DNA of 64,000 nt from an uncultured Verrucomicrobiae bacterium (GTDB lineage Bacteria > Verrucomicrobiota > Verrucomicrobiia > Chthoniobacterales > UBA10450): assembly GCA_963742845.1 (NCBI GenBank), contig CAVUNK010000008.1, positions 709,219 to 773,218 on the forward strand, given 5' to 3'. A model generated the notes under the pieces. It ran no database searches and was not told the DNA's origin. It was given only the letters and a program-made list of their open reading frames with translations. The position numbers were made by a program, and so were the translations under genes. This document shows, piece after piece, positions 1 to 64,000 of this stretch; position 1 is the first letter of the stretch; each line of letters begins with the position of its first letter.

Positions 1-43
1 AATCGCAGACGCGGGCCGGGCCGGTCCGACGCGATTCCCCAGT

Positions 44-568
44 ATGTTCTTCCATAGTTGGGGCGGACTCGGCCGAGTTCTGATCGTCGGGTTGTGCGCG
101 TATCTCGGACTCGTTCTCATCCTCCGCGTCTCCGGGAAACGCACTCTCGCGAAAATGAACGCGTTTGATTTCGTCGTCACCGTCGCGCTCGGCTCGATCC
201 TCGCCACGGTGCTGCTCTCGAAAGACGTTGCCCTCGCGGAAGGCCTGCTCGCGCTTGCGTGGTTGATCGGCCTGCAATGGCTGGTCGCGTGGCTCGCGGT
301 CCGCTCCGCGGCGTGGCGCGGCTTAATCAAGAGCGAGCCGCGTTTGCTCGCGCTCCGCGGTGAGTTAAACAACCGGGCGTTGCGCGAGGAACGCCTTACC
401 CACGAGGGCGTTTACGCCGCTCTGCGCTCTGCCGGTCATGCCTCACTCGCCGACGTCGAGGCGGTCGTGCTCGAGACCGATGGGAGGATCAGCGTGGTCG
501 GTTCAGGTGGCGGAAATGCCGACCCGGCGGCGCTCGCCAGTCTGCGCGATTATCCGGGCGACGCCTAA
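44..568 (+). CDS. DUF421 (YetF-like) membrane protein
   Basis: 174-aa ORF with N-terminal TM helices, a GKRTLAKMNAFDFVVTVALGS motif and a C-terminal LETDGRISVV tail, typical of DUF421. The TAA stop (566-568) lies inside a GCCTAACGA copy. Confidence 0.6.
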   Translation: MFFHSWGGLGRVLIVGLCAYLGLVLILRVSGKRTLAKMNAFDFVVTVALGSILATVLLSKDVALAEGLLALAWLIGLQWLVAWLAVRSAAWRGLIKSEPRLLALRGELNNRALREERLTHEGVYAALRSAGHASLADVEAVVLETDGRISVVGSGGGNADPAALASLRDYPGDA

Positions 569-656
569 CGAGTCGGGAAAATTCTTCCCCGCGGATACGC
601 GCTCAGAGCGCCGCGGATGCGAAACTTTGGGAAAGAAGCTCAACCAAAGGAGACCC

Positions 657-854
657 ATGGCGAAGAACACAGGCGACGGACATCGCGCCGGTTCGGTGAC
701 GAACCGCACACAAGTGAAGAACCCGCAGACCGGGGATTACGTGAAGCGAAATGAGAACCCGGAGAGCGGCAAAGCCGGGGAATTCATGGACGTGAAAAAG
801 GACGGCAAGCCCTTCAAGGGCGTCGCGGTGGAGCCGGATCACCGGCGGAAGTAA
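657..854 (+). CDS. small conserved hypothetical protein (65 aa, Lys/Gly-rich)
   Basis: ATG at 657 is preceded by AAGGAG 4-9 nt upstream. It is in frame with track ORF 438..854. The sequence MAKNTGDGHRAGSVTNRTQVKNPQTGDYVKR resembles small proteins I recall from many bacteria. Confidence 0.5.
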   Translation: MAKNTGDGHRAGSVTNRTQVKNPQTGDYVKRNENPESGKAGEFMDVKKDGKPFKGVAVEPDHRRK

Positions 855-2266
855 GCCGCGAGGCGGGCGGACTCGCTCCCCGCGCCACCGCCGGGCGCGG
901 GCCGGCTGGCCGCGCTCGGCCTTCCTCGTTTCGGCCGGCCTCCTCGGCACTCCCTCCGATGGCCTGCTCCAGCCGCTCCATCTTGGCTTTCAGCTCGGCG
1001 ATCTCGCTGCTCTGCTCTTCCACTTTTTGGTGTTCCTTCAGGAACTCATTGAGCAACATCGCGTTCACCGCTTCGTAGCGGACCGTATAGGGTTTGCCTG
1101 ACTTATCTTTCACTACTAACTCTGGATCGACCTTCGCTACTTCTTCCGCCACCAGGCCAAACTGCGGGATCTTTTCCGGGTCTAACTCTTCCTTGTAACG
1201 GAAACTGACCGGCTTGAGGGAGAGCAGTCACTTCGCTCGACTTCGCCATGGGCTTGATCGCTTCCTTGTAGCGTGCGGAAGAGTTCAATGTCCCGAGCCG
1301 ACCATTGCCATCGATCATCACCGCGACGCCACCCGCCACGGTCACTCCGCTGATCCCCGCGATGTAAGTCGCCCCCTGCTGTCCGTCTCTGCCCAGGCGC
1401 ATGGTGTTCGACTCACCAGCTACGCCAGAGTTACCGATATCGATATTCCGACTGCCCGTGAGATTGTAACCCGCGTTGTAGCCGATCGCGATGTTGTTGT
1501 TGCCCGTGACATTCTGGGAAAGGGCGCGATAGCCGTAGGCGGTGTTGTTGGTCCCCTCGGTATTGTCTTGCAGCGCTTCGCCACCGGCGGCGGTGTTGAA
1601 GCTGCCCGTGGTGTTATAAACCATCGCGCCCGCTCCGGCTGCCAGGTTCGTGCCGCCAGTGGTATTAAAAAGCAGGGCGGTGGAGCCGATTGCGGTGTTC
1701 CCGCTGCCATAATCCGGAGCGTTGAGGGTATAGCTCAGGGCGTAGTAACCAACCGCCGTGTTCGAATTTCCGGTCTTATTGTATTGGAGCGCCCGGTAAC
1801 CAAGGCCGGTGTTCCCTACACCCAGGGTATTCTCGTGCAGGCTTTCCTGGCCGATTGCGGTGTTGTAGTAGCCGCTAGTGTTCGCGTACATGGAGTTAGT
1901 GCCTACCGCCACATTGCTCATCCCGCTCCTGTTGGAATAGAGCGCTATGTCGCCAATCGCCACATTCAAAGCGCCGGTCGTATTGCTATAGAGGCAACGA
2001 TCGCCGACCGCGGTGTTACCGGAGCCGGAGGTATTATTGAGCATCGCCGTCGAACCGATCGCGACATTCAGGCCACCGGTGGTGTTCTTGTTGAGGGCTT
2101 GGAAACCAACCGCTGCATTGTCCGTGCCCGTCGTCAGGCTGAAGAGCGCGTCCTCTCCTTCGGCGGTGTTTTGGTTTGAGTAACCGCCATCCGGCGGCGG
2201 AGTAACCGCCAAAGTGGTGGCGGCGAAACTGGAGAGAGCGAGTAAGACCAACGAGAAGTTCTTCAT
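814..2266 (-). pseudogene. surface repeat protein: YadA-like head repeats plus C-terminal S74 intramolecular-chaperone (tail-fibre) domain; one frameshift near 1210-1225
   Basis: Signal peptide MKNFSLVLLALSSFAATTLA, then about 20 repeats of the pattern SGxxNTAxGxxAL. The C-terminus reads SSARYKEAIKPM..(shift)..KPVSFRYKEELDPEKIPQFGLVAEEVAKVDPELVVKDKSGKPYTVRYEAVNAMLLNEFLKEHQK, which is typical of the peptidase S74 chaperone domain. Confidence 0.6.
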
Positions 2267-2628
2267 CAGCGCATTGTCGCAAAGAGCGTCGCGGCTGCCC
2301 AGACGAAACATCCCTGCACCGTTGTCCGTAATTTGGTTAAAGGACCACCGCTCAGTCCTGGTGAGTTATCCCGAAGCACGGTGCGCCCTGCGAAAAGAGA
2401 CCCACTAACCCGCCGACAGAAGATCCCCGTCCTGGCTTCCTCTCGGCCCCAAAGATTTAGCTTGGCGGCGCTGCGGGCGATCCCTACGAACTGGCCTAAC
2501 AAACGCCCCTCAATAAAATGGGGACATCCGGCGCAGCTTCGTCGAGCAGACCGTGCCGGTCGCCAACGCCAACGCGCAGGTCTTCCCCGCCTCCTTCGAC
2601 CTGGCCGAGTTCAACACCGAGCCGGGGT

Positions 2629-2927
2629 AACCTCAGAGGTCGCCCCGGCGACCTCGGAGGTCACTGCGTTGGGCTCCGAGGTCAACGCGGTGCCCTTTTA
2701 GGTCCGGTTGGCTCCACCTCCGAGGTCAACGCGTGAACCTCTGAGGTCAACGCGCCGACCTCAAACCGTCGCGCTTTGACCCCAAGAGGTCGCCGCGCCG
2801 ACCTCGGAGAGCACCGCGCTGACCTCCAAGGTCACCCGTTTGCACCTCAAAGGTCAGCGCGTTGACGTCCGAGGTGGAAACGCCGACCTCAAACCCCACC
2901 GCGTGGACCTCGAACGTCACAAAAACG
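2629..2927. repeat. tandem array of about 14 degenerate 21-22 bp units, consensus GACCTCnGAGGTCAnCGCGyy
   Basis: Unit starts at about 2629, 2650, 2672, (2694, degenerate), 2715, 2736, 2757, 2778, 2800, 2821, 2843, 2864, 2885 and 2906. Stop codons occur in all frames across the array. It lies in the 0.9-kb gap 2312-3235. Confidence 0.8.
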
Positions 2928-3188
2928 CCATTTCAGGCTCGAATACCCGCCGAAATCCCGCTTCTGGGATTCCGATTGCCGGATCACGGACTGATCCCGA
3001 TTCCTGTCCTGATCTTAGCGCGCCGTCCATGTTGCTTTCCCTCGTGGTCGCCCGAAGCCGCCGTCCCATTTGCCACGCCGCCATCAGCATCATCACGCTG
3101 GCCGGGGTGGTCGTGATCCTCGCCGCGGAAGGGGCGCGTATCAGGTGAGGTGAGGAAGGCCACGCTGGGGTTGCGGCCGACACGGCCG

Positions 3189-3233
3189 CCGCTACAGCCG
3201 GGAGCTAGGCCGCGAAGCGCTGGCGCGGGTGGG
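3189..3233. repeat. 45-bp imperfect copy of the recQ 3' end (direct repeat partner of 4201-4245)
   Basis: CCGCTACAGCCGGGAGCTAGGCCGCGAAGCGCTGGCGCGGGTGGG versus CCGCGACAGCTGGGAGCTAGGTCGCAAAAGTTTGGCGCGGGTGGC. I counted 36/45 identical positions. Confidence 0.6.
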
Positions 3234-3235
3234 GG

Positions 3236-4159
3236 CTACTTCAGAGCAGCGAGTTCCGCTTTCGCCCGGGCGACGCTGTCCGGGTCGTTATCGAGGTCGA
3301 TAGCTTTCTGAAACGCCTCCGCGGCCTGCTTTTTGTGGCCCGCCGTGTTTTGGACGACACCCACGTTTACCCAGACCAACGCATCGTCAGGCACCAGTTG
3401 CAGGGCATGCTCGTAGTTCTCGATCGCCAGGGCGGGGTTCTCCTCGATGACGCTGTAATACACGCCCAGCAGGTTGTGACCGTATTCGCAGTCGGGAAAG
3501 GCGTCGCGATCCAGCTGTGCGATGGCATGGAATGCTTCATCTCCCTCCTTCGTCCTCAGCATGAAGCGGTGCCGGGCGAAGTTACTCAGGGCGTGCGAGA
3601 GATCAGCTCGCGCCGGCTCCGGATACGGCTGCCCGTCTTTACCAAGCAACTGCTGGGAATGCGCATTGGCGTAAGCGGCCATCTCGGTGAGCTGCCGCAC
3701 AAGTCCCTTCATGTCGCCGGATTCGTCGTAGAGCGTCGCCAGGCCGAGGTGGATGTCGATTCGGCCCGGAGCCTTGGAAAGGCCCTGCTGCAGCAGGGCA
3801 ATCGCCCGCTGATAGGTGTCGTTGGATGGCTCCGCCCTGGAAACACTCCCGACTTCGTGGCCGGCTTTATCGGCGATAACCAGCTCACCGGGTTCCGCCT
3901 TCTTCGTGGAGAACGACACGCCGCGCTGGCTGCTCAGCAGGTAATTTGTGGCTGCGATGTAGTATTCGGGATCGTCGGGCCGCGCTGCCTTCCACTCCGC
4001 GAGGAGGGCGTCGGCCTTGACGAAATCATGAGCGCTGTCCGCCGCACGGAACTGCGCTCGATAATCAACCTCCGCCGCCCGAGCCGGGAGGATGACAACG
4101 AAGAAGGCCGCTGCGAGAGAGCCGCTGAGAAAACCTCGCCTGAAAGAGTGATGCTGCAT
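3236..4159 (-). CDS. tetratricopeptide-repeat protein with signal peptide
   Basis: 307-aa ORF with an N-terminal hydrophobic signal (LAAAFFVVILPARAAEV) and TPR-like helices (AIENYEHALQLVPDDALVWVNVGVVQNTAGHKKQAAEAFQKAIDLD). Confidence 0.7.
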   Translation of the reverse strand: MQHHSFRRGFLSGSLAAAFFVVILPARAAEVDYRAQFRAADSAHDFVKADALLAEWKAARPDDPEYYIAATNYLLSSQRGVSFSTKKAEPGELVIADKAGHEVGSVSRAEPSNDTYQRAIALLQQGLSKAPGRIDIHLGLATLYDESGDMKGLVRQLTEMAAYANAHSQQLLGKDGQPYPEPARADLSHALSNFARHRFMLRTKEGDEAFHAIAQLDRDAFPDCEYGHNLLGVYYSVIEENPALAIENYEHALQLVPDDALVWVNVGVVQNTAGHKKQAAEAFQKAIDLDNDPDSVARAKAELAALK

Positions 4160-4200
4160 CGCTTTCGTGATGCGCTTTTCGTGCCACGAGAGCGGTAAAA

Positions 4201-4245
4201 CCGCGACAGCTGGGAGCTAGGTCGCAAAAGTTTGGCGCGGGTGGC
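4201..4245. repeat. recQ 3' end plus downstream; direct repeat partner of 3189-3233
   Basis: See 3189-3233. This copy encodes the RecQ C-terminus ..SHPRQTFAT*. Confidence 0.6.
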
Positions 4246-6049
4246 TCGCGAGATATTCGCGGGTCGCGGCGAGGAAGGGCTCGGCGAAATCCTTCAGCTT
4301 TTGCTCGCCGACACCGGGAATCTTCCGGAACTCCGCCGCCGTGGTCGGATAACTCCGCGCCATCTCGCGCAGCGAGACGTCGGAGAAGATCACGTAGGCC
4401 GGGACGTTACGCTCGTCGGCGAGATTGCGCCTAACGAGTCTAAGATCGTCGAAGAGCGCTTCGTCGCACTCGATCTCGCCCGCGCGCTGGCGCCGTGAGC
4501 GGGTCGCGGTCTTCTCGGGCGGTTTCGTGAGCGTGATCGCGGTGCGCGCGCGGAGCGCTTCCCGGCCGGCTTCGGTCACCTGAAGCGTCGCGAATTTTCC
4601 GGGCGCCACTTCCACCAGTCCCATCCGGAGCAGTTCGCGCCCGACCGCCTGCCACGCGTCGCGTTTCAACTCCTGGCCGATGCCGTAGGTGGTGATTTCG
4701 TTATGCCCGCGCTGCCGGATCGCGTCCGTGTCCGCGCCGGTCAGCACTTCGACGATGTGATTCAGCCCGAAGGCGAACCCGCTTTTCTGCTGAATCCGGA
4801 GCACACAGGAGAGGAATTTCTGCGCCACCACCGTGCCGTCGAAAGTCTCGCGCGGCTCGAGGCAGTTATCGCAGCCGTTGCAGGGTTCGTTAGGCCGTTC
4901 CTCCGCGAAATAGCGGAGCAAAGTGGTGCGCCGGCATTCGCGCGTCTCCGCGTAGTGCACCATCTGGCGAAGCTGGGCGCGCGCGATCTGCGCTTCGCTC
5001 TCGCTTTTCTCGTCGATGAACCGCGTCTGCTTCACCACGTCGCCCGCGCTGAAAAGGAGCACGCAATCGCTCGGCAACCCATCGCGGCCGGCGCGGCCGG
5101 TTTCCTGATAGTAGCTCTCGATGTTCTTCGGCAGGTCATAGTGCACCACAAAACGGACGTTCGGTTTGTTGATCCCCATCCCGAACGCGATCGTCGCGCT
5201 GATCACGCGCACGTCGTCGCGCAGGAACTCCTCCTGGTTCCGCGCCCGTTCGTTAGGCTCGAGCCCGGCGTGGTAGGGCTTCGCCGGAATGCCGTCGGCG
5301 TTCAGCTTCGTCGCGACCGAGTCGGCGCTCTTGCGGCTCGCGCAATAGACGATCCCGCTGTCGTTCGGCCGTTCGCGCAGGAACGCGAGCAGCTGATCGT
5401 AGGGCGATGCTTTCGGGACCACGCGGTAGGTCAGGTTCGGCCGATCGAAGCTCGCGACGTAGATTTGCGGGTCGCGAAAATTTAGCTGCCTCACGATGTC
5501 GGCGCGGACCCGTTCGGTTGCGGTCGCGGTCAGCGCCATCAGCGGCACCTTCGGGAGAAGCTCGCGCAGCTTGTTCAGTTCGCGGTATTCCGGGCGGAAA
5601 TCGTGGCCCCATTCGCTGATGCAATGCGCCTCGTCGATCGCGATCTGCGCGACGTTCCACTCCTTCACCCGTTGGATGAATGAATCGAGCATGAGGCGCT
5701 CCGGCGCGAGATAGAGCAACCGGTATTCGCCATTATACAAGCCGCGCAGCCGCGCTTTCGCCTCCGGACCATCGAGCGATGAATTCAAAAACGTCGCCGC
5801 CACGCCGCTCGCCTGGAGCGCGTCGACCTGGTCTTTCATCAGCGAGATGAGCGGGGAGATCACGATCGTGAGGCCATCGCGGAGCAGGGCGGGCAGTTGG
5901 AAACAAAGCGACTTCCCGCCGCCGGTCGGCATGAGGGCGAAGACGTCGCGCCCCGCGAGCGCGTCGCGCACGATCTCCTCCTGGAGCGGCCGGAAAGCTG
6001 AGTAACCGAAATGTTTCTTGAGGGCGGGAAGCAATTGCACGCGGGACAT
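4217..6049 (-). CDS. recQ: ATP-dependent DNA helicase RecQ
   Basis: MSRVQLLPALKKHFGYSAFRPLQEEIV..MPTGGGKSLCFQLPAL, DEAH box (IDEAHCISEWGHDFRPEY), Zn-binding C..C..C..C, RQC and C-terminal HRDC (LFDDLRLVRRNLADERNVPAYVIFSD). The ATG at 6049 was chosen over the 158-codon upstream extension of the track ORF. Confidence 0.95.
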   Translation of the reverse strand: MSRVQLLPALKKHFGYSAFRPLQEEIVRDALAGRDVFALMPTGGGKSLCFQLPALLRDGLTIVISPLISLMKDQVDALQASGVAATFLNSSLDGPEAKARLRGLYNGEYRLLYLAPERLMLDSFIQRVKEWNVAQIAIDEAHCISEWGHDFRPEYRELNKLRELLPKVPLMALTATATERVRADIVRQLNFRDPQIYVASFDRPNLTYRVVPKASPYDQLLAFLRERPNDSGIVYCASRKSADSVATKLNADGIPAKPYHAGLEPNERARNQEEFLRDDVRVISATIAFGMGINKPNVRFVVHYDLPKNIESYYQETGRAGRDGLPSDCVLLFSAGDVVKQTRFIDEKSESEAQIARAQLRQMVHYAETRECRRTTLLRYFAEERPNEPCNGCDNCLEPRETFDGTVVAQKFLSCVLRIQQKSGFAFGLNHIVEVLTGADTDAIRQRGHNEITTYGIGQELKRDAWQAVGRELLRMGLVEVAPGKFATLQVTEAGREALRARTAITLTKPPEKTATRSRRQRAGEIECDEALFDDLRLVRRNLADERNVPAYVIFSDVSLREMARSYPTTAAEFRKIPGVGEQKLKDFAEPFLAATREYLASHPRQTFAT

Positions 6050-6094
6050 TATCACTCGCCAAAAGCGGGCGCACAGCGGAATGCTTTTTCGTTC

Positions 6095-6982
6095 ATGAAA
6101 TCTCTCCTGCTCCTTCTTTTCGTCGCGCTCCTCGGCGCGGAAACCGCCGCCGCGAAACCGCTCAGTTGGTCGGAGCTCGGCGCGCTGCCGCTGCCCGCGG
6201 CCGGGAAAAAGATCGCGTATGGGAGCGACCCGTTGCAGTTCGGCGAGCTCCGTTTGCCGAAAGGCGCGGGGCCGTTCCCGGTCTTTGTGATCGTGCACGG
6301 CGGGTGCTGGCTGAACGCCTTCGATTATCACTACATGACGCGGCTCGCGGCCTGGCTGACGGAGCGCGGCTATGCGACCTGGACGATCGAATATCGGCGG
6401 GTCGGCGACGCGGGCGGCGGCTGGCCCGGGACGTTTCTCGATGTCGCGCACGCGACCGACGCGCTCCGGACGATCGCGAAAGAGCAGCCGCTCGATCTCC
6501 AGCGGGTTTACGCGGCGGGGCATTCCGCCGGCGGGCAGCTCGCGCTCTGGCTTGCGAGTCGCGCGCGCCTAACGAGTGCGAGCGAACTCTTCGTGGCCGA
6601 TCCCATGAGGATCCGCGGCGTGCTTGGGCTCGCGGCGATCGCCGATCTGAAGACGTATCGCGTCGGCCCGCCGGAGAGCTGCAACTCGGCAGTCGATCAG
6701 TTGCTCGGCGGCGATCCGGAAAAGTTCCCCGCACGTTATGCGGAAACTTCGCCGAGCCAGCGGCTGCCGTTAGGCGTGCCGCAGATTTTCATTCAGGGCG
6801 AGCTTGATCCGATTGTCCCGCCGGCCTCGGTGCGTGCCTATGCGGAAGCGGCGACGAAAGCGGGCGATCGCGCGGAGCTGTTGTTGTTGCCCGGGGCCGG
6901 ACATTTCGAAGCCTCCACTCCGCTGCCGCCGACGGCCGCGACCTTGGAGAAGGCGCTCCGTCTGCTTACCGCGACTCGTTAG
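6095..6982 (+). CDS. alpha/beta hydrolase (esterase/lipase-like), secreted
   Basis: Signal peptide MKSLLLLLFVALLGAETAAA, HGGCW oxyanion motif and GHSAGG nucleophile elbow. The TAG stop (6980-6982) is inside a motif copy. Confidence 0.8.
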   Translation: MKSLLLLLFVALLGAETAAAKPLSWSELGALPLPAAGKKIAYGSDPLQFGELRLPKGAGPFPVFVIVHGGCWLNAFDYHYMTRLAAWLTERGYATWTIEYRRVGDAGGGWPGTFLDVAHATDALRTIAKEQPLDLQRVYAAGHSAGGQLALWLASRARLTSASELFVADPMRIRGVLGLAAIADLKTYRVGPPESCNSAVDQLLGGDPEKFPARYAETSPSQRLPLGVPQIFIQGELDPIVPPASVRAYAEAATKAGDRAELLLLPGAGHFEASTPLPPTAATLEKALRLLTATR

Positions 6983-6991
6983 GCAAGGCCG

Positions 6992-8137
6992 CTAATCGAG
7001 GGTCTGCCGGTAGCGCTTCACCCCGATGACGAGCGCGACGAAAGCGAAGAGCGCGATCTGCCAGAGCTGCAGCATGACGTCGGGGAAGCCGTTTCCTTTC
7101 AGCAAAATGCCGCGCACGATCCGCAGGAAATGGGTGAGCGGAAAAAATTCGCCGATGACCTGCGCCCAGTGCGGCATGCCGCGGAAGGGAAACATGAAAC
7201 CGGAAAGCAGGATCGACGGCAGGAAGACGAAGAAGGTCATCTGCATCGCCTGGAGCTGGTTCTTCGCGACCGTGGAGAAGGTGATGCCCATCGCGAGATT
7301 CGCCGCGATGAAGACGAGCGCGACCGACGAGCAGCAGCAGAATGCTGCCGTGCATCGGCACGTGAAAAAGGAAATGCGCCGCGACCAGAATGACGCCGAC
7401 CTGGATGTAGCCGACGACGATGTAGGGCACGATTTTGCCGATCAGCACCTCGCTCGGGCGCGTCGGCATGGAGAGCAGATTTTCCATCGTGCCGCGCTCG
7501 CGTTCGCGGGTGATGGCGAGGCCGGTGATCATGATCATCGTCATGGTGAGGATCACGCCCATGAGGCCGGGCACGATGTTGTATTGCGTGACGACCTCCG
7601 GGTTGTAGAGCGCGTGGACCCGCAGATCGACCGGGCCGTGCGTGGCGTTGAGGGAAGCGAGCGGACCTTTCAAATCCTGTTGCAGCGCGGTGTTGATGAG
7701 CGTTGCCGAGCGAGCCGAGAGCGTTGCCGGTCGCGGCCGGATCGGTGGCATCGGCTTCGACGAGAATGGCCGGACGATCGCCGCGCAGCAGGTCGCGGGT
7801 GAAGTTTTCCGGAATGTTGATCACGAACTGCACCTGGCCGCGCGCGAGCAGGTCGTGCGCTTCCTCCTCGGTCGCGACCTGCTGCGCGAAATCGAAGTAG
7901 GTGCTGTTCTTCATCGCGTAGAGCAGCGTGCGTCCATGCTGGCCGCGATCCGCGAGGAGGACGGCGGCCGGCAGATGGCGCGGATCGGAGTTGATCGCGT
8001 AACCGAAAAGCGTGAGCTGGATGCAGCGGAATGCCGAGCATCATGGCGAAGGTGAGCCGGTCGCGCCGCATCTGCGTGAACTCCTTCACGATGATCCCGC
8101 GCAGGCGGCCGAAGGAAAATTTTGGATGCCGCATCAT
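6992..8137 (-). pseudogene. ABC-2 type transporter permease (YhhJ/YbhS-like), at least 3 frameshifts
   Basis: Four consecutive ORF fragments (7670..8137, 7237..7914, 6966..7751, 6992..7291) together read as one ABC-2 permease: MMRHPKFSFGRLRGIIVKEF.., ..FVINIPENFTRDL.., ..GLAITRERERGTMENLL.., ..FPLTHFLRIVRGILLKG.. Confidence 0.8.
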
Positions 8138-9061
8138 GGCGCGAAATTATCCTGCGAGACTTCCATCAGGCTGATGAAGACGTCTTCCAGCCCGGAGGGA
8201 ATTTCCCGCCACTCGTATGGCGCGTGGCGAAAGGGCGCGATCGCCGCCTCCAGAGCCGCCGCGTCGTCGCTGCTGACGTGCAGGGCGTTGCCAAAGGCGA
8301 CCGCCTGCTGCACGCCGGGCTGGCCGCGGAGCTGCGCGGCAAGCTGCGGCAGGTCGGGGCCGCTGACCGACCATGTCGTTAGGCCAACCTGCGCGATGAC
8401 TTCCGCGACCGTGCCGTGCGGTGAGCAGATTGCCATACGAAATGTAAGCGAGCCGGTGGCAACGCTCGGCCTCATCCATGTAATGCGTCGTGATGAGGAA
8501 GGTCAGGCCCTGCGCCGAGAGTTGGTGGATCTGTTCCCAGAAATCGCGCCGCGCTTTCGGGTCGACGCCCGCGGTCGGCTCGTCGAGCAGGAGCAGCTTT
8601 GGCTTGTGAATCAGGCAGGCGGCGAGCGCGAGCCGTTGCTTCCAGCCGCCGGAAAGTTGTCCGGCGAGCTGCTTCTGCCGGCCCTCGAGACCGAGCTGCT
8701 CGATGCTCTCGCGCACGGTCGCGCGGCGGTTTTTCACCGCATACATGCGGGCGACGAAATCGAGATTCTCCGCAATGCTGAGGTCTTCCCAAAAACTGAA
8801 CCGCTGCGTCATGTAGCCGACCTCGCGCTTGATCGCTTCGCTCTCCGCGATGACGTCGTGGCCGAGGACGCGGCCGCTGCCGTCATCCGCGCGCAGCAGC
8901 CCGCAGAGCATGCGGATGAAGGTCGTTTTGCCGCTGCCGTTCGGACCGAGAAAGCCGTAGATCTGCCCGGTCTGCACTTGCAGATCGACGTGATCGACGA
9001 CCGTGCGCTCGCCGAAGCGCTTCGTCATTCCGCGCACGTCGATGGCTGGTTCGGCGCTCAT
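8134..9061 (-). pseudogene. ABC transporter ATP-binding protein, one frameshift near 8440-8470
   Basis: Walker A GPNGSGKTT, signature LSGGWKQRL and Walker B LLLLDEPTAGVD. The C-terminal part continues in ORF 8134..8475. The start overlaps the hlyD stop (ATGA). Confidence 0.85.
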
Positions 9062-9850
9062 GGTTTCGCGACAAATTCGACATCGACCGGCTGCCCGGGA
9101 TGCAACTTCGCCGCGGTCGCCGGATCGAAAACCGCCTCGACCAGGAAGACGAGTTTTTCCCGGCTCTCGCGGCTGTAGATGACCGGCGGCGTGTACTCGG
9201 CCTGCGGCGAAATGTAACTGACCTTGCCGACGAACGGCTCGCTCACGCCATCGACCGTGACCCGCGCCGTGTCGCCAGGATGAATCAGGCCGACGCGTTT
9301 TTCGGGCACGAACGCGCGCACTTTGATGTTCGCCGGCGGCAGCAGCGCGACGATCGGTTTGCCCGGCCGGGACCAATTCGCCCTGCCGATAAAGTGTGTC
9401 GTAAACCAGCGCGGCGGCCGGCGCGATCTGCGTCATCTGCGCGAGATTCCATGCCGCCTGCGCGAGCTGCTGGCGATTTTGGTCGCGAGTAGCGCGCGCG
9501 GTATCGAGGTCCTGCGCCGCGGAAGGGCCGGCGCGGAAAAGTTGTTCCTGCCGCTTGAATGATGCTTCCGACAAGACGAGCGCGGCCTGCGCCTGATCGT
9601 GCGCCGCCTGTTCCATCGTGGGATCGAGTGCGAAGAGCAGTTGCTTCTCCGCGACCTGCTGACCGCGCTGCACCGCGAGCCGGTTGAGAATGCCGCCTAA
9701 CGGCGCACTGACGTAAACAAACTCGCCTTCGACGTAACCCTGCACCCGGTCGTCCGGCGCCTTCTGACAACCCGCCAGGAGAAAAAGCGCGATCGTTAGG
9801 CAAAGACCCGAGCGCGCCGCCAGACGGCTGAAATTGAGGAATGTCTTCAC
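9058..9850 (-). pseudogene. HlyD-family membrane fusion/periplasmic adaptor protein, one frameshift near 9362
   Basis: Lipoprotein-like N-terminus (LLAGC), a coiled-coil region and a C-terminal beta-barrel (..IHPGDTARVTVDG..YISPQAEYTPPVIYS). The frame is restored by removing one C from the CCC run at 9362-9364. Confidence 0.8.
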
Positions 9851-10503
9851 CGTTTTCCCTTCTCCGGCCGGAGCACGCCGCGCAGTACAATTCCGATCAC
9901 GCCCGCGAAAGCTTCCTTCGGCGAAAGGTGCAACTCCGCCAGCTTCGGCGGATTTATGATCGCCTGGATCGCGGCCAGGATGCTCTCGATCATGAGCGCG
10001 GCCGGGATGTCGCGGCGGACATCGCCGGAACGCTGACCGGCGCGGAACAATTCTCCGAAATGCTTCTCGATAAGTTTCGCGCGCCGCTGCTGGAGACGTT
10101 GAAATATGTGCGGGGCCTTCAGTCGCATATCGCGCACGAAGGGAGGTTTCAGTTCGGCCAGCTCCTCCTGCATCGCCCCGAGCATTGCCTGCAGGGTGTC
10201 GCCAAAATCGCCTAACGAAGTCTGCTGGGCTTCCGCGAGCCGGGCGGAAACACGGGAGAATTTATCGTTCACGACCGCCTCGAGGAGCGCGTCTTTCCCG
10301 GGGAAATGGGCGTAGAGCGTCTTCTTGCTCACCCCCAACTCGGCGGCCAGATCATCCATTGTCACGTTCCGAAAACCGTGATGAAAGAAATGTCCGCGCG
10401 CGGCTTCCAGCACCCGGCGACGCAGGGTGGCCGGCGTCCGCGCCGGGCCGGCCGGCGACGGGCTCTTCCGTTTGGGTGGCACCGCTTTCGTCGAAGCGCT
10501 CAT
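9847..10503 (-). CDS. TetR/AcrR family transcriptional regulator
   Basis: HTH region FHHGFRNVTMDDLAAELGVSKKTLYAHFPGKDAL. It is the first gene of the tetR-hlyD-ABC operon, with 4-nt overlaps between genes. Confidence 0.85.
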   Translation of the reverse strand: MSASTKAVPPKRKSPSPAGPARTPATLRRRVLEAARGHFFHHGFRNVTMDDLAAELGVSKKTLYAHFPGKDALLEAVVNDKFSRVSARLAEAQQTSLGDFGDTLQAMLGAMQEELAELKPPFVRDMRLKAPHIFQRLQQRRAKLIEKHFGELFRAGQRSGDVRRDIPAALMIESILAAIQAIINPPKLAELHLSPKEAFAGVIGIVLRGVLRPEKGKR

Positions 10504-10583
10504 AATACTGTGGAAACTAAATGAGTATCGCGAGTTTCCGACGGATTGCGAGGCCGAATCTCACTTCCACATGGACGGGGGTT

Positions 10584-10607
10584 CCGGGCCGAGGCCCGGC
10601 TTTTTTC
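10584..10607 (+). terminator. intrinsic-terminator-like hairpin CCGGGCC-GA-GGCCCGG followed by CTTTTTT (plus-strand orientation only)
   Basis: GC stem plus T6 tract read directly. No annotated plus-strand gene ends here. Confidence 0.35.
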
Positions 10608-11307
10608 AGTTTCCGTCCGCGGCTTCCGGCAGGCTGGTGTGTCGCACGGCGTAATCCTCGGCGGTCGCCACTTCGGGATTTAACCATTCGATTACCGCCG
10701 CAAAGCCGAGGCTCTCGGGATCGTGATGCAGATAATCGGGCGCGACCGCGAGCGGGAGAAAGCCCTGCTTGATCTGAAACGACAAGGTCGGATCACTTAA
10801 ATTTCCGGCCATTACTTCCAGCACGTAGCGCTCGGCGCTGAGCCGGCTGGCGTGCAGATGATAACCACAGAGCCTCGCCCCCGCGCGGGTGCGCAGAAGC
10901 CCGAGCCGCTGCACGAGCGCGCGCCGCGCCGCATAGATTTTTTTCCCGATGCCGCGGCCCTGTTCGTTAGGCCGAACCATTACCTCCGCGCCGTAGAGCG
11001 TGCGCCCAACCGGGTTGTGATTCTGGAAAGTCCCGTGGTCCGTAAAATCGCGCCAGCTCATGCTCATCTCGTAGTCGTCCCACGAGACAATCAGGCTCGC
11101 GGCCATCCCGACGACGCGGCCGCTCTCCTTCTCGACCGCGACGAATTGCCCGTCCGGGAAAACCGCGCGATGCGAAGCGAGCTGCGCGACCGACCAGGTC
11201 GGACTCGCATGATAAACCTCGCTCGTCATCTCAATGATCTGCTCGAAATCCTCCGGCCGCGTGTTGCGCACGATCACTTCTGGCCGCGGCGTTCCCGCCC
11301 CGCTCAT
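10606..11307 (-). CDS. GNAT family N-acetyltransferase
   Basis: 233 aa with the acetyl-CoA binding-like motif VRPNEQGRGIGKKIYAARRAL. It overlaps the upstream C-N hydrolase gene by 4 nt. Confidence 0.75.
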   Translation of the reverse strand: MSGAGTPRPEVIVRNTRPEDFEQIIEMTSEVYHASPTWSVAQLASHRAVFPDGQFVAVEKESGRVVGMAASLIVSWDDYEMSMSWRDFTDHGTFQNHNPVGRTLYGAEVMVRPNEQGRGIGKKIYAARRALVQRLGLLRTRAGARLCGYHLHASRLSAERYVLEVMAGNLSDPTLSFQIKQGFLPLAVAPDYLHHDPESLGFAAVIEWLNPEVATAEDYAVRHTSLPEAADGN

Positions 11308-12191
11308 AATTTCACCAGTTCCGTCTGCGCGAGCAGGTCGGCCGTCCGTTTGCTGTCGCGCAACGGCAGCACCGTGCCGGTCTCGCGACCTTCCTGAATC
11401 GTCTTCAGGTTCAGCTCACCAATCACCATCATTTCCTGGTTTGGGATTCCCTCCGCGAGAATGCCGTCGCGTGAAAAGGAGAAATCGCTCGGGGTGAGGA
11501 TCGACGCCTGGCCGTAGTTCAGCGAGACCGCGGGGACCATCGGGAGCGAGCCGACGGTGCACGATTGGATCACGTAGACCTGGTTCTCGATCGCCCGCGC
11601 GTGCGCGCAATAACGGACCCGGAGGAAACCCTGGCGATCGTCCGTGCAGCTCGGCGTGATGATGATCTGCGCGTCCTGGTGCGCGGCGGCGCGGGAGATT
11701 TCCGGGAACTCGATGTCGTAACAGATCGCGATCGCCACTTTGCCGAAATCGGTGTCGAACACCTTCAGCCGTTCGCGCGGCGAGACGTCCCATTCCTCGG
11801 ACTCGAAACGGGTCATGTGCATTTTGCCCTGCACGCCGTATTCGCCCGACGGGCTGAAGAAATGCGAGTCGTTGTAGATCTTATCGCGGGCTTCGTCGAA
11901 GACCGGGATCGTGCCCGCGACGATGTAAATCTTATGGTCGCGGGCGAGTTGCGAGAAGAGCTCGAGATAGCGCGGCACCTGGCGGGCGAGATCGATGATC
12001 TGCTGCCGGATCGGCCGGCGCACGTCGCCGAGGGTGAGCAGCTGGACGGTGAAATATTCCGGAAAAACCAGCAGGTGCGCCTTGTAATCCGCGGCCGTCT
12101 CGACCAGCGCACTGACCTGATCGCGAAACTGCTCAAAGGTCTGCACCGGCCGGATGAAGTACTGGAGGGTAGCGACGCGAATGCGATCCAT
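11304..12191 (-). CDS. carbon-nitrogen hydrolase (nitrilase superfamily) protein
   Basis: 295 aa with the catalytic triad context (..LLVFPEYF.., ..MHMTRFE.., ..AIAICYDIEFPE..). Confidence 0.85.
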   Translation of the reverse strand: MDRIRVATLQYFIRPVQTFEQFRDQVSALVETAADYKAHLLVFPEYFTVQLLTLGDVRRPIRQQIIDLARQVPRYLELFSQLARDHKIYIVAGTIPVFDEARDKIYNDSHFFSPSGEYGVQGKMHMTRFESEEWDVSPRERLKVFDTDFGKVAIAICYDIEFPEISRAAAHQDAQIIITPSCTDDRQGFLRVRYCAHARAIENQVYVIQSCTVGSLPMVPAVSLNYGQASILTPSDFSFSRDGILAEGIPNQEMMVIGELNLKTIQEGRETGTVLPLRDSKRTADLLAQTELVKL

Positions 12192-12319
12192 CTCTTTCCC
12201 TCGCAGAAGATTATGCGGGCGGCAATCGCCCGTGGCGCTTTTTCGGCCGAGTCGTTAGGCGCGAGGCGGCTCTCGCAGTCGGCAAGCCGGCTTTGCTCCC
12301 CGCAGTTTGCTGCGGCGGC

Positions 12320-12568
12320 TTACTCTCTGATCTGCTCGAGCTGTTGCTCGGGATCCCAGTTTGCCGGCTCCGGTTGCTGAGAAGACCAGGGCAATCCCTC
12401 GGCGCGCCAGAACTCGCGCCATTGTTCGTAGGTGAAGCCGCGATCGTCATCGGTCACGCCAAATTGAAAACCACAGCTCGGACAGATCTCAAACGAGCCG
12501 CCGCCTGCAGAAGTGCGCGGCTTCTCTTCGAGGCCAGGATATCCACACACGGGACAACGATGATTCAT
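12320..12568 (-). CDS. small zinc-ribbon protein (two CxxC pairs)
   Basis: 82 aa: MNHRCPVCGY...FEICPSCGF. It lies 1 nt downstream of 12570..13031 on the same strand. Confidence 0.5.
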   Translation of the reverse strand: MNHRCPVCGYPGLEEKPRTSAGGGSFEICPSCGFQFGVTDDDRGFTYEQWREFWRAEGLPWSSQQPEPANWDPEQQLEQIRE

Positions 12569-12569
12569 C

Positions 12570-13031
12570 CTATCTTCCGCTCCTCAGGTCGATTGTGCGT
12601 CCCGGTTGTCGCGCAAAATAGCTGGCGCTGCCAGGCTTGAAGAAGGTCTTGGTCGTGCCGTCCGAGTTATAAGCGCCGAACGCGCCGGTGCGGGAATCGT
12701 AAACGCGCACCGTCCCGTCGCCGTCGATTTTTGCGGGTAGCCCTTCGCTTCGGGCGCGGTCCAGAAGCTGCGCGGCGAGCGCGGCGTATTCCTGCGCGTC
12801 CCGGGCTCCGAAATCCGAGCCGTGCCGCGCGAAATGATCCGCCAGCGTTCGGGGATTTCCCCAAGTCTGCGCTCTGGCGGCGGGTGGGACCGATGCAGCC
12901 CGCGCCGTCGGGGTCGCGCGGGCGGGAATGCTCTCGCCGGTGAGAAATGCATAACCGAAAAACGCGACGAGATAGAGCGCGATGATCCCGGCGGCGCCGA
13001 GGACCAGAAACCGAAGAGCGCGCCCCGCCAT
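12570..13031 (-). CDS. membrane-anchored protein with a possible nuclease-toxin-like C-terminal domain (unverified)
   Basis: 153 aa with an N-terminal TM helix (FLVLGAAGIIALYLVAFFGYAFL). The C-terminus reads LADHFARHGSDFGARDAQEYAALAAQLL...DGTTKTFFKP..YF. Confidence 0.45.
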   Translation of the reverse strand: MAGRALRFLVLGAAGIIALYLVAFFGYAFLTGESIPARATPTARAASVPPAARAQTWGNPRTLADHFARHGSDFGARDAQEYAALAAQLLDRARSEGLPAKIDGDGTVRVYDSRTGAFGAYNSDGTTKTFFKPGSASYFARQPGRTIDLRSGR

Positions 13032-13046
13032 GACCCTGCCTAACGA

Positions 13047-14885
13047 CTAAGCGCGCCGCTCTTTGATCGCGGCGAGGAGGTCGGCGATCACTTCATCCTT
13101 CGGCTTGGCGCCGAGATTGCCCTGGCCGTGGACGCGGACGCTGACGGCGTTCGCTTCCATGTCGCGGCCGCCGATCACGAGCATGGTGTGGACTTTCATC
13201 TGCTCGGCGCTGGCGATTTTGGCTTTGATGTGGTCGTTGCTCGCGTCGAGCTCGGCGCGAACTTCGTGGGCGCGGAGTTCCTGTTGAATCGCGCGCGCAT
13301 ATTCCACGAGCGGCGCTTCGTCGCCGATCGGGAGGATGCGGACCTGCTCGGGCGCGAGCCAGAGCGGGAAATTGCCGGCATAATGCTCGATCAGGAAGCC
13401 GATGAAACGCTCGTGCGTGCCGAGCGGGGCGCGGTGAATGCAGAGCGGGGTTTTCTCGGTGTTGTCCTTATCTTTGTAGACGAGGCCAAAACGTTCTGGG
13501 ACGGCGAAGTCGACTTGGTTGGTCGCGATCGTGAACTCCCGGCCAATCGCGCTCCAGACCTGGACATCGATCTTCGGGCCGTAAAAGGCGGCCTCGTTAG
13601 GCACTTCCACATAGTTGATCCCGCTGCGCTGGAGAACGCCGCGGACCATTGCTTCGGTCTTGAGCCAGAGCGGAGAGTTATCGACGAACTTCTGTCCTAA
13701 CTTAGCCGGATCATGGGTGGAGAAGCGCATAACGTATTTCTCGATCCCGAAGATCTTGAAATACTTGAGATACATCTCATTGACCGCTTTGAATTCGGCC
13801 TCGAACTGCTCCTCGGTGCAATAGATATGAGCGTCGTTCATCTGCAGCGAACGAACGCGCATGAGTCCGAAAAGCTCGCCGGATTGTTCGTAGCGATAAT
13901 TAGTCCCATATTCCGCAAGTCTTAGCGGCAGGTCGCGGTAACTATGCGGCACCGCGGCAAAGAGCTTGTGGTGATGCGGGCAGTTCATCGCCTTGAGGTA
14001 ATACTTATCCCCGGCACCAACTTCTTCGTCGTGGTCATGTAACTCCATCGGCGGGAACATGGAGTCGGCGTAGTAGGGGAGGTGCCCGCTGGTTTCGTAA
14101 AGCTTTGCCCGCGCAATGTGCGGGGTGCGGACGCGCTGGTAGCCGGCGGCGAATTCGGTTTCCTTCGCTAACTTCTCCAGCTCTTCGATGATCGCGGCGC
14201 CGCGCGGGAGCCATAAGGGCAGGCCGGGACCGACGTCGTCGTCGAAGGTGAAAAGTTGTAACTCTTTCCCAAGCTTTCGGTGGTCGCGCTTCTTCGCTTC
14301 TTCCAGCATGGCGAAGTATTCGTCGAGCTGGGTTTTGTTCTTGAAGGCGGTGCCGTAGATGCGCTGGAGCTGCGGGTTCTTCTCGTCGCCTTTGTAGTAG
14401 GCACTGGCTACGTTCGTTAGGCGGAAGGCGCCGATGTTGCCGGTGCGCATGACGTGCGGGCCGGCGCAGAGATCGGTGAATTCGCCGTTGCGATAGAGCG
14501 TGATCTTTTCGTCCTCGGGAATGTTCTCGACGATATCGAGCTTGAACTTGCTCGCCTCGGGGCGCGGCCCGAGTGCGGCGAGCTCGCCGGCGTGGGCGAG
14601 GGCGAGCGCTTCGGCGCGGGTCACTTCCACGCGCTCGAAGGGCTTGTTCGCCTTGATCTCTTTTTTCATCTCGGCCTCGATTTTCTCGAAGTCTTCGGGC
14701 GAGATGCGGTGCGGCAGTTCGACGTCGTAATAGAAGCCGTTCTCGACCGGCGGGCCGGCAGCGAACTGCGCTTCGGGCCAGATCCGAAGAATGGCGGTGG
14801 CGAGGACGTGGGCGGCGGAATGGCGAAGCCGTTCCAGGTCGGTCATCTGGGCGCGCTGCTCGAGGGTTTTGCGTTCTTCGGCCAT
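13047..14885 (-). CDS. thrS: threonine--tRNA ligase (lacks N-terminal TGS domain)
   Basis: RHSAAHVLA editing-domain motif, class II motifs (..YRYEQSGEL.GL.RVR.., ..FYGPKID..) and an anticodon-binding C-terminus. The ATG at 14885 was chosen. Confidence 0.95.
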   Translation of the reverse strand: MAEERKTLEQRAQMTDLERLRHSAAHVLATAILRIWPEAQFAAGPPVENGFYYDVELPHRISPEDFEKIEAEMKKEIKANKPFERVEVTRAEALALAHAGELAALGPRPEASKFKLDIVENIPEDEKITLYRNGEFTDLCAGPHVMRTGNIGAFRLTNVASAYYKGDEKNPQLQRIYGTAFKNKTQLDEYFAMLEEAKKRDHRKLGKELQLFTFDDDVGPGLPLWLPRGAAIIEELEKLAKETEFAAGYQRVRTPHIARAKLYETSGHLPYYADSMFPPMELHDHDEEVGAGDKYYLKAMNCPHHHKLFAAVPHSYRDLPLRLAEYGTNYRYEQSGELFGLMRVRSLQMNDAHIYCTEEQFEAEFKAVNEMYLKYFKIFGIEKYVMRFSTHDPAKLGQKFVDNSPLWLKTEAMVRGVLQRSGINYVEVPNEAAFYGPKIDVQVWSAIGREFTIATNQVDFAVPERFGLVYKDKDNTEKTPLCIHRAPLGTHERFIGFLIEHYAGNFPLWLAPEQVRILPIGDEAPLVEYARAIQQELRAHEVRAELDASNDHIKAKIASAEQMKVHTMLVIGGRDMEANAVSVRVHGQGNLGAKPKDEVIADLLAAIKERRA

Positions 14886-15055
14886 GGGGCGGTCAATTAA
14901 CCACCCGGTAGCGGAAAAGAAACGCGGTTTTTGCGCGCACATGGAGGGACGGGCTCTGTCCCGTCCATGGCGATGACGCCGCTTAACGGAAGCGACGACG
15001 CGAGATCGTCGCCGGAATGACCGACGGGGACGACACGGCGGTCGTCCCTCAAAGG

Positions 15056-15370
15056 TTAGCCGCGTTTGCTGAAGATCTTGATCTCCTCAGCGGCTTTCTG
15101 CAGGCCGTCGAGGGTTTCCAGCGCCATCTCCTGTTTCTTGATCGTGTCGGCGTTGGTCGCTTGCATCGCCTGCAAGAGCTGGATCGTGTTTTTCCTCGCA
15201 GCCGCCTCCTCAGCGTCAGCAGCCGCGGGAGCGGCGGGGCGGGCCAGGGTGGGCGCCTGCGCGGGCGCGTTGGCGGCCTGCATCACGACGGGCGCGGGAG
15301 CCTGGCCATGGAGTGAACTGAGCGCGCACGCGCCGAGCGCGAGCGGGAGCAAAAGATAACGTGCTTTCAT
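15056..15370 (-). CDS. small secreted protein (104 aa), paralogue of 15372..15596
   Basis: Signal peptide MKARYLLLPLALGACALSSLHG and C-terminus TIQLLQAMQATNADTIKKQEMALETLDGLQKAAEEIKIFSKRG. Confidence 0.55.
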   Translation of the reverse strand: MKARYLLLPLALGACALSSLHGQAPAPVVMQAANAPAQAPTLARPAAPAAADAEEAAARKNTIQLLQAMQATNADTIKKQEMALETLDGLQKAAEEIKIFSKRG

Positions 15371-15371
15371 T

Positions 15372-15596
15372 TTAGCGGCCTCCCCGGCTGGAATAGATTT
15401 TCGCGACCCGGATCGCTTCCGCGAGGGTGACGAGCTTGGCGTCGATCTTCGCCTGGTTCGCCGCGAGCTGGGTTTGCTGGTCCTGCACGGCTTTGAGCAG
15501 GGCTTCGATTTGTTTCTGGTCGGTCGGCGCGAGCGATTGCGCGCCGAGCGAGGTGGCGAAAAGGGCACACAGGCCGAGCAGGGTGATCTTTTTCAT
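15372..15596 (-). CDS. small secreted protein (74 aa), paralogue of 15056..15370
   Basis: Signal peptide MKKITLLGLCALFATSLGA and C-terminus IEALLKAVQDQQTQLAANQAKIDAKLVTLAEAIRVAKIYSSRGGR, which aligns with its neighbour. Confidence 0.55.
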   Translation of the reverse strand: MKKITLLGLCALFATSLGAQSLAPTDQKQIEALLKAVQDQQTQLAANQAKIDAKLVTLAEAIRVAKIYSSRGGR

Positions 15597-15726
15597 ATGG
15601 GCAAAGGAGTTCTCTCCACCGGATGAAAGCAAGTCACGTTCCTCCGGAGAAGGGAGGTGCCCGCGGCTCGAAATTTGCTTGCGAGCAGGGAGGCCACTGA
15701 TACCCTCAGGCGTGGCCGGCCCGGGA

Positions 15727-17130
15727 ATGTTCCAATCGCAGAATCTATCGCTCCAGCAGGTTCTTGCGCCCCAGCTCCAGCAGAGCCTGCTCATTCTCCA
15801 AGCCCCTCTCCTCGAGCTGCGCAACCTCGTGCAGCAGGAGATGGAAACGAATCCCGTCCTCGAGGAACTGGCCGATCCGACCGATGAGGAGCGCCAGGTT
15901 TCCGAGAGCGAGCCGGAAAAGGACGACTTCAAGGAGGAGTTCGACGCGCTCGCGAAGCTCGACGACGAGTGGCGCGATTACATGGCGCAATCGGGCAGCT
16001 TCAGCGGCCGCTCGAAGGAAGAGGAAGACAAACGCCAGTTTTTCTTCGATTCCATCGCGACCCAGGAAACGCTCCAGCAGCATCTCGTCGCGCAGCTCAA
16101 CCAGACCGCGCTCAGCGGCGACGATCGCAAGACCGCGGAGCTGATCATCGGCAACATCGACGACAACGGTTTCCTCCAGACCACGCCGGAGGACATGTCG
16201 ATGAACACCGGCATCCCGCAGGAAGATTTCGAGCTCATGCTCACGCTCATCCAGAGCTTTTATCCGCCGGGCGTGGGCGCGCGAGATTTGCGCGAGTGCC
16301 TGCTCATTCAACTCAAGCGCGAAGGGCGGCAGACGAGCCTGGAATACCGGATCATTTCCGATCACATGGAGGACCTCGGGAAAAGGCGTTTCCCCGAGAT
16401 CGCGCGCCGGATCGGGATCGGCGCCGAGCAGGTCCAGAAATGCGCGAACAACATCGCGCAACTCGATCCGCGGCCGGGCGCGATTTTTGCCGAGTCGCCG
16501 CAGAATTATGTCCTCCCCGATGTCACCGTGGAAAAAATCCAAGGCGTCTACCAGATCATCCTGAATGGCGAACAGATCCCGCACCTGCGGATCAGCAACA
16601 CCTACAAGGACATCATGTCGCAGGATGGCAGCGGCGGCGAAGTGAAGGATTACATCCGCGACAAGATCCGGAGCGGTAAATTCCTCATCAAATCGATCCA
16701 CCAGCGCCAGCAGACGATCTCGAACATCGCGCACCAGATCGTCGACCGGCAGAAGGAATTTCTCGAGAGCGGCCCGGCGCAGCTCAAGCCGATGACGATG
16801 GTGCAGATCGCCGATGCGGTCGGCGTGCACGAGACCACGGTGAGCCGCGCGATTTCCGGCAAATACATCTCCACGCCGCAGGGTGTTTTTGAGATGAAAT
16901 ATTTTTTCACGCCCGGCTACCAAACCGCCGGTGGCGAGTCGGTCAGCAACACGAGCGTCAAAGGGGCGATTATGGAGCTAGTGAAAAACGAATCCGGCGC
17001 AGCGCCCTTGAGCGACAAGGAGATCGTCGAGATCCTCGGCCAGCGCGGCATCCCGATCGCCCGTCGCACGGTCGCGAAATACCGGACCGAGCTGAACATT
17101 CTGCCGAGCAACATGCGGCGGAAATACTAA
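15727..17130 (+). CDS. rpoN: RNA polymerase sigma-54 factor
   Basis: MFQSQNLSLQQVLAPQLQQSLLILQ (region I), the C-terminal HTH and the RpoN box ARRTVAKYR. The ATG at 15727 was chosen. Confidence 0.95.
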   Translation: MFQSQNLSLQQVLAPQLQQSLLILQAPLLELRNLVQQEMETNPVLEELADPTDEERQVSESEPEKDDFKEEFDALAKLDDEWRDYMAQSGSFSGRSKEEEDKRQFFFDSIATQETLQQHLVAQLNQTALSGDDRKTAELIIGNIDDNGFLQTTPEDMSMNTGIPQEDFELMLTLIQSFYPPGVGARDLRECLLIQLKREGRQTSLEYRIISDHMEDLGKRRFPEIARRIGIGAEQVQKCANNIAQLDPRPGAIFAESPQNYVLPDVTVEKIQGVYQIILNGEQIPHLRISNTYKDIMSQDGSGGEVKDYIRDKIRSGKFLIKSIHQRQQTISNIAHQIVDRQKEFLESGPAQLKPMTMVQIADAVGVHETTVSRAISGKYISTPQGVFEMKYFFTPGYQTAGGESVSNTSVKGAIMELVKNESGAAPLSDKEIVEILGQRGIPIARRTVAKYRTELNILPSNMRRKY

Positions 17131-17154
17131 GAAGAAGCTGAAACGCTGAAAAAA

Positions 17155-17201
17155 CTGAAACGCTGAGATTATTTCAGCCTTTTAGAATCTCAGCGTTTTA
17201 G
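17155..17201 (+). terminator. hairpin downstream of rpoN (13-bp perfect stem AAACGCTGAGATT / AATCTCAGCGTTT) followed by a T-rich tail
   Basis: Stem arms at 17158-17170 and 17186-17198 with a 15-nt loop, followed by TTTTAGCATTTTG. Confidence 0.5.
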
Positions 17202-17213
17202 CATTTTGCTTCC

Positions 17214-17573
17214 ATGAATCCCTCATTGCGCCGCAGGGTCATCGCCGAGTGGCGCGGTTTGCCTTCCGATTCGCCCGCACCCGATCGCGCGCAGGCGGTC
17301 TCGAGTCTGATCCCTGGCGTGATGCAAAAGCTCGGCCTCAAAGAGCGCCTGCAGGAAAGCGAAGTCCGTGGCGCGTGGAAGGCGTTGGTGGGCGATTTCA
17401 TCGCGGCGCACTCCGCGCCGATTTCGCTCCGCGACGGCGTGCTCTACGTGCACGTCCTGCAACCGGCGCTGCACTACGAACTGGAGCGAATCACCAAACC
17501 GCAGATCCTGCGGAAGCTAAAACAACGCTTCGGCGCTCGCGTCATCCGCGACCTGCGTTTCCGCCTCGGATAA
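17214..17573 (+). CDS. DUF721 (DciA-like) protein
   Basis: 119 aa. The pattern ..VRGAWKALVGDFIAAHSAPISLRDGVLYVHVLQPALHYELERITKPQILRKL.. is typical of DUF721. Confidence 0.7.
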   Translation: MNPSLRRRVIAEWRGLPSDSPAPDRAQAVSSLIPGVMQKLGLKERLQESEVRGAWKALVGDFIAAHSAPISLRDGVLYVHVLQPALHYELERITKPQILRKLKQRFGARVIRDLRFRLG

Positions 17574-17580
17574 GCCCGCC

Positions 17581-18036
17581 TTATCTCGACCGTCGGCGCA
17601 GATGCTTCACGAACGCGCGCAGGGTTTCCTGGCTGACGTGATGCTCGATCCCTTCCGCGTCCGATTGTGCGACCACGGCCGGCACGCCTAACGACTTTAA
17701 AAAATCGACCACCGTCTCGTGCCGCCGCCGGGATTCCTCGGACAGCGTCTGCCCGCCCGCCGTGAGAAAAATCGAGCGATACGGCCGGCTCGTGACCAAC
17801 CCTTCGCGCTGCAGCCGCTTGATCGTGCGCGTCACGGTCACATGGGTCACCCCGAGCCGGCGCGCGACATCGATCACCCGCGCCTCGCCCGTGGTGGCGA
17901 TTAGATCGGCGATGATCTCCACGTAATCCTGCGCGATCTCGTGCGAATGCTCCTCCCGCGTCCGCCGCGGGTGCTGGTGCGGGAGCGCGGGTTTGGATTT
18001 GGCCTTCTTGCTGGCCGGGGCGGCGGAAGCGGACAT
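17581..18036 (-). CDS. mntR: DtxR/MntR family metal-dependent transcriptional repressor
   Basis: QDYVEIIADLIATTGEARVIDVARRLGVTHVTVTRTIKRLQREGLV plus the metal-site region HETVVDFL..AEGIEHHVS. It is divergent from mntH. Confidence 0.85.
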   Translation of the reverse strand: MSASAAPASKKAKSKPALPHQHPRRTREEHSHEIAQDYVEIIADLIATTGEARVIDVARRLGVTHVTVTRTIKRLQREGLVTSRPYRSIFLTAGGQTLSEESRRRHETVVDFLKSLGVPAVVAQSDAEGIEHHVSQETLRAFVKHLRRRSR

Positions 18037-18088
18037 CGCAGCGCGAGCAAACCAAAGAATGGAGCTCCTGACAACCCCGAAGATTAAG

Positions 18089-18106
18089 TTGTAGCAGACG
18101 CTACAA
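18089..18106. promoter_or_regulatory. perfect palindrome TTGTAGC-AGAC-GCTACAA in the mntR-mntH intergenic region (candidate MntR operator)
   Basis: Read directly. It lies 49 nt upstream of the mntH ATG. Confidence 0.45.
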
Positions 18107-18127
18107 ATTCCAGCATTTGCTCCGGAG

Positions 18128-18143
18128 TGTAGAACCTGCTATA
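18128..18143. promoter_or_regulatory. second, imperfect TGTAG-N6-CTATA operator-like palindrome overlapping a TATAAA -10-like box
   Basis: TGTAGAACCTGCTATA followed by AAAAATCCCCG-ATG (mntH). Confidence 0.3.
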
Positions 18144-18154
18144 AAAAATCCCCG

Positions 18155-19555
18155 ATGCCGGATGTGACCGAAGAACGCGCGCCCGAAGTGGCCGGCGCCT
18201 GGCGTCGCAGCGGCGGTCTCGTTTCCCTCCCGGAGTCGCACCGGAGCGTCACCGTCCCGGCTGACGCCTCTTTCTGGCGCAAGCTCGCGGCCTTTTCCGG
18301 TCCCGGTTTTCTCGTCGCGGTCGGCTACATGGACCCGGGAAACTGGGCGACCGATCTCGCAGGCGGCGCGCAGTTTGGTTACACCCTGCTCTCCGTCGTC
18401 CTCCTCTCGAACCTGATGGCGATTCTGCTCCAGCATCTCGCGATCAAGCTCGGCGTCGCGACGGGTCGCGATCTCGCGCAGGCCTGCCGCGATCACTACT
18501 CGAAACCGACCGTGATTTTCCTTTGGATCCTCTGCGAGATCGCAATCGCGGCCTGCGATCTCGCCGAGGTGGTCGGCTCCGCGATCGCGCTCCAACTGCT
18601 CTTCGGCATCCCGCTGGTCTGGGGCTGCCTGATCACCGCGGCCGATGTTTTCGTGGTTCTTTACCTTCAGCATAAAGGCTTCCGCCGGATGGAAGCGATC
18701 GTGACCGTGCTGATTGGGACGATCGCGCTTTGCTTCGCTTCCGAGCTCTTTTTTTCCCGGCCGCACCTGCCCGCGGTGCTCGCGGGATTTTTGCCCCACG
18801 CGGAGGTGGTGACGAACCCGAAGATGCTCTACATCGCGATCGGGATCATCGGCGCGACGGTGATGCCGCATAATCTTTATCTTCACTCCTCGATTGTGCA
18901 GACCCGGAAGTTTGAGCAGACGCCCGCGGGCCGGCGCGAAGCGATCTTTTTCGGCACGATCGATTCGAGCGGTGCGCTCATGTTTGCGCTCCTGATCAAC
19001 GGCGCCATCCTCGTCCTCGCGGCCTCGGCTTTTCACTGGTCGGGGCACCAGGACGTGGCGGAAATCCAGGACGCGTTCAAGCTCCTTAGCCCATTGTTAG
19101 GCGTGGGCGCGGCGAGTGCGCTCTTCGCGGTCGCGCTGCTCGCGTCCGGGCAAAATTCGACGCTCACTGGCACGCTCGCCGGCCAGATCGTGATGGAAGG
19201 TTTCCTCAACTTCCGGATCGCGCCCTGGCTGCGGCGGGTGATCACGCGCGCCCTCGCGCTCGTTCCCGCCGTGCTCGTGATCGGGATTTTCGGCGAGAAG
19301 GAAACCACCGCCTTGCTCATCGCGAGCCAGGTGGTGTTGAGCATGCAACTCGGTTTCGCGGTTTGGCCGCTGCTCCGTTTCACCGATGAAAAAGCGAAGA
19401 TGGGCGAGTTCGCGAATCGCGCGTGGATCAAAATCCTCGGCTGGATCACCGCGGCCATCATCATCGTTTTAAACGTGAAGCTGCTCTTCGATTTCTTCCT
19501 GCCCGCGTCGTGGACTGCTCCGGTCTATCACGCGCTCGGGCTGCCTCAGGGCTGA
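18155..19555 (+). CDS. mntH: Nramp-family divalent metal (Mn2+/Fe2+) transporter MntH
   Basis: GPGFLVAVGYMDPGNWATDL and ..GATVMPHNLYLHSSIVQTR.. signature motifs; 466 aa. Confidence 0.95.
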   Translation: MPDVTEERAPEVAGAWRRSGGLVSLPESHRSVTVPADASFWRKLAAFSGPGFLVAVGYMDPGNWATDLAGGAQFGYTLLSVVLLSNLMAILLQHLAIKLGVATGRDLAQACRDHYSKPTVIFLWILCEIAIAACDLAEVVGSAIALQLLFGIPLVWGCLITAADVFVVLYLQHKGFRRMEAIVTVLIGTIALCFASELFFSRPHLPAVLAGFLPHAEVVTNPKMLYIAIGIIGATVMPHNLYLHSSIVQTRKFEQTPAGRREAIFFGTIDSSGALMFALLINGAILVLAASAFHWSGHQDVAEIQDAFKLLSPLLGVGAASALFAVALLASGQNSTLTGTLAGQIVMEGFLNFRIAPWLRRVITRALALVPAVLVIGIFGEKETTALLIASQVVLSMQLGFAVWPLLRFTDEKAKMGEFANRAWIKILGWITAAIIIVLNVKLLFDFFLPASWTAPVYHALGLPQG

Positions 19556-19563
19556 CCATCTCC

Positions 19564-19642
19564 TCCTAATCCTGCTCCTGCTCCTAATCTTCCCTGCTTC
19601 CTGAAAAAGAGAGCAGGAGCAAGAGCAGGAGCAGGATTAGGA
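19564..19642. repeat. long hairpin with a 20-bp perfect stem (TCCTAATCCTGCTCCTGCTC / GAGCAGGAGCAGGATTAGGA) just after mntH
   Basis: Arms at 19564-19583 and 19623-19642. The inner region is partly self-complementary and there is no trailing T-tract. Confidence 0.6.
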
Positions 19643-19715
19643 AGATGACCGTGCACCGGCGCGAGATTAGACAGCGCGCGCGATCTGGCTTAACGATCCC
19701 GAGCCTAACCACGCC

Positions 19716-20036
19716 ATGTTTTTACCGACCAAAATTTACTTCATCGTCTTCGGAATTCTCACCATCGCGGGCGGCCTGATGGGCTACCTGAAAGCCAACA
19801 GTACCGCGTCGCTCATCGCCGGTGGGATCAGCGGCGTGCTCCTGATTGTCGCCGCGCTGCTCCTGCCCTCGCATGTGGTGGTCGCGCTCTCGCTCGCGAT
19901 CGTAGTTTCGCTCCTGCTCGCGGGGCGGTTTCTGCCGGCCTTTTTTCGGACCGGCAAAATGATGCCGGACGGCATGATGGCCGTGCTCAGCATCATCGCG
20001 ATCGTCTTCGCGGTCGCAGCCTGGCTGCGGAAATAG
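19716..20036 (+). CDS. TMEM14-family small membrane protein
   Basis: 106 aa with four predicted TM helices; FGILTIAGGLMGYLKANSTASLIAGGISG. Confidence 0.65.
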   Translation: MFLPTKIYFIVFGILTIAGGLMGYLKANSTASLIAGGISGVLLIVAALLLPSHVVVALSLAIVVSLLLAGRFLPAFFRTGKMMPDGMMAVLSIIAIVFAVAAWLRK

Positions 20037-20048
20037 CGGGCTCGGCGC

Positions 20049-21452
20049 GTGCGCAAGTTCCGCCTGAGCACGCTGCGTTGGCTCGCGTTGCTCCTATTTA
20101 TCGCGCTCTTCGGCGCGATTGTGCTTCGCTGGATTTCGCTCGAGAAATTGCGCCTGAGCATGCTCCGGCTCGGGCCGCAGGTCCTCGCCACGCCCACGCC
20201 GACCGCGACCCCGGCGGCGCCGACACCGACCCGGCCGCCGGTCGTGACAGGCAAAGTGGACACGGGAAAAATCTGGGGCGGGATCACGATCCACGCGCAA
20301 GTCGAGCCGACGCCCGGCGCGGCGGCATCGGTCGAGCGGCTCGATCCACAAAGTTACGTGATCGATTTGAATCTGAAGATCCGCGTCCCGCAGCCTAACG
20401 AAAAGCTGGAGGAACTCGCACAGGTCACACCGGAACTGCCGAAGCTCCTGCCGGGCCTCGCCGCGATGGTGAAAGCGGGCGCGGTTTCGCCGCTGTTCCG
20501 CGAGCTCTACGAGATCAAGGTGCAGGAGCTGCGGCAGAATCTGGTGCGGCTCGATCAGCTGCTCTCGCGTCACAATTTCTACGACTGCCAGACGATCCTC
20601 CAGCTCCGCGATCCGACCACGAAACGCGCGGCGGTGCTCTTGCAGGCCGATATGGACGTCGATGCCGATGGTTCCGACTCCGACCGAATGCCGATCAGCG
20701 CGGGCGGGTCGATGAATTTCAAGCCGTTCACGAGCTATCGCTGGAAGAAGAAAACCACGGTCCCGAACGCGTTTCTCGCGCCGACCGAGGCGACGTTGAA
20801 GCGTTACGAAACGGAATTCGCGCTCAAGGGCCTGACGATGGAGCGGAATCGCGATCTGCGGATCGGGATTCAGCGGGTGCGCGACGAAGTCGACTCGCTG
20901 AAGCGTTTTAGTTTCCTGATCGCGGCGACCGACCCGTATATCGTGCTGCCGGGGATCATGTCGCGCGCGAAGGATGCCGGGAAAGTCGGCGACTACGCGA
21001 TCGTCGCGGTCGGCGATAAACTTTATCCCGCGATCGTCGGCGACGTCGGGCCCAATGATCGCGTCGGCGAAGCGTCGCTGCGGATCGCGAAGGAAGTGAA
21101 CGCGCTCGCGACCGCGAACAACCGGCCGGTGAGCGACCTGAAAGTGACCTACCTGATTTTCCCCGGAACCGCCGAGAAGGATTTCGGCCCGCCCGATTTG
21201 AACCTGATCGAAACGCGCTGCGCGGCGTTGGTGAAAGAAATCGGCGGCGCGAGCGTGCCGCTGCATCATTGGGAAAATCTGATCCCGACACCGACCCCCA
21301 CGCCGACGCCAACCCCCACGCCCACTCCGACGCCGACACCAACGCCGAGCGCAACGCCCACGCCATCCGCGAGCCCGACTCCGATCGTCTCTCCCACCTT
21401 CGCCTTTCCTACGCCCACGCCTGACGCATCGCTCGCTTCCCCGACGCCCTAA
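20049..21452 (+). CDS. GH75-like (chitosanase-family) domain protein with a C-terminal Thr/Pro-rich tail
   Basis: N-terminal TM/signal; [10 protein letters not shown] and ..[25 protein letters not shown].. motifs. The C-terminus is (TP)n: [33 protein letters not shown]. Confidence 0.55.
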
Positions 21453-21513
21453 CGTCGCGCAATTGTAACAATAACAATTTTGCGGCGCGCCGTGGAGCCC
21501 GTTACACAGGGGC

Positions 21514-22341
21514 GTGGTCGCCCATCGCACGAAGCACTATCGTGCCGCCTGGATCTCCGATGTCCATCTCGGCACCCGCGGCAGCAACGCCGCCGCCCTG
21601 CTCGATTTCCTAAAGGAGAACGAGTTTGAGACCCTCTATGTCGTCGGCGACCTGATCGATATCTGGTCGTTGCGGCGTGGCATCTATTGGCCGCAGGAGC
21701 ACAATGACGTGATCCAGAAAATCCTTCGCAAGGCTCGCAAAGGCACCCGCGTCATCTACATCCCGGGGAATCACGACGAGTTCCTCGGCAGCCATCTCGG
21801 CGCGTATGGCGCGATCACGATCCAGAAGCACGCGATCCATCTCACGGCCGACGGGCGTCGCTTGCTCATCATGCACGGACATGAGCTCGACACCGTGGTG
21901 CAAAACATCCGCTGGCTGGCCTTCCTCGGCGACGTCGGCTACCAATTCCTCCTCGCGCTGAACCCGCTGGTCAACGCCGTCCGCCGCACCTTCGGCTTCG
22001 GCTACTGGTCGCTCAGCAAGGCGGTGAAAAAGCGGGTAAAAGACGCGGTCAGTTTCATCGGCGCCTACGAGGACGCGATCGTGCGCTACGCGGAAAAGTT
22101 CCACGTCGACGGCGTGCTCTGCGGGCATATCCATAGTCCGGTCGTTAGGCAGATCGGCCCGACGACTTATTACAATTGCGGCGACTGGGTGGAGAACTGC
22201 TCCGCGCTGGTCGAAGATGACCAGGGCCGGATCGAGCTGCGGCTCGTCGGCACGGCGGAGCGAGCTTATGAAAAAGAAACCGGACCAGCCTTCGAGCGAC
22301 GAGACCTCGCCGGCGAGATCCTTGGTTCTCGATCTCGTTAG
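21514..22341 (+). CDS. LpxH-like metallophosphoesterase (UDP-2,3-diacylglucosamine diphosphatase family)
   Basis: ISDVHLG, GDLIDIW, GNHDEF and GH..D / GHIH metallophosphoesterase motifs. Confidence 0.75.
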   Translation: MVAHRTKHYRAAWISDVHLGTRGSNAAALLDFLKENEFETLYVVGDLIDIWSLRRGIYWPQEHNDVIQKILRKARKGTRVIYIPGNHDEFLGSHLGAYGAITIQKHAIHLTADGRRLLIMHGHELDTVVQNIRWLAFLGDVGYQFLLALNPLVNAVRRTFGFGYWSLSKAVKKRVKDAVSFIGAYEDAIVRYAEKFHVDGVLCGHIHSPVVRQIGPTTYYNCGDWVENCSALVEDDQGRIELRLVGTAERAYEKETGPAFERRDLAGEILGSRSR

Positions 22342-22603
22342 TCTGCGTCGCGTTTTGCGACAGACCGGGCGCGCCTATCTGCGCCGGCTGGAGAACGAGC
22401 TCGACGAAGTGACCACTTGGGCGCGCGAGCAGGCGCACACGCCGGATCTGCCGAAGACACGCCAGCGCGACCTCGGCGACATGATCACCCTGGTGCGCAA
22501 GATCGAAGTGAAGCCAAGGAAGGGTCGCCGCCGGGATCTGAAGAAGATCGATGCAACTGTAGCCGACCTGCGCGAGCTGAGTGCGCTGCCGGGCGTTCGT
22601 TAG
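22268..22603 (+). CDS. hypothetical protein (basic, 111 aa)
   Basis: ATG at 22268 within track ORF 22217..22603; no family recognised. The TAG stop is inside a motif copy. Confidence 0.4.
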   Translation: MKKKPDQPSSDETSPARSLVLDLVSLRRVLRQTGRAYLRRLENELDEVTTWAREQAHTPDLPKTRQRDLGDMITLVRKIEVKPRKGRRRDLKKIDATVADLRELSALPGVR

Positions 22604-22664
22604 GCCGGGCGAGGTGATGATTCGCTCCTGACAGGAGAACGAAAATCGAGCTAGCTTTGCGTCG

Positions 22665-23105
22665 ATGACCGCGCTCGATCGGCTCCGCGAGACCGAGAAA
22701 TTCCTCCACGAAAAAATCCCGCTGACCCGCGCGATGGAGGTGCACGTGGCGAGCAACGACGCGCGCCAGCTCACGCTCACCGCCCCGCTCGCAGCCAATC
22801 ACAACCATCTCGGCACCGCCTTTGGCGGCAGCCTCGCCGCGCTCGCGATGCTGGCCGGCTACGCCTTGCTCTGGCTGGAACTGGGCGATCGCGACGCGCA
22901 CATCGTGATCAGCGAGAGCACGCTCCATTTCCGGCGGCCGGTCCGGGGCGAACTTCAGGCGACCTGCATTCGCCCTGAGGATCTGGCTGATTTTCGGAGA
23001 ACCTTCGAGGCCAAAGGAAAAGCGCGTCTCAACCTGGAAGTCGAGATCAGATCCGAAGGCGAAATCGCAGTCGCATTCAGCGGCACCTATGTGGCCCGAC
23101 GGTAA
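22665..23105 (+). CDS. YiiD C-terminal-type thioesterase domain protein
   Basis: IPLTRAMEV..LTAPLAANHNHLGTAFGGSLAALAMLAGY pattern. Confidence 0.7.
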   Translation: MTALDRLRETEKFLHEKIPLTRAMEVHVASNDARQLTLTAPLAANHNHLGTAFGGSLAALAMLAGYALLWLELGDRDAHIVISESTLHFRRPVRGELQATCIRPEDLADFRRTFEAKGKARLNLEVEIRSEGEIAVAFSGTYVARR

Positions 23106-23179
23106 GGTTTCAGGCGAGAGAACCCAGAATGGGTGTAAGCTGTTACCGAAGAATTGACGCCCTAACGAATATATGACTT

Positions 23180-23512
23180 ATGCTTAACGACCGCATCGAG
23201 ACGATCCAGTCGATCATTGAACAGACCGGCAACCTCCCCGCGGAGAGGAAGGCGGAACTCCTGCAATTGGTGGCTGGATTGCAAGCGGAGATAGCCGCGC
23301 TCTCGCAGACGCACCACGATGAAGCTTCCAGCATCACCCGCTTCGCCGATGTCTCCGCGCATGAAGCGGTGCGGGCGCAGAAAAATCCGCAGCTAGCCGA
23401 CACGGCGCTGGAGGGGTTGCGCGCTTCGGTGCAAGGCTTCGAAGAGACTCATCCTGCTCTCGTCGGAGTGGTCAGCCGGTTCGCGACGGCCTTGTCGAAT
23501 ATGGGACTTTGA
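23180..23512 (+). CDS. DUF4404 family protein
   Basis: 110 aa ending ..FEETHPALVGVVSRFATALSNMGL, as I recall for DUF4404. Confidence 0.6.
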   Translation: MLNDRIETIQSIIEQTGNLPAERKAELLQLVAGLQAEIAALSQTHHDEASSITRFADVSAHEAVRAQKNPQLADTALEGLRASVQGFEETHPALVGVVSRFATALSNMGL

Positions 23513-23526
23513 ATGGAGAGATAATC

Positions 23527-24549
23527 ATGGCGCCGACGACGTTGGAAGGGACCGCCCAGGCGCTTTTGGCGCGAGGCAAAGGAATCCTTGCCGCGGATGA
23601 GAGTTTTCCGACGATCGGGAAGCGCTTTCAGGCGCTCGATATTCCCTCGACGGAAGAGAACCGCGAAGCTTACCGCGAGATGCTTTTTACGACTCCCGGA
23701 CTGGGTGAATTCATCAGCGGCGTGATCTTGTTCGATGAGACACTCCGCCAACGCACAAAGAAGAGCGTTCCACTCCAAGAGCTACTCACGAACCAGGGGA
23801 TCATTCCAGGAATCAAAGTGGATCTGGGAACGGTTCCGCTGCCCTTTTTCCCGGGGGAGAAGATGACTCAGGGACTTGATGGCCTGCGCGAACGGCTCCG
23901 CGGGTATCATGATCTTGGCGCCCGTTTCACTAAGTGGCGCGCCGTCATTGCCATCGGCGAAGACCTACCGACGGATGCGTGCCTGGAAGCAAACGCTCAC
24001 GCGCTCGCACTCTTTGCCGCACTTAGCCAGGAGGCGGGCTTAGTCCCGATTGTCGAGCCGGAGGTTCTAATGGATGGAACCCACAACCTCGCGCGCTGCG
24101 AGGAAGTGACCCGGGTAACACTGGAGCTCGTTTTCAAAGAGTTATCGACCCATCGCGTGGTGCTATCAGGGATGTTACTCAAAACCGGCATGGTCTTATC
24201 GGGTAAAGACTGCCCTAAACAAGCTGGGATCGACGAAGTCTCGAAGGCCACCATCCGCTGCCTGCGTCACGCGGTCCCGCCGGCGGTTCCAGGGATTGTG
24301 TTTCTTTCCGGCGGGCAGGGCGACGTGGAAGCGACGGAGCGACTAAATGCCATCTGTGGCGTCGACGATTTGCCGTGGACGATCAGCTTTTCCTTCGGCC
24401 GCGCCCTGCAGGACGCCGCGCTGAAAACGTGGCACGGGTCGACCGATAACCTGGTTGCCGCGCAATCCGCGCTTCACCATCGCGCGCGCTGCAATGGCTT
24501 GGCGACGCAGGGAAAATATTCCGCCGCAGTGGAAAGTGTGATTCGTTGA
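23527..24549 (+). CDS. fba: class I fructose-bisphosphate aldolase
   Basis: GKGILAADES, ..GIKVD.G.. and the Schiff-base Lys context (LLKTGMV). The ATG at 23527 is preceded by GGAGAG. Confidence 0.9.
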   Translation: MAPTTLEGTAQALLARGKGILAADESFPTIGKRFQALDIPSTEENREAYREMLFTTPGLGEFISGVILFDETLRQRTKKSVPLQELLTNQGIIPGIKVDLGTVPLPFFPGEKMTQGLDGLRERLRGYHDLGARFTKWRAVIAIGEDLPTDACLEANAHALALFAALSQEAGLVPIVEPEVLMDGTHNLARCEEVTRVTLELVFKELSTHRVVLSGMLLKTGMVLSGKDCPKQAGIDEVSKATIRCLRHAVPPAVPGIVFLSGGQGDVEATERLNAICGVDDLPWTISFSFGRALQDAALKTWHGSTDNLVAAQSALHHRARCNGLATQGKYSAAVESVIR

Positions 24550-25778
24550 ATCGAGGCGGACCGCCAACTGGCGCGACCGACGCACACGTCCTGACCATTA
24601 ATGGGGGCTCATCGAGCATCAAGTTTGCGCTCTACCGGATCGGTGAATCGCTGGAGCGAGGGTTGCACGGAAAGATCGATCGCATCGGATCGAGCGGGAC
24701 GGAATTTATCTTCACTCCGCCTAACGAAGATAAGAAGGAGAGGTGTAAGATCGATGCGGCCGATCTTAAACTGGCGGCGAAGTTTTTGATCGATTGGCTG
24801 GAGGAACGAACGGATTTCAATTCGCTAAAGGCGGTCGGTCAGCGCGTCGTGCATGGCATGCGGCACACCGCGCCGGAGTTGGTCACGGCGGAGTTGCTCG
24901 AAGAGCTGCATCGCCTCACACCGTTCGATCCCGAGCATCTGCCCGGCGAGATTGAACTGATCGAAGCGTTTCGGCAGCGACATCCGAAACTCCCGCAGGT
25001 GGCGTGTTTCGACACCGCCTTTCATCGCGACATGCCGCGCGTGGCGAAGCTGCTCGCTATTCCGCGGCGCTATGAGGCGGAAGGAGTGCAACGCTACGGC
25101 TTCCACGGTTTGTCCTACTCATATCTGTTGGAAGAACTCGCGCGCCTCGGCGATCCATCGGCGACGAAAGGTCGCGTGATCCTCGCGCATCTCGGCAATG
25201 GCGCGAGTATGGCCGCAGTGCTGGATGGCAAGAGCATCGATACCAGCATGGGTTTTACACCGGCCTCCGGATTGCCGATGAGCACGCGCTCCGGCGATCT
25301 CGATCCGGGGTTGGTCAGCTATCTGGCGCGGACGGAGAAAATGACCGCTCCGCAATTTCAAAAAATGGTGAACCACGAATCAGGGCTGCTCGGAGTTTCA
25401 GAGATCAGCTCCGACATGCGCGACCTGCTTGCGCAGGAAGATACAGATGTGCGCGCCGCGGAAGCGGTGGCGCTGTTTTGTTATCAGGCGAAAAAATGGA
25501 TCGGCTCCTTCGCTGCTGCATTGGGCGGATTGGACACGCTTGTCTTCGCTGGTGGCATCGGCGAGAGCGCGCCGCTTATCCGCGAGCGGATCTGCGCCGG
25601 GCTTGGATTTCTCGGTATCGAACTCAGCCCGCAACGCAATGCGGAAAACGCGACGCTGATCTCGCGGGATGGCGCGCGCGTCACTCTGCGCGTCATTCGC
25701 ACCGATGAAGAATTGATAATTGCACGCTTAACTAGCGCCGTGCTCGGAGCCGAAGGCCCCGGTCCCTCGACCCGGTAG
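24546..25778 (+). CDS. ackA: acetate kinase
   Basis: LTINGGSSSIKFALY, ..GFHGLSY.., ..AHLGNGAS.., ..VFAGGIGE.. The TTG start overlaps the fba stop. Confidence 0.95.
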   Translation: MNRGGPPTGATDAHVLTINGGSSSIKFALYRIGESLERGLHGKIDRIGSSGTEFIFTPPNEDKKERCKIDAADLKLAAKFLIDWLEERTDFNSLKAVGQRVVHGMRHTAPELVTAELLEELHRLTPFDPEHLPGEIELIEAFRQRHPKLPQVACFDTAFHRDMPRVAKLLAIPRRYEAEGVQRYGFHGLSYSYLLEELARLGDPSATKGRVILAHLGNGASMAAVLDGKSIDTSMGFTPASGLPMSTRSGDLDPGLVSYLARTEKMTAPQFQKMVNHESGLLGVSEISSDMRDLLAQEDTDVRAAEAVALFCYQAKKWIGSFAAALGGLDTLVFAGGIGESAPLIRERICAGLGFLGIELSPQRNAENATLISRDGARVTLRVIRTDEELIIARLTSAVLGAEGPGPSTR

Positions 25779-25936
25779 CGCGGGCGGAAGATACGGATTC
25801 GGGTTCGGTCATAGCTCTTACCTATGCGTCGATGCCTTGAAAGGCATTAGCCGGGTCAACTCAATTCCGTGAAGTTCGTCCCTGAGCAATAACCGGATGA
25901 TGATTTGGGGGGAGGGCCACGTTGCCGCGTGAAAAA

Positions 25937-26005
25937 ATGGTCCTCACACTTCCGCCGCGGGATTACGACACCGCGCTCCTAGATCTCGATGGCGTGCTGA
26001 CTAAG
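25937..26005 (+). pseudogene. remnant of the 5' end of a HAD-superfamily hydrolase gene (about 22 codons)
   Basis: MVLTLPPRDYDTALLDLDGVLTKA carries HAD motif I (DxDGVLT). The frame then degenerates and terminates. Confidence 0.3.
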
Positions 26006-26102
26006 GCGGGAGGACACGGGTGTTTCGAGTGGCGTTCGCGCCGCTCGGCATCTGGCTGGAGCATTTCATCGTCTCGGCACGGCCAGACGCTTACGTGAGT
26101 CG

Positions 26103-26273
26103 ATGATTTCCACCGTTTTAGTTTTCGCGACGTTGCTTGGGTTGAGCGGCTCGGCCTTGCTCGCTTTTTGGTGGTCGGCGCAACATGGCGCGTTTGATCG
26201 ACCGCAGGAAGCGGCCCGCCAAATCCTCGACGCGGATGACGGCGAGGGCTCGGACGAGTTTCCCGGGAAATAA
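26103..26273 (+). CDS. ccoS: cbb3-type cytochrome oxidase maturation protein CcoS/FixS (56 aa; below the ORF-track cutoff)
   Basis: My own translation: MISTVLVFATLLGLSGSALLAFWWSAQHGAFDRPQEAARQILDADDGEGSDEFPGK. It has a single TM helix, then a G.FD...E...RIL.DDD pattern, and lies 4 nt upstream of ccoN. Confidence 0.7.
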   Translation: MISTVLVFATLLGLSGSALLAFWWSAQHGAFDRPQEAARQILDADDGEGSDEFPGK

Positions 26274-26277
26274 CCGA

Positions 26278-27744
26278 ATGAACACTCCGGACATCCCTTT
26301 GCCTAACGAGGAAGACCTCGCGCGCAGCCGGGCCGAACGGGCCGAGATCGATGCCTCGATGCGCGGCCCGGGATTGCACTTTTTCGTCTCGGCGATGGTC
26401 TGGCTGACCTTTGGCGCGTTGCTCGCGCTGGTGGCATCGCTGAAAATGCACGACCCCGAGTTTCTCTCAGCGAACGCCTGGCTCACTTTCGGCCGCGTGC
26501 GCCCGGCGCATCTGAACTCGATGGTCTATGGCTGGGCCACGATGGGTAGCATCGGCGTGGCGCTTTGGCTGATGGCGCGACTCTGCCGTTCGCCGCTGCG
26601 CTACGGCTGGTCGCTGCATCTGAGCGCGGTGCTTTTTAATGTCGCCAACGCGGTCGGCATTTTCGGCATTCTGCATGGGCGCGGCACTTCGCTGGAATGG
26701 CTGGAGTATCCGATCGAGGTCGGGCCTTTCATCATCGCCGCGACGCTGCCCGTGGCCTGGGCGTTTGTCGATATGGTGCGTCGCCGCGAGCCAGGGCACA
26801 TCTATGTGTCGCAGTGGTATCTGATGGCGGCGGTGTTTTGGTTTCCGTGGCTTTATCTCACCGCGCAGGCGCTCTTGCTTTGGTTCCCGATCGCCGCGCC
26901 GGCCATGCCGCCGGTGAACTGGTGGTATGCGCACAATGTGCTCGGTCTTTGGTTCACGCCGGTCGGCCTGGCGGCGGCCTATTATTTCATCCCGAAAATC
27001 ATCGGGAGGCCGATCAACAGTTATTACCTGTCGCTGGTCGGCTTTTGGTCGCTGGCCTTTTTCTATGCGTGGAATGGGATGCATCATCTCATCGGCGGAC
27101 CGTATCCCGGTTGGCTGGTGGGAATGAGCGTCGCGGCCAGCGTGATGATGCTGGTGCCGGTGATCACGGTGGGAGTGAATCATCACCTGACCATGCGCGG
27201 CCATTTCTCGCGTCTGCGCACCAGCCCGACGCTGCGTTTCGTCGTTTTCGCGGCGATGTCCTACACGGTGGTCAGCGTGCAGGGGAGCCTCACCGCGGTG
27301 CCGGCGGTCAATCGCTTCACCCACTTTACCCATTACACCATCGCGCACGCGCACCTCGGCATGTACGCCTTCGTCACCATGATGCTTTTTGGCTCGATGT
27401 ATTACATCGTGCCGCGCCTAACGAATCGCGAATGGCCCTCGGCCGCGCTCATTCGCTGGCATTTCTGGCTCACCGCGGTGGGAGTGCTGGTCTATTGGAT
27501 CGCGCTCACCATCGGTGGCGTGGAGCAGGGAGTGAAAATGGCGGATCCCAATGTCGCTTTCCTCGACATCGTCCGGTCGACCATTCCCTGGCTACAGATT
27601 CGCTCCGTCGCGGGGATCGCCATGACGCTCGGGCAGCTCTGCTTTTTCGCCTCCATGCTCTGGCTGCTCCTGCGCCGGCCCGCCACCGAAACCGGCCCCA
27701 CGCTGCTCGGCACCGAGCCGTCCGCCCCCTTCGTCGCCACCTAA
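26278..27744 (+). CDS. ccoN: cbb3-type cytochrome c oxidase subunit I (CcoN)
   Basis: 12-TM haem-copper oxidase core with His ligands (..FGRVRPAHLNSMVYGW.., ..WWYAHNVLGLWFTP.., ..HFTHYTIAHAHLGMY..). Confidence 0.9.
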   Translation: MNTPDIPLPNEEDLARSRAERAEIDASMRGPGLHFFVSAMVWLTFGALLALVASLKMHDPEFLSANAWLTFGRVRPAHLNSMVYGWATMGSIGVALWLMARLCRSPLRYGWSLHLSAVLFNVANAVGIFGILHGRGTSLEWLEYPIEVGPFIIAATLPVAWAFVDMVRRREPGHIYVSQWYLMAAVFWFPWLYLTAQALLLWFPIAAPAMPPVNWWYAHNVLGLWFTPVGLAAAYYFIPKIIGRPINSYYLSLVGFWSLAFFYAWNGMHHLIGGPYPGWLVGMSVAASVMMLVPVITVGVNHHLTMRGHFSRLRTSPTLRFVVFAAMSYTVVSVQGSLTAVPAVNRFTHFTHYTIAHAHLGMYAFVTMMLFGSMYYIVPRLTNREWPSAALIRWHFWLTAVGVLVYWIALTIGGVEQGVKMADPNVAFLDIVRSTIPWLQIRSVAGIAMTLGQLCFFASMLWLLLRRPATETGPTLLGTEPSAPFVAT

Positions 27745-27756
27745 GGAAACGAAGCC

Positions 27757-28380
27757 ATGGTCAAAAACTTCCAGCGCCTTTTCCTCGGTTTCTTCCTCAC
27801 CTTCCTGACCGCCTGGGTCGGGCTGGTGGTGATCCCAGTCCGGCATTTCGCGCAGGAGAAGCGGGAAACGCCGGCGGCCTTTCCGGCCAATGTCGAACTC
27901 GTTAGGCAAGGCGAACGCGTCTACGTCGCTAACGGCTGTATCTATTGCCATTCGCAACAGGTGCGTCCGTCGCCTTTCACCGATGACATCGACCGCGGCT
28001 GGGGTGATCGCCGCACGACCCCGGAAGATTATCTGCACGATCAACGCGCGCTTCTCGGCACCATGCGCACCGGCCCCGATCTGGCCAATATCGGCGCGCG
28101 CCAGACCTCGACCGCGTGGCATTTCCAGCACCTCTACGACCCGCGCAGCGTGAGTCCGGGTTCGAACATGCCGCCTTTCCGCTTCCTCTTTGAGAAGAAG
28201 CCCATCGCCGGTCAGCCCGAGGCCGATGCCCTGGTTTTTAATGCCAGCAAAATCGTGGACGGGAAATTCCAGATCGTCCCGAACCCCGAGGCGCACGCGC
28301 TGGTCGCTTATCTTCTTTCGCTGCGCCGCGCCGTCGCGCCTCCGCGAACCGCGGAAAACCAAAACACCCCGATCAAATGA
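27757..28380 (+). CDS. ccoO: cbb3-type cytochrome c oxidase subunit II (CcoO, monohaem)
   Basis: N-terminal TM helix, CIYCH haem c motif and ..GPDLANIG.R....W...HLYDPR...PGS.MP.F. Confidence 0.9.
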   Translation: MVKNFQRLFLGFFLTFLTAWVGLVVIPVRHFAQEKRETPAAFPANVELVRQGERVYVANGCIYCHSQQVRPSPFTDDIDRGWGDRRTTPEDYLHDQRALLGTMRTGPDLANIGARQTSTAWHFQHLYDPRSVSPGSNMPPFRFLFEKKPIAGQPEADALVFNASKIVDGKFQIVPNPEAHALVAYLLSLRRAVAPPRTAENQNTPIK

Positions 28381-28622
28381 AAAAAACTGAAGTTCAGGAC
28401 GGCATGAATGTGCGCCGGGTGCACGGCGTGATCTGGCGCGAATATCCCGAGCCGCGCGAGCTTTGGCGGCGCACACCCGCGATTCTGCGCCATTTTTATA
28501 TCGTCCTCACCATTGGCGTAATCCTCTATCTCCTCGCCTGGTTCCCGCGCTGGTCGTGGCAGAGCCTCGATCACGCTGCGCCGGAGAAAAAAGCTCCGCC
28601 TCCGGCCGAGATCTCCTCATGA
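28377..28622 (+). CDS. small membrane protein in the ccoQ position
   Basis: 81 aa with one TM helix (FYIVLTIGVILYLLAWF). Its start and stop overlap the flanking genes. Confidence 0.4.
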   Translation: MKKTEVQDGMNVRRVHGVIWREYPEPRELWRRTPAILRHFYIVLTIGVILYLLAWFPRWSWQSLDHAAPEKKAPPPAEISS

Positions 28623-30574
28623 GTGCATGCTGCGAATGTCATTCCGCGGCCACTCCGGCGGCGGGGGACATCGCACCGCCGCGCCCGGGCGGCGAGTGGC
28701 TGCGCTTCGCAGTTCTGGCTTTGATCGCGGGTCTGGGGATGACGCTCAGTCTCGGGGTTAACTCCGATCCGCCGACCGGCGCCACCCGGCTCCTCCTGCA
28801 CGGTCTCCTCGCGGTGATGGCACTCGGCCCGTTGTGCTGGTTGGGCGGCCCGCTGGTGCGCAACGCCATCGCTGCTCTGCGCGAGCGTCGGATCGTGACC
28901 GATCATCTTTTCCTTCTCGCGCTTTTTGCCGCCCTAACGACTTCGCTTTACGCGACCTGGCGCGGCAGCGGTTTCGTCTTCTATGAACTGGTGCCGTTGC
29001 TCCTCGCGATTCAACGCCTCGGGGCGCTGCTGCTTGCCTCTCCGCGCAATCGGCTCGATGCCGCCTGGCGAGAATTGGCCGCGCAACTCGACCTCGTCCA
29101 TCTGCTCACGCGGGAAGGCGCGCGCGACGTGGCCGCCACCAGCCTCCGCGCCGGCGACCTCGTGCGCGTCGATCCGGGCGAAACCATTCCGGTCGATGGC
29201 CGCATTGCCAGCGGCGCAGCGCTGGTGCGTGAAAGCACGCTCACGGGCGAGCCGTTTCCTGTGCCGCGCGACATTGGCGAGGACGTGACGGCGGGCGGTG
29301 TCGTGCTCGACGCGCCGCTCACCATCGTGACAACGCGAGTCAGCGGCGAGCGCCAGCTCGACGCGTTGCGGGCGAACGTCGAAGGACTGCTGCAGAAACC
29401 CGCGCCGCTTCTCGGCGTGGCCAATGAACTGGTGCGCTGGTTTCTCCCGCTCGTCCTCCTGGCCAGCCTGGGCGCGTTCGCTTTTTGGTACCGCGTCGCC
29501 GGCTTGGATGCCGCGCTTAATTCTTCGCTCGCCATCCTCCTCGTCGCCTGTCCCTGCGCCCTCGGAGTCGCGTTGCCGATGCTCTTTCGCCTCGGTCTCA
29601 CCCGTCTGGTGCAAGCCGGGTTGGTGGTCGGTTCGCCGCTCTTTCTCGAACGCCTCGCTGGGATTCGCCGCGTCGTTTTCGACAAAACAGGCAGCCTCGC
29701 GGAACCCGAATTGCGCCTGGCTTCCTTCGCCGTCCATCCCTCCGCCGATGACACGATGGTGCGCGCGATTCTGGGAGCGGTGCAAAGCCGGAGCGACCAC
29801 CCAGTCGCCGCACCTTTCTCGCGTTGGATCAGCGCCGGGCGGGAGATCGCGGTGGAAAACCTGCGCGCTATCCCTGCCGTCGGTCTCGCCGCGGAAGTGA
29901 CTTACGAAGACCATCGCCACGCGGTCGAGATCGGCAATAACCGACTCCTCAACGGCGATAAGCCATGGACTCACCACATCCCCAGCAAGCGCACCATCGC
30001 GATGAGACTAGACGGCCACCTCGTCGCCCTGGCCGAACTCGATGAGGAACTGCGGAGTGGCGCGCTCGACGGTCTGAGCGGACTGGCGAAAGCCGGTTTG
30101 CCCGTCACGGTTTTAACCGGTGACAACACCACGCCTAACGAACTAAGCGCCACCGGCCTGGAAGTCCGCACCGGCTTAAGCCCAGAAGAAAAGACCGACG
30201 CCGTGCAGGCTTGGGAACGCCAAAACGAACCCGTCCTTTATCTCGGCGACGGCTTGAATGACTCTGCCGCCAGCGCCGCCGCCAGCGCTTCCCTCGCGCT
30301 CGGGGCCGCACATTCCGTCACGATCGCTGCCAGCCAGGCCGTCTGGCCCCATCCGCATCTCGAGCAACTTCCCGGCCTCTTCCAAGCCGCGCGTCATCTC
30401 GTCCACCAGGCTCGGCGGATCGTCGGAATTTCCTTTGCCTATAACACCATCGGCATCGCCGCGGCTGCGAGCGGTTACCTGCATCCGGTCCTCGCCGCGA
30501 TTCTCATGCTCCTCTCCAGCCTCACCGTGACTACGCTCGCCGCCCACGCCGGCAGCAGGGCTAGTCATGGATAG
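28619..30574 (+). CDS. ccoI: heavy-metal P1B-type ATPase (CcoI/FixI-like)
   Basis: CPC TM motif ([13 protein letters not shown]), DKTGS phosphorylation site, GDGLNDSAA hinge and an N-terminal CCECH. The ATG at 28619 overlaps the previous stop. Confidence 0.8.
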
Positions 30575-30587
30575 ACCAACCTATAAT

Positions 30588-32958
30588 ATGAACACACTTA
30601 CACCTGACCTATTGCAAAAAATCGACGCCTACTGGCGGGCGGCTAACTATCTCTCGGTCGGCCAGATTTATCTCTTCGCTAATCCGCTGCTCAAGCGCCC
30701 CCTCGCGCTCACGGACGTGAAGCACATGCTGCTCGGCCATTGGGGCACGACGCCGGGGCAGAACTTCATCTACGTGCACTTGAATCGGGTCATCAAGAAA
30801 TACGACCTCGATATGATTTATGTCTCCGGTCCGGGTCACGGCGGGCCGGCGGTGGTGGGTAACACTTACCTTGAGGGCACCTATAGCGAGGTTTACCCAA
30901 ACATCAGCCAGGATGAGGCTGGACTGCAGAAGCTCTTTCTGCAGTTTTCGTTTCCGGGCGGCATTCCCAGTCACGCCTCGCCGGAAACACCCGGCTCAAT
31001 TCACGAAGGCGGTGAGTTGGGATACTCGCTCAGTCACTCTTTCGGCGCGGTCTTTGATAACCCCGATCTTATCGTGGCTTGCGTGGTCGGCGATGGCGAA
31101 GCGGAGACCGGACCACTGGCCACGGCTTGGCACTCGAACAAGTTTCTCAACCCGGCGACCGACGGCGCGGTTCTCCCGATCCTGCATCTCAACGGCTATA
31201 AGATTTCCAATCCCACCATCCTCGCCCGCATCACCCACGAGGAATTGGAACAGTTACTCCGCGGTTACGGTTGGACGCCGATCTTTGTCGAAGGTCACGA
31301 GCCAGAGCTGATGCACGAAGCGATGGCGACAGCACTCGATGCCGCAATCGAGCAGATCAAACAAATTCACGAACGCGCCCGCTCCAACGGCGATCTTACC
31401 CGTCCGCGCTGGCCGATGATCGTGCTTAATTCACCGAAAGGTTGGACCGGGCCGAAAGTCGTCGACGGCTTGCAGATCGAAGGAACTTTCCGCGCGCATC
31501 AGGTGCCAATCTCGGACCCGCGCACACATCCGGGGCATCTCAAGTTGTTGGAGGACTGGCTGAAGAGTTATCGCGCTGAAGAACTCTTCGATGAGTCAGG
31601 CCGGCTTGAAACCGGAGCTGGCCGAGCTGGCGCCGAAAGGCGAGCGGCGGATGGGCGCGAATCCCCACGCCAATGGCGGCATTCTGCTGCGCGATTTGCG
31701 GATGCCGGACTTCTGCGATTACGCGGTCGATGTTCCTACGCCGGGAATTCGCGGCATCGGCGACACTCATGTGCTCGGGCCTTTCCTGCGCGACGTGGCG
31801 AAGCTGAATCAAGATCAGCGGAACTTCCGCGTCTTCGGTCCGGACGAAACACTTTCCAACGGCCTCGAAGCACTCTTCGGCGAGACCAATCGCCAATGGG
31901 ACGCGGCCACTCAGCCTAACGACCAATGGCTCGCACCCGCCGGCCGTGTCATGGAGATGCTGAGCGAACATCAGTGCGAAGGCTGGCTCGAAGGTTATCT
32001 GCTCACGGGTCGCCACGGACTCTTCAATTGCTACGAAGCCTTCATCCACATCATCGACTCGATGTTCAACCAGCACGCCAAGTGGTTGAAGGTCACCGCC
32101 GGCCTGCCTTGGCGCCGGAAAATCTCGTCGTTGAATTACCTCCTCGCTTCGCATGTCTGGCGCCAGGATCACAACGGCTTCACCCATCAGGATCCCGGCT
32201 TCATCGATCACGTCGTGAACAAGAAGGCCGAAGTCGTGCGCGTTTATCTGCCGCCGGATGCTAACTGTCTGCTCTCCGTCATCGATCACTGCCTGCGCAG
32301 CCGCCATTACGTCAACGTCGTCATCGCCGGTAAACATCCCGCGCCGCAGTGGCTCACGATGGACGCCGCGGTCAAGCATTGCACCGAAGGCATCGGCATC
32401 TGGTCGTGGGCGAGCAACGATCAGGAAGTCGCGCCCGATGTGGTCATGGCCTGCTGCGGCGATGTGCCGACCCTCGAGACGCTCGCCGCCGTCTCGATCA
32501 TGCGCGAGCACTTGCCCGAGCTAAAGATTCGCGTCGTCAACGTCGTCGATCTCATGCGTTTGCAGCCGCAATCCGAGCATCCGCACGGCCTGAGCGATCG
32601 CGATTTCGACGAGCTCTTCACCAAGGACAAGCCGGTCATCTTCGCCTTCCACGCCTACCCGTGGTTGATCCATCGGCTGACCTATCGCCGCACCAATCAC
32701 CACAACATCCACGTCCGCGGCTACAAGGAAGAAGGCACCATCACCACGCCGTTCGATATGACCGTGTTGAACGAGCTCGACCGTTTTCATCTGGTCATGG
32801 ACACGATCGACCGCGTCCCGCAGACCGGCGAACGCGGCATCTATCTAAAGCAGCAACTCCGCGACAAGCTGATCGAACACAAACTTTACATCGACAAAAA
32901 CGGCGAAGACCTGCCGGAGATCCGAAACTGGAAATGGGGCGCGCTTTCTCAGCCATGA
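30588..32958 (+). pseudogene. xfp: xylulose-5-P/fructose-6-P phosphoketolase, one frameshift near 31607
   Basis: [26 protein letters not shown] and EGGELGY motifs. The N-terminal part (ORF 30567..) ends ..DESGRL and continues as [24 protein letters not shown] in ORF 31591..32958. Confidence 0.9.
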
Positions 32959-32996
32959 ACGACACTGCTAACGCCCTAACGAATTAAGGAGTCGAA

Positions 32997-33359
32997 ATGC
33001 CCATTCAAATTAATGAAGAAAACGGCGGGAAAGTGCTCGCCGTCCACGTCAGCGGAAAGCTGGTCAAATCGGATTACGAGAACTTCGTGCCGGAGTTCGA
33101 GCGACTCGTCCGAGAGCATGGAAAATTGTGCGTGCTGTTCGATCTGAGCGGACTCCATGGTTGGACGCCGGGCGCAATGTGGGAAGACACGAAGTTTGCG
33201 CTGCATCACTTCGGCGACATCGACCGTCTCGCGGTGGTTGGTGAGAAAAAGTGGCAGGAAGGCATGGCGACGCTCTGTAAGCCGTTCACGAAAGCGACGG
33301 TCCGATACTTCGATCACGCCAACGCCCCGGAAGCGCGGAAGTGGCTGGACGAGGTGTGA
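32997..33359 (+). CDS. STAS/SpoIIAA-like (DUF3478) protein
   Basis: 120 aa: ..VSGKLVKSDYENFVPEFE..HGKLCVLFDLSGLHGWTPGAMWEDTKF..IDRLAVVGEKKW. Confidence 0.65.
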   Translation: MPIQINEENGGKVLAVHVSGKLVKSDYENFVPEFERLVREHGKLCVLFDLSGLHGWTPGAMWEDTKFALHHFGDIDRLAVVGEKKWQEGMATLCKPFTKATVRYFDHANAPEARKWLDEV

Positions 33360-33377
33360 TCCCTGCGACCTAACCGC

Positions 33378-35215
<1,838 letters not shown>

Positions 35216-35219
<4 letters not shown>

Positions 35220-35542
35220 GCGAGTCGCCTAACGACCGGACAGATTTCGCCGGGCAAATCGGCCAGAAAGCGGCGCGCAAACTGAAGGCGCGGCGCAATC
35301 CGGAAACGGGCGTCTGGTTCGGCCTCGGCATGATGGGACTGATCGGCTGGTCGGTGACCGTGCCGACTTTGCTCGGCGCCGCGCTCGGCATCTGGTTGGA
35401 CAAGCATTATCCCGGGACCCATTCCTGGACTCTCGCGCTCCTGGTCGCGGGGCTCACAATTGGTTGTCTAAACGCGTGGCATTGGGTCGCCAATGAAGAG
35501 AAGGCGATGCGAGACGACGACGAGGCGCCTAACGATGAATGA
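35216..35542 (+). CDS. atpQ: AtpQ (putative F0F1-ATPase-associated membrane protein, ATPase_gene1 family)
   Basis: 108 aa with two TM helices (GLGMMGLIGWSVTVPTLLGAALGIWLD; WTLALLVAGLTIGCLNAW). Its position after atpC is as in N-ATPase operons. Confidence 0.7.
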
Positions 35543-35850
35543 TCCGCTGCCATTATTGCTCGCAGGCGCTCGTCGGCCTTTTGCTCGGCGCGATTTTTTT
35601 CGGCGGCCTTTGGTGGACCGTTCGCAAAGGACTTACCGCCCGGCAACCCGCGCTCTGGTTTCTCGGCAGCATGCTGCTGCGCATGGGTCTAACGCTCGCC
35701 GGCTTTTACTTCGTCGGTCGCGGCGATTGGCGGCGACTGATTGCTTGTCTAATCGGATTCGTCATCGGGCGTTTCGCCGTGACCTGGCTGACCCGCGCGC
35801 CTACCGAAAACCACAGATCGCAAACCCCGGAGGCCAGCCATGCGCCTTAG
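35539..35850 (+). CDS. atpR: N-ATPase AtpR subunit
   Basis: 103 aa: LLLGAIFFGGLWWTVRKG plus a second TM helix. Its position before atpB is as in N-ATPase operons. Confidence 0.7.
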   Translation: MIRCHYCSQALVGLLLGAIFFGGLWWTVRKGLTARQPALWFLGSMLLRMGLTLAGFYFVGRGDWRRLIACLIGFVIGRFAVTWLTRAPTENHRSQTPEASHAP

Positions 35851-36533
35851 TCCCGATCAGATGATTTTTTGGCAGCACGGGTTTCTCAAACTCAACGGCA
35901 CCATCGTCTTCACCTGGGGCCTCATGTTTGTGCTCGCGGTCGGCGCGAAGCTCATCACGCGCAATCTTTCCACCGAATTGGAGCGCACCCGCTGGCAGAA
36001 CTTTTTGGAAATCATCGTCACCGGGATCAACAAACAGATCGAAGAAGTCGGTCTGCGGCATCCGGAGAAATATCTCGGTTTTCTCGGCACGCTCTTTCTC
36101 TTCGTCGCCGTCTCCGCGCTTTGCACCATCATCCCCGGCTACGAGCCGCCGACCGCTTCGCTCTCGACCACCGCCGCGCTCGCGCTCTGCGTCTTTGTCG
36201 CCGTGCCGCTCTTCGGCATCGAGGATCAGGGTCTTCGGCGGCTATCTCAAATCCTACATCGAGCCGACGGTGATCATGCTGCCGTTCAACATCATCAGCG
36301 AACTCTCGCGCACCCTCGCGCTGGCCGTCCGCCTCTTCGGCAATATGATGAGCGGGGCGATGATCATCGGCATTCTGCTCACGATCACGCCGTTCATTTT
36401 CCCGATCGTGATGACCGCGCTCGGCCTGCTCACCGGCATGGTGCAGGCCTACATCTTCAGCATCCTCGCCGCGGTTTACATCGCGGCGGCCACGCGCACG
36501 CGCCGGCCGAAACTTGAAAACCAATCAGCCTAA
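35840..36533 (+). pseudogene. atpB: N-type ATPase a subunit, one frameshift near 36235
   Basis: The N-terminal part is in ORF 35840... The C-terminal part is in ORF 35928..36533 (..LPFNIISELSRTLALAVRLFGNMMSG.. with the conserved Arg). Confidence 0.85.
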
Positions 36534-36551
36534 CAAACAAAGGACACACCA

Positions 36552-36833
36552 ATGGATAACATGACTCTGATCGCGATCGCCTCGATCGTCACCGCCGGCC
36601 TAACGACCGGCATCGGCTGCATGATGCCGGCCCTCGGCGAAGGGCGCGCGGTCGCGACCGCGCTGACCGCGCTCGCCCAACAGCCCGACGCCTCCGCCAC
36701 GATCACGCGCACGCTCTTCGTCGGCCTGGCGATGATCGAATCGACCGCCATTTATTGCTTCGTCGTCTCGATGATTTTGATCTTCGCGAATCCGTTCTGG
36801 AATCACGTCATCGCGCAGGCGGCCGGAAAGTAA
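36552..36833 (+). CDS. atpE: N-type ATPase c subunit with a full Na+-binding signature
   Basis: 93 aa: helix 1 ..ALAQQPD.. (Gln) and helix 2 ..GLAMIESTAIY.. (Glu-Ser-Thr..Tyr). Confidence 0.9.
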   Translation: MDNMTLIAIASIVTAGLTTGIGCMMPALGEGRAVATALTALAQQPDASATITRTLFVGLAMIESTAIYCFVVSMILIFANPFWNHVIAQAAGK

Positions 36834-36836
36834 TCC

Positions 36837-37613
36837 ATGCTCATCGACTGGTTCACGATCGTCGCGCAGGCGCTCAACTTCCTCATTCTCGTCTGGTTGT
36901 TGCGGCGTTTTCTTTACAAACCGATCCTCAACGCGATCGACGCGCGCGAGAAAAAGATCGCCGCCGAACTGGCTGACGCTGCCGCCAAAAAAACCGAAGC
37001 GAAGAAGGAGCGCGACGATTTCCAGCAGAAGAACACGGAGTTCGACCAGCAGCGCGCCACGCTTCTGAGCAAAGCCACCGACGAAGCGAAAGCGGACCGC
37101 GAGCGGCTCCTCGACGAAGCACGAATGGCCGCCGACGCCCTGAGCGCGAAGCGCGCCGAGACGCTCCGCAACGACGCGCAGCACCTAAGCGAGGCGATCA
37201 GTCGCCGCACGCAGGCTGAAGTGTTTGCGATCACGCGAAAGACGCTGGCCGATCTCGCCACCGCCAGCCTCGAGGCGCAAACCGCCGACGTCTTCCTGCG
37301 GCGCCTGCAAGCGCTGGACGCGAAGACGAAAGCGAGTCTCGGCGAAGCGCTCGCCAAGGCGTCTGATCTGGCAGTTGTCCGGAGCGCGTTCGATCTCCCC
37401 GCTGAGCAACAAGCCGCTATTCAAAAGGCGCTCAACGAAACCTTCTCGACGGATATAAAACTCTGCTTCGAAACCGCACCCGATTTGGTCAGCGGCATCG
37501 AACTGACCGCCAACGGCCAAAAGCTCGCCTGGAGCATCGCCGATTACCTCACCGGTTTGGAAACTGGCGTGAGTGAATTGTTGAAAGCCAAGGACGCCGC
37601 CATCAGCAAATGA
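36837..37613 (+). CDS. atpF: N-type ATPase b subunit
   Basis: 258 aa with an N-terminal TM helix, then a long Ala/Glu/Lys-rich coiled coil. Confidence 0.8.
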
Positions 37614-39169
37614 ACGCGACGCCGGAAACACTGCAGAGCGTCTTCGATCGCACCTTCGCGGGAATTGATCAGGCGCGGGAAGCGTTCACGCCGCAACTGA
37701 CGACACACGAAATCGGTACGATCATCAGCGTTTCGACCGGGATCGCGCGTGTCGCCGGTCTGCCGAACGCGGGTTTTGAGGAATTGCTCCGGTTTCCTGG
37801 CGGTCTTTTCGGGATCGCGTTCAATGTGGATGAGGACGAGATCGGTGTCGTTCTGCTGGGCGAATATCAGGATTTGCAGGCGGGCGATGAGGTTCAACGG
37901 AGCGGGCGAGTCATGGATGTGGCGGTGGGCGACGCGCTGCTCGGTCGTGTGGTCGATCCGCTGGGGCGCGCGCTCGACGGCAATGGGCCGATGGCGTTGA
38001 GCGAACGTTTGCCGATCGAGCGGCCGGCCGCGCCAATCATGGATCGCGCGCCGGTGACGGTGCCGCTGCAGACGGGATTGAAGGTGATCGACGCGCTCAT
38101 TCCAATCGGGCGCGGGCAGCGCGAATTGATTTTGGGCGATCGCCGGACGGGCAAGACTGCGATCGCGATCGACACCATTTTGAATCAACGCGGGCGCGAT
38201 GTGGTTTGTGTCTATTGCGCGATCGGTCAGCGCGCGTCGGCGGTGGCCAAAGCGGTTGCCGGGCTGCGCGAAAAGGGCGCGATGGATTACACCGTCGTGG
38301 TCGTGACCGAGGGGAACGATCCGCCGGGGCTCGCTTACATCGCGCCGTACGCCGCGACCAGCATCGCGGAGTCATTCATGGCGGCGGGCCGCGACGTGCT
38401 CATCGTTTACGACGATCTCACGCATCACGCGCGCGCTTATCGCGAGCTCTCGTTGCTGCTCCGCCGACCGCCCGGGCGCGAAGCTTTTCCGGGCGACATT
38501 TTTTACATTCACTCGCGGCTGCTCGAGCGCGCCACCCATTTGCGCAAGGAACTCGGCGGCGGCTCGCTCACGGCGTTGCCGATCATCGAGACCGAGGCGC
38601 AAAATATTTCCGCTTACATTCCGACCAATCTGATCTCGATCACCGACGGTCAGATTTATCTTTCGCCGTCGCTCTTTGAACTGGGCGTGCTGCCCGCGGT
38701 CGATGTCGGCAAATCCGTCTCGCGCGTCGGCGGCAAAGCACAGTTGGCCGCCTATCGCGCGGTCACGGGCGACCTCAAGCTGGCCTACGCGCAGTTCGAG
38801 GAACGCGAAACCTTCTCCCGTTTCGGCGCGCGCCTGGATGAAGAAGCGCGTAAGATTATTGAGCACGGTCGCCGCATCCGCGCCTGTCTCGAGCAGCCGG
38901 AGTTCGATCCCGTTTCCGTGCCGGAACAAATCGCCGTGCTGCTGGCTTTATCCGCGGGACTCTTCGACGACGTCCCGTTGGAACGCATGAAGGAAGCCGA
39001 ACAGAGGCTGCGCAAATCCGCCGCGAAGATTCTACCCGAAGTCCTCGCGCGCCTGAAGACCGCCGACAAGTTGAGCGACGCAGATCGCAAAACGATGACC
39101 GATCTCGCCCGCGAGGCGCTCACCGCTTTTCATCCGAAACCGAAAACCCCCGAGCAGAAGAAACCGTGA
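37610..39169 (+). CDS. atpA: N-type ATPase alpha subunit
   Basis: Walker [14 protein letters not shown], ..[44 protein letters not shown].. Confidence 0.95.
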
Positions 39170-41055
39170 CGGCCGCGACCAAAACCACGCCCGCCCGCAA
39201 AGGCATTTGGCAGCGTCGCACCACGATCATTGCCGTGGTCGCGATCGCCGGGATCGCCGTGCATCTCGTCCTGCGTTTCGGAGTCCACAGCGATCCGCGC
39301 AGTTACCAGATTCCGCTCCTCGTCACGCTCGCGCTGGGCGGCGTTCCGCTGGTTTACGAGTTGCTTCGGAAACTTCTGCGGCGCGAGTTCGGATCCGATC
39401 TGCTCGCGGGCATTTCCATCGTCACGTCCGTGCTTGCTCGGGGAATATCTCGCCGGCGCCATCGTCGTCCTGATGTTATCCGGCGGCGAAGCGCTGGAGA
39501 GTTACGCCCTGCGCAACGCCTCCTCGGTCTTGCGCGCTCTGGCCCAACGAATGCCTTCCGATCGCGCATCGGAAAGAGGATTCCGCGATCGTCGATGTCG
39601 CGCTGGAGGACGTGGCGGTCGGCGACACCCTGGTGATTTATCCGCACGACATCTGCCCGGTCGACGGAACCGTTCGCGAAGGCCACGGCGTCATGAACGA
39701 GGCCTTTCTCACCGGCGAGCCGTTTGAAATCACGAAAGCGCCCGGTTCCAGCGTCATCTCCGGCGCGGTCAACGGCGAATCCGCCCTAACGATCACAGCC
39801 ACCCGCCGGGCGATCGATTCGCGCTACGCGAAAATCACCGAAGTCATGCGCGAGTCGGAGCAAAATCGTCCGCATTTGCGCCGGCTCGGCGATCAACTCG
39901 GCGCCATCTACACACCCGTCGCGGTCGCGATTGCTCTCGTGGCCTGGTGGCTCAGCGGCGAAGCGGTGCGCTTCCTGGCCGTGCTCGTCATCGCCACGCC
40001 GTGTCCGTTGCTCATCGCCATTCCGGTCGCGATCATCGGCTCCATTTCGCTCGCGGCGCGGCGTTCCATCATTATCAAAAACCCCGCCGTCCTCGAGCAG
40101 ATCACCACTTGCCGGACCGCGATCTTCGACAAAACCGGAACGCTCACCTACGGCGAGCCGAAGCTGACCGAACAGCTCGTCGTGCCCGGCTTCGCGCAAA
40201 AGGAAGTGCTCGGGCTCGCCGCCAGTCTCGAACTTTACTCCAAGCATCCGCTGGCCCGCGCCATCGTCGGAGAGGCCAAAGCGGAGGGGTTGGTGCTCGA
40301 GCAGGCGTCCGCGGTCCACGAACCTCCCGGCCAGGGGTTGCGCGGAACCGTCAGTGAACGTGCCGTGGAAATCACCAGCCGCGGCAAAGTCCTGGCCGCA
40401 CAGGTCGTCGGCGCGGAGCAACTCCCGCCGGTCGCCGGTGGACTCGAATGCGTGGTCGTGATCGACCATCGCTTCGCCGCCACCTTCCGGCTGCGCGATG
40501 CGCCGCGCGCGGAGGGCAAATCTTTCATCCAACATCTTGGGACCGAAACATCAGTTCCAGCGCGTCATGATTCTCTCCGGCGATCGCGAATCGGAAGTGC
40601 GTTATCTGGCCGAGCAGGTCGGCATTACCGAAGTGCACGCCGAGCAAAGCCCGGAACAAAAACTGGCCATCGTGCGCAGCGAGACCGCGCGAGCGAGAAC
40701 GCTCTATGTCGGCGATGGGATCAACGACGCCCCCGCCATGATGGCCGCGACCGTCGGCATGGCGGTGGGCCAAAACAGCGACGTCACGGCCGAAGCGGCG
40801 GATGTCGTGGCGATGGAAAATTCACTGAAGAAGGTGGACGAATTCATGCACATCAGCCGGCGGATGCGCACGATCGCTTTGCAAAGTGCGGTCGGCGGGA
40901 TGGCGCTGAGCCTGGTGGGAATGGCGTTCGCGGCGACCGGATTTCTGAGCCCCGTCGCGGGCGCGATCAGCCAGGAGGTGATCGACGTGCTCGCAGTGCT
41001 CAACGCTCTGCGCGCCGCTTTTCCGCCGCGAGTGATCTCGGATCTCGGAGCATGA
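39166..41055 (+). pseudogene. P1B-type ATPase with a TPCP transmembrane motif (P1B-5-like), at least 3 frameshifts (near 39430, 39570 and 40545)
   Basis: [29 protein letters not shown] (LTGEPFE) and [10 protein letters not shown]. The start overlaps the atpA stop (GTGA) and the stop lies 16 nt before atpG. Confidence 0.8.
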
Positions 41056-41071
41056 AACCCGGAAAGAAATC

Positions 41072-41977
41072 ATGAGCAACACGACCGAGAGCCTGCGCCG
41101 CAAGATCGCCAGTGCTGGCGACCTGCAATCGGTCGTGCGCACGATGAAAGCCCTGGCAGCGTCGAGCATTGGCCAATACGAGAAATCGGTGAAGTCGTTA
41201 GGCGACTATTACCGCACGGTCGAGCTCGGGTTAAGCGTTTGCTTTCGCGCGGCCGGTTCCTCAGCGTTGCTGACTGGAGAGACCAGGCGTCGCGATGCAA
41301 TCGCCGCGGTCGTCTTTGGTTCCGATCAAGGATTGGTTGGCCAGTTCAATGATGTCGTGACCGACCATGCGGTTAAGGCGCTGGCCGCCCTAACGAATAA
41401 ACCGCAAGTCTGGGCCGTCGGCGAACGTGTCCACGCGCGTTTGAAAGATGCGGGGATGACGCCGGCCGGGCTCTTTTCCGTGCCGAATTCCATCCAAGCC
41501 ATCACGCCGCTCGTCGGGAAAATTCTCGTCGAGCACGAGACGCATCGCGGGCGGGGTGAAGTCACCGAGCTGCAGCTCTTCTACAACCGCCCCACCTCCG
41601 GAGCGGGCTTCGAACCGGTCAGTCAGCGCCTGCTGCCCTTGGACGAAACCTGGCGGCGCAAACTAGTCGAGATCCCCTGGCCGGCGAAGAATCTCCCCGA
41701 AGTCATCGGCAGCAGCACCGCAACATTACGAGCCCTCATTCGCGAATATCTCTTCGTCTCGATCTTCCGCGCCTGCGCCGAATCCCTCGCGAGCGAAAAC
41801 GCCAGCCGTCTTGCCGCGATGCAGCGCGCCGACCAGAACATCGACGAACTTATGGTCAAGCTGCACGGCACCTTCCACCAATTGCGCCAGAGCAGCATCG
41901 ACGAAGAACTCTTCGACGTGATTTCCGGCTTCGACGCGCTTTCGAAGGTGGCTACCCCGCATGGATTCGAACCATGA
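41072..41977 (+). CDS. atpG: N-type ATPase gamma subunit
   Basis: 301 aa: [25 protein letters not shown].. and a C-terminus ..[21 protein letters not shown]...[14 protein letters not shown]. Confidence 0.9.
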
Positions 41978-42128
41978 ATAACGCCTCCAAAGGGCGCTGT
42001 GTTACCGTTACACCACGGGGTATTGGGGCTGCCCCGCATACCTAATTCGCAAATCGAAAATCGCAATCTGCAAATCGCCCTCTGCCATTCGCAAAGTGGC
42101 GGTTTCTCGCGTAGGTTTCGGGTCCAAT

Positions 42129-42893
42129 ATGCAGCAGCTGACCATAGAAAATTTGCACGTCTCGATCGGCGACCAGGAGATCATCCGCGGGCTCACGCTC
42201 TCGGTGCCGCGGGGCGAAGTCCACGCCATCATGGGGCCAAACGGCTCCGGGAAAAGCACGCTTGCCAAGGTGCTCGCCGGGCATCCCGATTACACCGTCA
42301 CCGCCGGCACCGTGACGATGGATGGCGAGAACATCCTCGACCTCGAGCCGGACGTGCGGGCGCGGAAGGGCATCTTCCTCGCGTTCCAATACCCGAGCGA
42401 AATCCCGGGGGTGACCATTGCCAATTTCCTCCGGGCCGCGGTGCAGTCGCGTCTCCCGGAAGGTGAGGAACTCGAGGCGACCGATTACTACGCGCAGCTC
42501 TACAAGAAGATGGACCTGCTCGAGATGGATCGCTCCTTCACCTCGCGTTCGGTCAACGAAGGCTTCTCCGGCGGGGAGAAAAAGCGCAACGAAATCCTGC
42601 AAATGGCGATGCTCGAGCCGAAGTATGCGGTGCTCGACGAGACCGACAGCGGGCTCGACATCGACGCGCTGAAGATCGTCTCGCAAGGGGTGAATTCGCT
42701 CCGCGGACCGAATCTCGGCGTGCTCCTGATCACGCATTATCAGCGGCTTTTGAATTACATCGTGCCCGATCGCGTGCACGTGATGGTAAAGGGACGAATC
42801 GAAATGAGCGGCGGCAAGGAGCTCGCGCTCCAGCTCGAGGAAAAAGGCTACGACTGGGTGCGCGACGACATCGAACAGCCCGCGCTCGCCTAA
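42129..42893 (+). CDS. sufC: Fe-S cluster assembly ATPase SufC
   Basis: [23 protein letters not shown] and [13 protein letters not shown]. The TAA stop is inside a motif copy. Confidence 0.95.
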
Positions 42894-42904
42894 CGAGGAA
42901 CAAC

Positions 42905-44314
42905 ATGGTTACACAAAACAAAAATCTCGAGATCGAACGGAATATTGGCGACTTCGCCTATCCGGAAACGCACACCCACGACGCGGGCATCGGCCTGAGT
43001 GAGAAGACGATTCACTTCATCTCGGACGTGAAGGGCGATCCGGATTGGGTTCGCGAGTTTCGGCTCAAAGCCTACAAAACTTTCATGAGCAAGCCGATGC
43101 CGACGCATTGGGCGAGCAAAGATCTGGAAGCGATCGTTTTCGACAACATCCGTTACTACCTGAGCGGTGGCATTCAGCCGAAGCGCAACTGGGAAGACGT
43201 CCCCGACGACGTGAAACGCACCTTCGAGCGGCTCGGCATCCCGGAGCAGGAACGCAAATTCCTCGCCGGCGTGGAAGCGCAGTTCGACAGCGAAGCGGTT
43301 TATTCGAACATCAAGAAAGCCGTCGGCGAGCAGGGCGTGATTTTCGTCGGCAGCGCGGACGGCTTGAAGGAACACCCGGAGATTTTCCGGAAGTGGTTCG
43401 GCAAGGTCATCCCGACCGGGGACAACAAATTCAGCGCATTGAACAGTGCCGTTTTCAGTGGCGGATCGTTCATTTACGTCCCGCCGGGCGTGAAGGTGAA
43501 GCACCCGTTGCAGGCTTATTTCCGGATCAACGCCGAGAACTTTGGCCAGTTCGAGCGCACGCTGATCATCGTCGATGAAGGTGCGGAGCTGACTTACATG
43601 GAAGGCTGCACGGCGCCGAAGTTCAACACCGCCACGCTGCACAGCGCGGTCGTGGAATTGGTCGCCATGAAGGGCGCGAAGATCCAGTACATCACCGTCC
43701 AAAACTGGTCGAACAACGTCTTCAATCTTGTGACCAAGCGCGGCCTCGCCCACGAAGAGGCCGAAGTGAAATGGATCGACTGCAACATTGGCAGCCGGCT
43801 GACGATGAAATATCCGGGCGTGGTCATGAAAGGCCGCAAAGCCCGCGGTGAAGTGATCTCGATCGCGCTCGCCGGCGACGGCCAGCATCAGGACACCGGC
43901 GCGAAAATGGTCCACGCCGCCGACGAAACGACGAGCAACATCATTTCCAAATCGATCAGCATCGGGACCGGCCGCGCCACTTACCGCGGCCTCGTCCATG
44001 TGCCGAAGCACCTGAAGAACTGCAAGAACAACACCGAGTGCGACGCGCTCCTGATCAACTCGAACAGCCGCACGGACACTTATCCGGCGATCACCGTCCG
44101 CGGCACCGGTAACGCGGTGCAGCACGAAGCCAGCGTCAGCCAGGTCTCGGCGGAGCAGATCTTTTACATGCAACAGCGCGGCCTGACCGAGGCGCAGGCG
44201 ATGAGCCTGAGCGTGAACGGGTTCGTGAACGATCTCGTCCGCCAGTTCCCGATGGAATATTCGGTCGAGCTAAAGCGCCTGATCGAACTTGAGATGGAAG
44301 GCTCCGTCGGCTAA
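42905..44314 (+). CDS. sufB: Fe-S cluster assembly scaffold SufB
   Basis: 469 aa: ..[15 protein letters not shown].., ..[19 protein letters not shown].., ..[20 protein letters not shown].. Confidence 0.95.
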
Positions 44315-44379
44315 TTTTCGCCACCAATTGAGGCGACTGTAGCGGCGGTCTCTGACCGCCGTTCCCGTCTCAGCCGGCC

Positions 44380-45732
44380 ATGAGTCACCCGTCCGCTCTC
44401 CTCGAAGAAATGCCCGCCACCGCGTCCGAAAACGCGACCCTGCTGCTTGCGGGCAGTGCGCAGCGCAATGCCGATTTGCCGGCGTGGTTTCGCGAGCAGC
44501 AGGCGGCGGCTTGGACGGAATTTCAGAATCTCCCGGAGCCTTCGCCGAAAGATCAGGCTTGGCGCTTCTCGAACGTCAAAGCGCTTGATCTCGCGCCGTA
44601 TCATTTGGCATCTGCGATCGCCGATGACGACGCGCGTGAACTGCTCGACCGCTCGACCGAACTGGCGGAAACCGGCGGCCGTTTGGTTTTTGCCGATGAC
44701 CATCTGCTCGAGCGCGATGCGCTTTCAGAGAAACTCCGAGAGGCCGGTGTGATCTTCCAGCCGCTCGAGCGCGCGATGCTCGAGCACGAAGATTTGTTCC
44801 GCCGGCATTTCATGAATCAGCCGGCCAACCTCGGCTCGGCGAAATACGCGGCACTGCATCAGGCGCTGGTGCGCTCGGGAACTTTCCTTTACGTGCCGAA
44901 GGGCGTGGAAGTGGAACTGCCGCTTGAGACCTTCCATTGGTTGCGCGGCGAGAACGCGGCGATTTTTCCGCACACTCTGCTCGTCGCGGAAGAGCTTTCA
45001 AAAGTGACGCTCGTCGAACATTTCCGCTCGGCCGATCGCCAGCGCGGCGGTTTCTCCTGCGGCGTGAACGATCTCGTGGTCGGTGCCGGCGCGAAGGTCA
45101 CCTACATTTGCACGCAGGATTGGAGCGACAGTGCGCTCGGGATTCAGATCAACGCGACCACCGTCGCGCGCGATGCTTCCGCGCTGAATCTCTACCTCAA
45201 TCTCGGCGCGAAATTTTCTCGGCTCGAAAGCCTGAGCCGCCTCACTGGTGAAAACAGCCGCAGTGATATGCTCGCCGTTTCCGTCGGGATCGACGCGCAG
45301 GAATTCGACGCGCGGACTTTGCAGGATCACGCCTCGCCGCACACTTACAGCGACCTGCTTTTCAAAAATGCGCTGAACGATCGCGCGCGTGCCACTTTCG
45401 GCGGTCTCATCCGCGTCGAGCCGCACGCGCATTTCACCGATGCCTACCAAAAAGTGCGCAACCTCCTGCTGAGCGACGAGTCCGAGGCAAACTCCATGCC
45501 CGGTCTCGAGATCCTCGCTGACAATGTGAAGTGCAGTCACGGCGCCACTTCCGGTCAGCTCGACGAGGACGAAATGTTTTACCTGCTCGCGCGCGGCATC
45601 CCCGCGGACGTCGCCCGCCAACTGCTCGTCGGCGGCTTTCTCAACGAAGTCCTCGATCGCCTGCCCGAGCCCGCGCTGGTCGCGAAACTCGAAGAGTTGA
45701 TCGAGGCGAAGTTCGCCCGGCGCGTGCGTTAA
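44380..45732 (+). CDS. sufD: Fe-S cluster assembly protein SufD
   Basis: 450 aa: ..LEILADNVKCSHGATSGQLDEDEMFYLLARGI.. Confidence 0.9.
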   Translation: MSHPSALLEEMPATASENATLLLAGSAQRNADLPAWFREQQAAAWTEFQNLPEPSPKDQAWRFSNVKALDLAPYHLASAIADDDARELLDRSTELAETGGRLVFADDHLLERDALSEKLREAGVIFQPLERAMLEHEDLFRRHFMNQPANLGSAKYAALHQALVRSGTFLYVPKGVEVELPLETFHWLRGENAAIFPHTLLVAEELSKVTLVEHFRSADRQRGGFSCGVNDLVVGAGAKVTYICTQDWSDSALGIQINATTVARDASALNLYLNLGAKFSRLESLSRLTGENSRSDMLAVSVGIDAQEFDARTLQDHASPHTYSDLLFKNALNDRARATFGGLIRVEPHAHFTDAYQKVRNLLLSDESEANSMPGLEILADNVKCSHGATSGQLDEDEMFYLLARGIPADVARQLLVGGFLNEVLDRLPEPALVAKLEELIEAKFARRVR

Positions 45733-45770
45733 TTGTTTGCGCCGTTTTCCGGCGCCCGGTATTCTGAGGC

Positions 45771-46217
45771 ATGGACGTCTGCGGCACGATCGAAACCATT
45801 CTCTCCCGCAAGCCCGGCGCGATCTGGTCGGTCGCACCCGGCGCCACGGTCTACGACGCGATCGCGATGATGGCCGAGAAAAACGTCGGTGCCCTCCTCG
45901 TGATGGAAAACGAGAAACTGGTCGGGATCGTTTCCGAGCGCGATTACTCGCGCAAAGTGATGCTGAAGGGAAAGACTTCGCGGAACAGTTTCGTGCACGA
46001 GATCATGACCACCGAACTGACGACCGCGCATCCGCGCGAAACCGTGACCGATTGCCTGCGCTTCATGACCGATAAGCGGATCCGCCATCTCCCGGTCGTC
46101 GTCGATGGCGAACTGCGCGGCGTGATTTCCATCGGCGACCTCGTGAAGCAGGTCATCTCCGCGCAAAGCGCGACGCTCGACCAGCTGCACAACTACATTT
46201 CAGGCGTTCCCTCTTAA
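45771..46217 (+). CDS. CBS-domain pair protein
   Basis: 148 aa with two CBS motifs (..VGALLVMENEKLVGIVSERD.., ..IRHLPVVVDGELRGVISIGDL..). Confidence 0.8.
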   Translation: MDVCGTIETILSRKPGAIWSVAPGATVYDAIAMMAEKNVGALLVMENEKLVGIVSERDYSRKVMLKGKTSRNSFVHEIMTTELTTAHPRETVTDCLRFMTDKRIRHLPVVVDGELRGVISIGDLVKQVISAQSATLDQLHNYISGVPS

Positions 46218-46224
46218 ACGTTGC

Positions 46225-46998
46225 CTAACGAGCGCTGGTCGCGATCACGGCTTCGGGCCGATACATATCGCGATTACTCCCCTGGAATTCCGCTTTCAGC
46301 CTGACCTGAAAGTGGGCGAGGTCGACCAGATCCCAGCGGGTGAATTTCCAGTGACCATCCTTCCCGGGTTCGTGCTCGAACCCGACCACGAAGTGCACCG
46401 CATCGTCGCGCACCTTGTTCGTCGCCTTCTTCGGCTCGAAATAAAAAGTGCGAAAACTGCTCTCGCGACTGCCGGCCGCGTAAAGCTTCGGGTCGAGATA
46501 GAAAACTCGTTTCGACTCGTCATCGACCAAGCGTAAATCTGGATAACCGGAACGCTGCACCCTTCCATCCGCGGTGCGCGGGAAGTCGCAGTGCAAACCT
46601 GGAGCTGCCGCGAGCAACTCGCGCATCGTGTCCTCGAAATGGCTGCTCACTTCGTTGATCCGCGGGATGCCCTGGATCACGCTCGTCGGAGCGTTGAGCC
46701 GCCTAACGACTTCGTCGAGCACGCCCGAGATTTCCTTGATCACGCGCTGGTCGGTCGCGTTCTTCGGATCAACTGGAATCACTTTCCTGCCGGTCGTGTC
46801 GAAGATCACTTCCGCAAACGGAATCCCTTGGAGCTGCGAAGATTCCTTCAGCAGCCACGGAATCAGCGAATCCACCGGCGGCTCGCTCTTCACCTGAGCT
46901 CGCGCGGTCGCGAGCAGCGCGGCGCCGCAGAGAAAAATCGAGAGGCCGCTCCGCATCGCACGATTCAAGACCAGCGGCGCCCACGGCGGCAAGCGCAT
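46225..46998 (-). CDS. hypothetical secreted protein
   Basis: 257 aa with signal peptide (SIFLCGAALLATARAQ); no family recognised. The TAG stop is inside a motif copy. Confidence 0.5.
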   Translation of the reverse strand: MRLPPWAPLVLNRAMRSGLSIFLCGAALLATARAQVKSEPPVDSLIPWLLKESSQLQGIPFAEVIFDTTGRKVIPVDPKNATDQRVIKEISGVLDEVVRRLNAPTSVIQGIPRINEVSSHFEDTMRELLAAAPGLHCDFPRTADGRVQRSGYPDLRLVDDESKRVFYLDPKLYAAGSRESSFRTFYFEPKKATNKVRDDAVHFVVGFEHEPGKDGHWKFTRWDLVDLAHFQVRLKAEFQGSNRDMYRPEAVIATSAR

Positions 46999-47071
46999 TT
47001 GTGATTGTGCGCGGCGCGCGATCCGCTAAAAAGGGCCGTTCTCCTCGCCGCTCCGTACAGCTCGTCTCCCG

Positions 47072-48076
47072 ATGTTCAATTCCGGCATTCTCGACGTCGC
47101 GATCGGCATCGTTTTCATTTACCTGCTCGTTAGTCTCATCGTCAGCGCGGTGAACGAGCTTTGCGCCGCGCTCCTGAAAGCGCGTGGGCGCATTCTCTGG
47201 CAGGGCATCTCGAACCTTCTCCCGGCGGACAAAAAGACCGACTACGCGCGGCTGGTTTACGAGCATCCCCTCATCAGCGGGCTCTCGAAAATCAATCGTC
47301 CCTCCTACATCCCGGCGCGCACTTTCGCGCTCGCGCTGCTCGACGTGGTCAGCGGCGGCAACGGACGGATCGCGCAGGGCAAGCAACTGCTGACCCGCAT
47401 CAACCAATTGCCCGACGAGTTGCGAATCCCGCTCCATCTCCTGCTCGACGAAGCGGGCCACGATCTTGAGCACTTCCGCGCCGGACTCGAGGTCTGGTTC
47501 AACGACTCGATGGATCGCGTGAGCGGCGTCTACAAACGCCGGGTGCAATACGCGCTCTTCGGCTTCGGATTGTTCTTCGCTGTCTCGCTGAACGTCGACA
47601 CGATCGTGCTCGCGAATCGTCTCTCGCATGATTCCGCCCTGCGGGCCGCGCTCGTTTCCCATGCCGAAGCCGCGGCGAAAGTTCCGCCACCGACGATCGC
47701 GTCGGGAACGGCCACACCGCAGGAGCAAAGTGCCGCGCTGGCCGGGACGATTGCGCAACTCGATCAGCTGCGTCTGCCGATCGGCTGGTCCGGTCCGGGT
47801 GAAGATCTCACGCCGGCCTTCGCGCGGCTGGGCTGGTTCGGCGGATTGTTTGACGCGATCCGGCGGCATCTGCTCGGCTGGGTTCTGACCGCATTTGCGG
47901 CCACGCTCGGCGCGCCGTTTTGGTTCGATCTGCTCAATCGCTTCAGCAATATCCGCAGCGCCGGAAAAGCGCCGGAAGAGAAACCGAAGAATCCCAAAAT
48001 TGTTCCGCAGCCGGCCGCGCCGGGCGGCTCGCCGGGCCATGCCACCACGCTCGAGGAAACTGGAGAATCCACATGA
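47072..48076 (+). CDS. hypothetical integral membrane protein
   Basis: 334 aa with TM helices at the N-terminus (ILDVAIGIVFIYLLVSLIVSAV), in the middle and near the C-terminus. The stop overlaps the next start (ATGA). Confidence 0.55.
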   Translation: MFNSGILDVAIGIVFIYLLVSLIVSAVNELCAALLKARGRILWQGISNLLPADKKTDYARLVYEHPLISGLSKINRPSYIPARTFALALLDVVSGGNGRIAQGKQLLTRINQLPDELRIPLHLLLDEAGHDLEHFRAGLEVWFNDSMDRVSGVYKRRVQYALFGFGLFFAVSLNVDTIVLANRLSHDSALRAALVSHAEAAAKVPPPTIASGTATPQEQSAALAGTIAQLDQLRLPIGWSGPGEDLTPAFARLGWFGGLFDAIRRHLLGWVLTAFAATLGAPFWFDLLNRFSNIRSAGKAPEEKPKNPKIVPQPAAPGGSPGHATTLEETGEST

Positions 48077-49272
48077 AAAGAAAGGCCGGCCGCAAAACTG
48101 CCGCGAAAAGACGAGGCGCCACGCCGAATAAACCGAAGCCGAAACGGCCGCGGGCCCGGCGTGCCGTTCGCGTGTTGGTCGCCGTTGCGAAAACCCCTCG
48201 ACCGAAGCGGAAGCAACCGGAAATTCGGCGCGCGATTCCCGTGGGAATCGTCGTTCCGGAAGGGCTGGCGGAAGGCCCGCCGGCCCCGCCGCTCGCGGGC
48301 GATCCGATGCGGCTGCTTACACTCGGGCGCAAAGGCGATGACGTGGCGCGATGGCAACAGTTCCTCGCCGATCACGGCTTTAATCCCGGACAGGTCGATG
48401 GGTTTTTCGGCGGCGGAACGCGGCTCGGGACGATCGCTTTTCAAAAACAACATCACATCGTGCCCGACGGCATCGTCGGCGGTCGCACGCGCGCCGCGGC
48501 CGGACAACTCGGGTTCACCGTCCCAACCGCCGGGCTCGCGGTGCACAGCAGCGCGCACGACGAAGACGATGTGGTCGGACATTTCCGGCCCGATATCACG
48601 GTCTTCGAGACCCGCGATGGCGGCGCGGTCTACTGCAAAACCGGGATGCAGATCGACGCCGACGGTTCCTACCACGCCTACAAAGTCCGAAATCTCGGTC
48701 TCGATTTTGACGACAACGGCAAGGACCCGTGCGCCCCCAACGGCCGCTGGATCGGCGTCGTGACCGATGGCTCCGGTCGGCCCATCCCACAGCAGGTACA
48801 TCATCCCGCGCCCGGTTTCCTCATCTCCACCACCTCGCTCGAGGATCCGAGCCGGGCGGTCACCGATCCGCTGCGTTATGTCGATTCGGAATCGATCCCC
48901 TACATCGTGCTGCCCGGCGGCCATCTCGGCCGCGCGTCGTTAGGCGATTACGCGATGGTGGTGAACACCGAAACCGGCGAGATCGTCCACGCGGTCGCGG
49001 CGGATTCCGGCCCGAAGAACAAGGTGGGCGAGGCCTCGATCGCGGTCGCGCGCGCGTTGCTCGGGGAAAAGCACGCCAACCCGCGCAGCGGCGGGACCGA
49101 TCGGCCAATCATCCGTTATATTGTGTTTCCGAATTCCAAGGATCGCGTTTTCCCCGCCTCCGATCCGCGCGACCCGTCGATCCTCCAGCGGAGCCTGATG
49201 CACATCAACACCGTCGCCGCGACGCTCTTCGCCGCGCTTGATCCGGCGCATCAGACTTCGTTGCTGACCTGA
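48073..49272 (+). CDS. peptidoglycan-binding (PG_binding_1) plus GH75-like hydrolase domain protein
   Basis: LTLGRKGDDVARWQQFLADHGFNPGQVDGFFGGGT...IVPDGIVGGRT, then MQIDADGS.. and ..VAADSGPKNKVGEASIAVARAL.. The basic N-terminal 78 aa are uncertain; an alternative ATG lies at 48307. Confidence 0.7.
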   Translation: MKRKAGRKTAAKRRGATPNKPKPKRPRARRAVRVLVAVAKTPRPKRKQPEIRRAIPVGIVVPEGLAEGPPAPPLAGDPMRLLTLGRKGDDVARWQQFLADHGFNPGQVDGFFGGGTRLGTIAFQKQHHIVPDGIVGGRTRAAAGQLGFTVPTAGLAVHSSAHDEDDVVGHFRPDITVFETRDGGAVYCKTGMQIDADGSYHAYKVRNLGLDFDDNGKDPCAPNGRWIGVVTDGSGRPIPQQVHHPAPGFLISTTSLEDPSRAVTDPLRYVDSESIPYIVLPGGHLGRASLGDYAMVVNTETGEIVHAVAADSGPKNKVGEASIAVARALLGEKHANPRSGGTDRPIIRYIVFPNSKDRVFPASDPRDPSILQRSLMHINTVAATLFAALDPAHQTSLLT

Positions 49273-49974
49273 GGCCGGAAGAGGGCGGCGAGCCCGAAGG
49301 GCGCGTAGAGCAGCGCGAAAAAGACCAGCGCGAGCCCGTTCAACTCCAGGAGGTAAAGCCAATGCGTGCCGCGAGAGGTAATCGAGGATCGAAGCGGCCT
49401 CCGGTTTATGGAGGAGGAAGCCGTAGTTCACGTTCGTTAGGCGATCGACCACCAGCGTGACCGCGAGATAAAGCTCCGACCAGGCGAGGGTCCGCCAGAC
49501 TGAGCCTAACGACGGCCGGAAACGGCGCGCGATCAGGAGGTAGATCACGCCGACAACGATCCCGCAGTGACCGACGAAGAAACTGAGGAAGCGAAGATCG
49601 GGAAAGCCGACCGGGAGATTCGGCGTAAGGATGGCCTGGAAGGTCCCGCCGATTCCCCAGAAATAGGAAACCTCGCTCCAGCGCTCGCGCCGGGTGAGAA
49701 GCGCGACGATCACCGTAACCATCGCCCAGTCGCAGAGCTGCAACGGGAGCGCCTGCTGCCAGACGAACAGGTGATGCCGGAAAAGGAAAACGGCGTAACC
49801 GACGTAGTTCGCGACCAACACGACCGCGAGACAAACCGCGACCGCGAAATCGATCCGCTGCGAGTTCGTTAGGCGAACCGTCAGCCCGAGCCCGACCGGG
49901 ATCGCGACGGTAAGAAAAAGAACAACGAGATGCGCCGGACCGAAAAGCTGGAAAACGGGCAGCGCGGATTGCAT
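49251..49974 (-). pseudogene. YwaF/TIGR02206-like membrane protein, one frameshift near 49372
   Basis: ..LQLCDWAMVTVIVALL..YFWGIGGTFQAILTP.. The C-terminus (..HWLYLLELNGLALVFFALLYAPFGLAALFRPQVSNEV*) is in another frame. Confidence 0.6.
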
Positions 49975-49997
49975 CGATCAACCCGCGTTGTAGCCGG

Positions 49998-50648
49998 TTA
50001 TTGCTGGTCCCGCGGCTCGATTTTGCCCGCGCCGGTGATGTTTTTCTCCACCGATTTCGGGCTGCCGCCGTAGACCACTTTGCCCGCGCCAGTGATCGCT
50101 GCTTTCAGCGAATTTGTCGCGGTGACGTCCGCTTTGCCTGCGCCGGTGACGGAGAGCTCCACGTCTTCCGTTTGCAGGTCAGCCGCCGCCAGCTTGCTCG
50201 CGCCGGTGAGGTTCGCGAGCAGCCGCGCGACTTTGCCCGCGAGGGTCACCTTTACCGCGCCGCTGGTGTCGATGGAAAATTTCGCGCCGGCCAAAGGCTT
50301 GGCCAAGAACTCCACCGCGCCGCTTAGTTCCACCGTGGTCAACTCCGGACTGGTCACGATCACCTTGATCCCATCGGTCGGAGCCATGGCACCATCCAGA
50401 TCGATCTTGAGCTGGTCACCGCTGACGTTGGTGGTGATGTGGGAGAGCAGATTTTCGTCCGTGGTCACGGTTAACGACGGCGGGCCGGGCTGCCAGGAGA
50501 GTTCGTAGAAACCGCCCGCGTCGATTTTGCTAAACGCGGTCACGGTGCGGACGTCGGATTTAATCACGCCATTGCCGCGGATGCCTTTCCAACCGCAACC
50601 GGCAACGAAGAGACAAAGGAGCGAAAGGACGAGGAGTTTGGTTTTCAT
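49998..50648 (-). CDS. DUF2807 (GIN-domain) lipoprotein
   Basis: Lipobox LFVAGC followed by repeated ..GAxKVxLxG.. / ..TGAGK.. beta-helix-like segments. Confidence 0.7.
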   Translation of the reverse strand: MKTKLLVLSLLCLFVAGCGWKGIRGNGVIKSDVRTVTAFSKIDAGGFYELSWQPGPPSLTVTTDENLLSHITTNVSGDQLKIDLDGAMAPTDGIKVIVTSPELTTVELSGAVEFLAKPLAGAKFSIDTSGAVKVTLAGKVARLLANLTGASKLAAADLQTEDVELSVTGAGKADVTATNSLKAAITGAGKVVYGGSPKSVEKNITGAGKIEPRDQQ

Positions 50649-50728
50649 GAAATCTACAGGTGAGATGCGGCGAGGTGGCGGTCTGGATTCAGGAAAATTT
50701 GCCTAACGAGAAGTAATGGGCGCGTATC

Positions 50729-51211
50729 TTAGCAGGAAGTCGGCACGCGCTGCGCGAGTTTAACGCCGTGCGGGATCGCGCCTGAGACGAAACCGAGGCA
50801 CTCGACCGCGCCGCTCGGTTTGCCCGGGAGCGCGATCACGAGCGACTGCTCGACGACCGCGGCGAGGTTGCGCGAGAGAATGGCGTTGGGGGTGATCTTC
50901 ATCGACTCGGCGCGCATCACTTCGCCGAAGCCGGGCAGCTCGACGCGCATGATTCCGCGGATCGCTTCCGGCGTGACGTCGCGCGCGGCGATGCCCGTGC
51001 CGCCGGTGGTAAGGATGAGCCCGCAACCTTGTGCGCAGAAGGAGCGAATCGTTTCCTGAAGACGCGCGAGATCATCGGGGACGATCGCTTCCGCGAGAAC
51101 GTTCCAGCCATTCTTCGTCGCCACTTCTTTCAAGGCCGGCCCGCCGAGGTCGTCGTAGACCCCTTCGCTAGCCCGATCAGAAACGGTGATGATGCCGACG
51201 GTAAGTTGCAT
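50729..51211 (-). CDS. mog: molybdopterin adenylyltransferase MogA
   Basis: 160 aa: VGIITVSDRASEGVYDDLGGP...LILTTGGTGIAARDVTPEA...LPGKPSG. Confidence 0.85.
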   Translation of the reverse strand: MQLTVGIITVSDRASEGVYDDLGGPALKEVATKNGWNVLAEAIVPDDLARLQETIRSFCAQGCGLILTTGGTGIAARDVTPEAIRGIMRVELPGFGEVMRAESMKITPNAILSRNLAAVVEQSLVIALPGKPSGAVECLGFVSGAIPHGVKLAQRVPTSC

Positions 51212-51224
51212 TCTCAGGAACGAA

Positions 51225-51677
51225 TCAGGCTGCGCGTTTGGTTTTGCGGAGCAGGGTAATTTCGCCGATCCGCATCTGCTTATCGACCGCTTTGCACATG
51301 TCGTAGATCGTGAGCAGCGCGACGGAGACGCCGGTGAGCGCTTCCATTTCCACGCCGGTCTGCGCCGTGGTCCGCGCGGTGCAGGTGCAGGCGACGCCGG
51401 TCGCGTCACTCGTTAGGCCAAGTTCCACGTGGCTCAGGCCGAGGGTGTGGCAAAGCGGAATCAACTGCGCGGTCTGCTTCGCCGCCTGGATCCCGGCGAG
51501 CCGCGCGGTGGCGAAGACGTTGCCCTTCGCGATCCGATCGCTCGCGATCAATTCCAGAGTTGCAGGTTGTAGATCGATCCGCCCTGCAGCAATCGCTTCG
51601 CGATGACTGACTGGCTTGGCCGAGACGTCGACCATTCGGGCGCTGCCGTCGCTCGCGATGTGGGTCAGTTCCGACAT
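51225..51677 (-). CDS. moaC: cyclic pyranopterin monophosphate synthase accessory protein MoaC
   Basis: LTHIASDGSARMVDVSAKP...IPLCHTL...TGVEMEALTGVSVALLTIYDMCKAVD. Confidence 0.95.
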   Translation of the reverse strand: MSELTHIASDGSARMVDVSAKPVSHREAIAAGRIDLQPATLELIASDRIAKGNVFATARLAGIQAAKQTAQLIPLCHTLGLSHVELGLTSDATGVACTCTARTTAQTGVEMEALTGVSVALLTIYDMCKAVDKQMRIGEITLLRKTKRAA

Positions 51678-51685
51678 TCGTTAAG

Positions 51686-52687
51686 CTAACCGCCGATCGC
51701 CACCATCTTGCGGTCCGGTTGGTAGGTGGTGCGGAAATCGTGCTGCTCCGGTTTCCGCTCCACCACGTCGAGGAAAAACCGCCGCAGCTCGTCGTCGCTC
51801 GCGCCGGCGCGGAGCGGTTTCATGATGTCGAACTCGAGATAACTGCCGAGACAGGGCCGCAGTTTTCCGTCGCAGGTGAGCCGCAGTTTGTTGCAGCTCT
51901 CGCAGAAATGCAGGTTGGTCAGCGCGCCGATGAAACCGATCCGCTGCTCGCGGCCGGGCAGCTGGTAGTAGGTCGCGGGCCCGTTGGTTTTGAATTCCGG
52001 CTGCGGGATGAGCCGGCCAAATTTCGCCTCGATCGTGCGCTTCGCTTCCGCCACCGGCAGGAAATTCTCCTCGCTCAAGACTTCGGTCGTGCTCACCGGC
52101 ATGAGCTCGATGAAGCGGAGGAGCAGCCCCTTTTCTGCCGCGAAATCGACCAGGCTCGTCAGGCCGTCTTCGTTATGTCCGCGCATCAGGACGCAGTTGA
52201 TTTTCACCTGCGGAAAGCCCGCGGCGAGCGCGGCATCGATCCCGGCGAGCGCCGCCGGGAACAGATCGCGCCCGGTGACGCGCGCATACTCCGCGCGATC
52301 GAGCGTATCGAGCGAGATGTTAACCGAACGAAAACCGCAGGCGCGAACCGCTTCCGCCATCGTCAGGCCGGGTTCCACTTCCTTGGTCAGCAGCGTTGCG
52401 TTGGTCGAGAGCCCGATATCGCGCAGGTTCGTTAGGCGGGGAAGCTGCCGGAAAAGCTGGATGACATCGCGCCGGGTGAGCGGTTCGCCGCCGGTGAGAC
52501 GGAGTTTTGTCACCCCGAGATCGGTCGCGATGCGGATGAGCCGGAGCGTTTCCTCGAAGGTCAGGATGTCGTGGCGCGGGAGCCATTCCTGAAGCTCCTG
52601 CGGCATGCAGTAGGTGCAGCGCTCGTTGCAGCGATCGGTGATCGAGACGCGCAAATAAGAGATGCGATGCCCGAAACGATCCTCCAT
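51686..52687 (-). CDS. moaA: GTP 3',8-cyclase MoaA (radical SAM)
   Basis: YLRVSITDRCNERCTYCMP (CxxxCxxC), ..RLTGGEPL.. and the C-terminal Cys cluster FCESCNKLRLTCDGKLRPCL. Confidence 0.95.
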   Translation of the reverse strand: MEDRFGHRISYLRVSITDRCNERCTYCMPQELQEWLPRHDILTFEETLRLIRIATDLGVTKLRLTGGEPLTRRDVIQLFRQLPRLTNLRDIGLSTNATLLTKEVEPGLTMAEAVRACGFRSVNISLDTLDRAEYARVTGRDLFPAALAGIDAALAAGFPQVKINCVLMRGHNEDGLTSLVDFAAEKGLLLRFIELMPVSTTEVLSEENFLPVAEAKRTIEAKFGRLIPQPEFKTNGPATYYQLPGREQRIGFIGALTNLHFCESCNKLRLTCDGKLRPCLGSYLEFDIMKPLRAGASDDELRRFFLDVVERKPEQHDFRTTYQPDRKMVAIGG

Positions 52688-52783
52688 GGAGCGAGGCTAC
52701 GATGGCGCGTTTCGCGAAGCAAGATGGGGCCCGGCGCCGTCTGCCCGGTTGACCGCTGTTTTTGCCTAAACGATGCTTCTTTC

Positions 52784-53287
52784 ATGAAACGTCAGACTTC
52801 TCTTTCGTGGGTGTTGCTCGCGGGTCTGGCCGCGAGCGCGTTATTGCTCTCCAGTTGCTCGACGGTGCGCTCGCGCATCGAGGAAAATCAGGCGGGATTC
52901 GCCCGTCTATCGCCTAACGACCAGACCCTGGTGACGCAGGGCAAAATCCGGGGCGGGATGTCGCAGGACGCGGTCTTCTTTGCCTGGGGCCGGGCGCAGC
53001 AAAAAGCCGTCGGCGAAGTGCATGGCGTGCCGACGGAAACCTGGGTGTATCTGATCGCGACCACGGTGCCGACTTACGGCTACGGCGGCGGTTTCTACGG
53101 TGGGTTTTCCGGGCCGGTGGGTTACTACGGGCGGCATGGCGGTCGGCGCTATTACGGGGCGATTTACGATCCGTTCTACGATCCCTTCTATTATCCGTTT
53201 TCGGAGACGATCACGCAGCCGGTGAAGACGGTCTCATTCCAGCGCGGGAAGGTGATCGCATTTCAATACCTCACGCCGGGGTATTGA
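52784..53287 (+). CDS. lipoprotein with a Gly/Tyr-rich segment
   Basis: Lipobox LLLSSC followed by ..YGYGGGFYGGFSGPVGYYGRHGGRRYYGAIYDPFYDPFYYPF.. Confidence 0.55.
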   Translation: MKRQTSLSWVLLAGLAASALLLSSCSTVRSRIEENQAGFARLSPNDQTLVTQGKIRGGMSQDAVFFAWGRAQQKAVGEVHGVPTETWVYLIATTVPTYGYGGGFYGGFSGPVGYYGRHGGRRYYGAIYDPFYDPFYYPFSETITQPVKTVSFQRGKVIAFQYLTPGY

Positions 53288-53309
53288 TCCGCTCGTTAGG
53301 CGGGCGACG

Positions 53310-54257
53310 TTACGTGCTCTGCACGAGACGCCGCACGAGGTCTTCCACGGTCACGATGCCGGTGAGCTTCTGTTTCGCATCCACCACCGCCGCGAGGGTG
53401 AGCCGCGCGGCGCGGAGCCGGCGGATGATCCGGTAGGCGGATTCGTTCTCGCTCGCGGTCACGAGGCGTCGGGTGTAATCGCGGAGCGTGCGGCGGGGTG
53501 GCGGGTCGAGCAGAATATCGAAGACGTTGACCAGTCCGAGCGCGCGACCTTTTGCCGATATCACCGGCACGCGATCGACCCCGGTGCGCGCGCTGAGTTG
53601 CAACAACTCCGGCACGGTCGTTTCCGGCCGTACGCTGGTGACTTTGCGCAGCGGCCGCATCACGTCGGCGACTTTTACAGTGCGAAAATCGACCACGTTA
53701 TGGATCATTGCGCGCTCCGCGGAAGTGAGTGAACCCTGCATCTCTCCTTCGACCGTGAGCTGTTTCAAATCCTCGCGCGCGACGAACATCCGCGGGACGG
53801 ATTCCTTCTGCGGCAGGCAGAGCCCGCCCACCCGCGCACCCAGTTCCAGGACCGGCCAGAAAAGCCGCGAAGTGAACTCGAGTAACCCGGCGAGCGCGGC
53901 GAGCGCACGATAGGGGAAGCGGCGGAAGAGCGACTTCGGCAGCACGCCGAGCATGAGCAAATAAATCGGCCCGGCGAGCAGCAGGGCAACCGGATAACCG
54001 ATCATGCCTAACGAACGCACGAGCCGTCGGGTGAGCAGGAGCAGACCCGCGATGTCGGCGAGATTGGTCACGAGCAGGATAGTCACGAGCAGCCGCTCCG
54101 GCCTTTTCAGGAGCCGATGCAGGAGCATCGCGGAGCGGTTCCGCAGCTTCACCTGATGGCGCAGCCGCACCTGATCGAGTGAGAGCAGCCCGGCCTCGAT
54201 GCCGGAAAAAACGAACGACACTACCCAGCAAAAAACGATTGTGATCCAGGCGAGCAT
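53310..54257 (-). CDS. CNNM-family (DUF21 plus CBS pair) membrane protein, no CorC_HlyC domain
   Basis: SGIEAGLLSLD.. DUF21 N-terminus plus two CBS motifs. The start overlaps the upstream stop. Confidence 0.8.
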   Translation of the reverse strand: MLAWITIVFCWVVSFVFSGIEAGLLSLDQVRLRHQVKLRNRSAMLLHRLLKRPERLLVTILLVTNLADIAGLLLLTRRLVRSLGMIGYPVALLLAGPIYLLMLGVLPKSLFRRFPYRALAALAGLLEFTSRLFWPVLELGARVGGLCLPQKESVPRMFVAREDLKQLTVEGEMQGSLTSAERAMIHNVVDFRTVKVADVMRPLRKVTSVRPETTVPELLQLSARTGVDRVPVISAKGRALGLVNVFDILLDPPPRRTLRDYTRRLVTASENESAYRIIRRLRAARLTLAAVVDAKQKLTGIVTVEDLVRRLVQST

Positions 54258-55544
54258 CAGGAAATGGTTTCGTCCTCTTCGGGGTTTTCCTCGGCCATCG
54301 CAGCGGTCCGCTCGAGCAGCGCTTCCTCGATTCGTTGGTGGCTCACCCGCCGCACGGTGAAAATGACCCGCGGTGTCTCCAGCTTCGCGCCGACGTTCGG
54401 CAGTTGGCCGAACCGGGTAAAAAGATAGCCGCCGATCGTATCGATCCCGTCCGCTTCCAGCGCGAAGCCGAGATGCTCGGTGAGGTCGTCGAGCCGCGCG
54501 TTCCCGCTCACGAGGAAACGCCCTTCCTCGAGCGGCTCGATGTAGAGATCTGCATCCCCTAGACGGCGCCGCGTCGCTGATGATCTCCTCGATAATATCC
54601 GCCAGGGTAATGATTCCCTCGGTCCCGCCGAATTCATCGACCACGATCGCGAGACCCTGCGGCTGCGAGATGAAACGCCGGAGCAGATCGATTGCCGCCA
54701 TCGTTTCCGGGACATACGAGGGCGCGATCAGCGTCTCGGTGTAAGGCCGCGACGGATCGAGCAGGAATTTTTTTACATCCACGATCCCGACCACATGATC
54801 GGGCGTTTCCGCGTAAACGGGCACCCGTCGATGCCGCCGCTCCTGAAGAAGCGTGATCGCTTCCTCGTTAGGCAAATCATCCGGGATCGCGAAGGTATCG
54901 ACCCGCGGCGTCATGCAATCCTTCGCCGTTTTGTCGCCGAGCTTGATGATTTCCTGGATCATCTCGCCCTCGGCTTCCTGGAGCGTGCCTTCCTCCTCGC
55001 CCATCTCGACCAGGGTTTCGAGTTCCTCGTCGCTCATCTGTCGGCGCACCTGCAGATGCGCGGGCGTCAGCCGATCGATCATCCCCGCGCTCACGTCCTC
55101 GAGCGCGCGACCGACGCGATCGAGGAACGGCATCAGCGCCTTGAGCGTGAACACGCCCATGGTCGAGAGTCGATACGGCTTCGAGATCGCGAGGAGCTTC
55201 GGGGTTAAATCGCAGATCAGCACGATGACGGCGAAAATGACCAGCGTCACGACCCACGACGGCATCCGCGCGTGCAGTGGCCCTTCCCAGATGAGCACGA
55301 GGCAGAGAATGACGAGCGGGACATTGATCAGGGTGACGCCGAGCAGGAGGACGTTGAGCACGCGGCGCGGGCTGTCGCGAAAGAGCCGGAGGAAATCGGT
55401 GAGCGACGGGTGCTGGTCGTGCAGCCGCTGGATTTGGTGGCTCTTGAGCGAGAAAAGCGCGGTCTCCAAACCAGAGAAAAGCGCCGAGCAGCAGATCAGA
55501 ACAACGATCGCGCCAATGAGAATACTGAGCCCGACTACCGTCAT
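54257..55544 (-). pseudogene. CNNM/CorC-family hemolysin-type protein (DUF21-CBS-CorC_HlyC), one frameshift near 54560
   Basis: SGLETALFSL.., CBS pair (..VPVYAETPDHVVGIVDVKK..), ..VVDEFGGTEGIITLADIIEEI.. The CorC_HlyC C-terminus is in ORF 54257..54715. Confidence 0.8.
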
Positions 55545-55642
55545 CCGGCACCCGCGGCCGTGCGCGTGCACGAGCCCTCCGTTGCCAAAACTTTGCCTGC
55601 TCGGTTGCCGGTCATCTCTGCGGAAACGAGACTAAGCGTTCC

Positions 55643-56158
55643 GTGAACAAAGACCAAAGAATTTCCCGGCTGGTCGAGGAGCTGAGCGGCGCGCCGGCGA
55701 CCGGCGAGAGCGAGGAAATCGCGGAGCATCCCTGCTACACGGGATTCTTTCGATGCTGGAATGAGCAGCGCTATTACGAAGCGCACGACGTGCTCGAGCA
55801 TCTCTGGCTGCGCACGAAAACCGAGGACGCCGATTATTTTAAGGGGCTCATCCAGGCGGCCGGCGGGTTCGTGCATCTGCAGAAGCAACACGCGCGGCCG
55901 ACGCATCCGAAAGATGGACGGCGGATGTATCCGGCGGTGCGGCTCTTTCGTTTGGCAGAGAAAAATTTGGCGCCGTTTGGGCCGGTCCGGCATCGGCTCG
56001 ACGTCGCGGCATTCCTGAGCCTGCTCCGAGGGGAAGTGGAAGCGATCCTGGCGTCCGATCATCGCCAAAATCCGTGGTCGCCTGCCACTGCGCCGAAGAT
56101 TTCCCTACAAGACTTCGCGGGGCGCGCCGCGCCCGACGATCCGCCCGCGCTCGATTAG
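55643..56158 (+). CDS. DUF309 family protein
   Basis: ..FFRCWNEQRYYEAHDVLEHLWL...YFKGLIQAAGGFVHL.. GTG start. Confidence 0.65.
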   Translation: MNKDQRISRLVEELSGAPATGESEEIAEHPCYTGFFRCWNEQRYYEAHDVLEHLWLRTKTEDADYFKGLIQAAGGFVHLQKQHARPTHPKDGRRMYPAVRLFRLAEKNLAPFGPVRHRLDVAAFLSLLRGEVEAILASDHRQNPWSPATAPKISLQDFAGRAAPDDPPALD

Positions 56159-56752
56159 CAGCACCTCGTCGCAGAGCTCGATCGCTTCCGCGCGATCGTG
56201 GGTCACGTAGAGCATCGGCAGGTCGAACTCGTTAGGCAATGCCTTCAACTGCGCGAGGATCGCATCGCGCAACTTGCGATCGAGTCCGGTCAGCGGCTCG
56301 TCCAGCAATAGCAGCCGCGGCTCGGAGAGAAGCGCGCGCCCGATCGTGACCCGCTGCCGTTCGCCGCGCGAAAGCTGCCGCACATCGCGGTCGAGGAGCG
56401 GTGTGATCTCGAGAAATTCCGTCACATGCGCGAGCGAGAAGGCGGGGTCGCGCGATTCGTTAGGCCGGCCGTAAAGCAGGTTCCGCCGCACATCGAGATG
56501 CGGAAAGAGTGAGTCATCCTGCGGCACGTAACCGACCCGCCGCTGCCGCACCGGGAGCCCGCTAAAATCCGTGCCGTTGAACCGAATCAAACCCGCGGTC
56601 GGCTCGCGCAGACCCGCGATCGTTTCGAGGAGCGAAGTTTTCCCCGCGCCCGACGGTCCGAAGATCCCGGTCCGCTCCGCGATCAGCTCCACATCGGCTT
56701 CGAGCGCGAAACCGGAGAGCGGCAACCGCACTTTTCCTAACGACAACTTCAC
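56105..56752 (-). CDS. modC: molybdate-type ABC transporter ATP-binding protein (no TOBE domain)
   Basis: GPSGAGKTSLL, LSRGERQRVTIGRAL and LLLLDEPLTGLD; 215 aa only. The GTG start overlaps the modB stop. Confidence 0.75.
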   Translation of the reverse strand: MKLSLGKVRLPLSGFALEADVELIAERTGIFGPSGAGKTSLLETIAGLREPTAGLIRFNGTDFSGLPVRQRRVGYVPQDDSLFPHLDVRRNLLYGRPNESRDPAFSLAHVTEFLEITPLLDRDVRQLSRGERQRVTIGRALLSEPRLLLLDEPLTGLDRKLRDAILAQLKALPNEFDLPMLYVTHDRAEAIELCDEVLLIERGRIVGRGAPREVL

Positions 56753-57423
56753 CGCGCCGCCTCCCGTTTCCGCAGCAGCCATTCCGCGCTGAAGACCGCG
56801 ACAAACGCGATCACCACGCAGACCACAAGCAGTCGGTAAGCAGTCGCGTCGTGCCCGAGCTGGACCGCTTCGTAGATCCGCAGCGAGAGCGTCTGCGTCT
56901 CGCCGGGGATGTTGCCTGCGAGCAAAATCGTCGCCCCAAATTCTCCAACCGCGCGCGCGAAAGCGAGCAGCACGCCGCCGCAAATCGCGCGGGCCGCGAG
57001 CGGGAGCGAGATCGTCCAGAAAACGCGCCACTCCCCCGCGCCTAACGAGCGCGCCATCTGCTCGTAGCGCCGGTTCACTTCCTGAAACCCGACCCGCGCC
57101 GAGCGCACGAGCAGCGGGAACGACATCACCGCGGCCGCGATCACGACGGCTCGCCAGGTGAAGACAATGTCGAGATCGAACTGCCGATGGAGCCATCCGC
57201 CTAACGAGCCGTGGCGCCCGAGCAGCTTCAGCAAAATCAATCCGGTCGCCACCGGCGGCATCACCAGCGGCAGCGTGACCAGCGTTTCCACGACTGATTT
57301 TCCAAACCAGCGCGGCCGCGCCAGCAGCCAGGCGACGGCGAGCCCGAAAGGCAGAATCACCAACGTGCTCCCCGCGCACGCCGCGAGGGTAAAGCGCACC
57401 GCCTGCCATTCATCGGGTTGCAC
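56749..57423 (-). CDS. modB: molybdate ABC transporter permease
   Basis: ..LPLVMPPVATGLILL.., ..FARAVGEFGATILLAGNIPGETQTLSLRIY.. GTG start at 57423. Confidence 0.8.
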   Translation of the reverse strand: MQPDEWQAVRFTLAACAGSTLVILPFGLAVAWLLARPRWFGKSVVETLVTLPLVMPPVATGLILLKLLGRHGSLGGWLHRQFDLDIVFTWRAVVIAAAVMSFPLLVRSARVGFQEVNRRYEQMARSLGAGEWRVFWTISLPLAARAICGGVLLAFARAVGEFGATILLAGNIPGETQTLSLRIYEAVQLGHDATAYRLLVVCVVIAFVAVFSAEWLLRKREAAR

Positions 57424-57478
57424 CGGCGAACTTTGTGCAGCGCGCGCGCGAAGCACAAGCGCGCGGTGAACGAAGCAG

Positions 57479-57622
57479 GTCATCCTGAGCGGAGCGCAGC
57501 GGAGTCGAAGGATCCCGTCGGGTTTCTGGCAAGCTCCATCACAGAGATGCCGAAAAAAAAGCCGGAGCTTCACGGCAACCCCACGGGATCCTTCGACTTC
57601 GCTGCGCTCCGCTCAGGATGAC
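57479..57622. repeat. MITE/REP-like nested palindromic element, copy 1 (40-bp arms, 39/40 complementary)
   Basis: Left arm GTCATCCTGAGCGGAGCGCAGCGGAGTCGAAGGATCCCGT at 57479-57518. Right arm ACGGGATCCTTCGACTTCGCTGCGCTCCGCTCAGGATGAC at 57583-57622. The 64-nt loop is itself partly palindromic. Confidence 0.65.
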
Positions 57623-57687
57623 GGCGCGATGCTCCGCTCACCGCGCCGTGATTTCGCGCGCGGGCTGATTTCCCGTAAAGTTACCCC

Positions 57688-59868
<2,181 letters not shown>

Positions 59869-59905
59869 GCGCGACCGTTTGACGGACTGGGGCCCAAACC
59901 GCGCG

Positions 59906-60062
59906 GTCATCCTGAGCGAAGTGCAGCTCGCCTCGCGAGCGGAACGCAGTCGAAGGATCCCGTGGCGCTGCCGTGCAGCCCCGGCTGCCGATGAAAGCTT
60001 CCCAGCAACTCCACGGGATCCTTCGACTCCGCCCCGCTTCGCAGGGCTCCGCTCAGGATGAC
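59906..60062. repeat. MITE/REP-like nested palindromic element, copy 2 (inverted relative to copy 1)
   Basis: It begins GTCATCCTGAGCGAAG..GCAGTCGAAGGATCCCGTGG and ends CCACGGGATCCTTCGACTCCG..CTCCGCTCAGGATGAC. The reverse complement of its loop resembles the copy 1 loop (GGGAAGCTTTCATCGG versus GGCAAGCTCCATCAC). Confidence 0.65.
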
Positions 60063-60805
60063 GGATCGCTGCTGTTCCCGGCGCCGTTGCCGCTGACTGC
60101 CGCCGGACTCTTCGCCGAGACTGGTCGCCGTCGGCGCAGGCGCATCCAGTTGTTCCAGGTCTTCCGCACGCTGTCTTTCGGCGTGAGATATTCCTGGTTC
60201 AGCTCGTTGCTCTTCAAAATCCGCGCAGGTACACCGCCTAACGAGAAGTCCTCGGTATTCAAGATGGTGTAAGCCGTCCCGATCGCGGCGTGATGATGCG
60301 CGTCGCTCGCCGCGGTCATCGGCAGTCCGCGCACCTGCGCATATTTGAAGGCGTAACGATTATACCGGCGCAAAGTGGTCGCGGCGTTGAAGACCTCGAG
60401 CGCGTCGATCGGCAGATTCTCGAGGGTGGAAAAACGAATCCCGGCCCGGAACAAATCGTAAGGATGCGGCGGAATCGCGAGCCCGCCGCGCTCATGGATG
60501 AGGTCGCAGACTTCGCGCGCGGGCGTGCCTTTCAAAAACGGGAGCGACGCGCCGATGCAGAGCAGGTGACCTTCCGCGGTGGTCACCTCGACCCCGGGGA
60601 TGATGAGGAATCCGTCAACCGGCTGGCCATCCTCGCGGATCAGCCCTTTCTCGCGGCAGTAATCGACGCCGTCATTCGTGTTGTGATCGGTCATCGCAAA
60701 ACCGTGGAGTCCCTTGGCGCGCGCGGCTTCGATGTTCTGCTCGGGGCTGGAAACGCCGTCGCCGGAAAAGAACGAATGCGTGTGCAGGTCGATCTTGAAG
60801 GGCAT
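60053..60805 (-). CDS. PHP-domain metal-dependent phosphoesterase
   Basis: IDLHTHSFFSGDG, ..FAMTDHN.. and ..ASDAHH.. motifs. The 3' end runs into MITE copy 2. Confidence 0.8.
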   Translation of the reverse strand: MPFKIDLHTHSFFSGDGVSSPEQNIEAARAKGLHGFAMTDHNTNDGVDYCREKGLIREDGQPVDGFLIIPGVEVTTAEGHLLCIGASLPFLKGTPAREVCDLIHERGGLAIPPHPYDLFRAGIRFSTLENLPIDALEVFNAATTLRRYNRYAFKYAQVRGLPMTAASDAHHHAAIGTAYTILNTEDFSLGGVPARILKSNELNQEYLTPKDSVRKTWNNWMRLRRRRPVSAKSPAAVSGNGAGNSSDPSS

Positions 60806-60834
60806 CGGCGGGAGGGTAGTTTGCGCGCCTCGAA

Positions 60835-61438
60835 ATGGAAAGCGTGGGTTTCAAGGAATGGGCGCTGGTTTGCGCGGCGCTCGGCGACGGCACGCAGAGT
60901 GTGCTCGTGCGCAAAGGCGGAATCGCGGAAGGCCGCGATGGCTTCCAGTTTCGGTATCGCGAGTTCTTTTTATTCCCGACTTTTTTCCATGAGCAGGCGG
61001 GCAAGACGCGGCTGGTGGATGCGGTCGTGCCAGAGCCGTTGCCTAACGAGATTGAGATTCGGTTCTGGGGGCGGATCGAGGAGACACGCGTGGTGACGGA
61101 TTGGGAAACAGCGCGTGCGCTCGCGCCGCTGCACATCCTTCAGGAGAGCGTGGTGCGGGAGCGGTTCGAGTACCGATGACACGCCCGGAGTGCAGGTGGC
61201 GTTTGTGCGCGTTTTCCGGCTGGCGAAGCCGTGGCGGTTTCCGGATTTGCCGCGTTATGGCGGCTGCCGTTCGTGGGTGGATTTGCCGGCGGTGCCGGCG
61301 GAGGCGGAGTTGAAGCACGTGTTGGATGATGCAGTGCAGGAGCAGCAGCGGGCTTTGTTTCGCCGCTTGATGGACGCGTCAGACAACAGATCAAACCCGG
61401 CACCTAGCAGCAAAATCGCGCCTAACGAACAGGCGTAA
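60835..61438 (+). pseudogene. DUF1802 family protein, one frameshift near 61170
   Basis: FKEWALVCAALGDGTQSVLVRKGGIAEGRDGF..FFLFPTFFH.. continues as ..VQVAFVRVFRLAKPW.. in ORF 61115..61438. Confidence 0.6.
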
Positions 61439-62483
61439 GGTGCGCGAGCGCTTCGATCTCAGCGGTCTGGGGGAACATGTCGAACGGGGTGACGCTCTCG
61501 AGCGAGTAGCCCGCGCCAAGATCCGCGAGGTCGCGCGCGAGTGTGGGCGGATTGCAGGAGACGTAGAGCAGTGTCGCCGCCGGATACGCGCGCAGGATTT
61601 CGCGCACGTCGGCACCGAGCCCGGTGGCCGGCGGATCCACCAGCACGGTCGTGAGGTTGAGATCGGCGCGGCTTAGCTCGGACTCGAGCCGCTGCGCGAG
61701 ATCGCCGGCGAAATAAGATTCGTTAGGCGCGGCGTCTGCTTCCGCGGCGGCGATCGCGTGGATGTCCCAGTCGAGGCCGACGGTGCGGACGAATTTACCG
61801 AGGAGACGCTTGGCGAAAAACCCGGCGCCGCAGTAGCCGTCGATGAGGAGCGACTGCTCCGGCGGCACGAGCGCGCCGATCGCCGCGGCGAGCGCTTCCG
61901 CGACGGCGTCGTTCGTCTGCGAGAACACGCGCGGGCCGCTCCGCGCGCGCAAAGTGTAATGCCCATCGCGCGGACGTCCGGCGCGGAGCGCGGCGAGTTC
62001 TTCGTTCACTTCGCCGGCGGAGATCGGGCACTGCTCGATGTCGATTAACCGATGAACGTCGCGCCGGAAAAATCCGATGACGCCCTCCTCGACGTGGACG
62101 GTAATCCGGTTGCGATAGCCATATTCGAGGGGCGAGGGGACGATCGGCTGCAAAGGTGGCTCGGAGAATTTGCCGATCCGCCGCAAAGCCGAGCGGACCT
62201 GCTCGGTTTTCCAATGCAGCTGGCTCGCGTAGCTCATGTGCTGATACGCGCACCCGCCGCAGCGACCGAAATAGGGACACGGCGGCTCGACCCGCTCCGG
62301 CGAAGCCTCTTCCAGCCTAACGACCTCGGCTTCGGCGAACGATTTTTTCTCCCGGACGATCCCGGCGGTGACCCGCTCGTCCGCGATCGTGAACGGCACG
62401 AAGACCGCCTTGCCCTCGGCGCGGCCGACGCCTTTGCCGCCGAACGCAATGTCCTCGATCACCAGTTCCACTTCGCGCTGCAT
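61422..62483 (-). CDS. RumA/RlmD-family RNA (uracil-5-)-methyltransferase (TRAM plus Fe-S plus SAM MTase)
   Basis: TRAM (IEDIAFGGKGVGR..), Cys cluster CPYFGRCGGCAYQH, SAM motif LIDGYCGAGFF and catalytic ..YVSCNP.. The ATG at 62483 was chosen. The TAG stop is inside a motif copy. Confidence 0.85.
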   Translation of the reverse strand: MQREVELVIEDIAFGGKGVGRAEGKAVFVPFTIADERVTAGIVREKKSFAEAEVVRLEEASPERVEPPCPYFGRCGGCAYQHMSYASQLHWKTEQVRSALRRIGKFSEPPLQPIVPSPLEYGYRNRITVHVEEGVIGFFRRDVHRLIDIEQCPISAGEVNEELAALRAGRPRDGHYTLRARSGPRVFSQTNDAVAEALAAAIGALVPPEQSLLIDGYCGAGFFAKRLLGKFVRTVGLDWDIHAIAAAEADAAPNESYFAGDLAQRLESELSRADLNLTTVLVDPPATGLGADVREILRAYPAATLLYVSCNPPTLARDLADLGAGYSLESVTPFDMFPQTAEIEALAHLTPVR

Positions 62484-62539
62484 CCGCGGACTTTCGCAGA
62501 GCAGCGCGGCGGCGTCGAAGGGGGATTGATTCGGAAGTT

Positions 62540-63007
62540 TTACAATAGCGCCCGCACCGCGTTCAGGTCGGGATCGGTCTTCGCGATGTCGCGGAAAGTT
62601 GCGTCCATCTTGAAGCTGATCTGCAAATGTTTCTTCGCGATTCGGACATTGCCGAGGAGCGCTTCGTAGCAGCCCATGTTGTAATAAAAAATCGGCTCCT
62701 GGCGCAGGCACTTCGGCCCGAGCAAGAGAATGCGCCGTGCAGCCGCGGTTCGGCCCATCTGATTGAGGCAAAAGCCGGCGTGGAGAAAACCTGACCCGCT
62801 GTTTGGCGCGACGCGGCAGAGCTTGCGACTAAGCGCGAGCGCGCGCGCCCAGGCTTTGCGCTGCATCAAATGATGGAGGCGCAGGAGCAACACTTCAGGC
62901 CGGTTTTGTTCCTCGGCCGCGATGGCGTTCAGCTCGGCGATGGATTCGCGGACCATCCCGAGTTCGGCATAACCGCAGGCGGCGCGCAATTGCCACTGGA
63001 GTCTCAT
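62540..63007 (-). CDS. TPR-like helical repeat protein
   Basis: 155 aa of helical repeats (..EPIFYYNMGCYEALLGNVRIAKKHLQISFKMD..). Confidence 0.45.
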   Translation of the reverse strand: MRLQWQLRAACGYAELGMVRESIAELNAIAAEEQNRPEVLLLRLHHLMQRKAWARALALSRKLCRVAPNSGSGFLHAGFCLNQMGRTAAARRILLLGPKCLRQEPIFYYNMGCYEALLGNVRIAKKHLQISFKMDATFRDIAKTDPDLNAVRALL

Positions 63008-63123
63008 GCTTTCCTCTAAAAGCAGTTCTCGCGCCTGTAGCCCCTTCGCTCGGCGAAGCGTGGAAGTTTCCTCCGAATTTTTTTGCAGTTGAGGCCGAGA
63101 TTGTGTCGCCCGCAGGGCGACAG

Positions 63124-64000
63124 CTACAGCAGCGTCTCCAGTTCGTGCACCCGCCGATCGAAGAGCGCAGCGTGGCGTCCACCGGCGCGGGGGTGGACAT
63201 GTCGACGCCCGCTTTTTGCAGCGTTTCGATCGGGAATTTCGAGCCGCCGGATTTCAGGAAGCCGAGATAGGCCTCGACCGCTCCGGCGCGCCCGCTGAGC
63301 ACTTGCTCCGCGAGCGCGACCGCGGCGCTGAGGCCGGTGGCGTATTTGTAAACGTAGAACGCGCTGTAGAAATGCGGGATGCGCAGGCACTCGAGCTCGA
63401 GCTCCGGGTCGATGCGCGAAGTCGGGGCCGAAGTAGGCGTCGAGCAGCTTCGCGATAGTCGCTTGCGGAAAGTGTCGAGCGTGAGCGGTTCGCCGCTCTC
63501 CTCGATCGCGTGCGATGACTTTCTCGAACTCGGCGAACATCGTCTGCCGGATAGACCGTGCCGCGGATGTCGTCGATCTGCCGGTTGATGAGGTAGGCGC
63601 GCATCTTCGGGTCGTCGGTCTGCTCGAGCAGATGATGCGTGAGCAGCTCTTCGTTGAAGGTGCTCGCCACCTCCGCGAGGAAGATCGGGTAGTCGTAGGT
63701 CTGGAACGGCTGCGTGCGCTGCGCATAGCCAGGTGTGCATCGAGTGCCCGGCCTCGTGCGCGAGCGTGTAGACGTCGGCGAAAACGTCGCGCTTGTAGTT
63801 CATCAGGATGTACGGCGGACGTGCCGTAGCTGCCGATGGAACTGAACGCGCCGCTGCGTTTGCCTTTGTTTTCGTAGCGATCGCACCAGCGCCCGCGCAG
63901 GCCCGTCGCCGAGCGTGTCGCAGTATTCGTCGCCGAGCGGCGCGAGCGAGGCGAGCACTTTCTCGATCGCTTCGTCGAAGGACACGTCGGTCTCGATGTC
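63124..64000 (-). pseudogene. pepF: oligoendopeptidase F (M3B), 3' portion, at least 4 frameshifts; continues beyond the window
   Basis: Fragments lie in three frames: ..VYTLAHEAGHSMH (HExxH), ..ASTFNEELLTHHLLEQTDDPKMRAYLINRQIDDIRGT.., ..RQTMFAEFEKVI.., ..RIPHFYSAFYVYKYATGLSAAVALAEQVL..FLKSGGSKFPIETLQKAGVDMS.., ..ELETLL*. Confidence 0.85.

What the first reader, a model, noticed from the sequence alone, without database searches (positions are those of the whole stretch)
564..62334. Hyper-abundant 9-mer GCCTAACGA: candidate DNA-uptake-sequence-like genome signal
By manual scan, the 8-mer core CCTAACGA/TCGTTAGG occurs at least 62 times, 37 on the plus strand and 25 on the minus strand, which is about one per kb. 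The 5' base is almost always G, giving GCCTAACGA. For a 60-65% G+C sequence, an independent-base model predicts only about 1-2 copies on both strands in 64 kb. Another 10-12 one-mismatch variants exist, for example at 6777, 9696, 19093, 21448, 22336, 34679, 47127, 51677 and 60347. The copies are read in every frame. In sense orientation they give P-N-E/D, L-T-x or a TAA stop. In antisense orientation they give S-L-G, V-V-R/L-V-R or R-TAG. Six copies are intergenic. Conservation is therefore at the DNA level, not at the peptide level. This density, the use of both orientations and the intragenic location (recQ alone carries three) match what is known for Neisseriaceae DUS and Pasteurellaceae USS. 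I know of no described uptake signal of this sequence. An alternative is a Chi/KOPS-like polar motif, since 36 copies are sense and 20 antisense with respect to genes.
Basis: partly seen in the sequence, partly recalled or inferred. Interest (0 to 1): 0.85.

Follow-up and report, generated by a model that had tools for sequence, protein, structure and literature searches.

The report
Hyper-abundant GCCTAACGA genome-signature word
The 9-base word GCCTAACGA occurs about once per 1,000 bases in this soil verrucomicrobial chromosome, over 100 times more than chance and against the cell's own codon preferences; this looks like the 'DNA uptake sequences' some pathogens use to recognise their own DNA, in a phylum where no such signal has been described.

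Summary
CCTAACGA occurs 62 times (37+/25-) against 0.9 expected, and GCCTAACGA 55 times against 0.36. No other word in the window comes close.

The window is housekeeping chromosome of an uncultured Chthoniobacterales bacterium (Verrucomicrobiota).

The copies are dispersed singletons with unconserved flanks and no hairpins. They occur in all tolerated reading frames on both strands.

The pressure acts on the DNA. 17 of 19 Pro-Asn-Asp/Glu tripeptides are spelled CCTAACGA, although CCT is only 7% of proline codons. That tripeptide is 5x over-represented, but not in outgroups. Twelve copies lie within 10 nt of gene ends, and five supply the stop codon.

The motif is restricted to one clade (88% bootstrap) at 0.1-1.0 copies/kb. 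Sister lineages carry none. It is equally dense at other loci of other genomes and in one phage contig.

This is the anatomy of Neisseriaceae DUS and Pasteurellaceae USS, but the sequence is unrelated, the phylum is different and there are no terminator pairs. Uptake itself, competence genes and replication polarity could not be tested.

A strictly polar KOPS-type signal, a peptide motif and a mobile element are rejected. HIP1-like, Chi-like or repair-driven origins remain open.

Best reading: an uptake-signal analogue, confidence about 0.45.

The parts
564..571 (+). motif copy (5' G); its TAA is the stop codon of ORF 44-568
4430..4437 (+). motif copy in recQ (-), antisense, Val-Arg frame
4887..4894 (-). 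motif copy in recQ, sense, Pro-Asn-Glu frame
5250..5257 (-). motif copy in recQ, sense, Pro-Asn-Glu frame
6568..6575 (+). motif copy, sense Leu-Thr frame of + ORF 6011-6982
6976..6983 (-). motif copy about 10 nt from the 3' end of ABC-2 permease gene 6966-7751 (-)
8376..8383 (-). motif copy in ABC ATPase gene 8147-9850 (-), sense Leu-Thr (low-confidence frame)
9793..9800 (-). motif copy in ABC ATPase gene, sense Leu-Thr
10211..10218 (+). motif copy in tetR-family gene 9847-10503 (-), antisense Ser-Leu-Gly
10964..10971 (-). motif copy in GNAT gene 10606-11307 (-), sense Pro-Asn-Glu
12252..12259 (-). motif copy, intergenic
13039..13046 (+). motif copy, intergenic, abutting the thrS stop codon (13047-13049)
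13594..13601 (-). motif copy in thrS, sense Pro-Asn-Glu. Shared by the window, L001, L003, L004, L006 and L024 (clade member L002 keeps GCCGAACGA); outgroups have GCCGAACGA or GCCCAACGA
14414..14421 (-). motif copy in thrS, sense Leu-Thr. L001 and L006 are one base off; outgroups read AGCTCACCC
17687..17694 (+). motif copy shared with L001 (low-confidence frame)
20394..20401 (+). motif copy in GH75-like gene 20049-21452, sense Pro-Asn-Glu; absent from the L001 and L006 orthologues
22142..22149 (-). motif copy in metallophosphoesterase gene 21514-22341 (+), antisense Val-Arg
22597..22604 (-). motif copy, frame uncertain
23161..23168 (+). motif copy (5' C), intergenic
24720..24727 (+). motif copy in acetate kinase gene, sense Pro-Asn-Glu
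26302..26309 (+). motif copy at the 5' end of the ccoN-like gene (frame uncertain)
27417..27424 (+). motif copy in ccoN-like gene, sense Leu-Thr
27899..27906 (-). motif copy in ORF 27757-28380 (+), antisense Val-Arg
28933..28940 (+). motif copy (5' C) in P-type ATPase gene, sense Leu-Thr
30134..30141 (+). motif copy in P-type ATPase gene, sense Pro-Asn-Glu
31915..31922 (+). motif copy in phosphoketolase (xfp) C-terminal ORF, sense Pro-Asn-Asp
32975..32982 (+). motif copy (5' C), intergenic, 17 nt after the xfp stop
34096..34103 (+). motif copy (5' C) in N-ATPase beta gene, sense Leu-Thr
35228..35235 (+). motif copy 9 nt from a gene end in the N-ATPase operon
35528..35535 (+). motif copy 7 nt from the end of ORF 35216-35542
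36599..36606 (+). motif copy in small ATPase-operon ORF 36552-36833, sense Leu-Thr
39785..39792 (+). motif copy (5' C) in the fragmented P-type ATPase gene, sense Leu-Thr
41195..41202 (-). motif copy in ATP synthase gamma gene (+), antisense Ser-Leu-Gly
41389..41396 (+). motif copy (5' C) in ATP synthase gamma gene, sense Leu-Thr
42889..42896 (+). motif copy; its TAA is the stop codon of the sufC-like ABC ATPase gene (ends 42893)
46224..46231 (+). motif copy; its complement TAG is the stop codon of gene 46225-46998 (-)
46702..46709 (+). motif copy in gene 46225-46998 (-), antisense Val-Arg
48937..48944 (-). motif copy in PG-binding/GH75 gene (+), antisense Ser-Leu-Gly
49434..49441 (-). motif copy, sense Leu-Thr in minus-strand ORF 49406-49981
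49505..49512 (+). motif copy, antisense Ser-Leu-Gly in the same ORF; 71 nt from its neighbour, the smallest spacing in the window
49866..49873 (-). motif copy, sense Leu-Thr in the same ORF
50702..50709 (+). motif copy, intergenic
51410..51417 (-). motif copy in ORF 51225-51677 (-), sense Leu-Thr
52429..52436 (-). motif copy in moaA-like gene (-), sense Leu-Thr
52913..52920 (+). motif copy in ORF ending at 53287 (+), sense Pro-Asn-Asp
53293..53300 (-). motif copy, intergenic between convergent genes, 6 nt from a gene end
54007..54014 (+). motif copy in CNNM/CBS gene (-), antisense Ser-Leu-Gly
54865..54872 (-). motif copy in CNNM/CBS gene, sense Pro-Asn-Glu
56229..56236 (-). motif copy in ABC ATPase ORF 56105-57409 (-), sense Pro-Asn-Glu
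56457..56464 (-). motif copy in the same ORF, sense Pro-Asn-Glu
56736..56743 (+). motif copy (5' T), 6 nt from a called gene end; frame uncertain
57041..57048 (+). motif copy, antisense Ser-Leu-Gly
57200..57207 (+). motif copy, antisense Ser-Leu-Gly
58267..58274 (+). motif copy in DUF255/thioredoxin-like gene 57688-59868, sense Pro-Asn-Glu
58720..58727 (+). motif copy in DUF255 gene, sense Pro-Asn-Glu
58969..58976 (-). motif copy in DUF255 gene, antisense Ser-Leu-Gly
59862..59869 (-). motif copy; its complement TAG is the stop codon of the DUF255 gene
60237..60244 (+). motif copy in ORF 60053-60805 (-), antisense Ser-Leu-Gly
61042..61049 (+). motif copy in ORF 60835-61179 (+), sense Pro-Asn-Glu
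61421..61428 (+). motif copy; its complement TAG is the stop codon of the TRAM/methyltransferase gene (-)
61720..61727 (-). motif copy in TRAM/methyltransferase gene, sense Pro-Asn-Glu
62316..62323 (+). motif copy in TRAM/methyltransferase gene, antisense Val-Arg

Best explanation
GCCTAACGA is a lineage-specific genome signature of one clade of uncultured soil Chthoniobacterales (Verrucomicrobiota). There is weak preference for pyrimidines at -4 to -2 and against T at +1. The motif is kept at about one copy per kb by a force that acts on the DNA sequence itself.

The most likely mechanism is the one known for DNA uptake sequences. A surface DNA receptor of the competence machinery, probably a type IV filament component, would bind double-stranded DNA carrying the word in preference to other DNA. 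Motif-bearing alleles released by relatives would therefore be imported and recombined more often than motif-less alleles. Any point mutation that creates or perfects a copy would spread (molecular drive). Purifying selection on proteins would then confine copies to tolerated places: synonymous spellings, a few tolerant tripeptides, stop codons, gene ends and spacers.

Shown here: the hyper-abundance, the DNA-level drive, its cost in rare codons and altered peptides, the restriction to one clade, and presence at other loci and in a phage contig.

Inferred, not shown: that the driver is biased uptake followed by transformation.
For: (1) Abundance is in the USS/DUS range: 55-62 copies in 64 kb against 0.4-0.9 expected, O/E 85-180. 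For comparison, H. influenzae has 1,471 and N. meningitidis 1,892 uptake sequences per genome (PMC2817400).

(2) The motif is non-palindromic, occurs in both orientations in every locus, and occurs as dispersed singletons. Spacing CV is 0.83, minimum gap 71 nt, maximum 3.9 kb. Flanks are unconserved and there is no hairpin context.

(3) Exact copies vastly exceed one-off copies: about 150x enrichment against about 2.7x.

(4) The drive overrides codon bias. 17 of 59 CCT, 7 of 37 CTA, 8 of 42 TTA and 5 of 26 AGG codons lie inside the motif. 17 of 19 Pro-Asn-Asp/Glu tripeptides are spelled CCTAACGA, and 8 of 12 Ser-Leu-Gly are spelled TCGTTAGG.

(5) The proteome is altered. Pro-Asn-Asp/Glu observed/expected is 14/2.6 in the window and 15/2.6 in high-density relatives, against 8/4.8 in outgroups, where none is motif-encoded. 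Uptake sequences likewise about double their tripeptides (PMC2817400).

(6) Orthologous sites show conversion. At one thrS site, motif genomes have CCT where outgroups have CCG or CCC. A second site shows 1-off intermediates in relatives and 4-6 differences in outgroups. The changes include transversions.

(7) Motif genomes are monophyletic on ThrRS (bootstrap 0.88), at densities of 0.1-1.0/kb. Sister lineages carry zero copies.

(8) Density is the same at unrelated loci of other genomes: L199 (hut, tig, clpX region) 1.0/kb and L235 about 2/kb (both loci were found by requiring three nearby copies), L006 1.0/kb.

(9) There is a sense-strand excess and enrichment at gene termini: 12 copies within 10 nt of a 3' end against 1.7 expected. 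Both biases are reported for uptake sequences (PMC2346458).

(10) A phage contig (L083) carries the motif at host density. Pasteurellaceae prophages are reported to accumulate USS as they co-evolve with their hosts (PMC7371117).
Against: No uptake or transformation data exist, and natural transformation has not been reported for Verrucomicrobiota in the searched literature.

No competence, pilin or secretin gene was seen in the window or in about 250 kb of clade DNA. This is only a small fraction of a genome, so it is uninformative rather than negative.

The sequence is unrelated to any DUS or USS, so a ComP-type receptor cannot be assumed.

Unlike DUS, there are no inverted pairs or terminator hairpins.

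Local strand imbalances (L006 6:16; window 19:6 in + genes against 13:16 in - genes) hint at a weak strand effect. Orientation-blind uptake does not predict that.

Host-level density in phage structural genes is also what an intracellular drive or a self-marker would produce.
Confidence: 0.45

Rival explanations
1. A HIP1-like signal: a hyper-abundant word kept by selection for an intracellular role that has nothing to do with DNA uptake. Examples would be binding of a nucleoid-associated or chromosome-organising protein, or an orphan-methyltransferase-linked function.
For: HIP1 (GCGATCGC) in cyanobacteria reaches similar over-representation (15-300x). It is conserved between genomes and still has no proven function (PMC5861425, PMC4390886). 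The density, clade restriction and site sharing between relatives seen here fit this equally well.
Against: The word is not palindromic, so it is not a classical type II methylation or HIP-type site. Thousands of weakly selected sites are hard to maintain without a drive. A phage contig has no obvious need for host chromosome-organising sites, yet carries the motif at host density. No periodic or domain-like spacing is visible in 64 kb.
Confidence: 0.2
2. A Chi-like or 'self' marker: the word is read by a RecBCD/AddAB-type or defence nuclease travelling on DNA. It switches the enzyme from degradation to repair, so host DNA, and phages that mimic it, are protected.
For: The motif is dense in phage packaging and head genes, which selection for nuclease evasion would explain. 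Strand use per locus is uneven, with a maximum-likelihood local skew of about 0.65. L006 shows 12 of 17 frame-assigned copies on one strand regardless of gene strand.
Against: To my knowledge, known Chi sites are 5-8 nt and only a few-fold over-represented. Here the word is 9 nt with O/E of 85-180. A 0.75 skew model fits no better than 0.5. Most of the imbalance follows gene orientation: the sense effect is z about 2.4 and the strand effect z about 1.7, computed from the counts. Three of the loci were found through same-strand copies, which inflates apparent skew.
Confidence: 0.12
3. A neutral intracellular drive: a sequence-specific mismatch or very-short-patch-type repair or gene-conversion bias turns near-cognate sites into the word, with no function for the word itself.
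For: It would act on any DNA resident in the cell, including prophages. It would explain saturation of synonymous opportunities and density differences between relatives that gained or lost the enzyme.
Against: To my knowledge, known VSP repair corrects only T:G mismatches, which are transitions, and gives mild enrichment. Here motif-creating changes include G>T, C>A and C>G transversions and multi-base conversions, and enrichment exceeds 100x. No such 9-bp-specific repair system is known.
Confidence: 0.12
4. An ordinary cause: a peptide or codon-usage by-product, the core of a dispersed mobile element (REP/MITE), or an assembly artefact.
For: None beyond the fact that most copies lie in genes.
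Against: The word is read in four coding frames plus two stop frames, on both strands, and uses the rarest codons. Flanks carry at most 0.2 bit per position and are not complementary. The same word is dense in independent assemblies made with different assemblers and in different samples.
Confidence: 0.01

Closest known systems
Pasteurellaceae uptake signal sequence (USS; 9-bp core AAGTGCGGT or ACAAGCGGT)
   Same: It is also a 9-bp non-palindromic core at about 1 per kb, mostly inside genes and in both orientations. Exact copies greatly exceed one-off copies. One orientation is favoured in reading frames and copies are biased to gene termini (PMC2346458). Encoded tripeptides are inflated (PMC2817400). 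Copies accumulate in co-evolved prophages (PMC7371117).
   Different: The sequence is unrelated. The host is a Verrucomicrobiota clade, not Gammaproteobacteria. There are no AT-rich flanking segments. All usable frames need rare codons, whereas USS frames correlate with preferred codons. Tripeptide inflation is larger (about 5x against about 2x). Uptake bias is unproven.
Neisseriaceae DNA uptake sequence (DUS; GCCGTCTGAA and dialects; receptor ComP)
   Same: Density is about 1 per 0.4-1.1 kb. The signal is lineage-specific, with density and sequence varying across a family. It acts as a self-DNA tag.
   Different: Only GCC...GA(A) coincides; the CTG core essential for DUS (my knowledge) is absent. 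There are no inverted-repeat or terminator pairs. About three quarters of copies are in ORFs, against 35% in N. meningitidis (PMC2817400). No dialects were detected in sister lineages, which carry nothing.
Cyanobacterial HIP1 (GCGATCGC)
   Same: Over-representation is of comparable size. HIP1 also lies within genes, is conserved between related genomes, and has an unknown driver (PMC5861425).
   Different: HIP1 is an 8-bp palindrome embedding methyltransferase sites (PMC4390886). This word is asymmetric, and no methyltransferase link is known.
Chi sites and FtsK-orienting KOPS
   Same: They are also short asymmetric chromosomal words. A weak local strand imbalance exists here too.
   Different: To my knowledge, Chi and KOPS are G-rich, only a few-fold enriched, and 75% to over 85% co-oriented with replication. 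Here O/E is 85-180, orientation in the window is 60:40, and it largely follows gene strand.

Membership tests
DNA uptake sequences (DUS/USS class) | Short (9-12 nt) asymmetric word present at roughly one copy per kb, far above any compositional expectation | tested here: met
   55-62 copies in 64 kb, O/E 85-180. Density is 0.9-1.0/kb in L006 and L199 and about 2/kb in L235. Whole-genome counts were not available.
DNA uptake sequences (DUS/USS class) | Dispersed single copies on both strands, in coding and non-coding DNA, without conserved flanks | tested here: met
   37+/25-; spacing CV 0.83; flank information at most 0.2 bit.
DNA uptake sequences (DUS/USS class) | Accumulation by point substitution at the DNA level, with a footprint on codon choice and on encoded tripeptides | tested here: met
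   Rare-codon capture and 17/19 Pro-Asn-Asp/Glu spelled with the motif. Orthologue conversions. Outgroup control.
DNA uptake sequences (DUS/USS class) | Shared by a phylogenetically coherent group of species and absent outside it | tested here: met
   Seven ThrRS loci form one clade with bootstrap 0.88. There are 0 copies in L005, L007-L023, L025-L052 and L054-L069, including the sister loci L029 and L005; among all 73 other loci only L053 and L070 carry one copy each.
DNA uptake sequences (DUS/USS class) | Competent cells take up motif-bearing DNA preferentially | not testable with these tools
   This needs an uptake or transformation competition experiment. All clade members are uncultured MAGs.
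DNA uptake sequences (DUS/USS class) | The genome encodes a DNA-uptake machine (type IV filament, secretin, ComEA, ComEC, DprA) and a sequence-specific receptor | tested here: inconclusive
   None was found in the window or in about 250 kb of clade DNA. This is only a small fraction of a genome, and whole genomes could not be scanned.
Neisseriaceae DUS dialects (ComP-recognised) | Sequence derivable from GCCGTCTGAA with the conserved CTG core | tested here: not met
   GCCTAACGA shares only GCC and GA and has no CTG (direct comparison).
Neisseriaceae DUS dialects (ComP-recognised) | Frequent inverted pairs forming terminator hairpins | tested here: not met
   The closest opposite-strand pair is 71 nt apart. 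There is no flank complementarity and no excess folding energy.
Chi (RecBCD/AddAB hotspot) | Strong co-orientation with replication (about 75% in E. coli) independent of gene strand | tested here: inconclusive
   Window 60:40. Maximum-likelihood local skew is about 0.65, and a 0.75 model fits no better than 0.5. The replication direction of the window is unknown because GC skew is flat.
KOPS / strictly polar architecture signals | More than 85% of copies on one strand per replichore | tested here: not met
   The 0.9 skew model is about 29 log-likelihood units worse than 0.5. Both orientations are interleaved along the window.
HIP-type highly iterated palindromes | Palindromic word embedding a methyltransferase site | tested here: not met
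   GCCTAACGA differs from its reverse complement TCGTTAGGC. Methylation could not be tested.
REP/MITE-type dispersed repeats | Conserved sequence or secondary structure extending beyond the core | tested here: not met
   Logo of 146 copies; fold test.

The most novel reading that the evidence does not exclude
This is the first DNA uptake signal outside Proteobacteria. A clade of abundant but uncultured soil Verrucomicrobiota (Chthoniobacterales) would tag its own DNA with GCCTAACGA and use it for self-preferential natural transformation, through a receptor unrelated to ComP. That implies frequent sex-like exchange in a soil lineage for which no genetic system exists. A still stranger reading is not excluded: the word could be a 'self' password read by an intracellular nuclease or defence system, which phages of the clade have learned to copy.
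Probability: 0.45. Interest if true: 0.88.

Novelty: new variant of a known kind. Interest (0 to 1): 0.77.

Why it matters
Sequence-specific DNA uptake is known from only two proteobacterial families, both host-associated. It underlies much of the thinking on why bacteria transform.

A third, independent case in free-living soil Verrucomicrobiota would show that self-tagging of DNA evolves repeatedly. It would give a computational marker for recognising DNA of this clade, and its phages, in metagenomes. It would also suggest a practical route to genetics in an uncultured, ecologically important group: put the word on the donor DNA.

If the driver turns out not to be uptake, the motif becomes a second HIP1-type puzzle, but with an asymmetric word and an unusually clear evolutionary footprint. 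The long-standing question 'drive or selection?' then becomes directly testable, because closely related genomes with and without the signal can be compared.

Tried and rejected
Locating the source genome. Three window ORFs were looked up by exact protein match and none is on record. The window also shows apparent frameshifts, so gene starts and products may differ from database calls.

Literature. Searches for the 9-mer in both orientations returned only primers and unrelated sequences. Searches for uptake signals or competence in Verrucomicrobia, Chthoniobacter or Udaeobacter found nothing relevant.

Metagenome scan. A scan for three motif copies spaced 90-120 nt apart returned 105 loci. About 100 of them are unrelated tandem arrays (period 118, 123 or 108 nt; GC 0.40-0.47). 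Only L199 and L235 belong to the clade.

Dialects. Sister genomes were checked for an alternative hyper-abundant word and none was found.

Competence and pilus genes. Regex screens for prepilin leaders, T2SS/T4P ATPase Walker boxes, and secretin, DprA and ComEC signatures in clade loci found only ClpX and one prepilin-like ORF, in the outgroup locus L007.

Replication direction. I tried to infer it from GC skew, which is flat, and from skewed oligomers. Only CGGGAGC at 14:0 stood out, and it is confined to minus-gene regions and not interpretable.

Hairpin or terminator context: rejected.

RNA explanation. Rfam finds only one tRNA in the window, and a third of the copies are antisense.

Bootstrap. 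The first attempt timed out and was redone with a custom neighbour-joining script.

Full report
OBSERVATION

CCTAACGA occurs 62 times, 37 on the plus strand and 25 on the minus strand, from 564 to 62323. Dinucleotide-preserving shuffles give 0.92 (maximum 4). A G precedes 55 of the 62 copies. GCCTAACGA occurs 55 times against 0.36 expected. Markov models of order 0-3 give observed/expected ratios of 85-180. Higher orders are meaningless because their sub-words come mainly from the motif itself.

It is the most frequent 8-mer and 9-mer of a 62% G+C window, ahead of all GC-rich low-complexity words. The best unrelated 8-mer reaches only O/E 5.9.

There are 34 for the 8-mer, which is about chance (about 31 expected). 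However, 27 of them keep the 5' G. One-off variants of the 9-mer number 33 against about 12 expected. Exact copies are therefore enriched about 150-fold and one-off copies about 2.7-fold.

ANATOMY

A pooled logo of 146 copies from the window and related loci shows a 9-bp core (G in 88%, then the invariant CCTAACGA used for selection). There is only a weak preference for pyrimidines at -4 to -2 and against T at +1. Beyond that nothing is conserved.

Flanks are not complementary, and motif-centred 69-mers fold no better than random windows. The word is therefore not the core of a REP/MITE element or of a terminator.

Copies are singletons. The minimum spacing is 71 nt, the maximum 3.9 kb, and the coefficient of variation is 0.83 against 0.98 for random placement (P = 0.07).

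The largest gaps fall on rpoN, atpA and sufBD, which I expect to be among the most conserved genes.

WHERE THE WINDOW COMES FROM

The genes are ordinary chromosomal housekeeping genes: recQ, ABC transporters, a tetR regulator, thrS, rpoN, mntH, aldolase, acetate kinase, a ccoN-like oxidase, P-type ATPases, phosphoketolase, an alternate F1F0 (N-type) ATPase operon, sufBCD and moaA, together with genes for a CNNM/CBS protein, a DUF255 thioredoxin-like protein and a TRAM methyltransferase.

ThrRS is 80-85% identical to MAGs labelled Verrucomicrobiae or Chthoniobacterales. The exact genome was not found.

THE PRESSURE ACTS ON DNA

Local coding-frame assignment gives these counts:
- sense Pro-Asn-Asp/Glu: 19
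- sense Leu-Thr: 18
- sense TAA: 3
- antisense Ser-Leu-Gly: 14
- antisense Val-Arg: 5
- antisense TAG: 3

Every usable frame requires a rare codon, and the motif captures a large share of those codons. It holds 17 of 59 CCT (CCT is 7% of Pro codons), 7 of 37 CTA, 8 of 42 TTA and 5 of 26 AGG.

17 of 19 Pro-Asn-Asp/Glu tripeptides are spelled CCTAACGA, and 8 of 12 Ser-Leu-Gly are spelled TCGTTAGG. Synonymous opportunities in these frames are nearly saturated.

The drive has also changed proteins. Pro-Asn-Asp/Glu occurs 14 times against 2.6 expected from amino-acid composition in the window. It occurs 15 times against 2.6 in three other high-density loci, and 27 of these 29 are motif-encoded. In outgroup Chthoniobacterales it occurs 8 times against 4.8 expected, and none is motif-encoded.

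Findlay and Redfield found the same kind of effect, about a doubling, for the tripeptides of true uptake sequences (PMC2817400).

ORTHOLOGOUS SITES

In thrS, the site at 13594 reads GCCTAACGA in six of the seven motif-clade genomes (L002 reads GCCGAACGA). In outgroups it reads GCCGAACGA, GCCCAACGA, GGCGAACGA or CCCCAACGA. This is a synonymous Pro CCG/CCC to CCT change against codon bias.

The site at 14414 is the motif in the window and one base off in L001 and L006 (GCCTCACGA, GCCTGACGA). In the remaining clade members and in outgroups it differs at four to six positions (for example AGCTCACCC), mostly still coding Leu-Thr.

The changes include transversions. This argues against a deamination or very-short-patch type of repair bias.

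GENE ENDS

Twelve copies lie within 10 nt of a gene's 3' end, against 1.7 expected (P < 0.0005). Five supply the stop codon itself: TAA in the sense orientation or TAG in the antisense orientation. The genes include the sufC-like ABC ATPase gene, the DUF255 gene and the TRAM methyltransferase gene.

Uptake sequences in Pasteurellaceae are likewise biased to gene termini, with one orientation favoured in frame (PMC2346458).

PHYLOGENETIC DISTRIBUTION

Of 80 ThrRS-anchored loci from species-representative genomes, only L001-L004, L006 and L024 carry more than a single copy (L053 and L070 have one each). Densities range from 0.09 to 0.87 per kb.

On a ThrRS neighbour-joining tree these six loci plus the window form one clade with bootstrap 0.88. 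The nearest sisters, L029 and L005 (the latter labelled Chthoniobacter sp.), have none. No alternative hyper-abundant word ('dialect') appears in the motif-free relatives.

A metagenome scan added two independent contigs. L199 is part of a 663-kb contig carrying hutHUI, trigger factor and clpX. It has 14 core copies in 13.6 kb. L235 has 14 in 7.2 kb. The enrichment is therefore not confined to this contig or this locus.

A PHAGE CARRIES IT TOO

A scan of viral contigs found L083 (IMGVR_UViG_3300037261_000237, 63% G+C). It has 13 copies in 13.9 kb against 0.07 expected. It encodes a large terminase, portal, minor head protein, holin and repressor. By coordinates, five of its 13 copies supply stop codons.

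A few other viral contigs show weaker enrichment.

This is compatible with the uptake model, because USS accumulation in Pasteurellaceae prophages is used as a measure of co-evolution with the host (PMC7371117). It is equally what an intracellular drive or a nuclease-evading self-marker would produce.

ORIENTATION

Both orientations are interleaved in every locus.

In the window, copies in plus-strand genes are 19:6 (+:-) and copies in minus-strand genes are 13:16. There is thus a clear sense bias and at most a marginal strand effect (z about 2.4 and about 1.7; my calculation from the counts).

L006 shows 12 of 17 frame-assigned copies on one strand irrespective of gene strand.

Across loci the maximum-likelihood local skew is about 0.65. 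A skew of 0.9 is excluded, and 0.75 fits no better than 0.5. Three of the loci were ascertained through same-strand copies, which inflates skew.

GC skew in the window is flat and no interpretable polar oligomer was found. Polarity relative to replication therefore remains untested.

INTERPRETATION

The combination of features is the signature of the DUS/USS class. Those features are a 9-bp asymmetric word at about 1 per kb, both strands, a large excess of exact over one-off copies, saturation of synonymous sites, inflated tripeptides, preference for tolerant positions and gene ends, restriction to one clade with variable density, and accumulation in a co-evolved phage.

The standard explanation for that class is molecular drive through biased uptake followed by recombination. 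I take this as the best explanation, with confidence 0.45.

It is an analogue, not a family member. The sequence is unrelated to any DUS or USS, the CTG core of DUS is missing, there are no terminator pairs, and the host belongs to another phylum. According to a 2025 survey and my searches, no uptake signal is described outside Neisseriaceae and Pasteurellaceae (bioRxiv 10.1101/2025.10.24.684340).

The functional core of the claim could not be tested. That core is preferential uptake, the presence of a competence machine and a receptor. The window and about 250 kb of clade DNA contain no recognisable competence or pilin genes, but this sample is too small to mean anything.

RIVALS

- A HIP1-like selected intracellular signal (0.20). 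HIP1 shows that comparable hyper-abundance can exist without known uptake (PMC5861425). But this word is not palindromic, and a phage has no obvious need for host chromosome-organising sites.
- A Chi-like or self marker (0.12). The phage copies and uneven strand use favour it. The 9-nt length, the O/E of 85-180 and the weak skew argue against it.
- A neutral repair or gene-conversion bias (0.12). It would explain the phage copies and the saturation. It would, however, require an unknown 9-bp-specific system able to fix transversions.
- Peptide, codon, mobile-element or assembly artefacts are rejected (0.01).

VERDICT

The feature is real, striking and, as far as I can find, undescribed. It is a new variant of the uptake-signal kind of genomic word, and its mechanism is still to be proven.

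Noticed in passing
L083 (IMGVR_UViG_3300037261_000237), 1-13890: A phage contig (large terminase 5810-7288, portal 7474-9042, holin, repressor) carries GCCTAACGA at host density: 13 copies in 13.9 kb. Five copies provide stop codons, for example the portal TAA at 9040-9042.
   Followed up: partly
window 30567-32958: Phosphoketolase (xfp) is split into two overlapping ORFs, 30567-31919 and 31591-32958. The apparent frameshift lies near 31600. It is either a pseudogene or an indel error in the assembly.
   Followed up: partly
window 39166-41075: A P-type ATPase gene next to the alternate F1F0 ATPase operon is broken across three reading frames. E1-E2 and hydrolase domains match only in part.
   Followed up: no
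window 57479-57622 and about 59900-60062: Two copies of a palindromic element of about 145 bp flank the DUF255 gene. The arms are 59 nt and 90% complementary, and contain GTCATCCTGAGCGGAGC...AGTCGAAGGATCCCGT. It looks like a REP/MITE-type hairpin repeat unrelated to the 9-mer.
   Followed up: partly
window, 14 sites from 3199 to 61156: CGGGAGC occurs 14 times on the plus strand and never on the minus strand, and only in regions where genes are on the minus strand. This is unexplained and may be a small-sample effect.
   Followed up: partly
window 23160-41396: All six CCCTAACGA variants (5' C instead of G) are on the plus strand. Five of them sit in the Leu-Thr frame, so the 5' base is set by the preceding codon.
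   Followed up: yes
L147-L251 (metagenome contigs, e.g. L164, L192, L191): About 100 unrelated contigs of low G+C (0.35-0.47) carry tandem arrays with periods of 118, 123 or 108 nt. The repeat unit happens to contain GCCTAACGA. Many come from the same sample series (Ga0123352-Ga0123357).
   Followed up: no
window 4217-6523 and 6011-6982: The recQ ORF has a 167-residue N-terminal extension before the RecQ match. It overlaps a plus-strand ORF that scores as coding, so the true recQ start is probably near 6020.
   Followed up: no
window 41952-42022 (-): A single tRNA gene lies between the ATPase gamma gene and the suf operon. It is the only Rfam match in the window.
   Followed up: no
L001-L004, L024 against L006, L199, L235 and the window: Motif density differs ten-fold between members of the same clade (0.1 to 1.0 per kb). 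This suggests gain, strengthening or loss of the driver within the clade. Closely related genomes can therefore be compared to find the responsible gene.
   Followed up: partly
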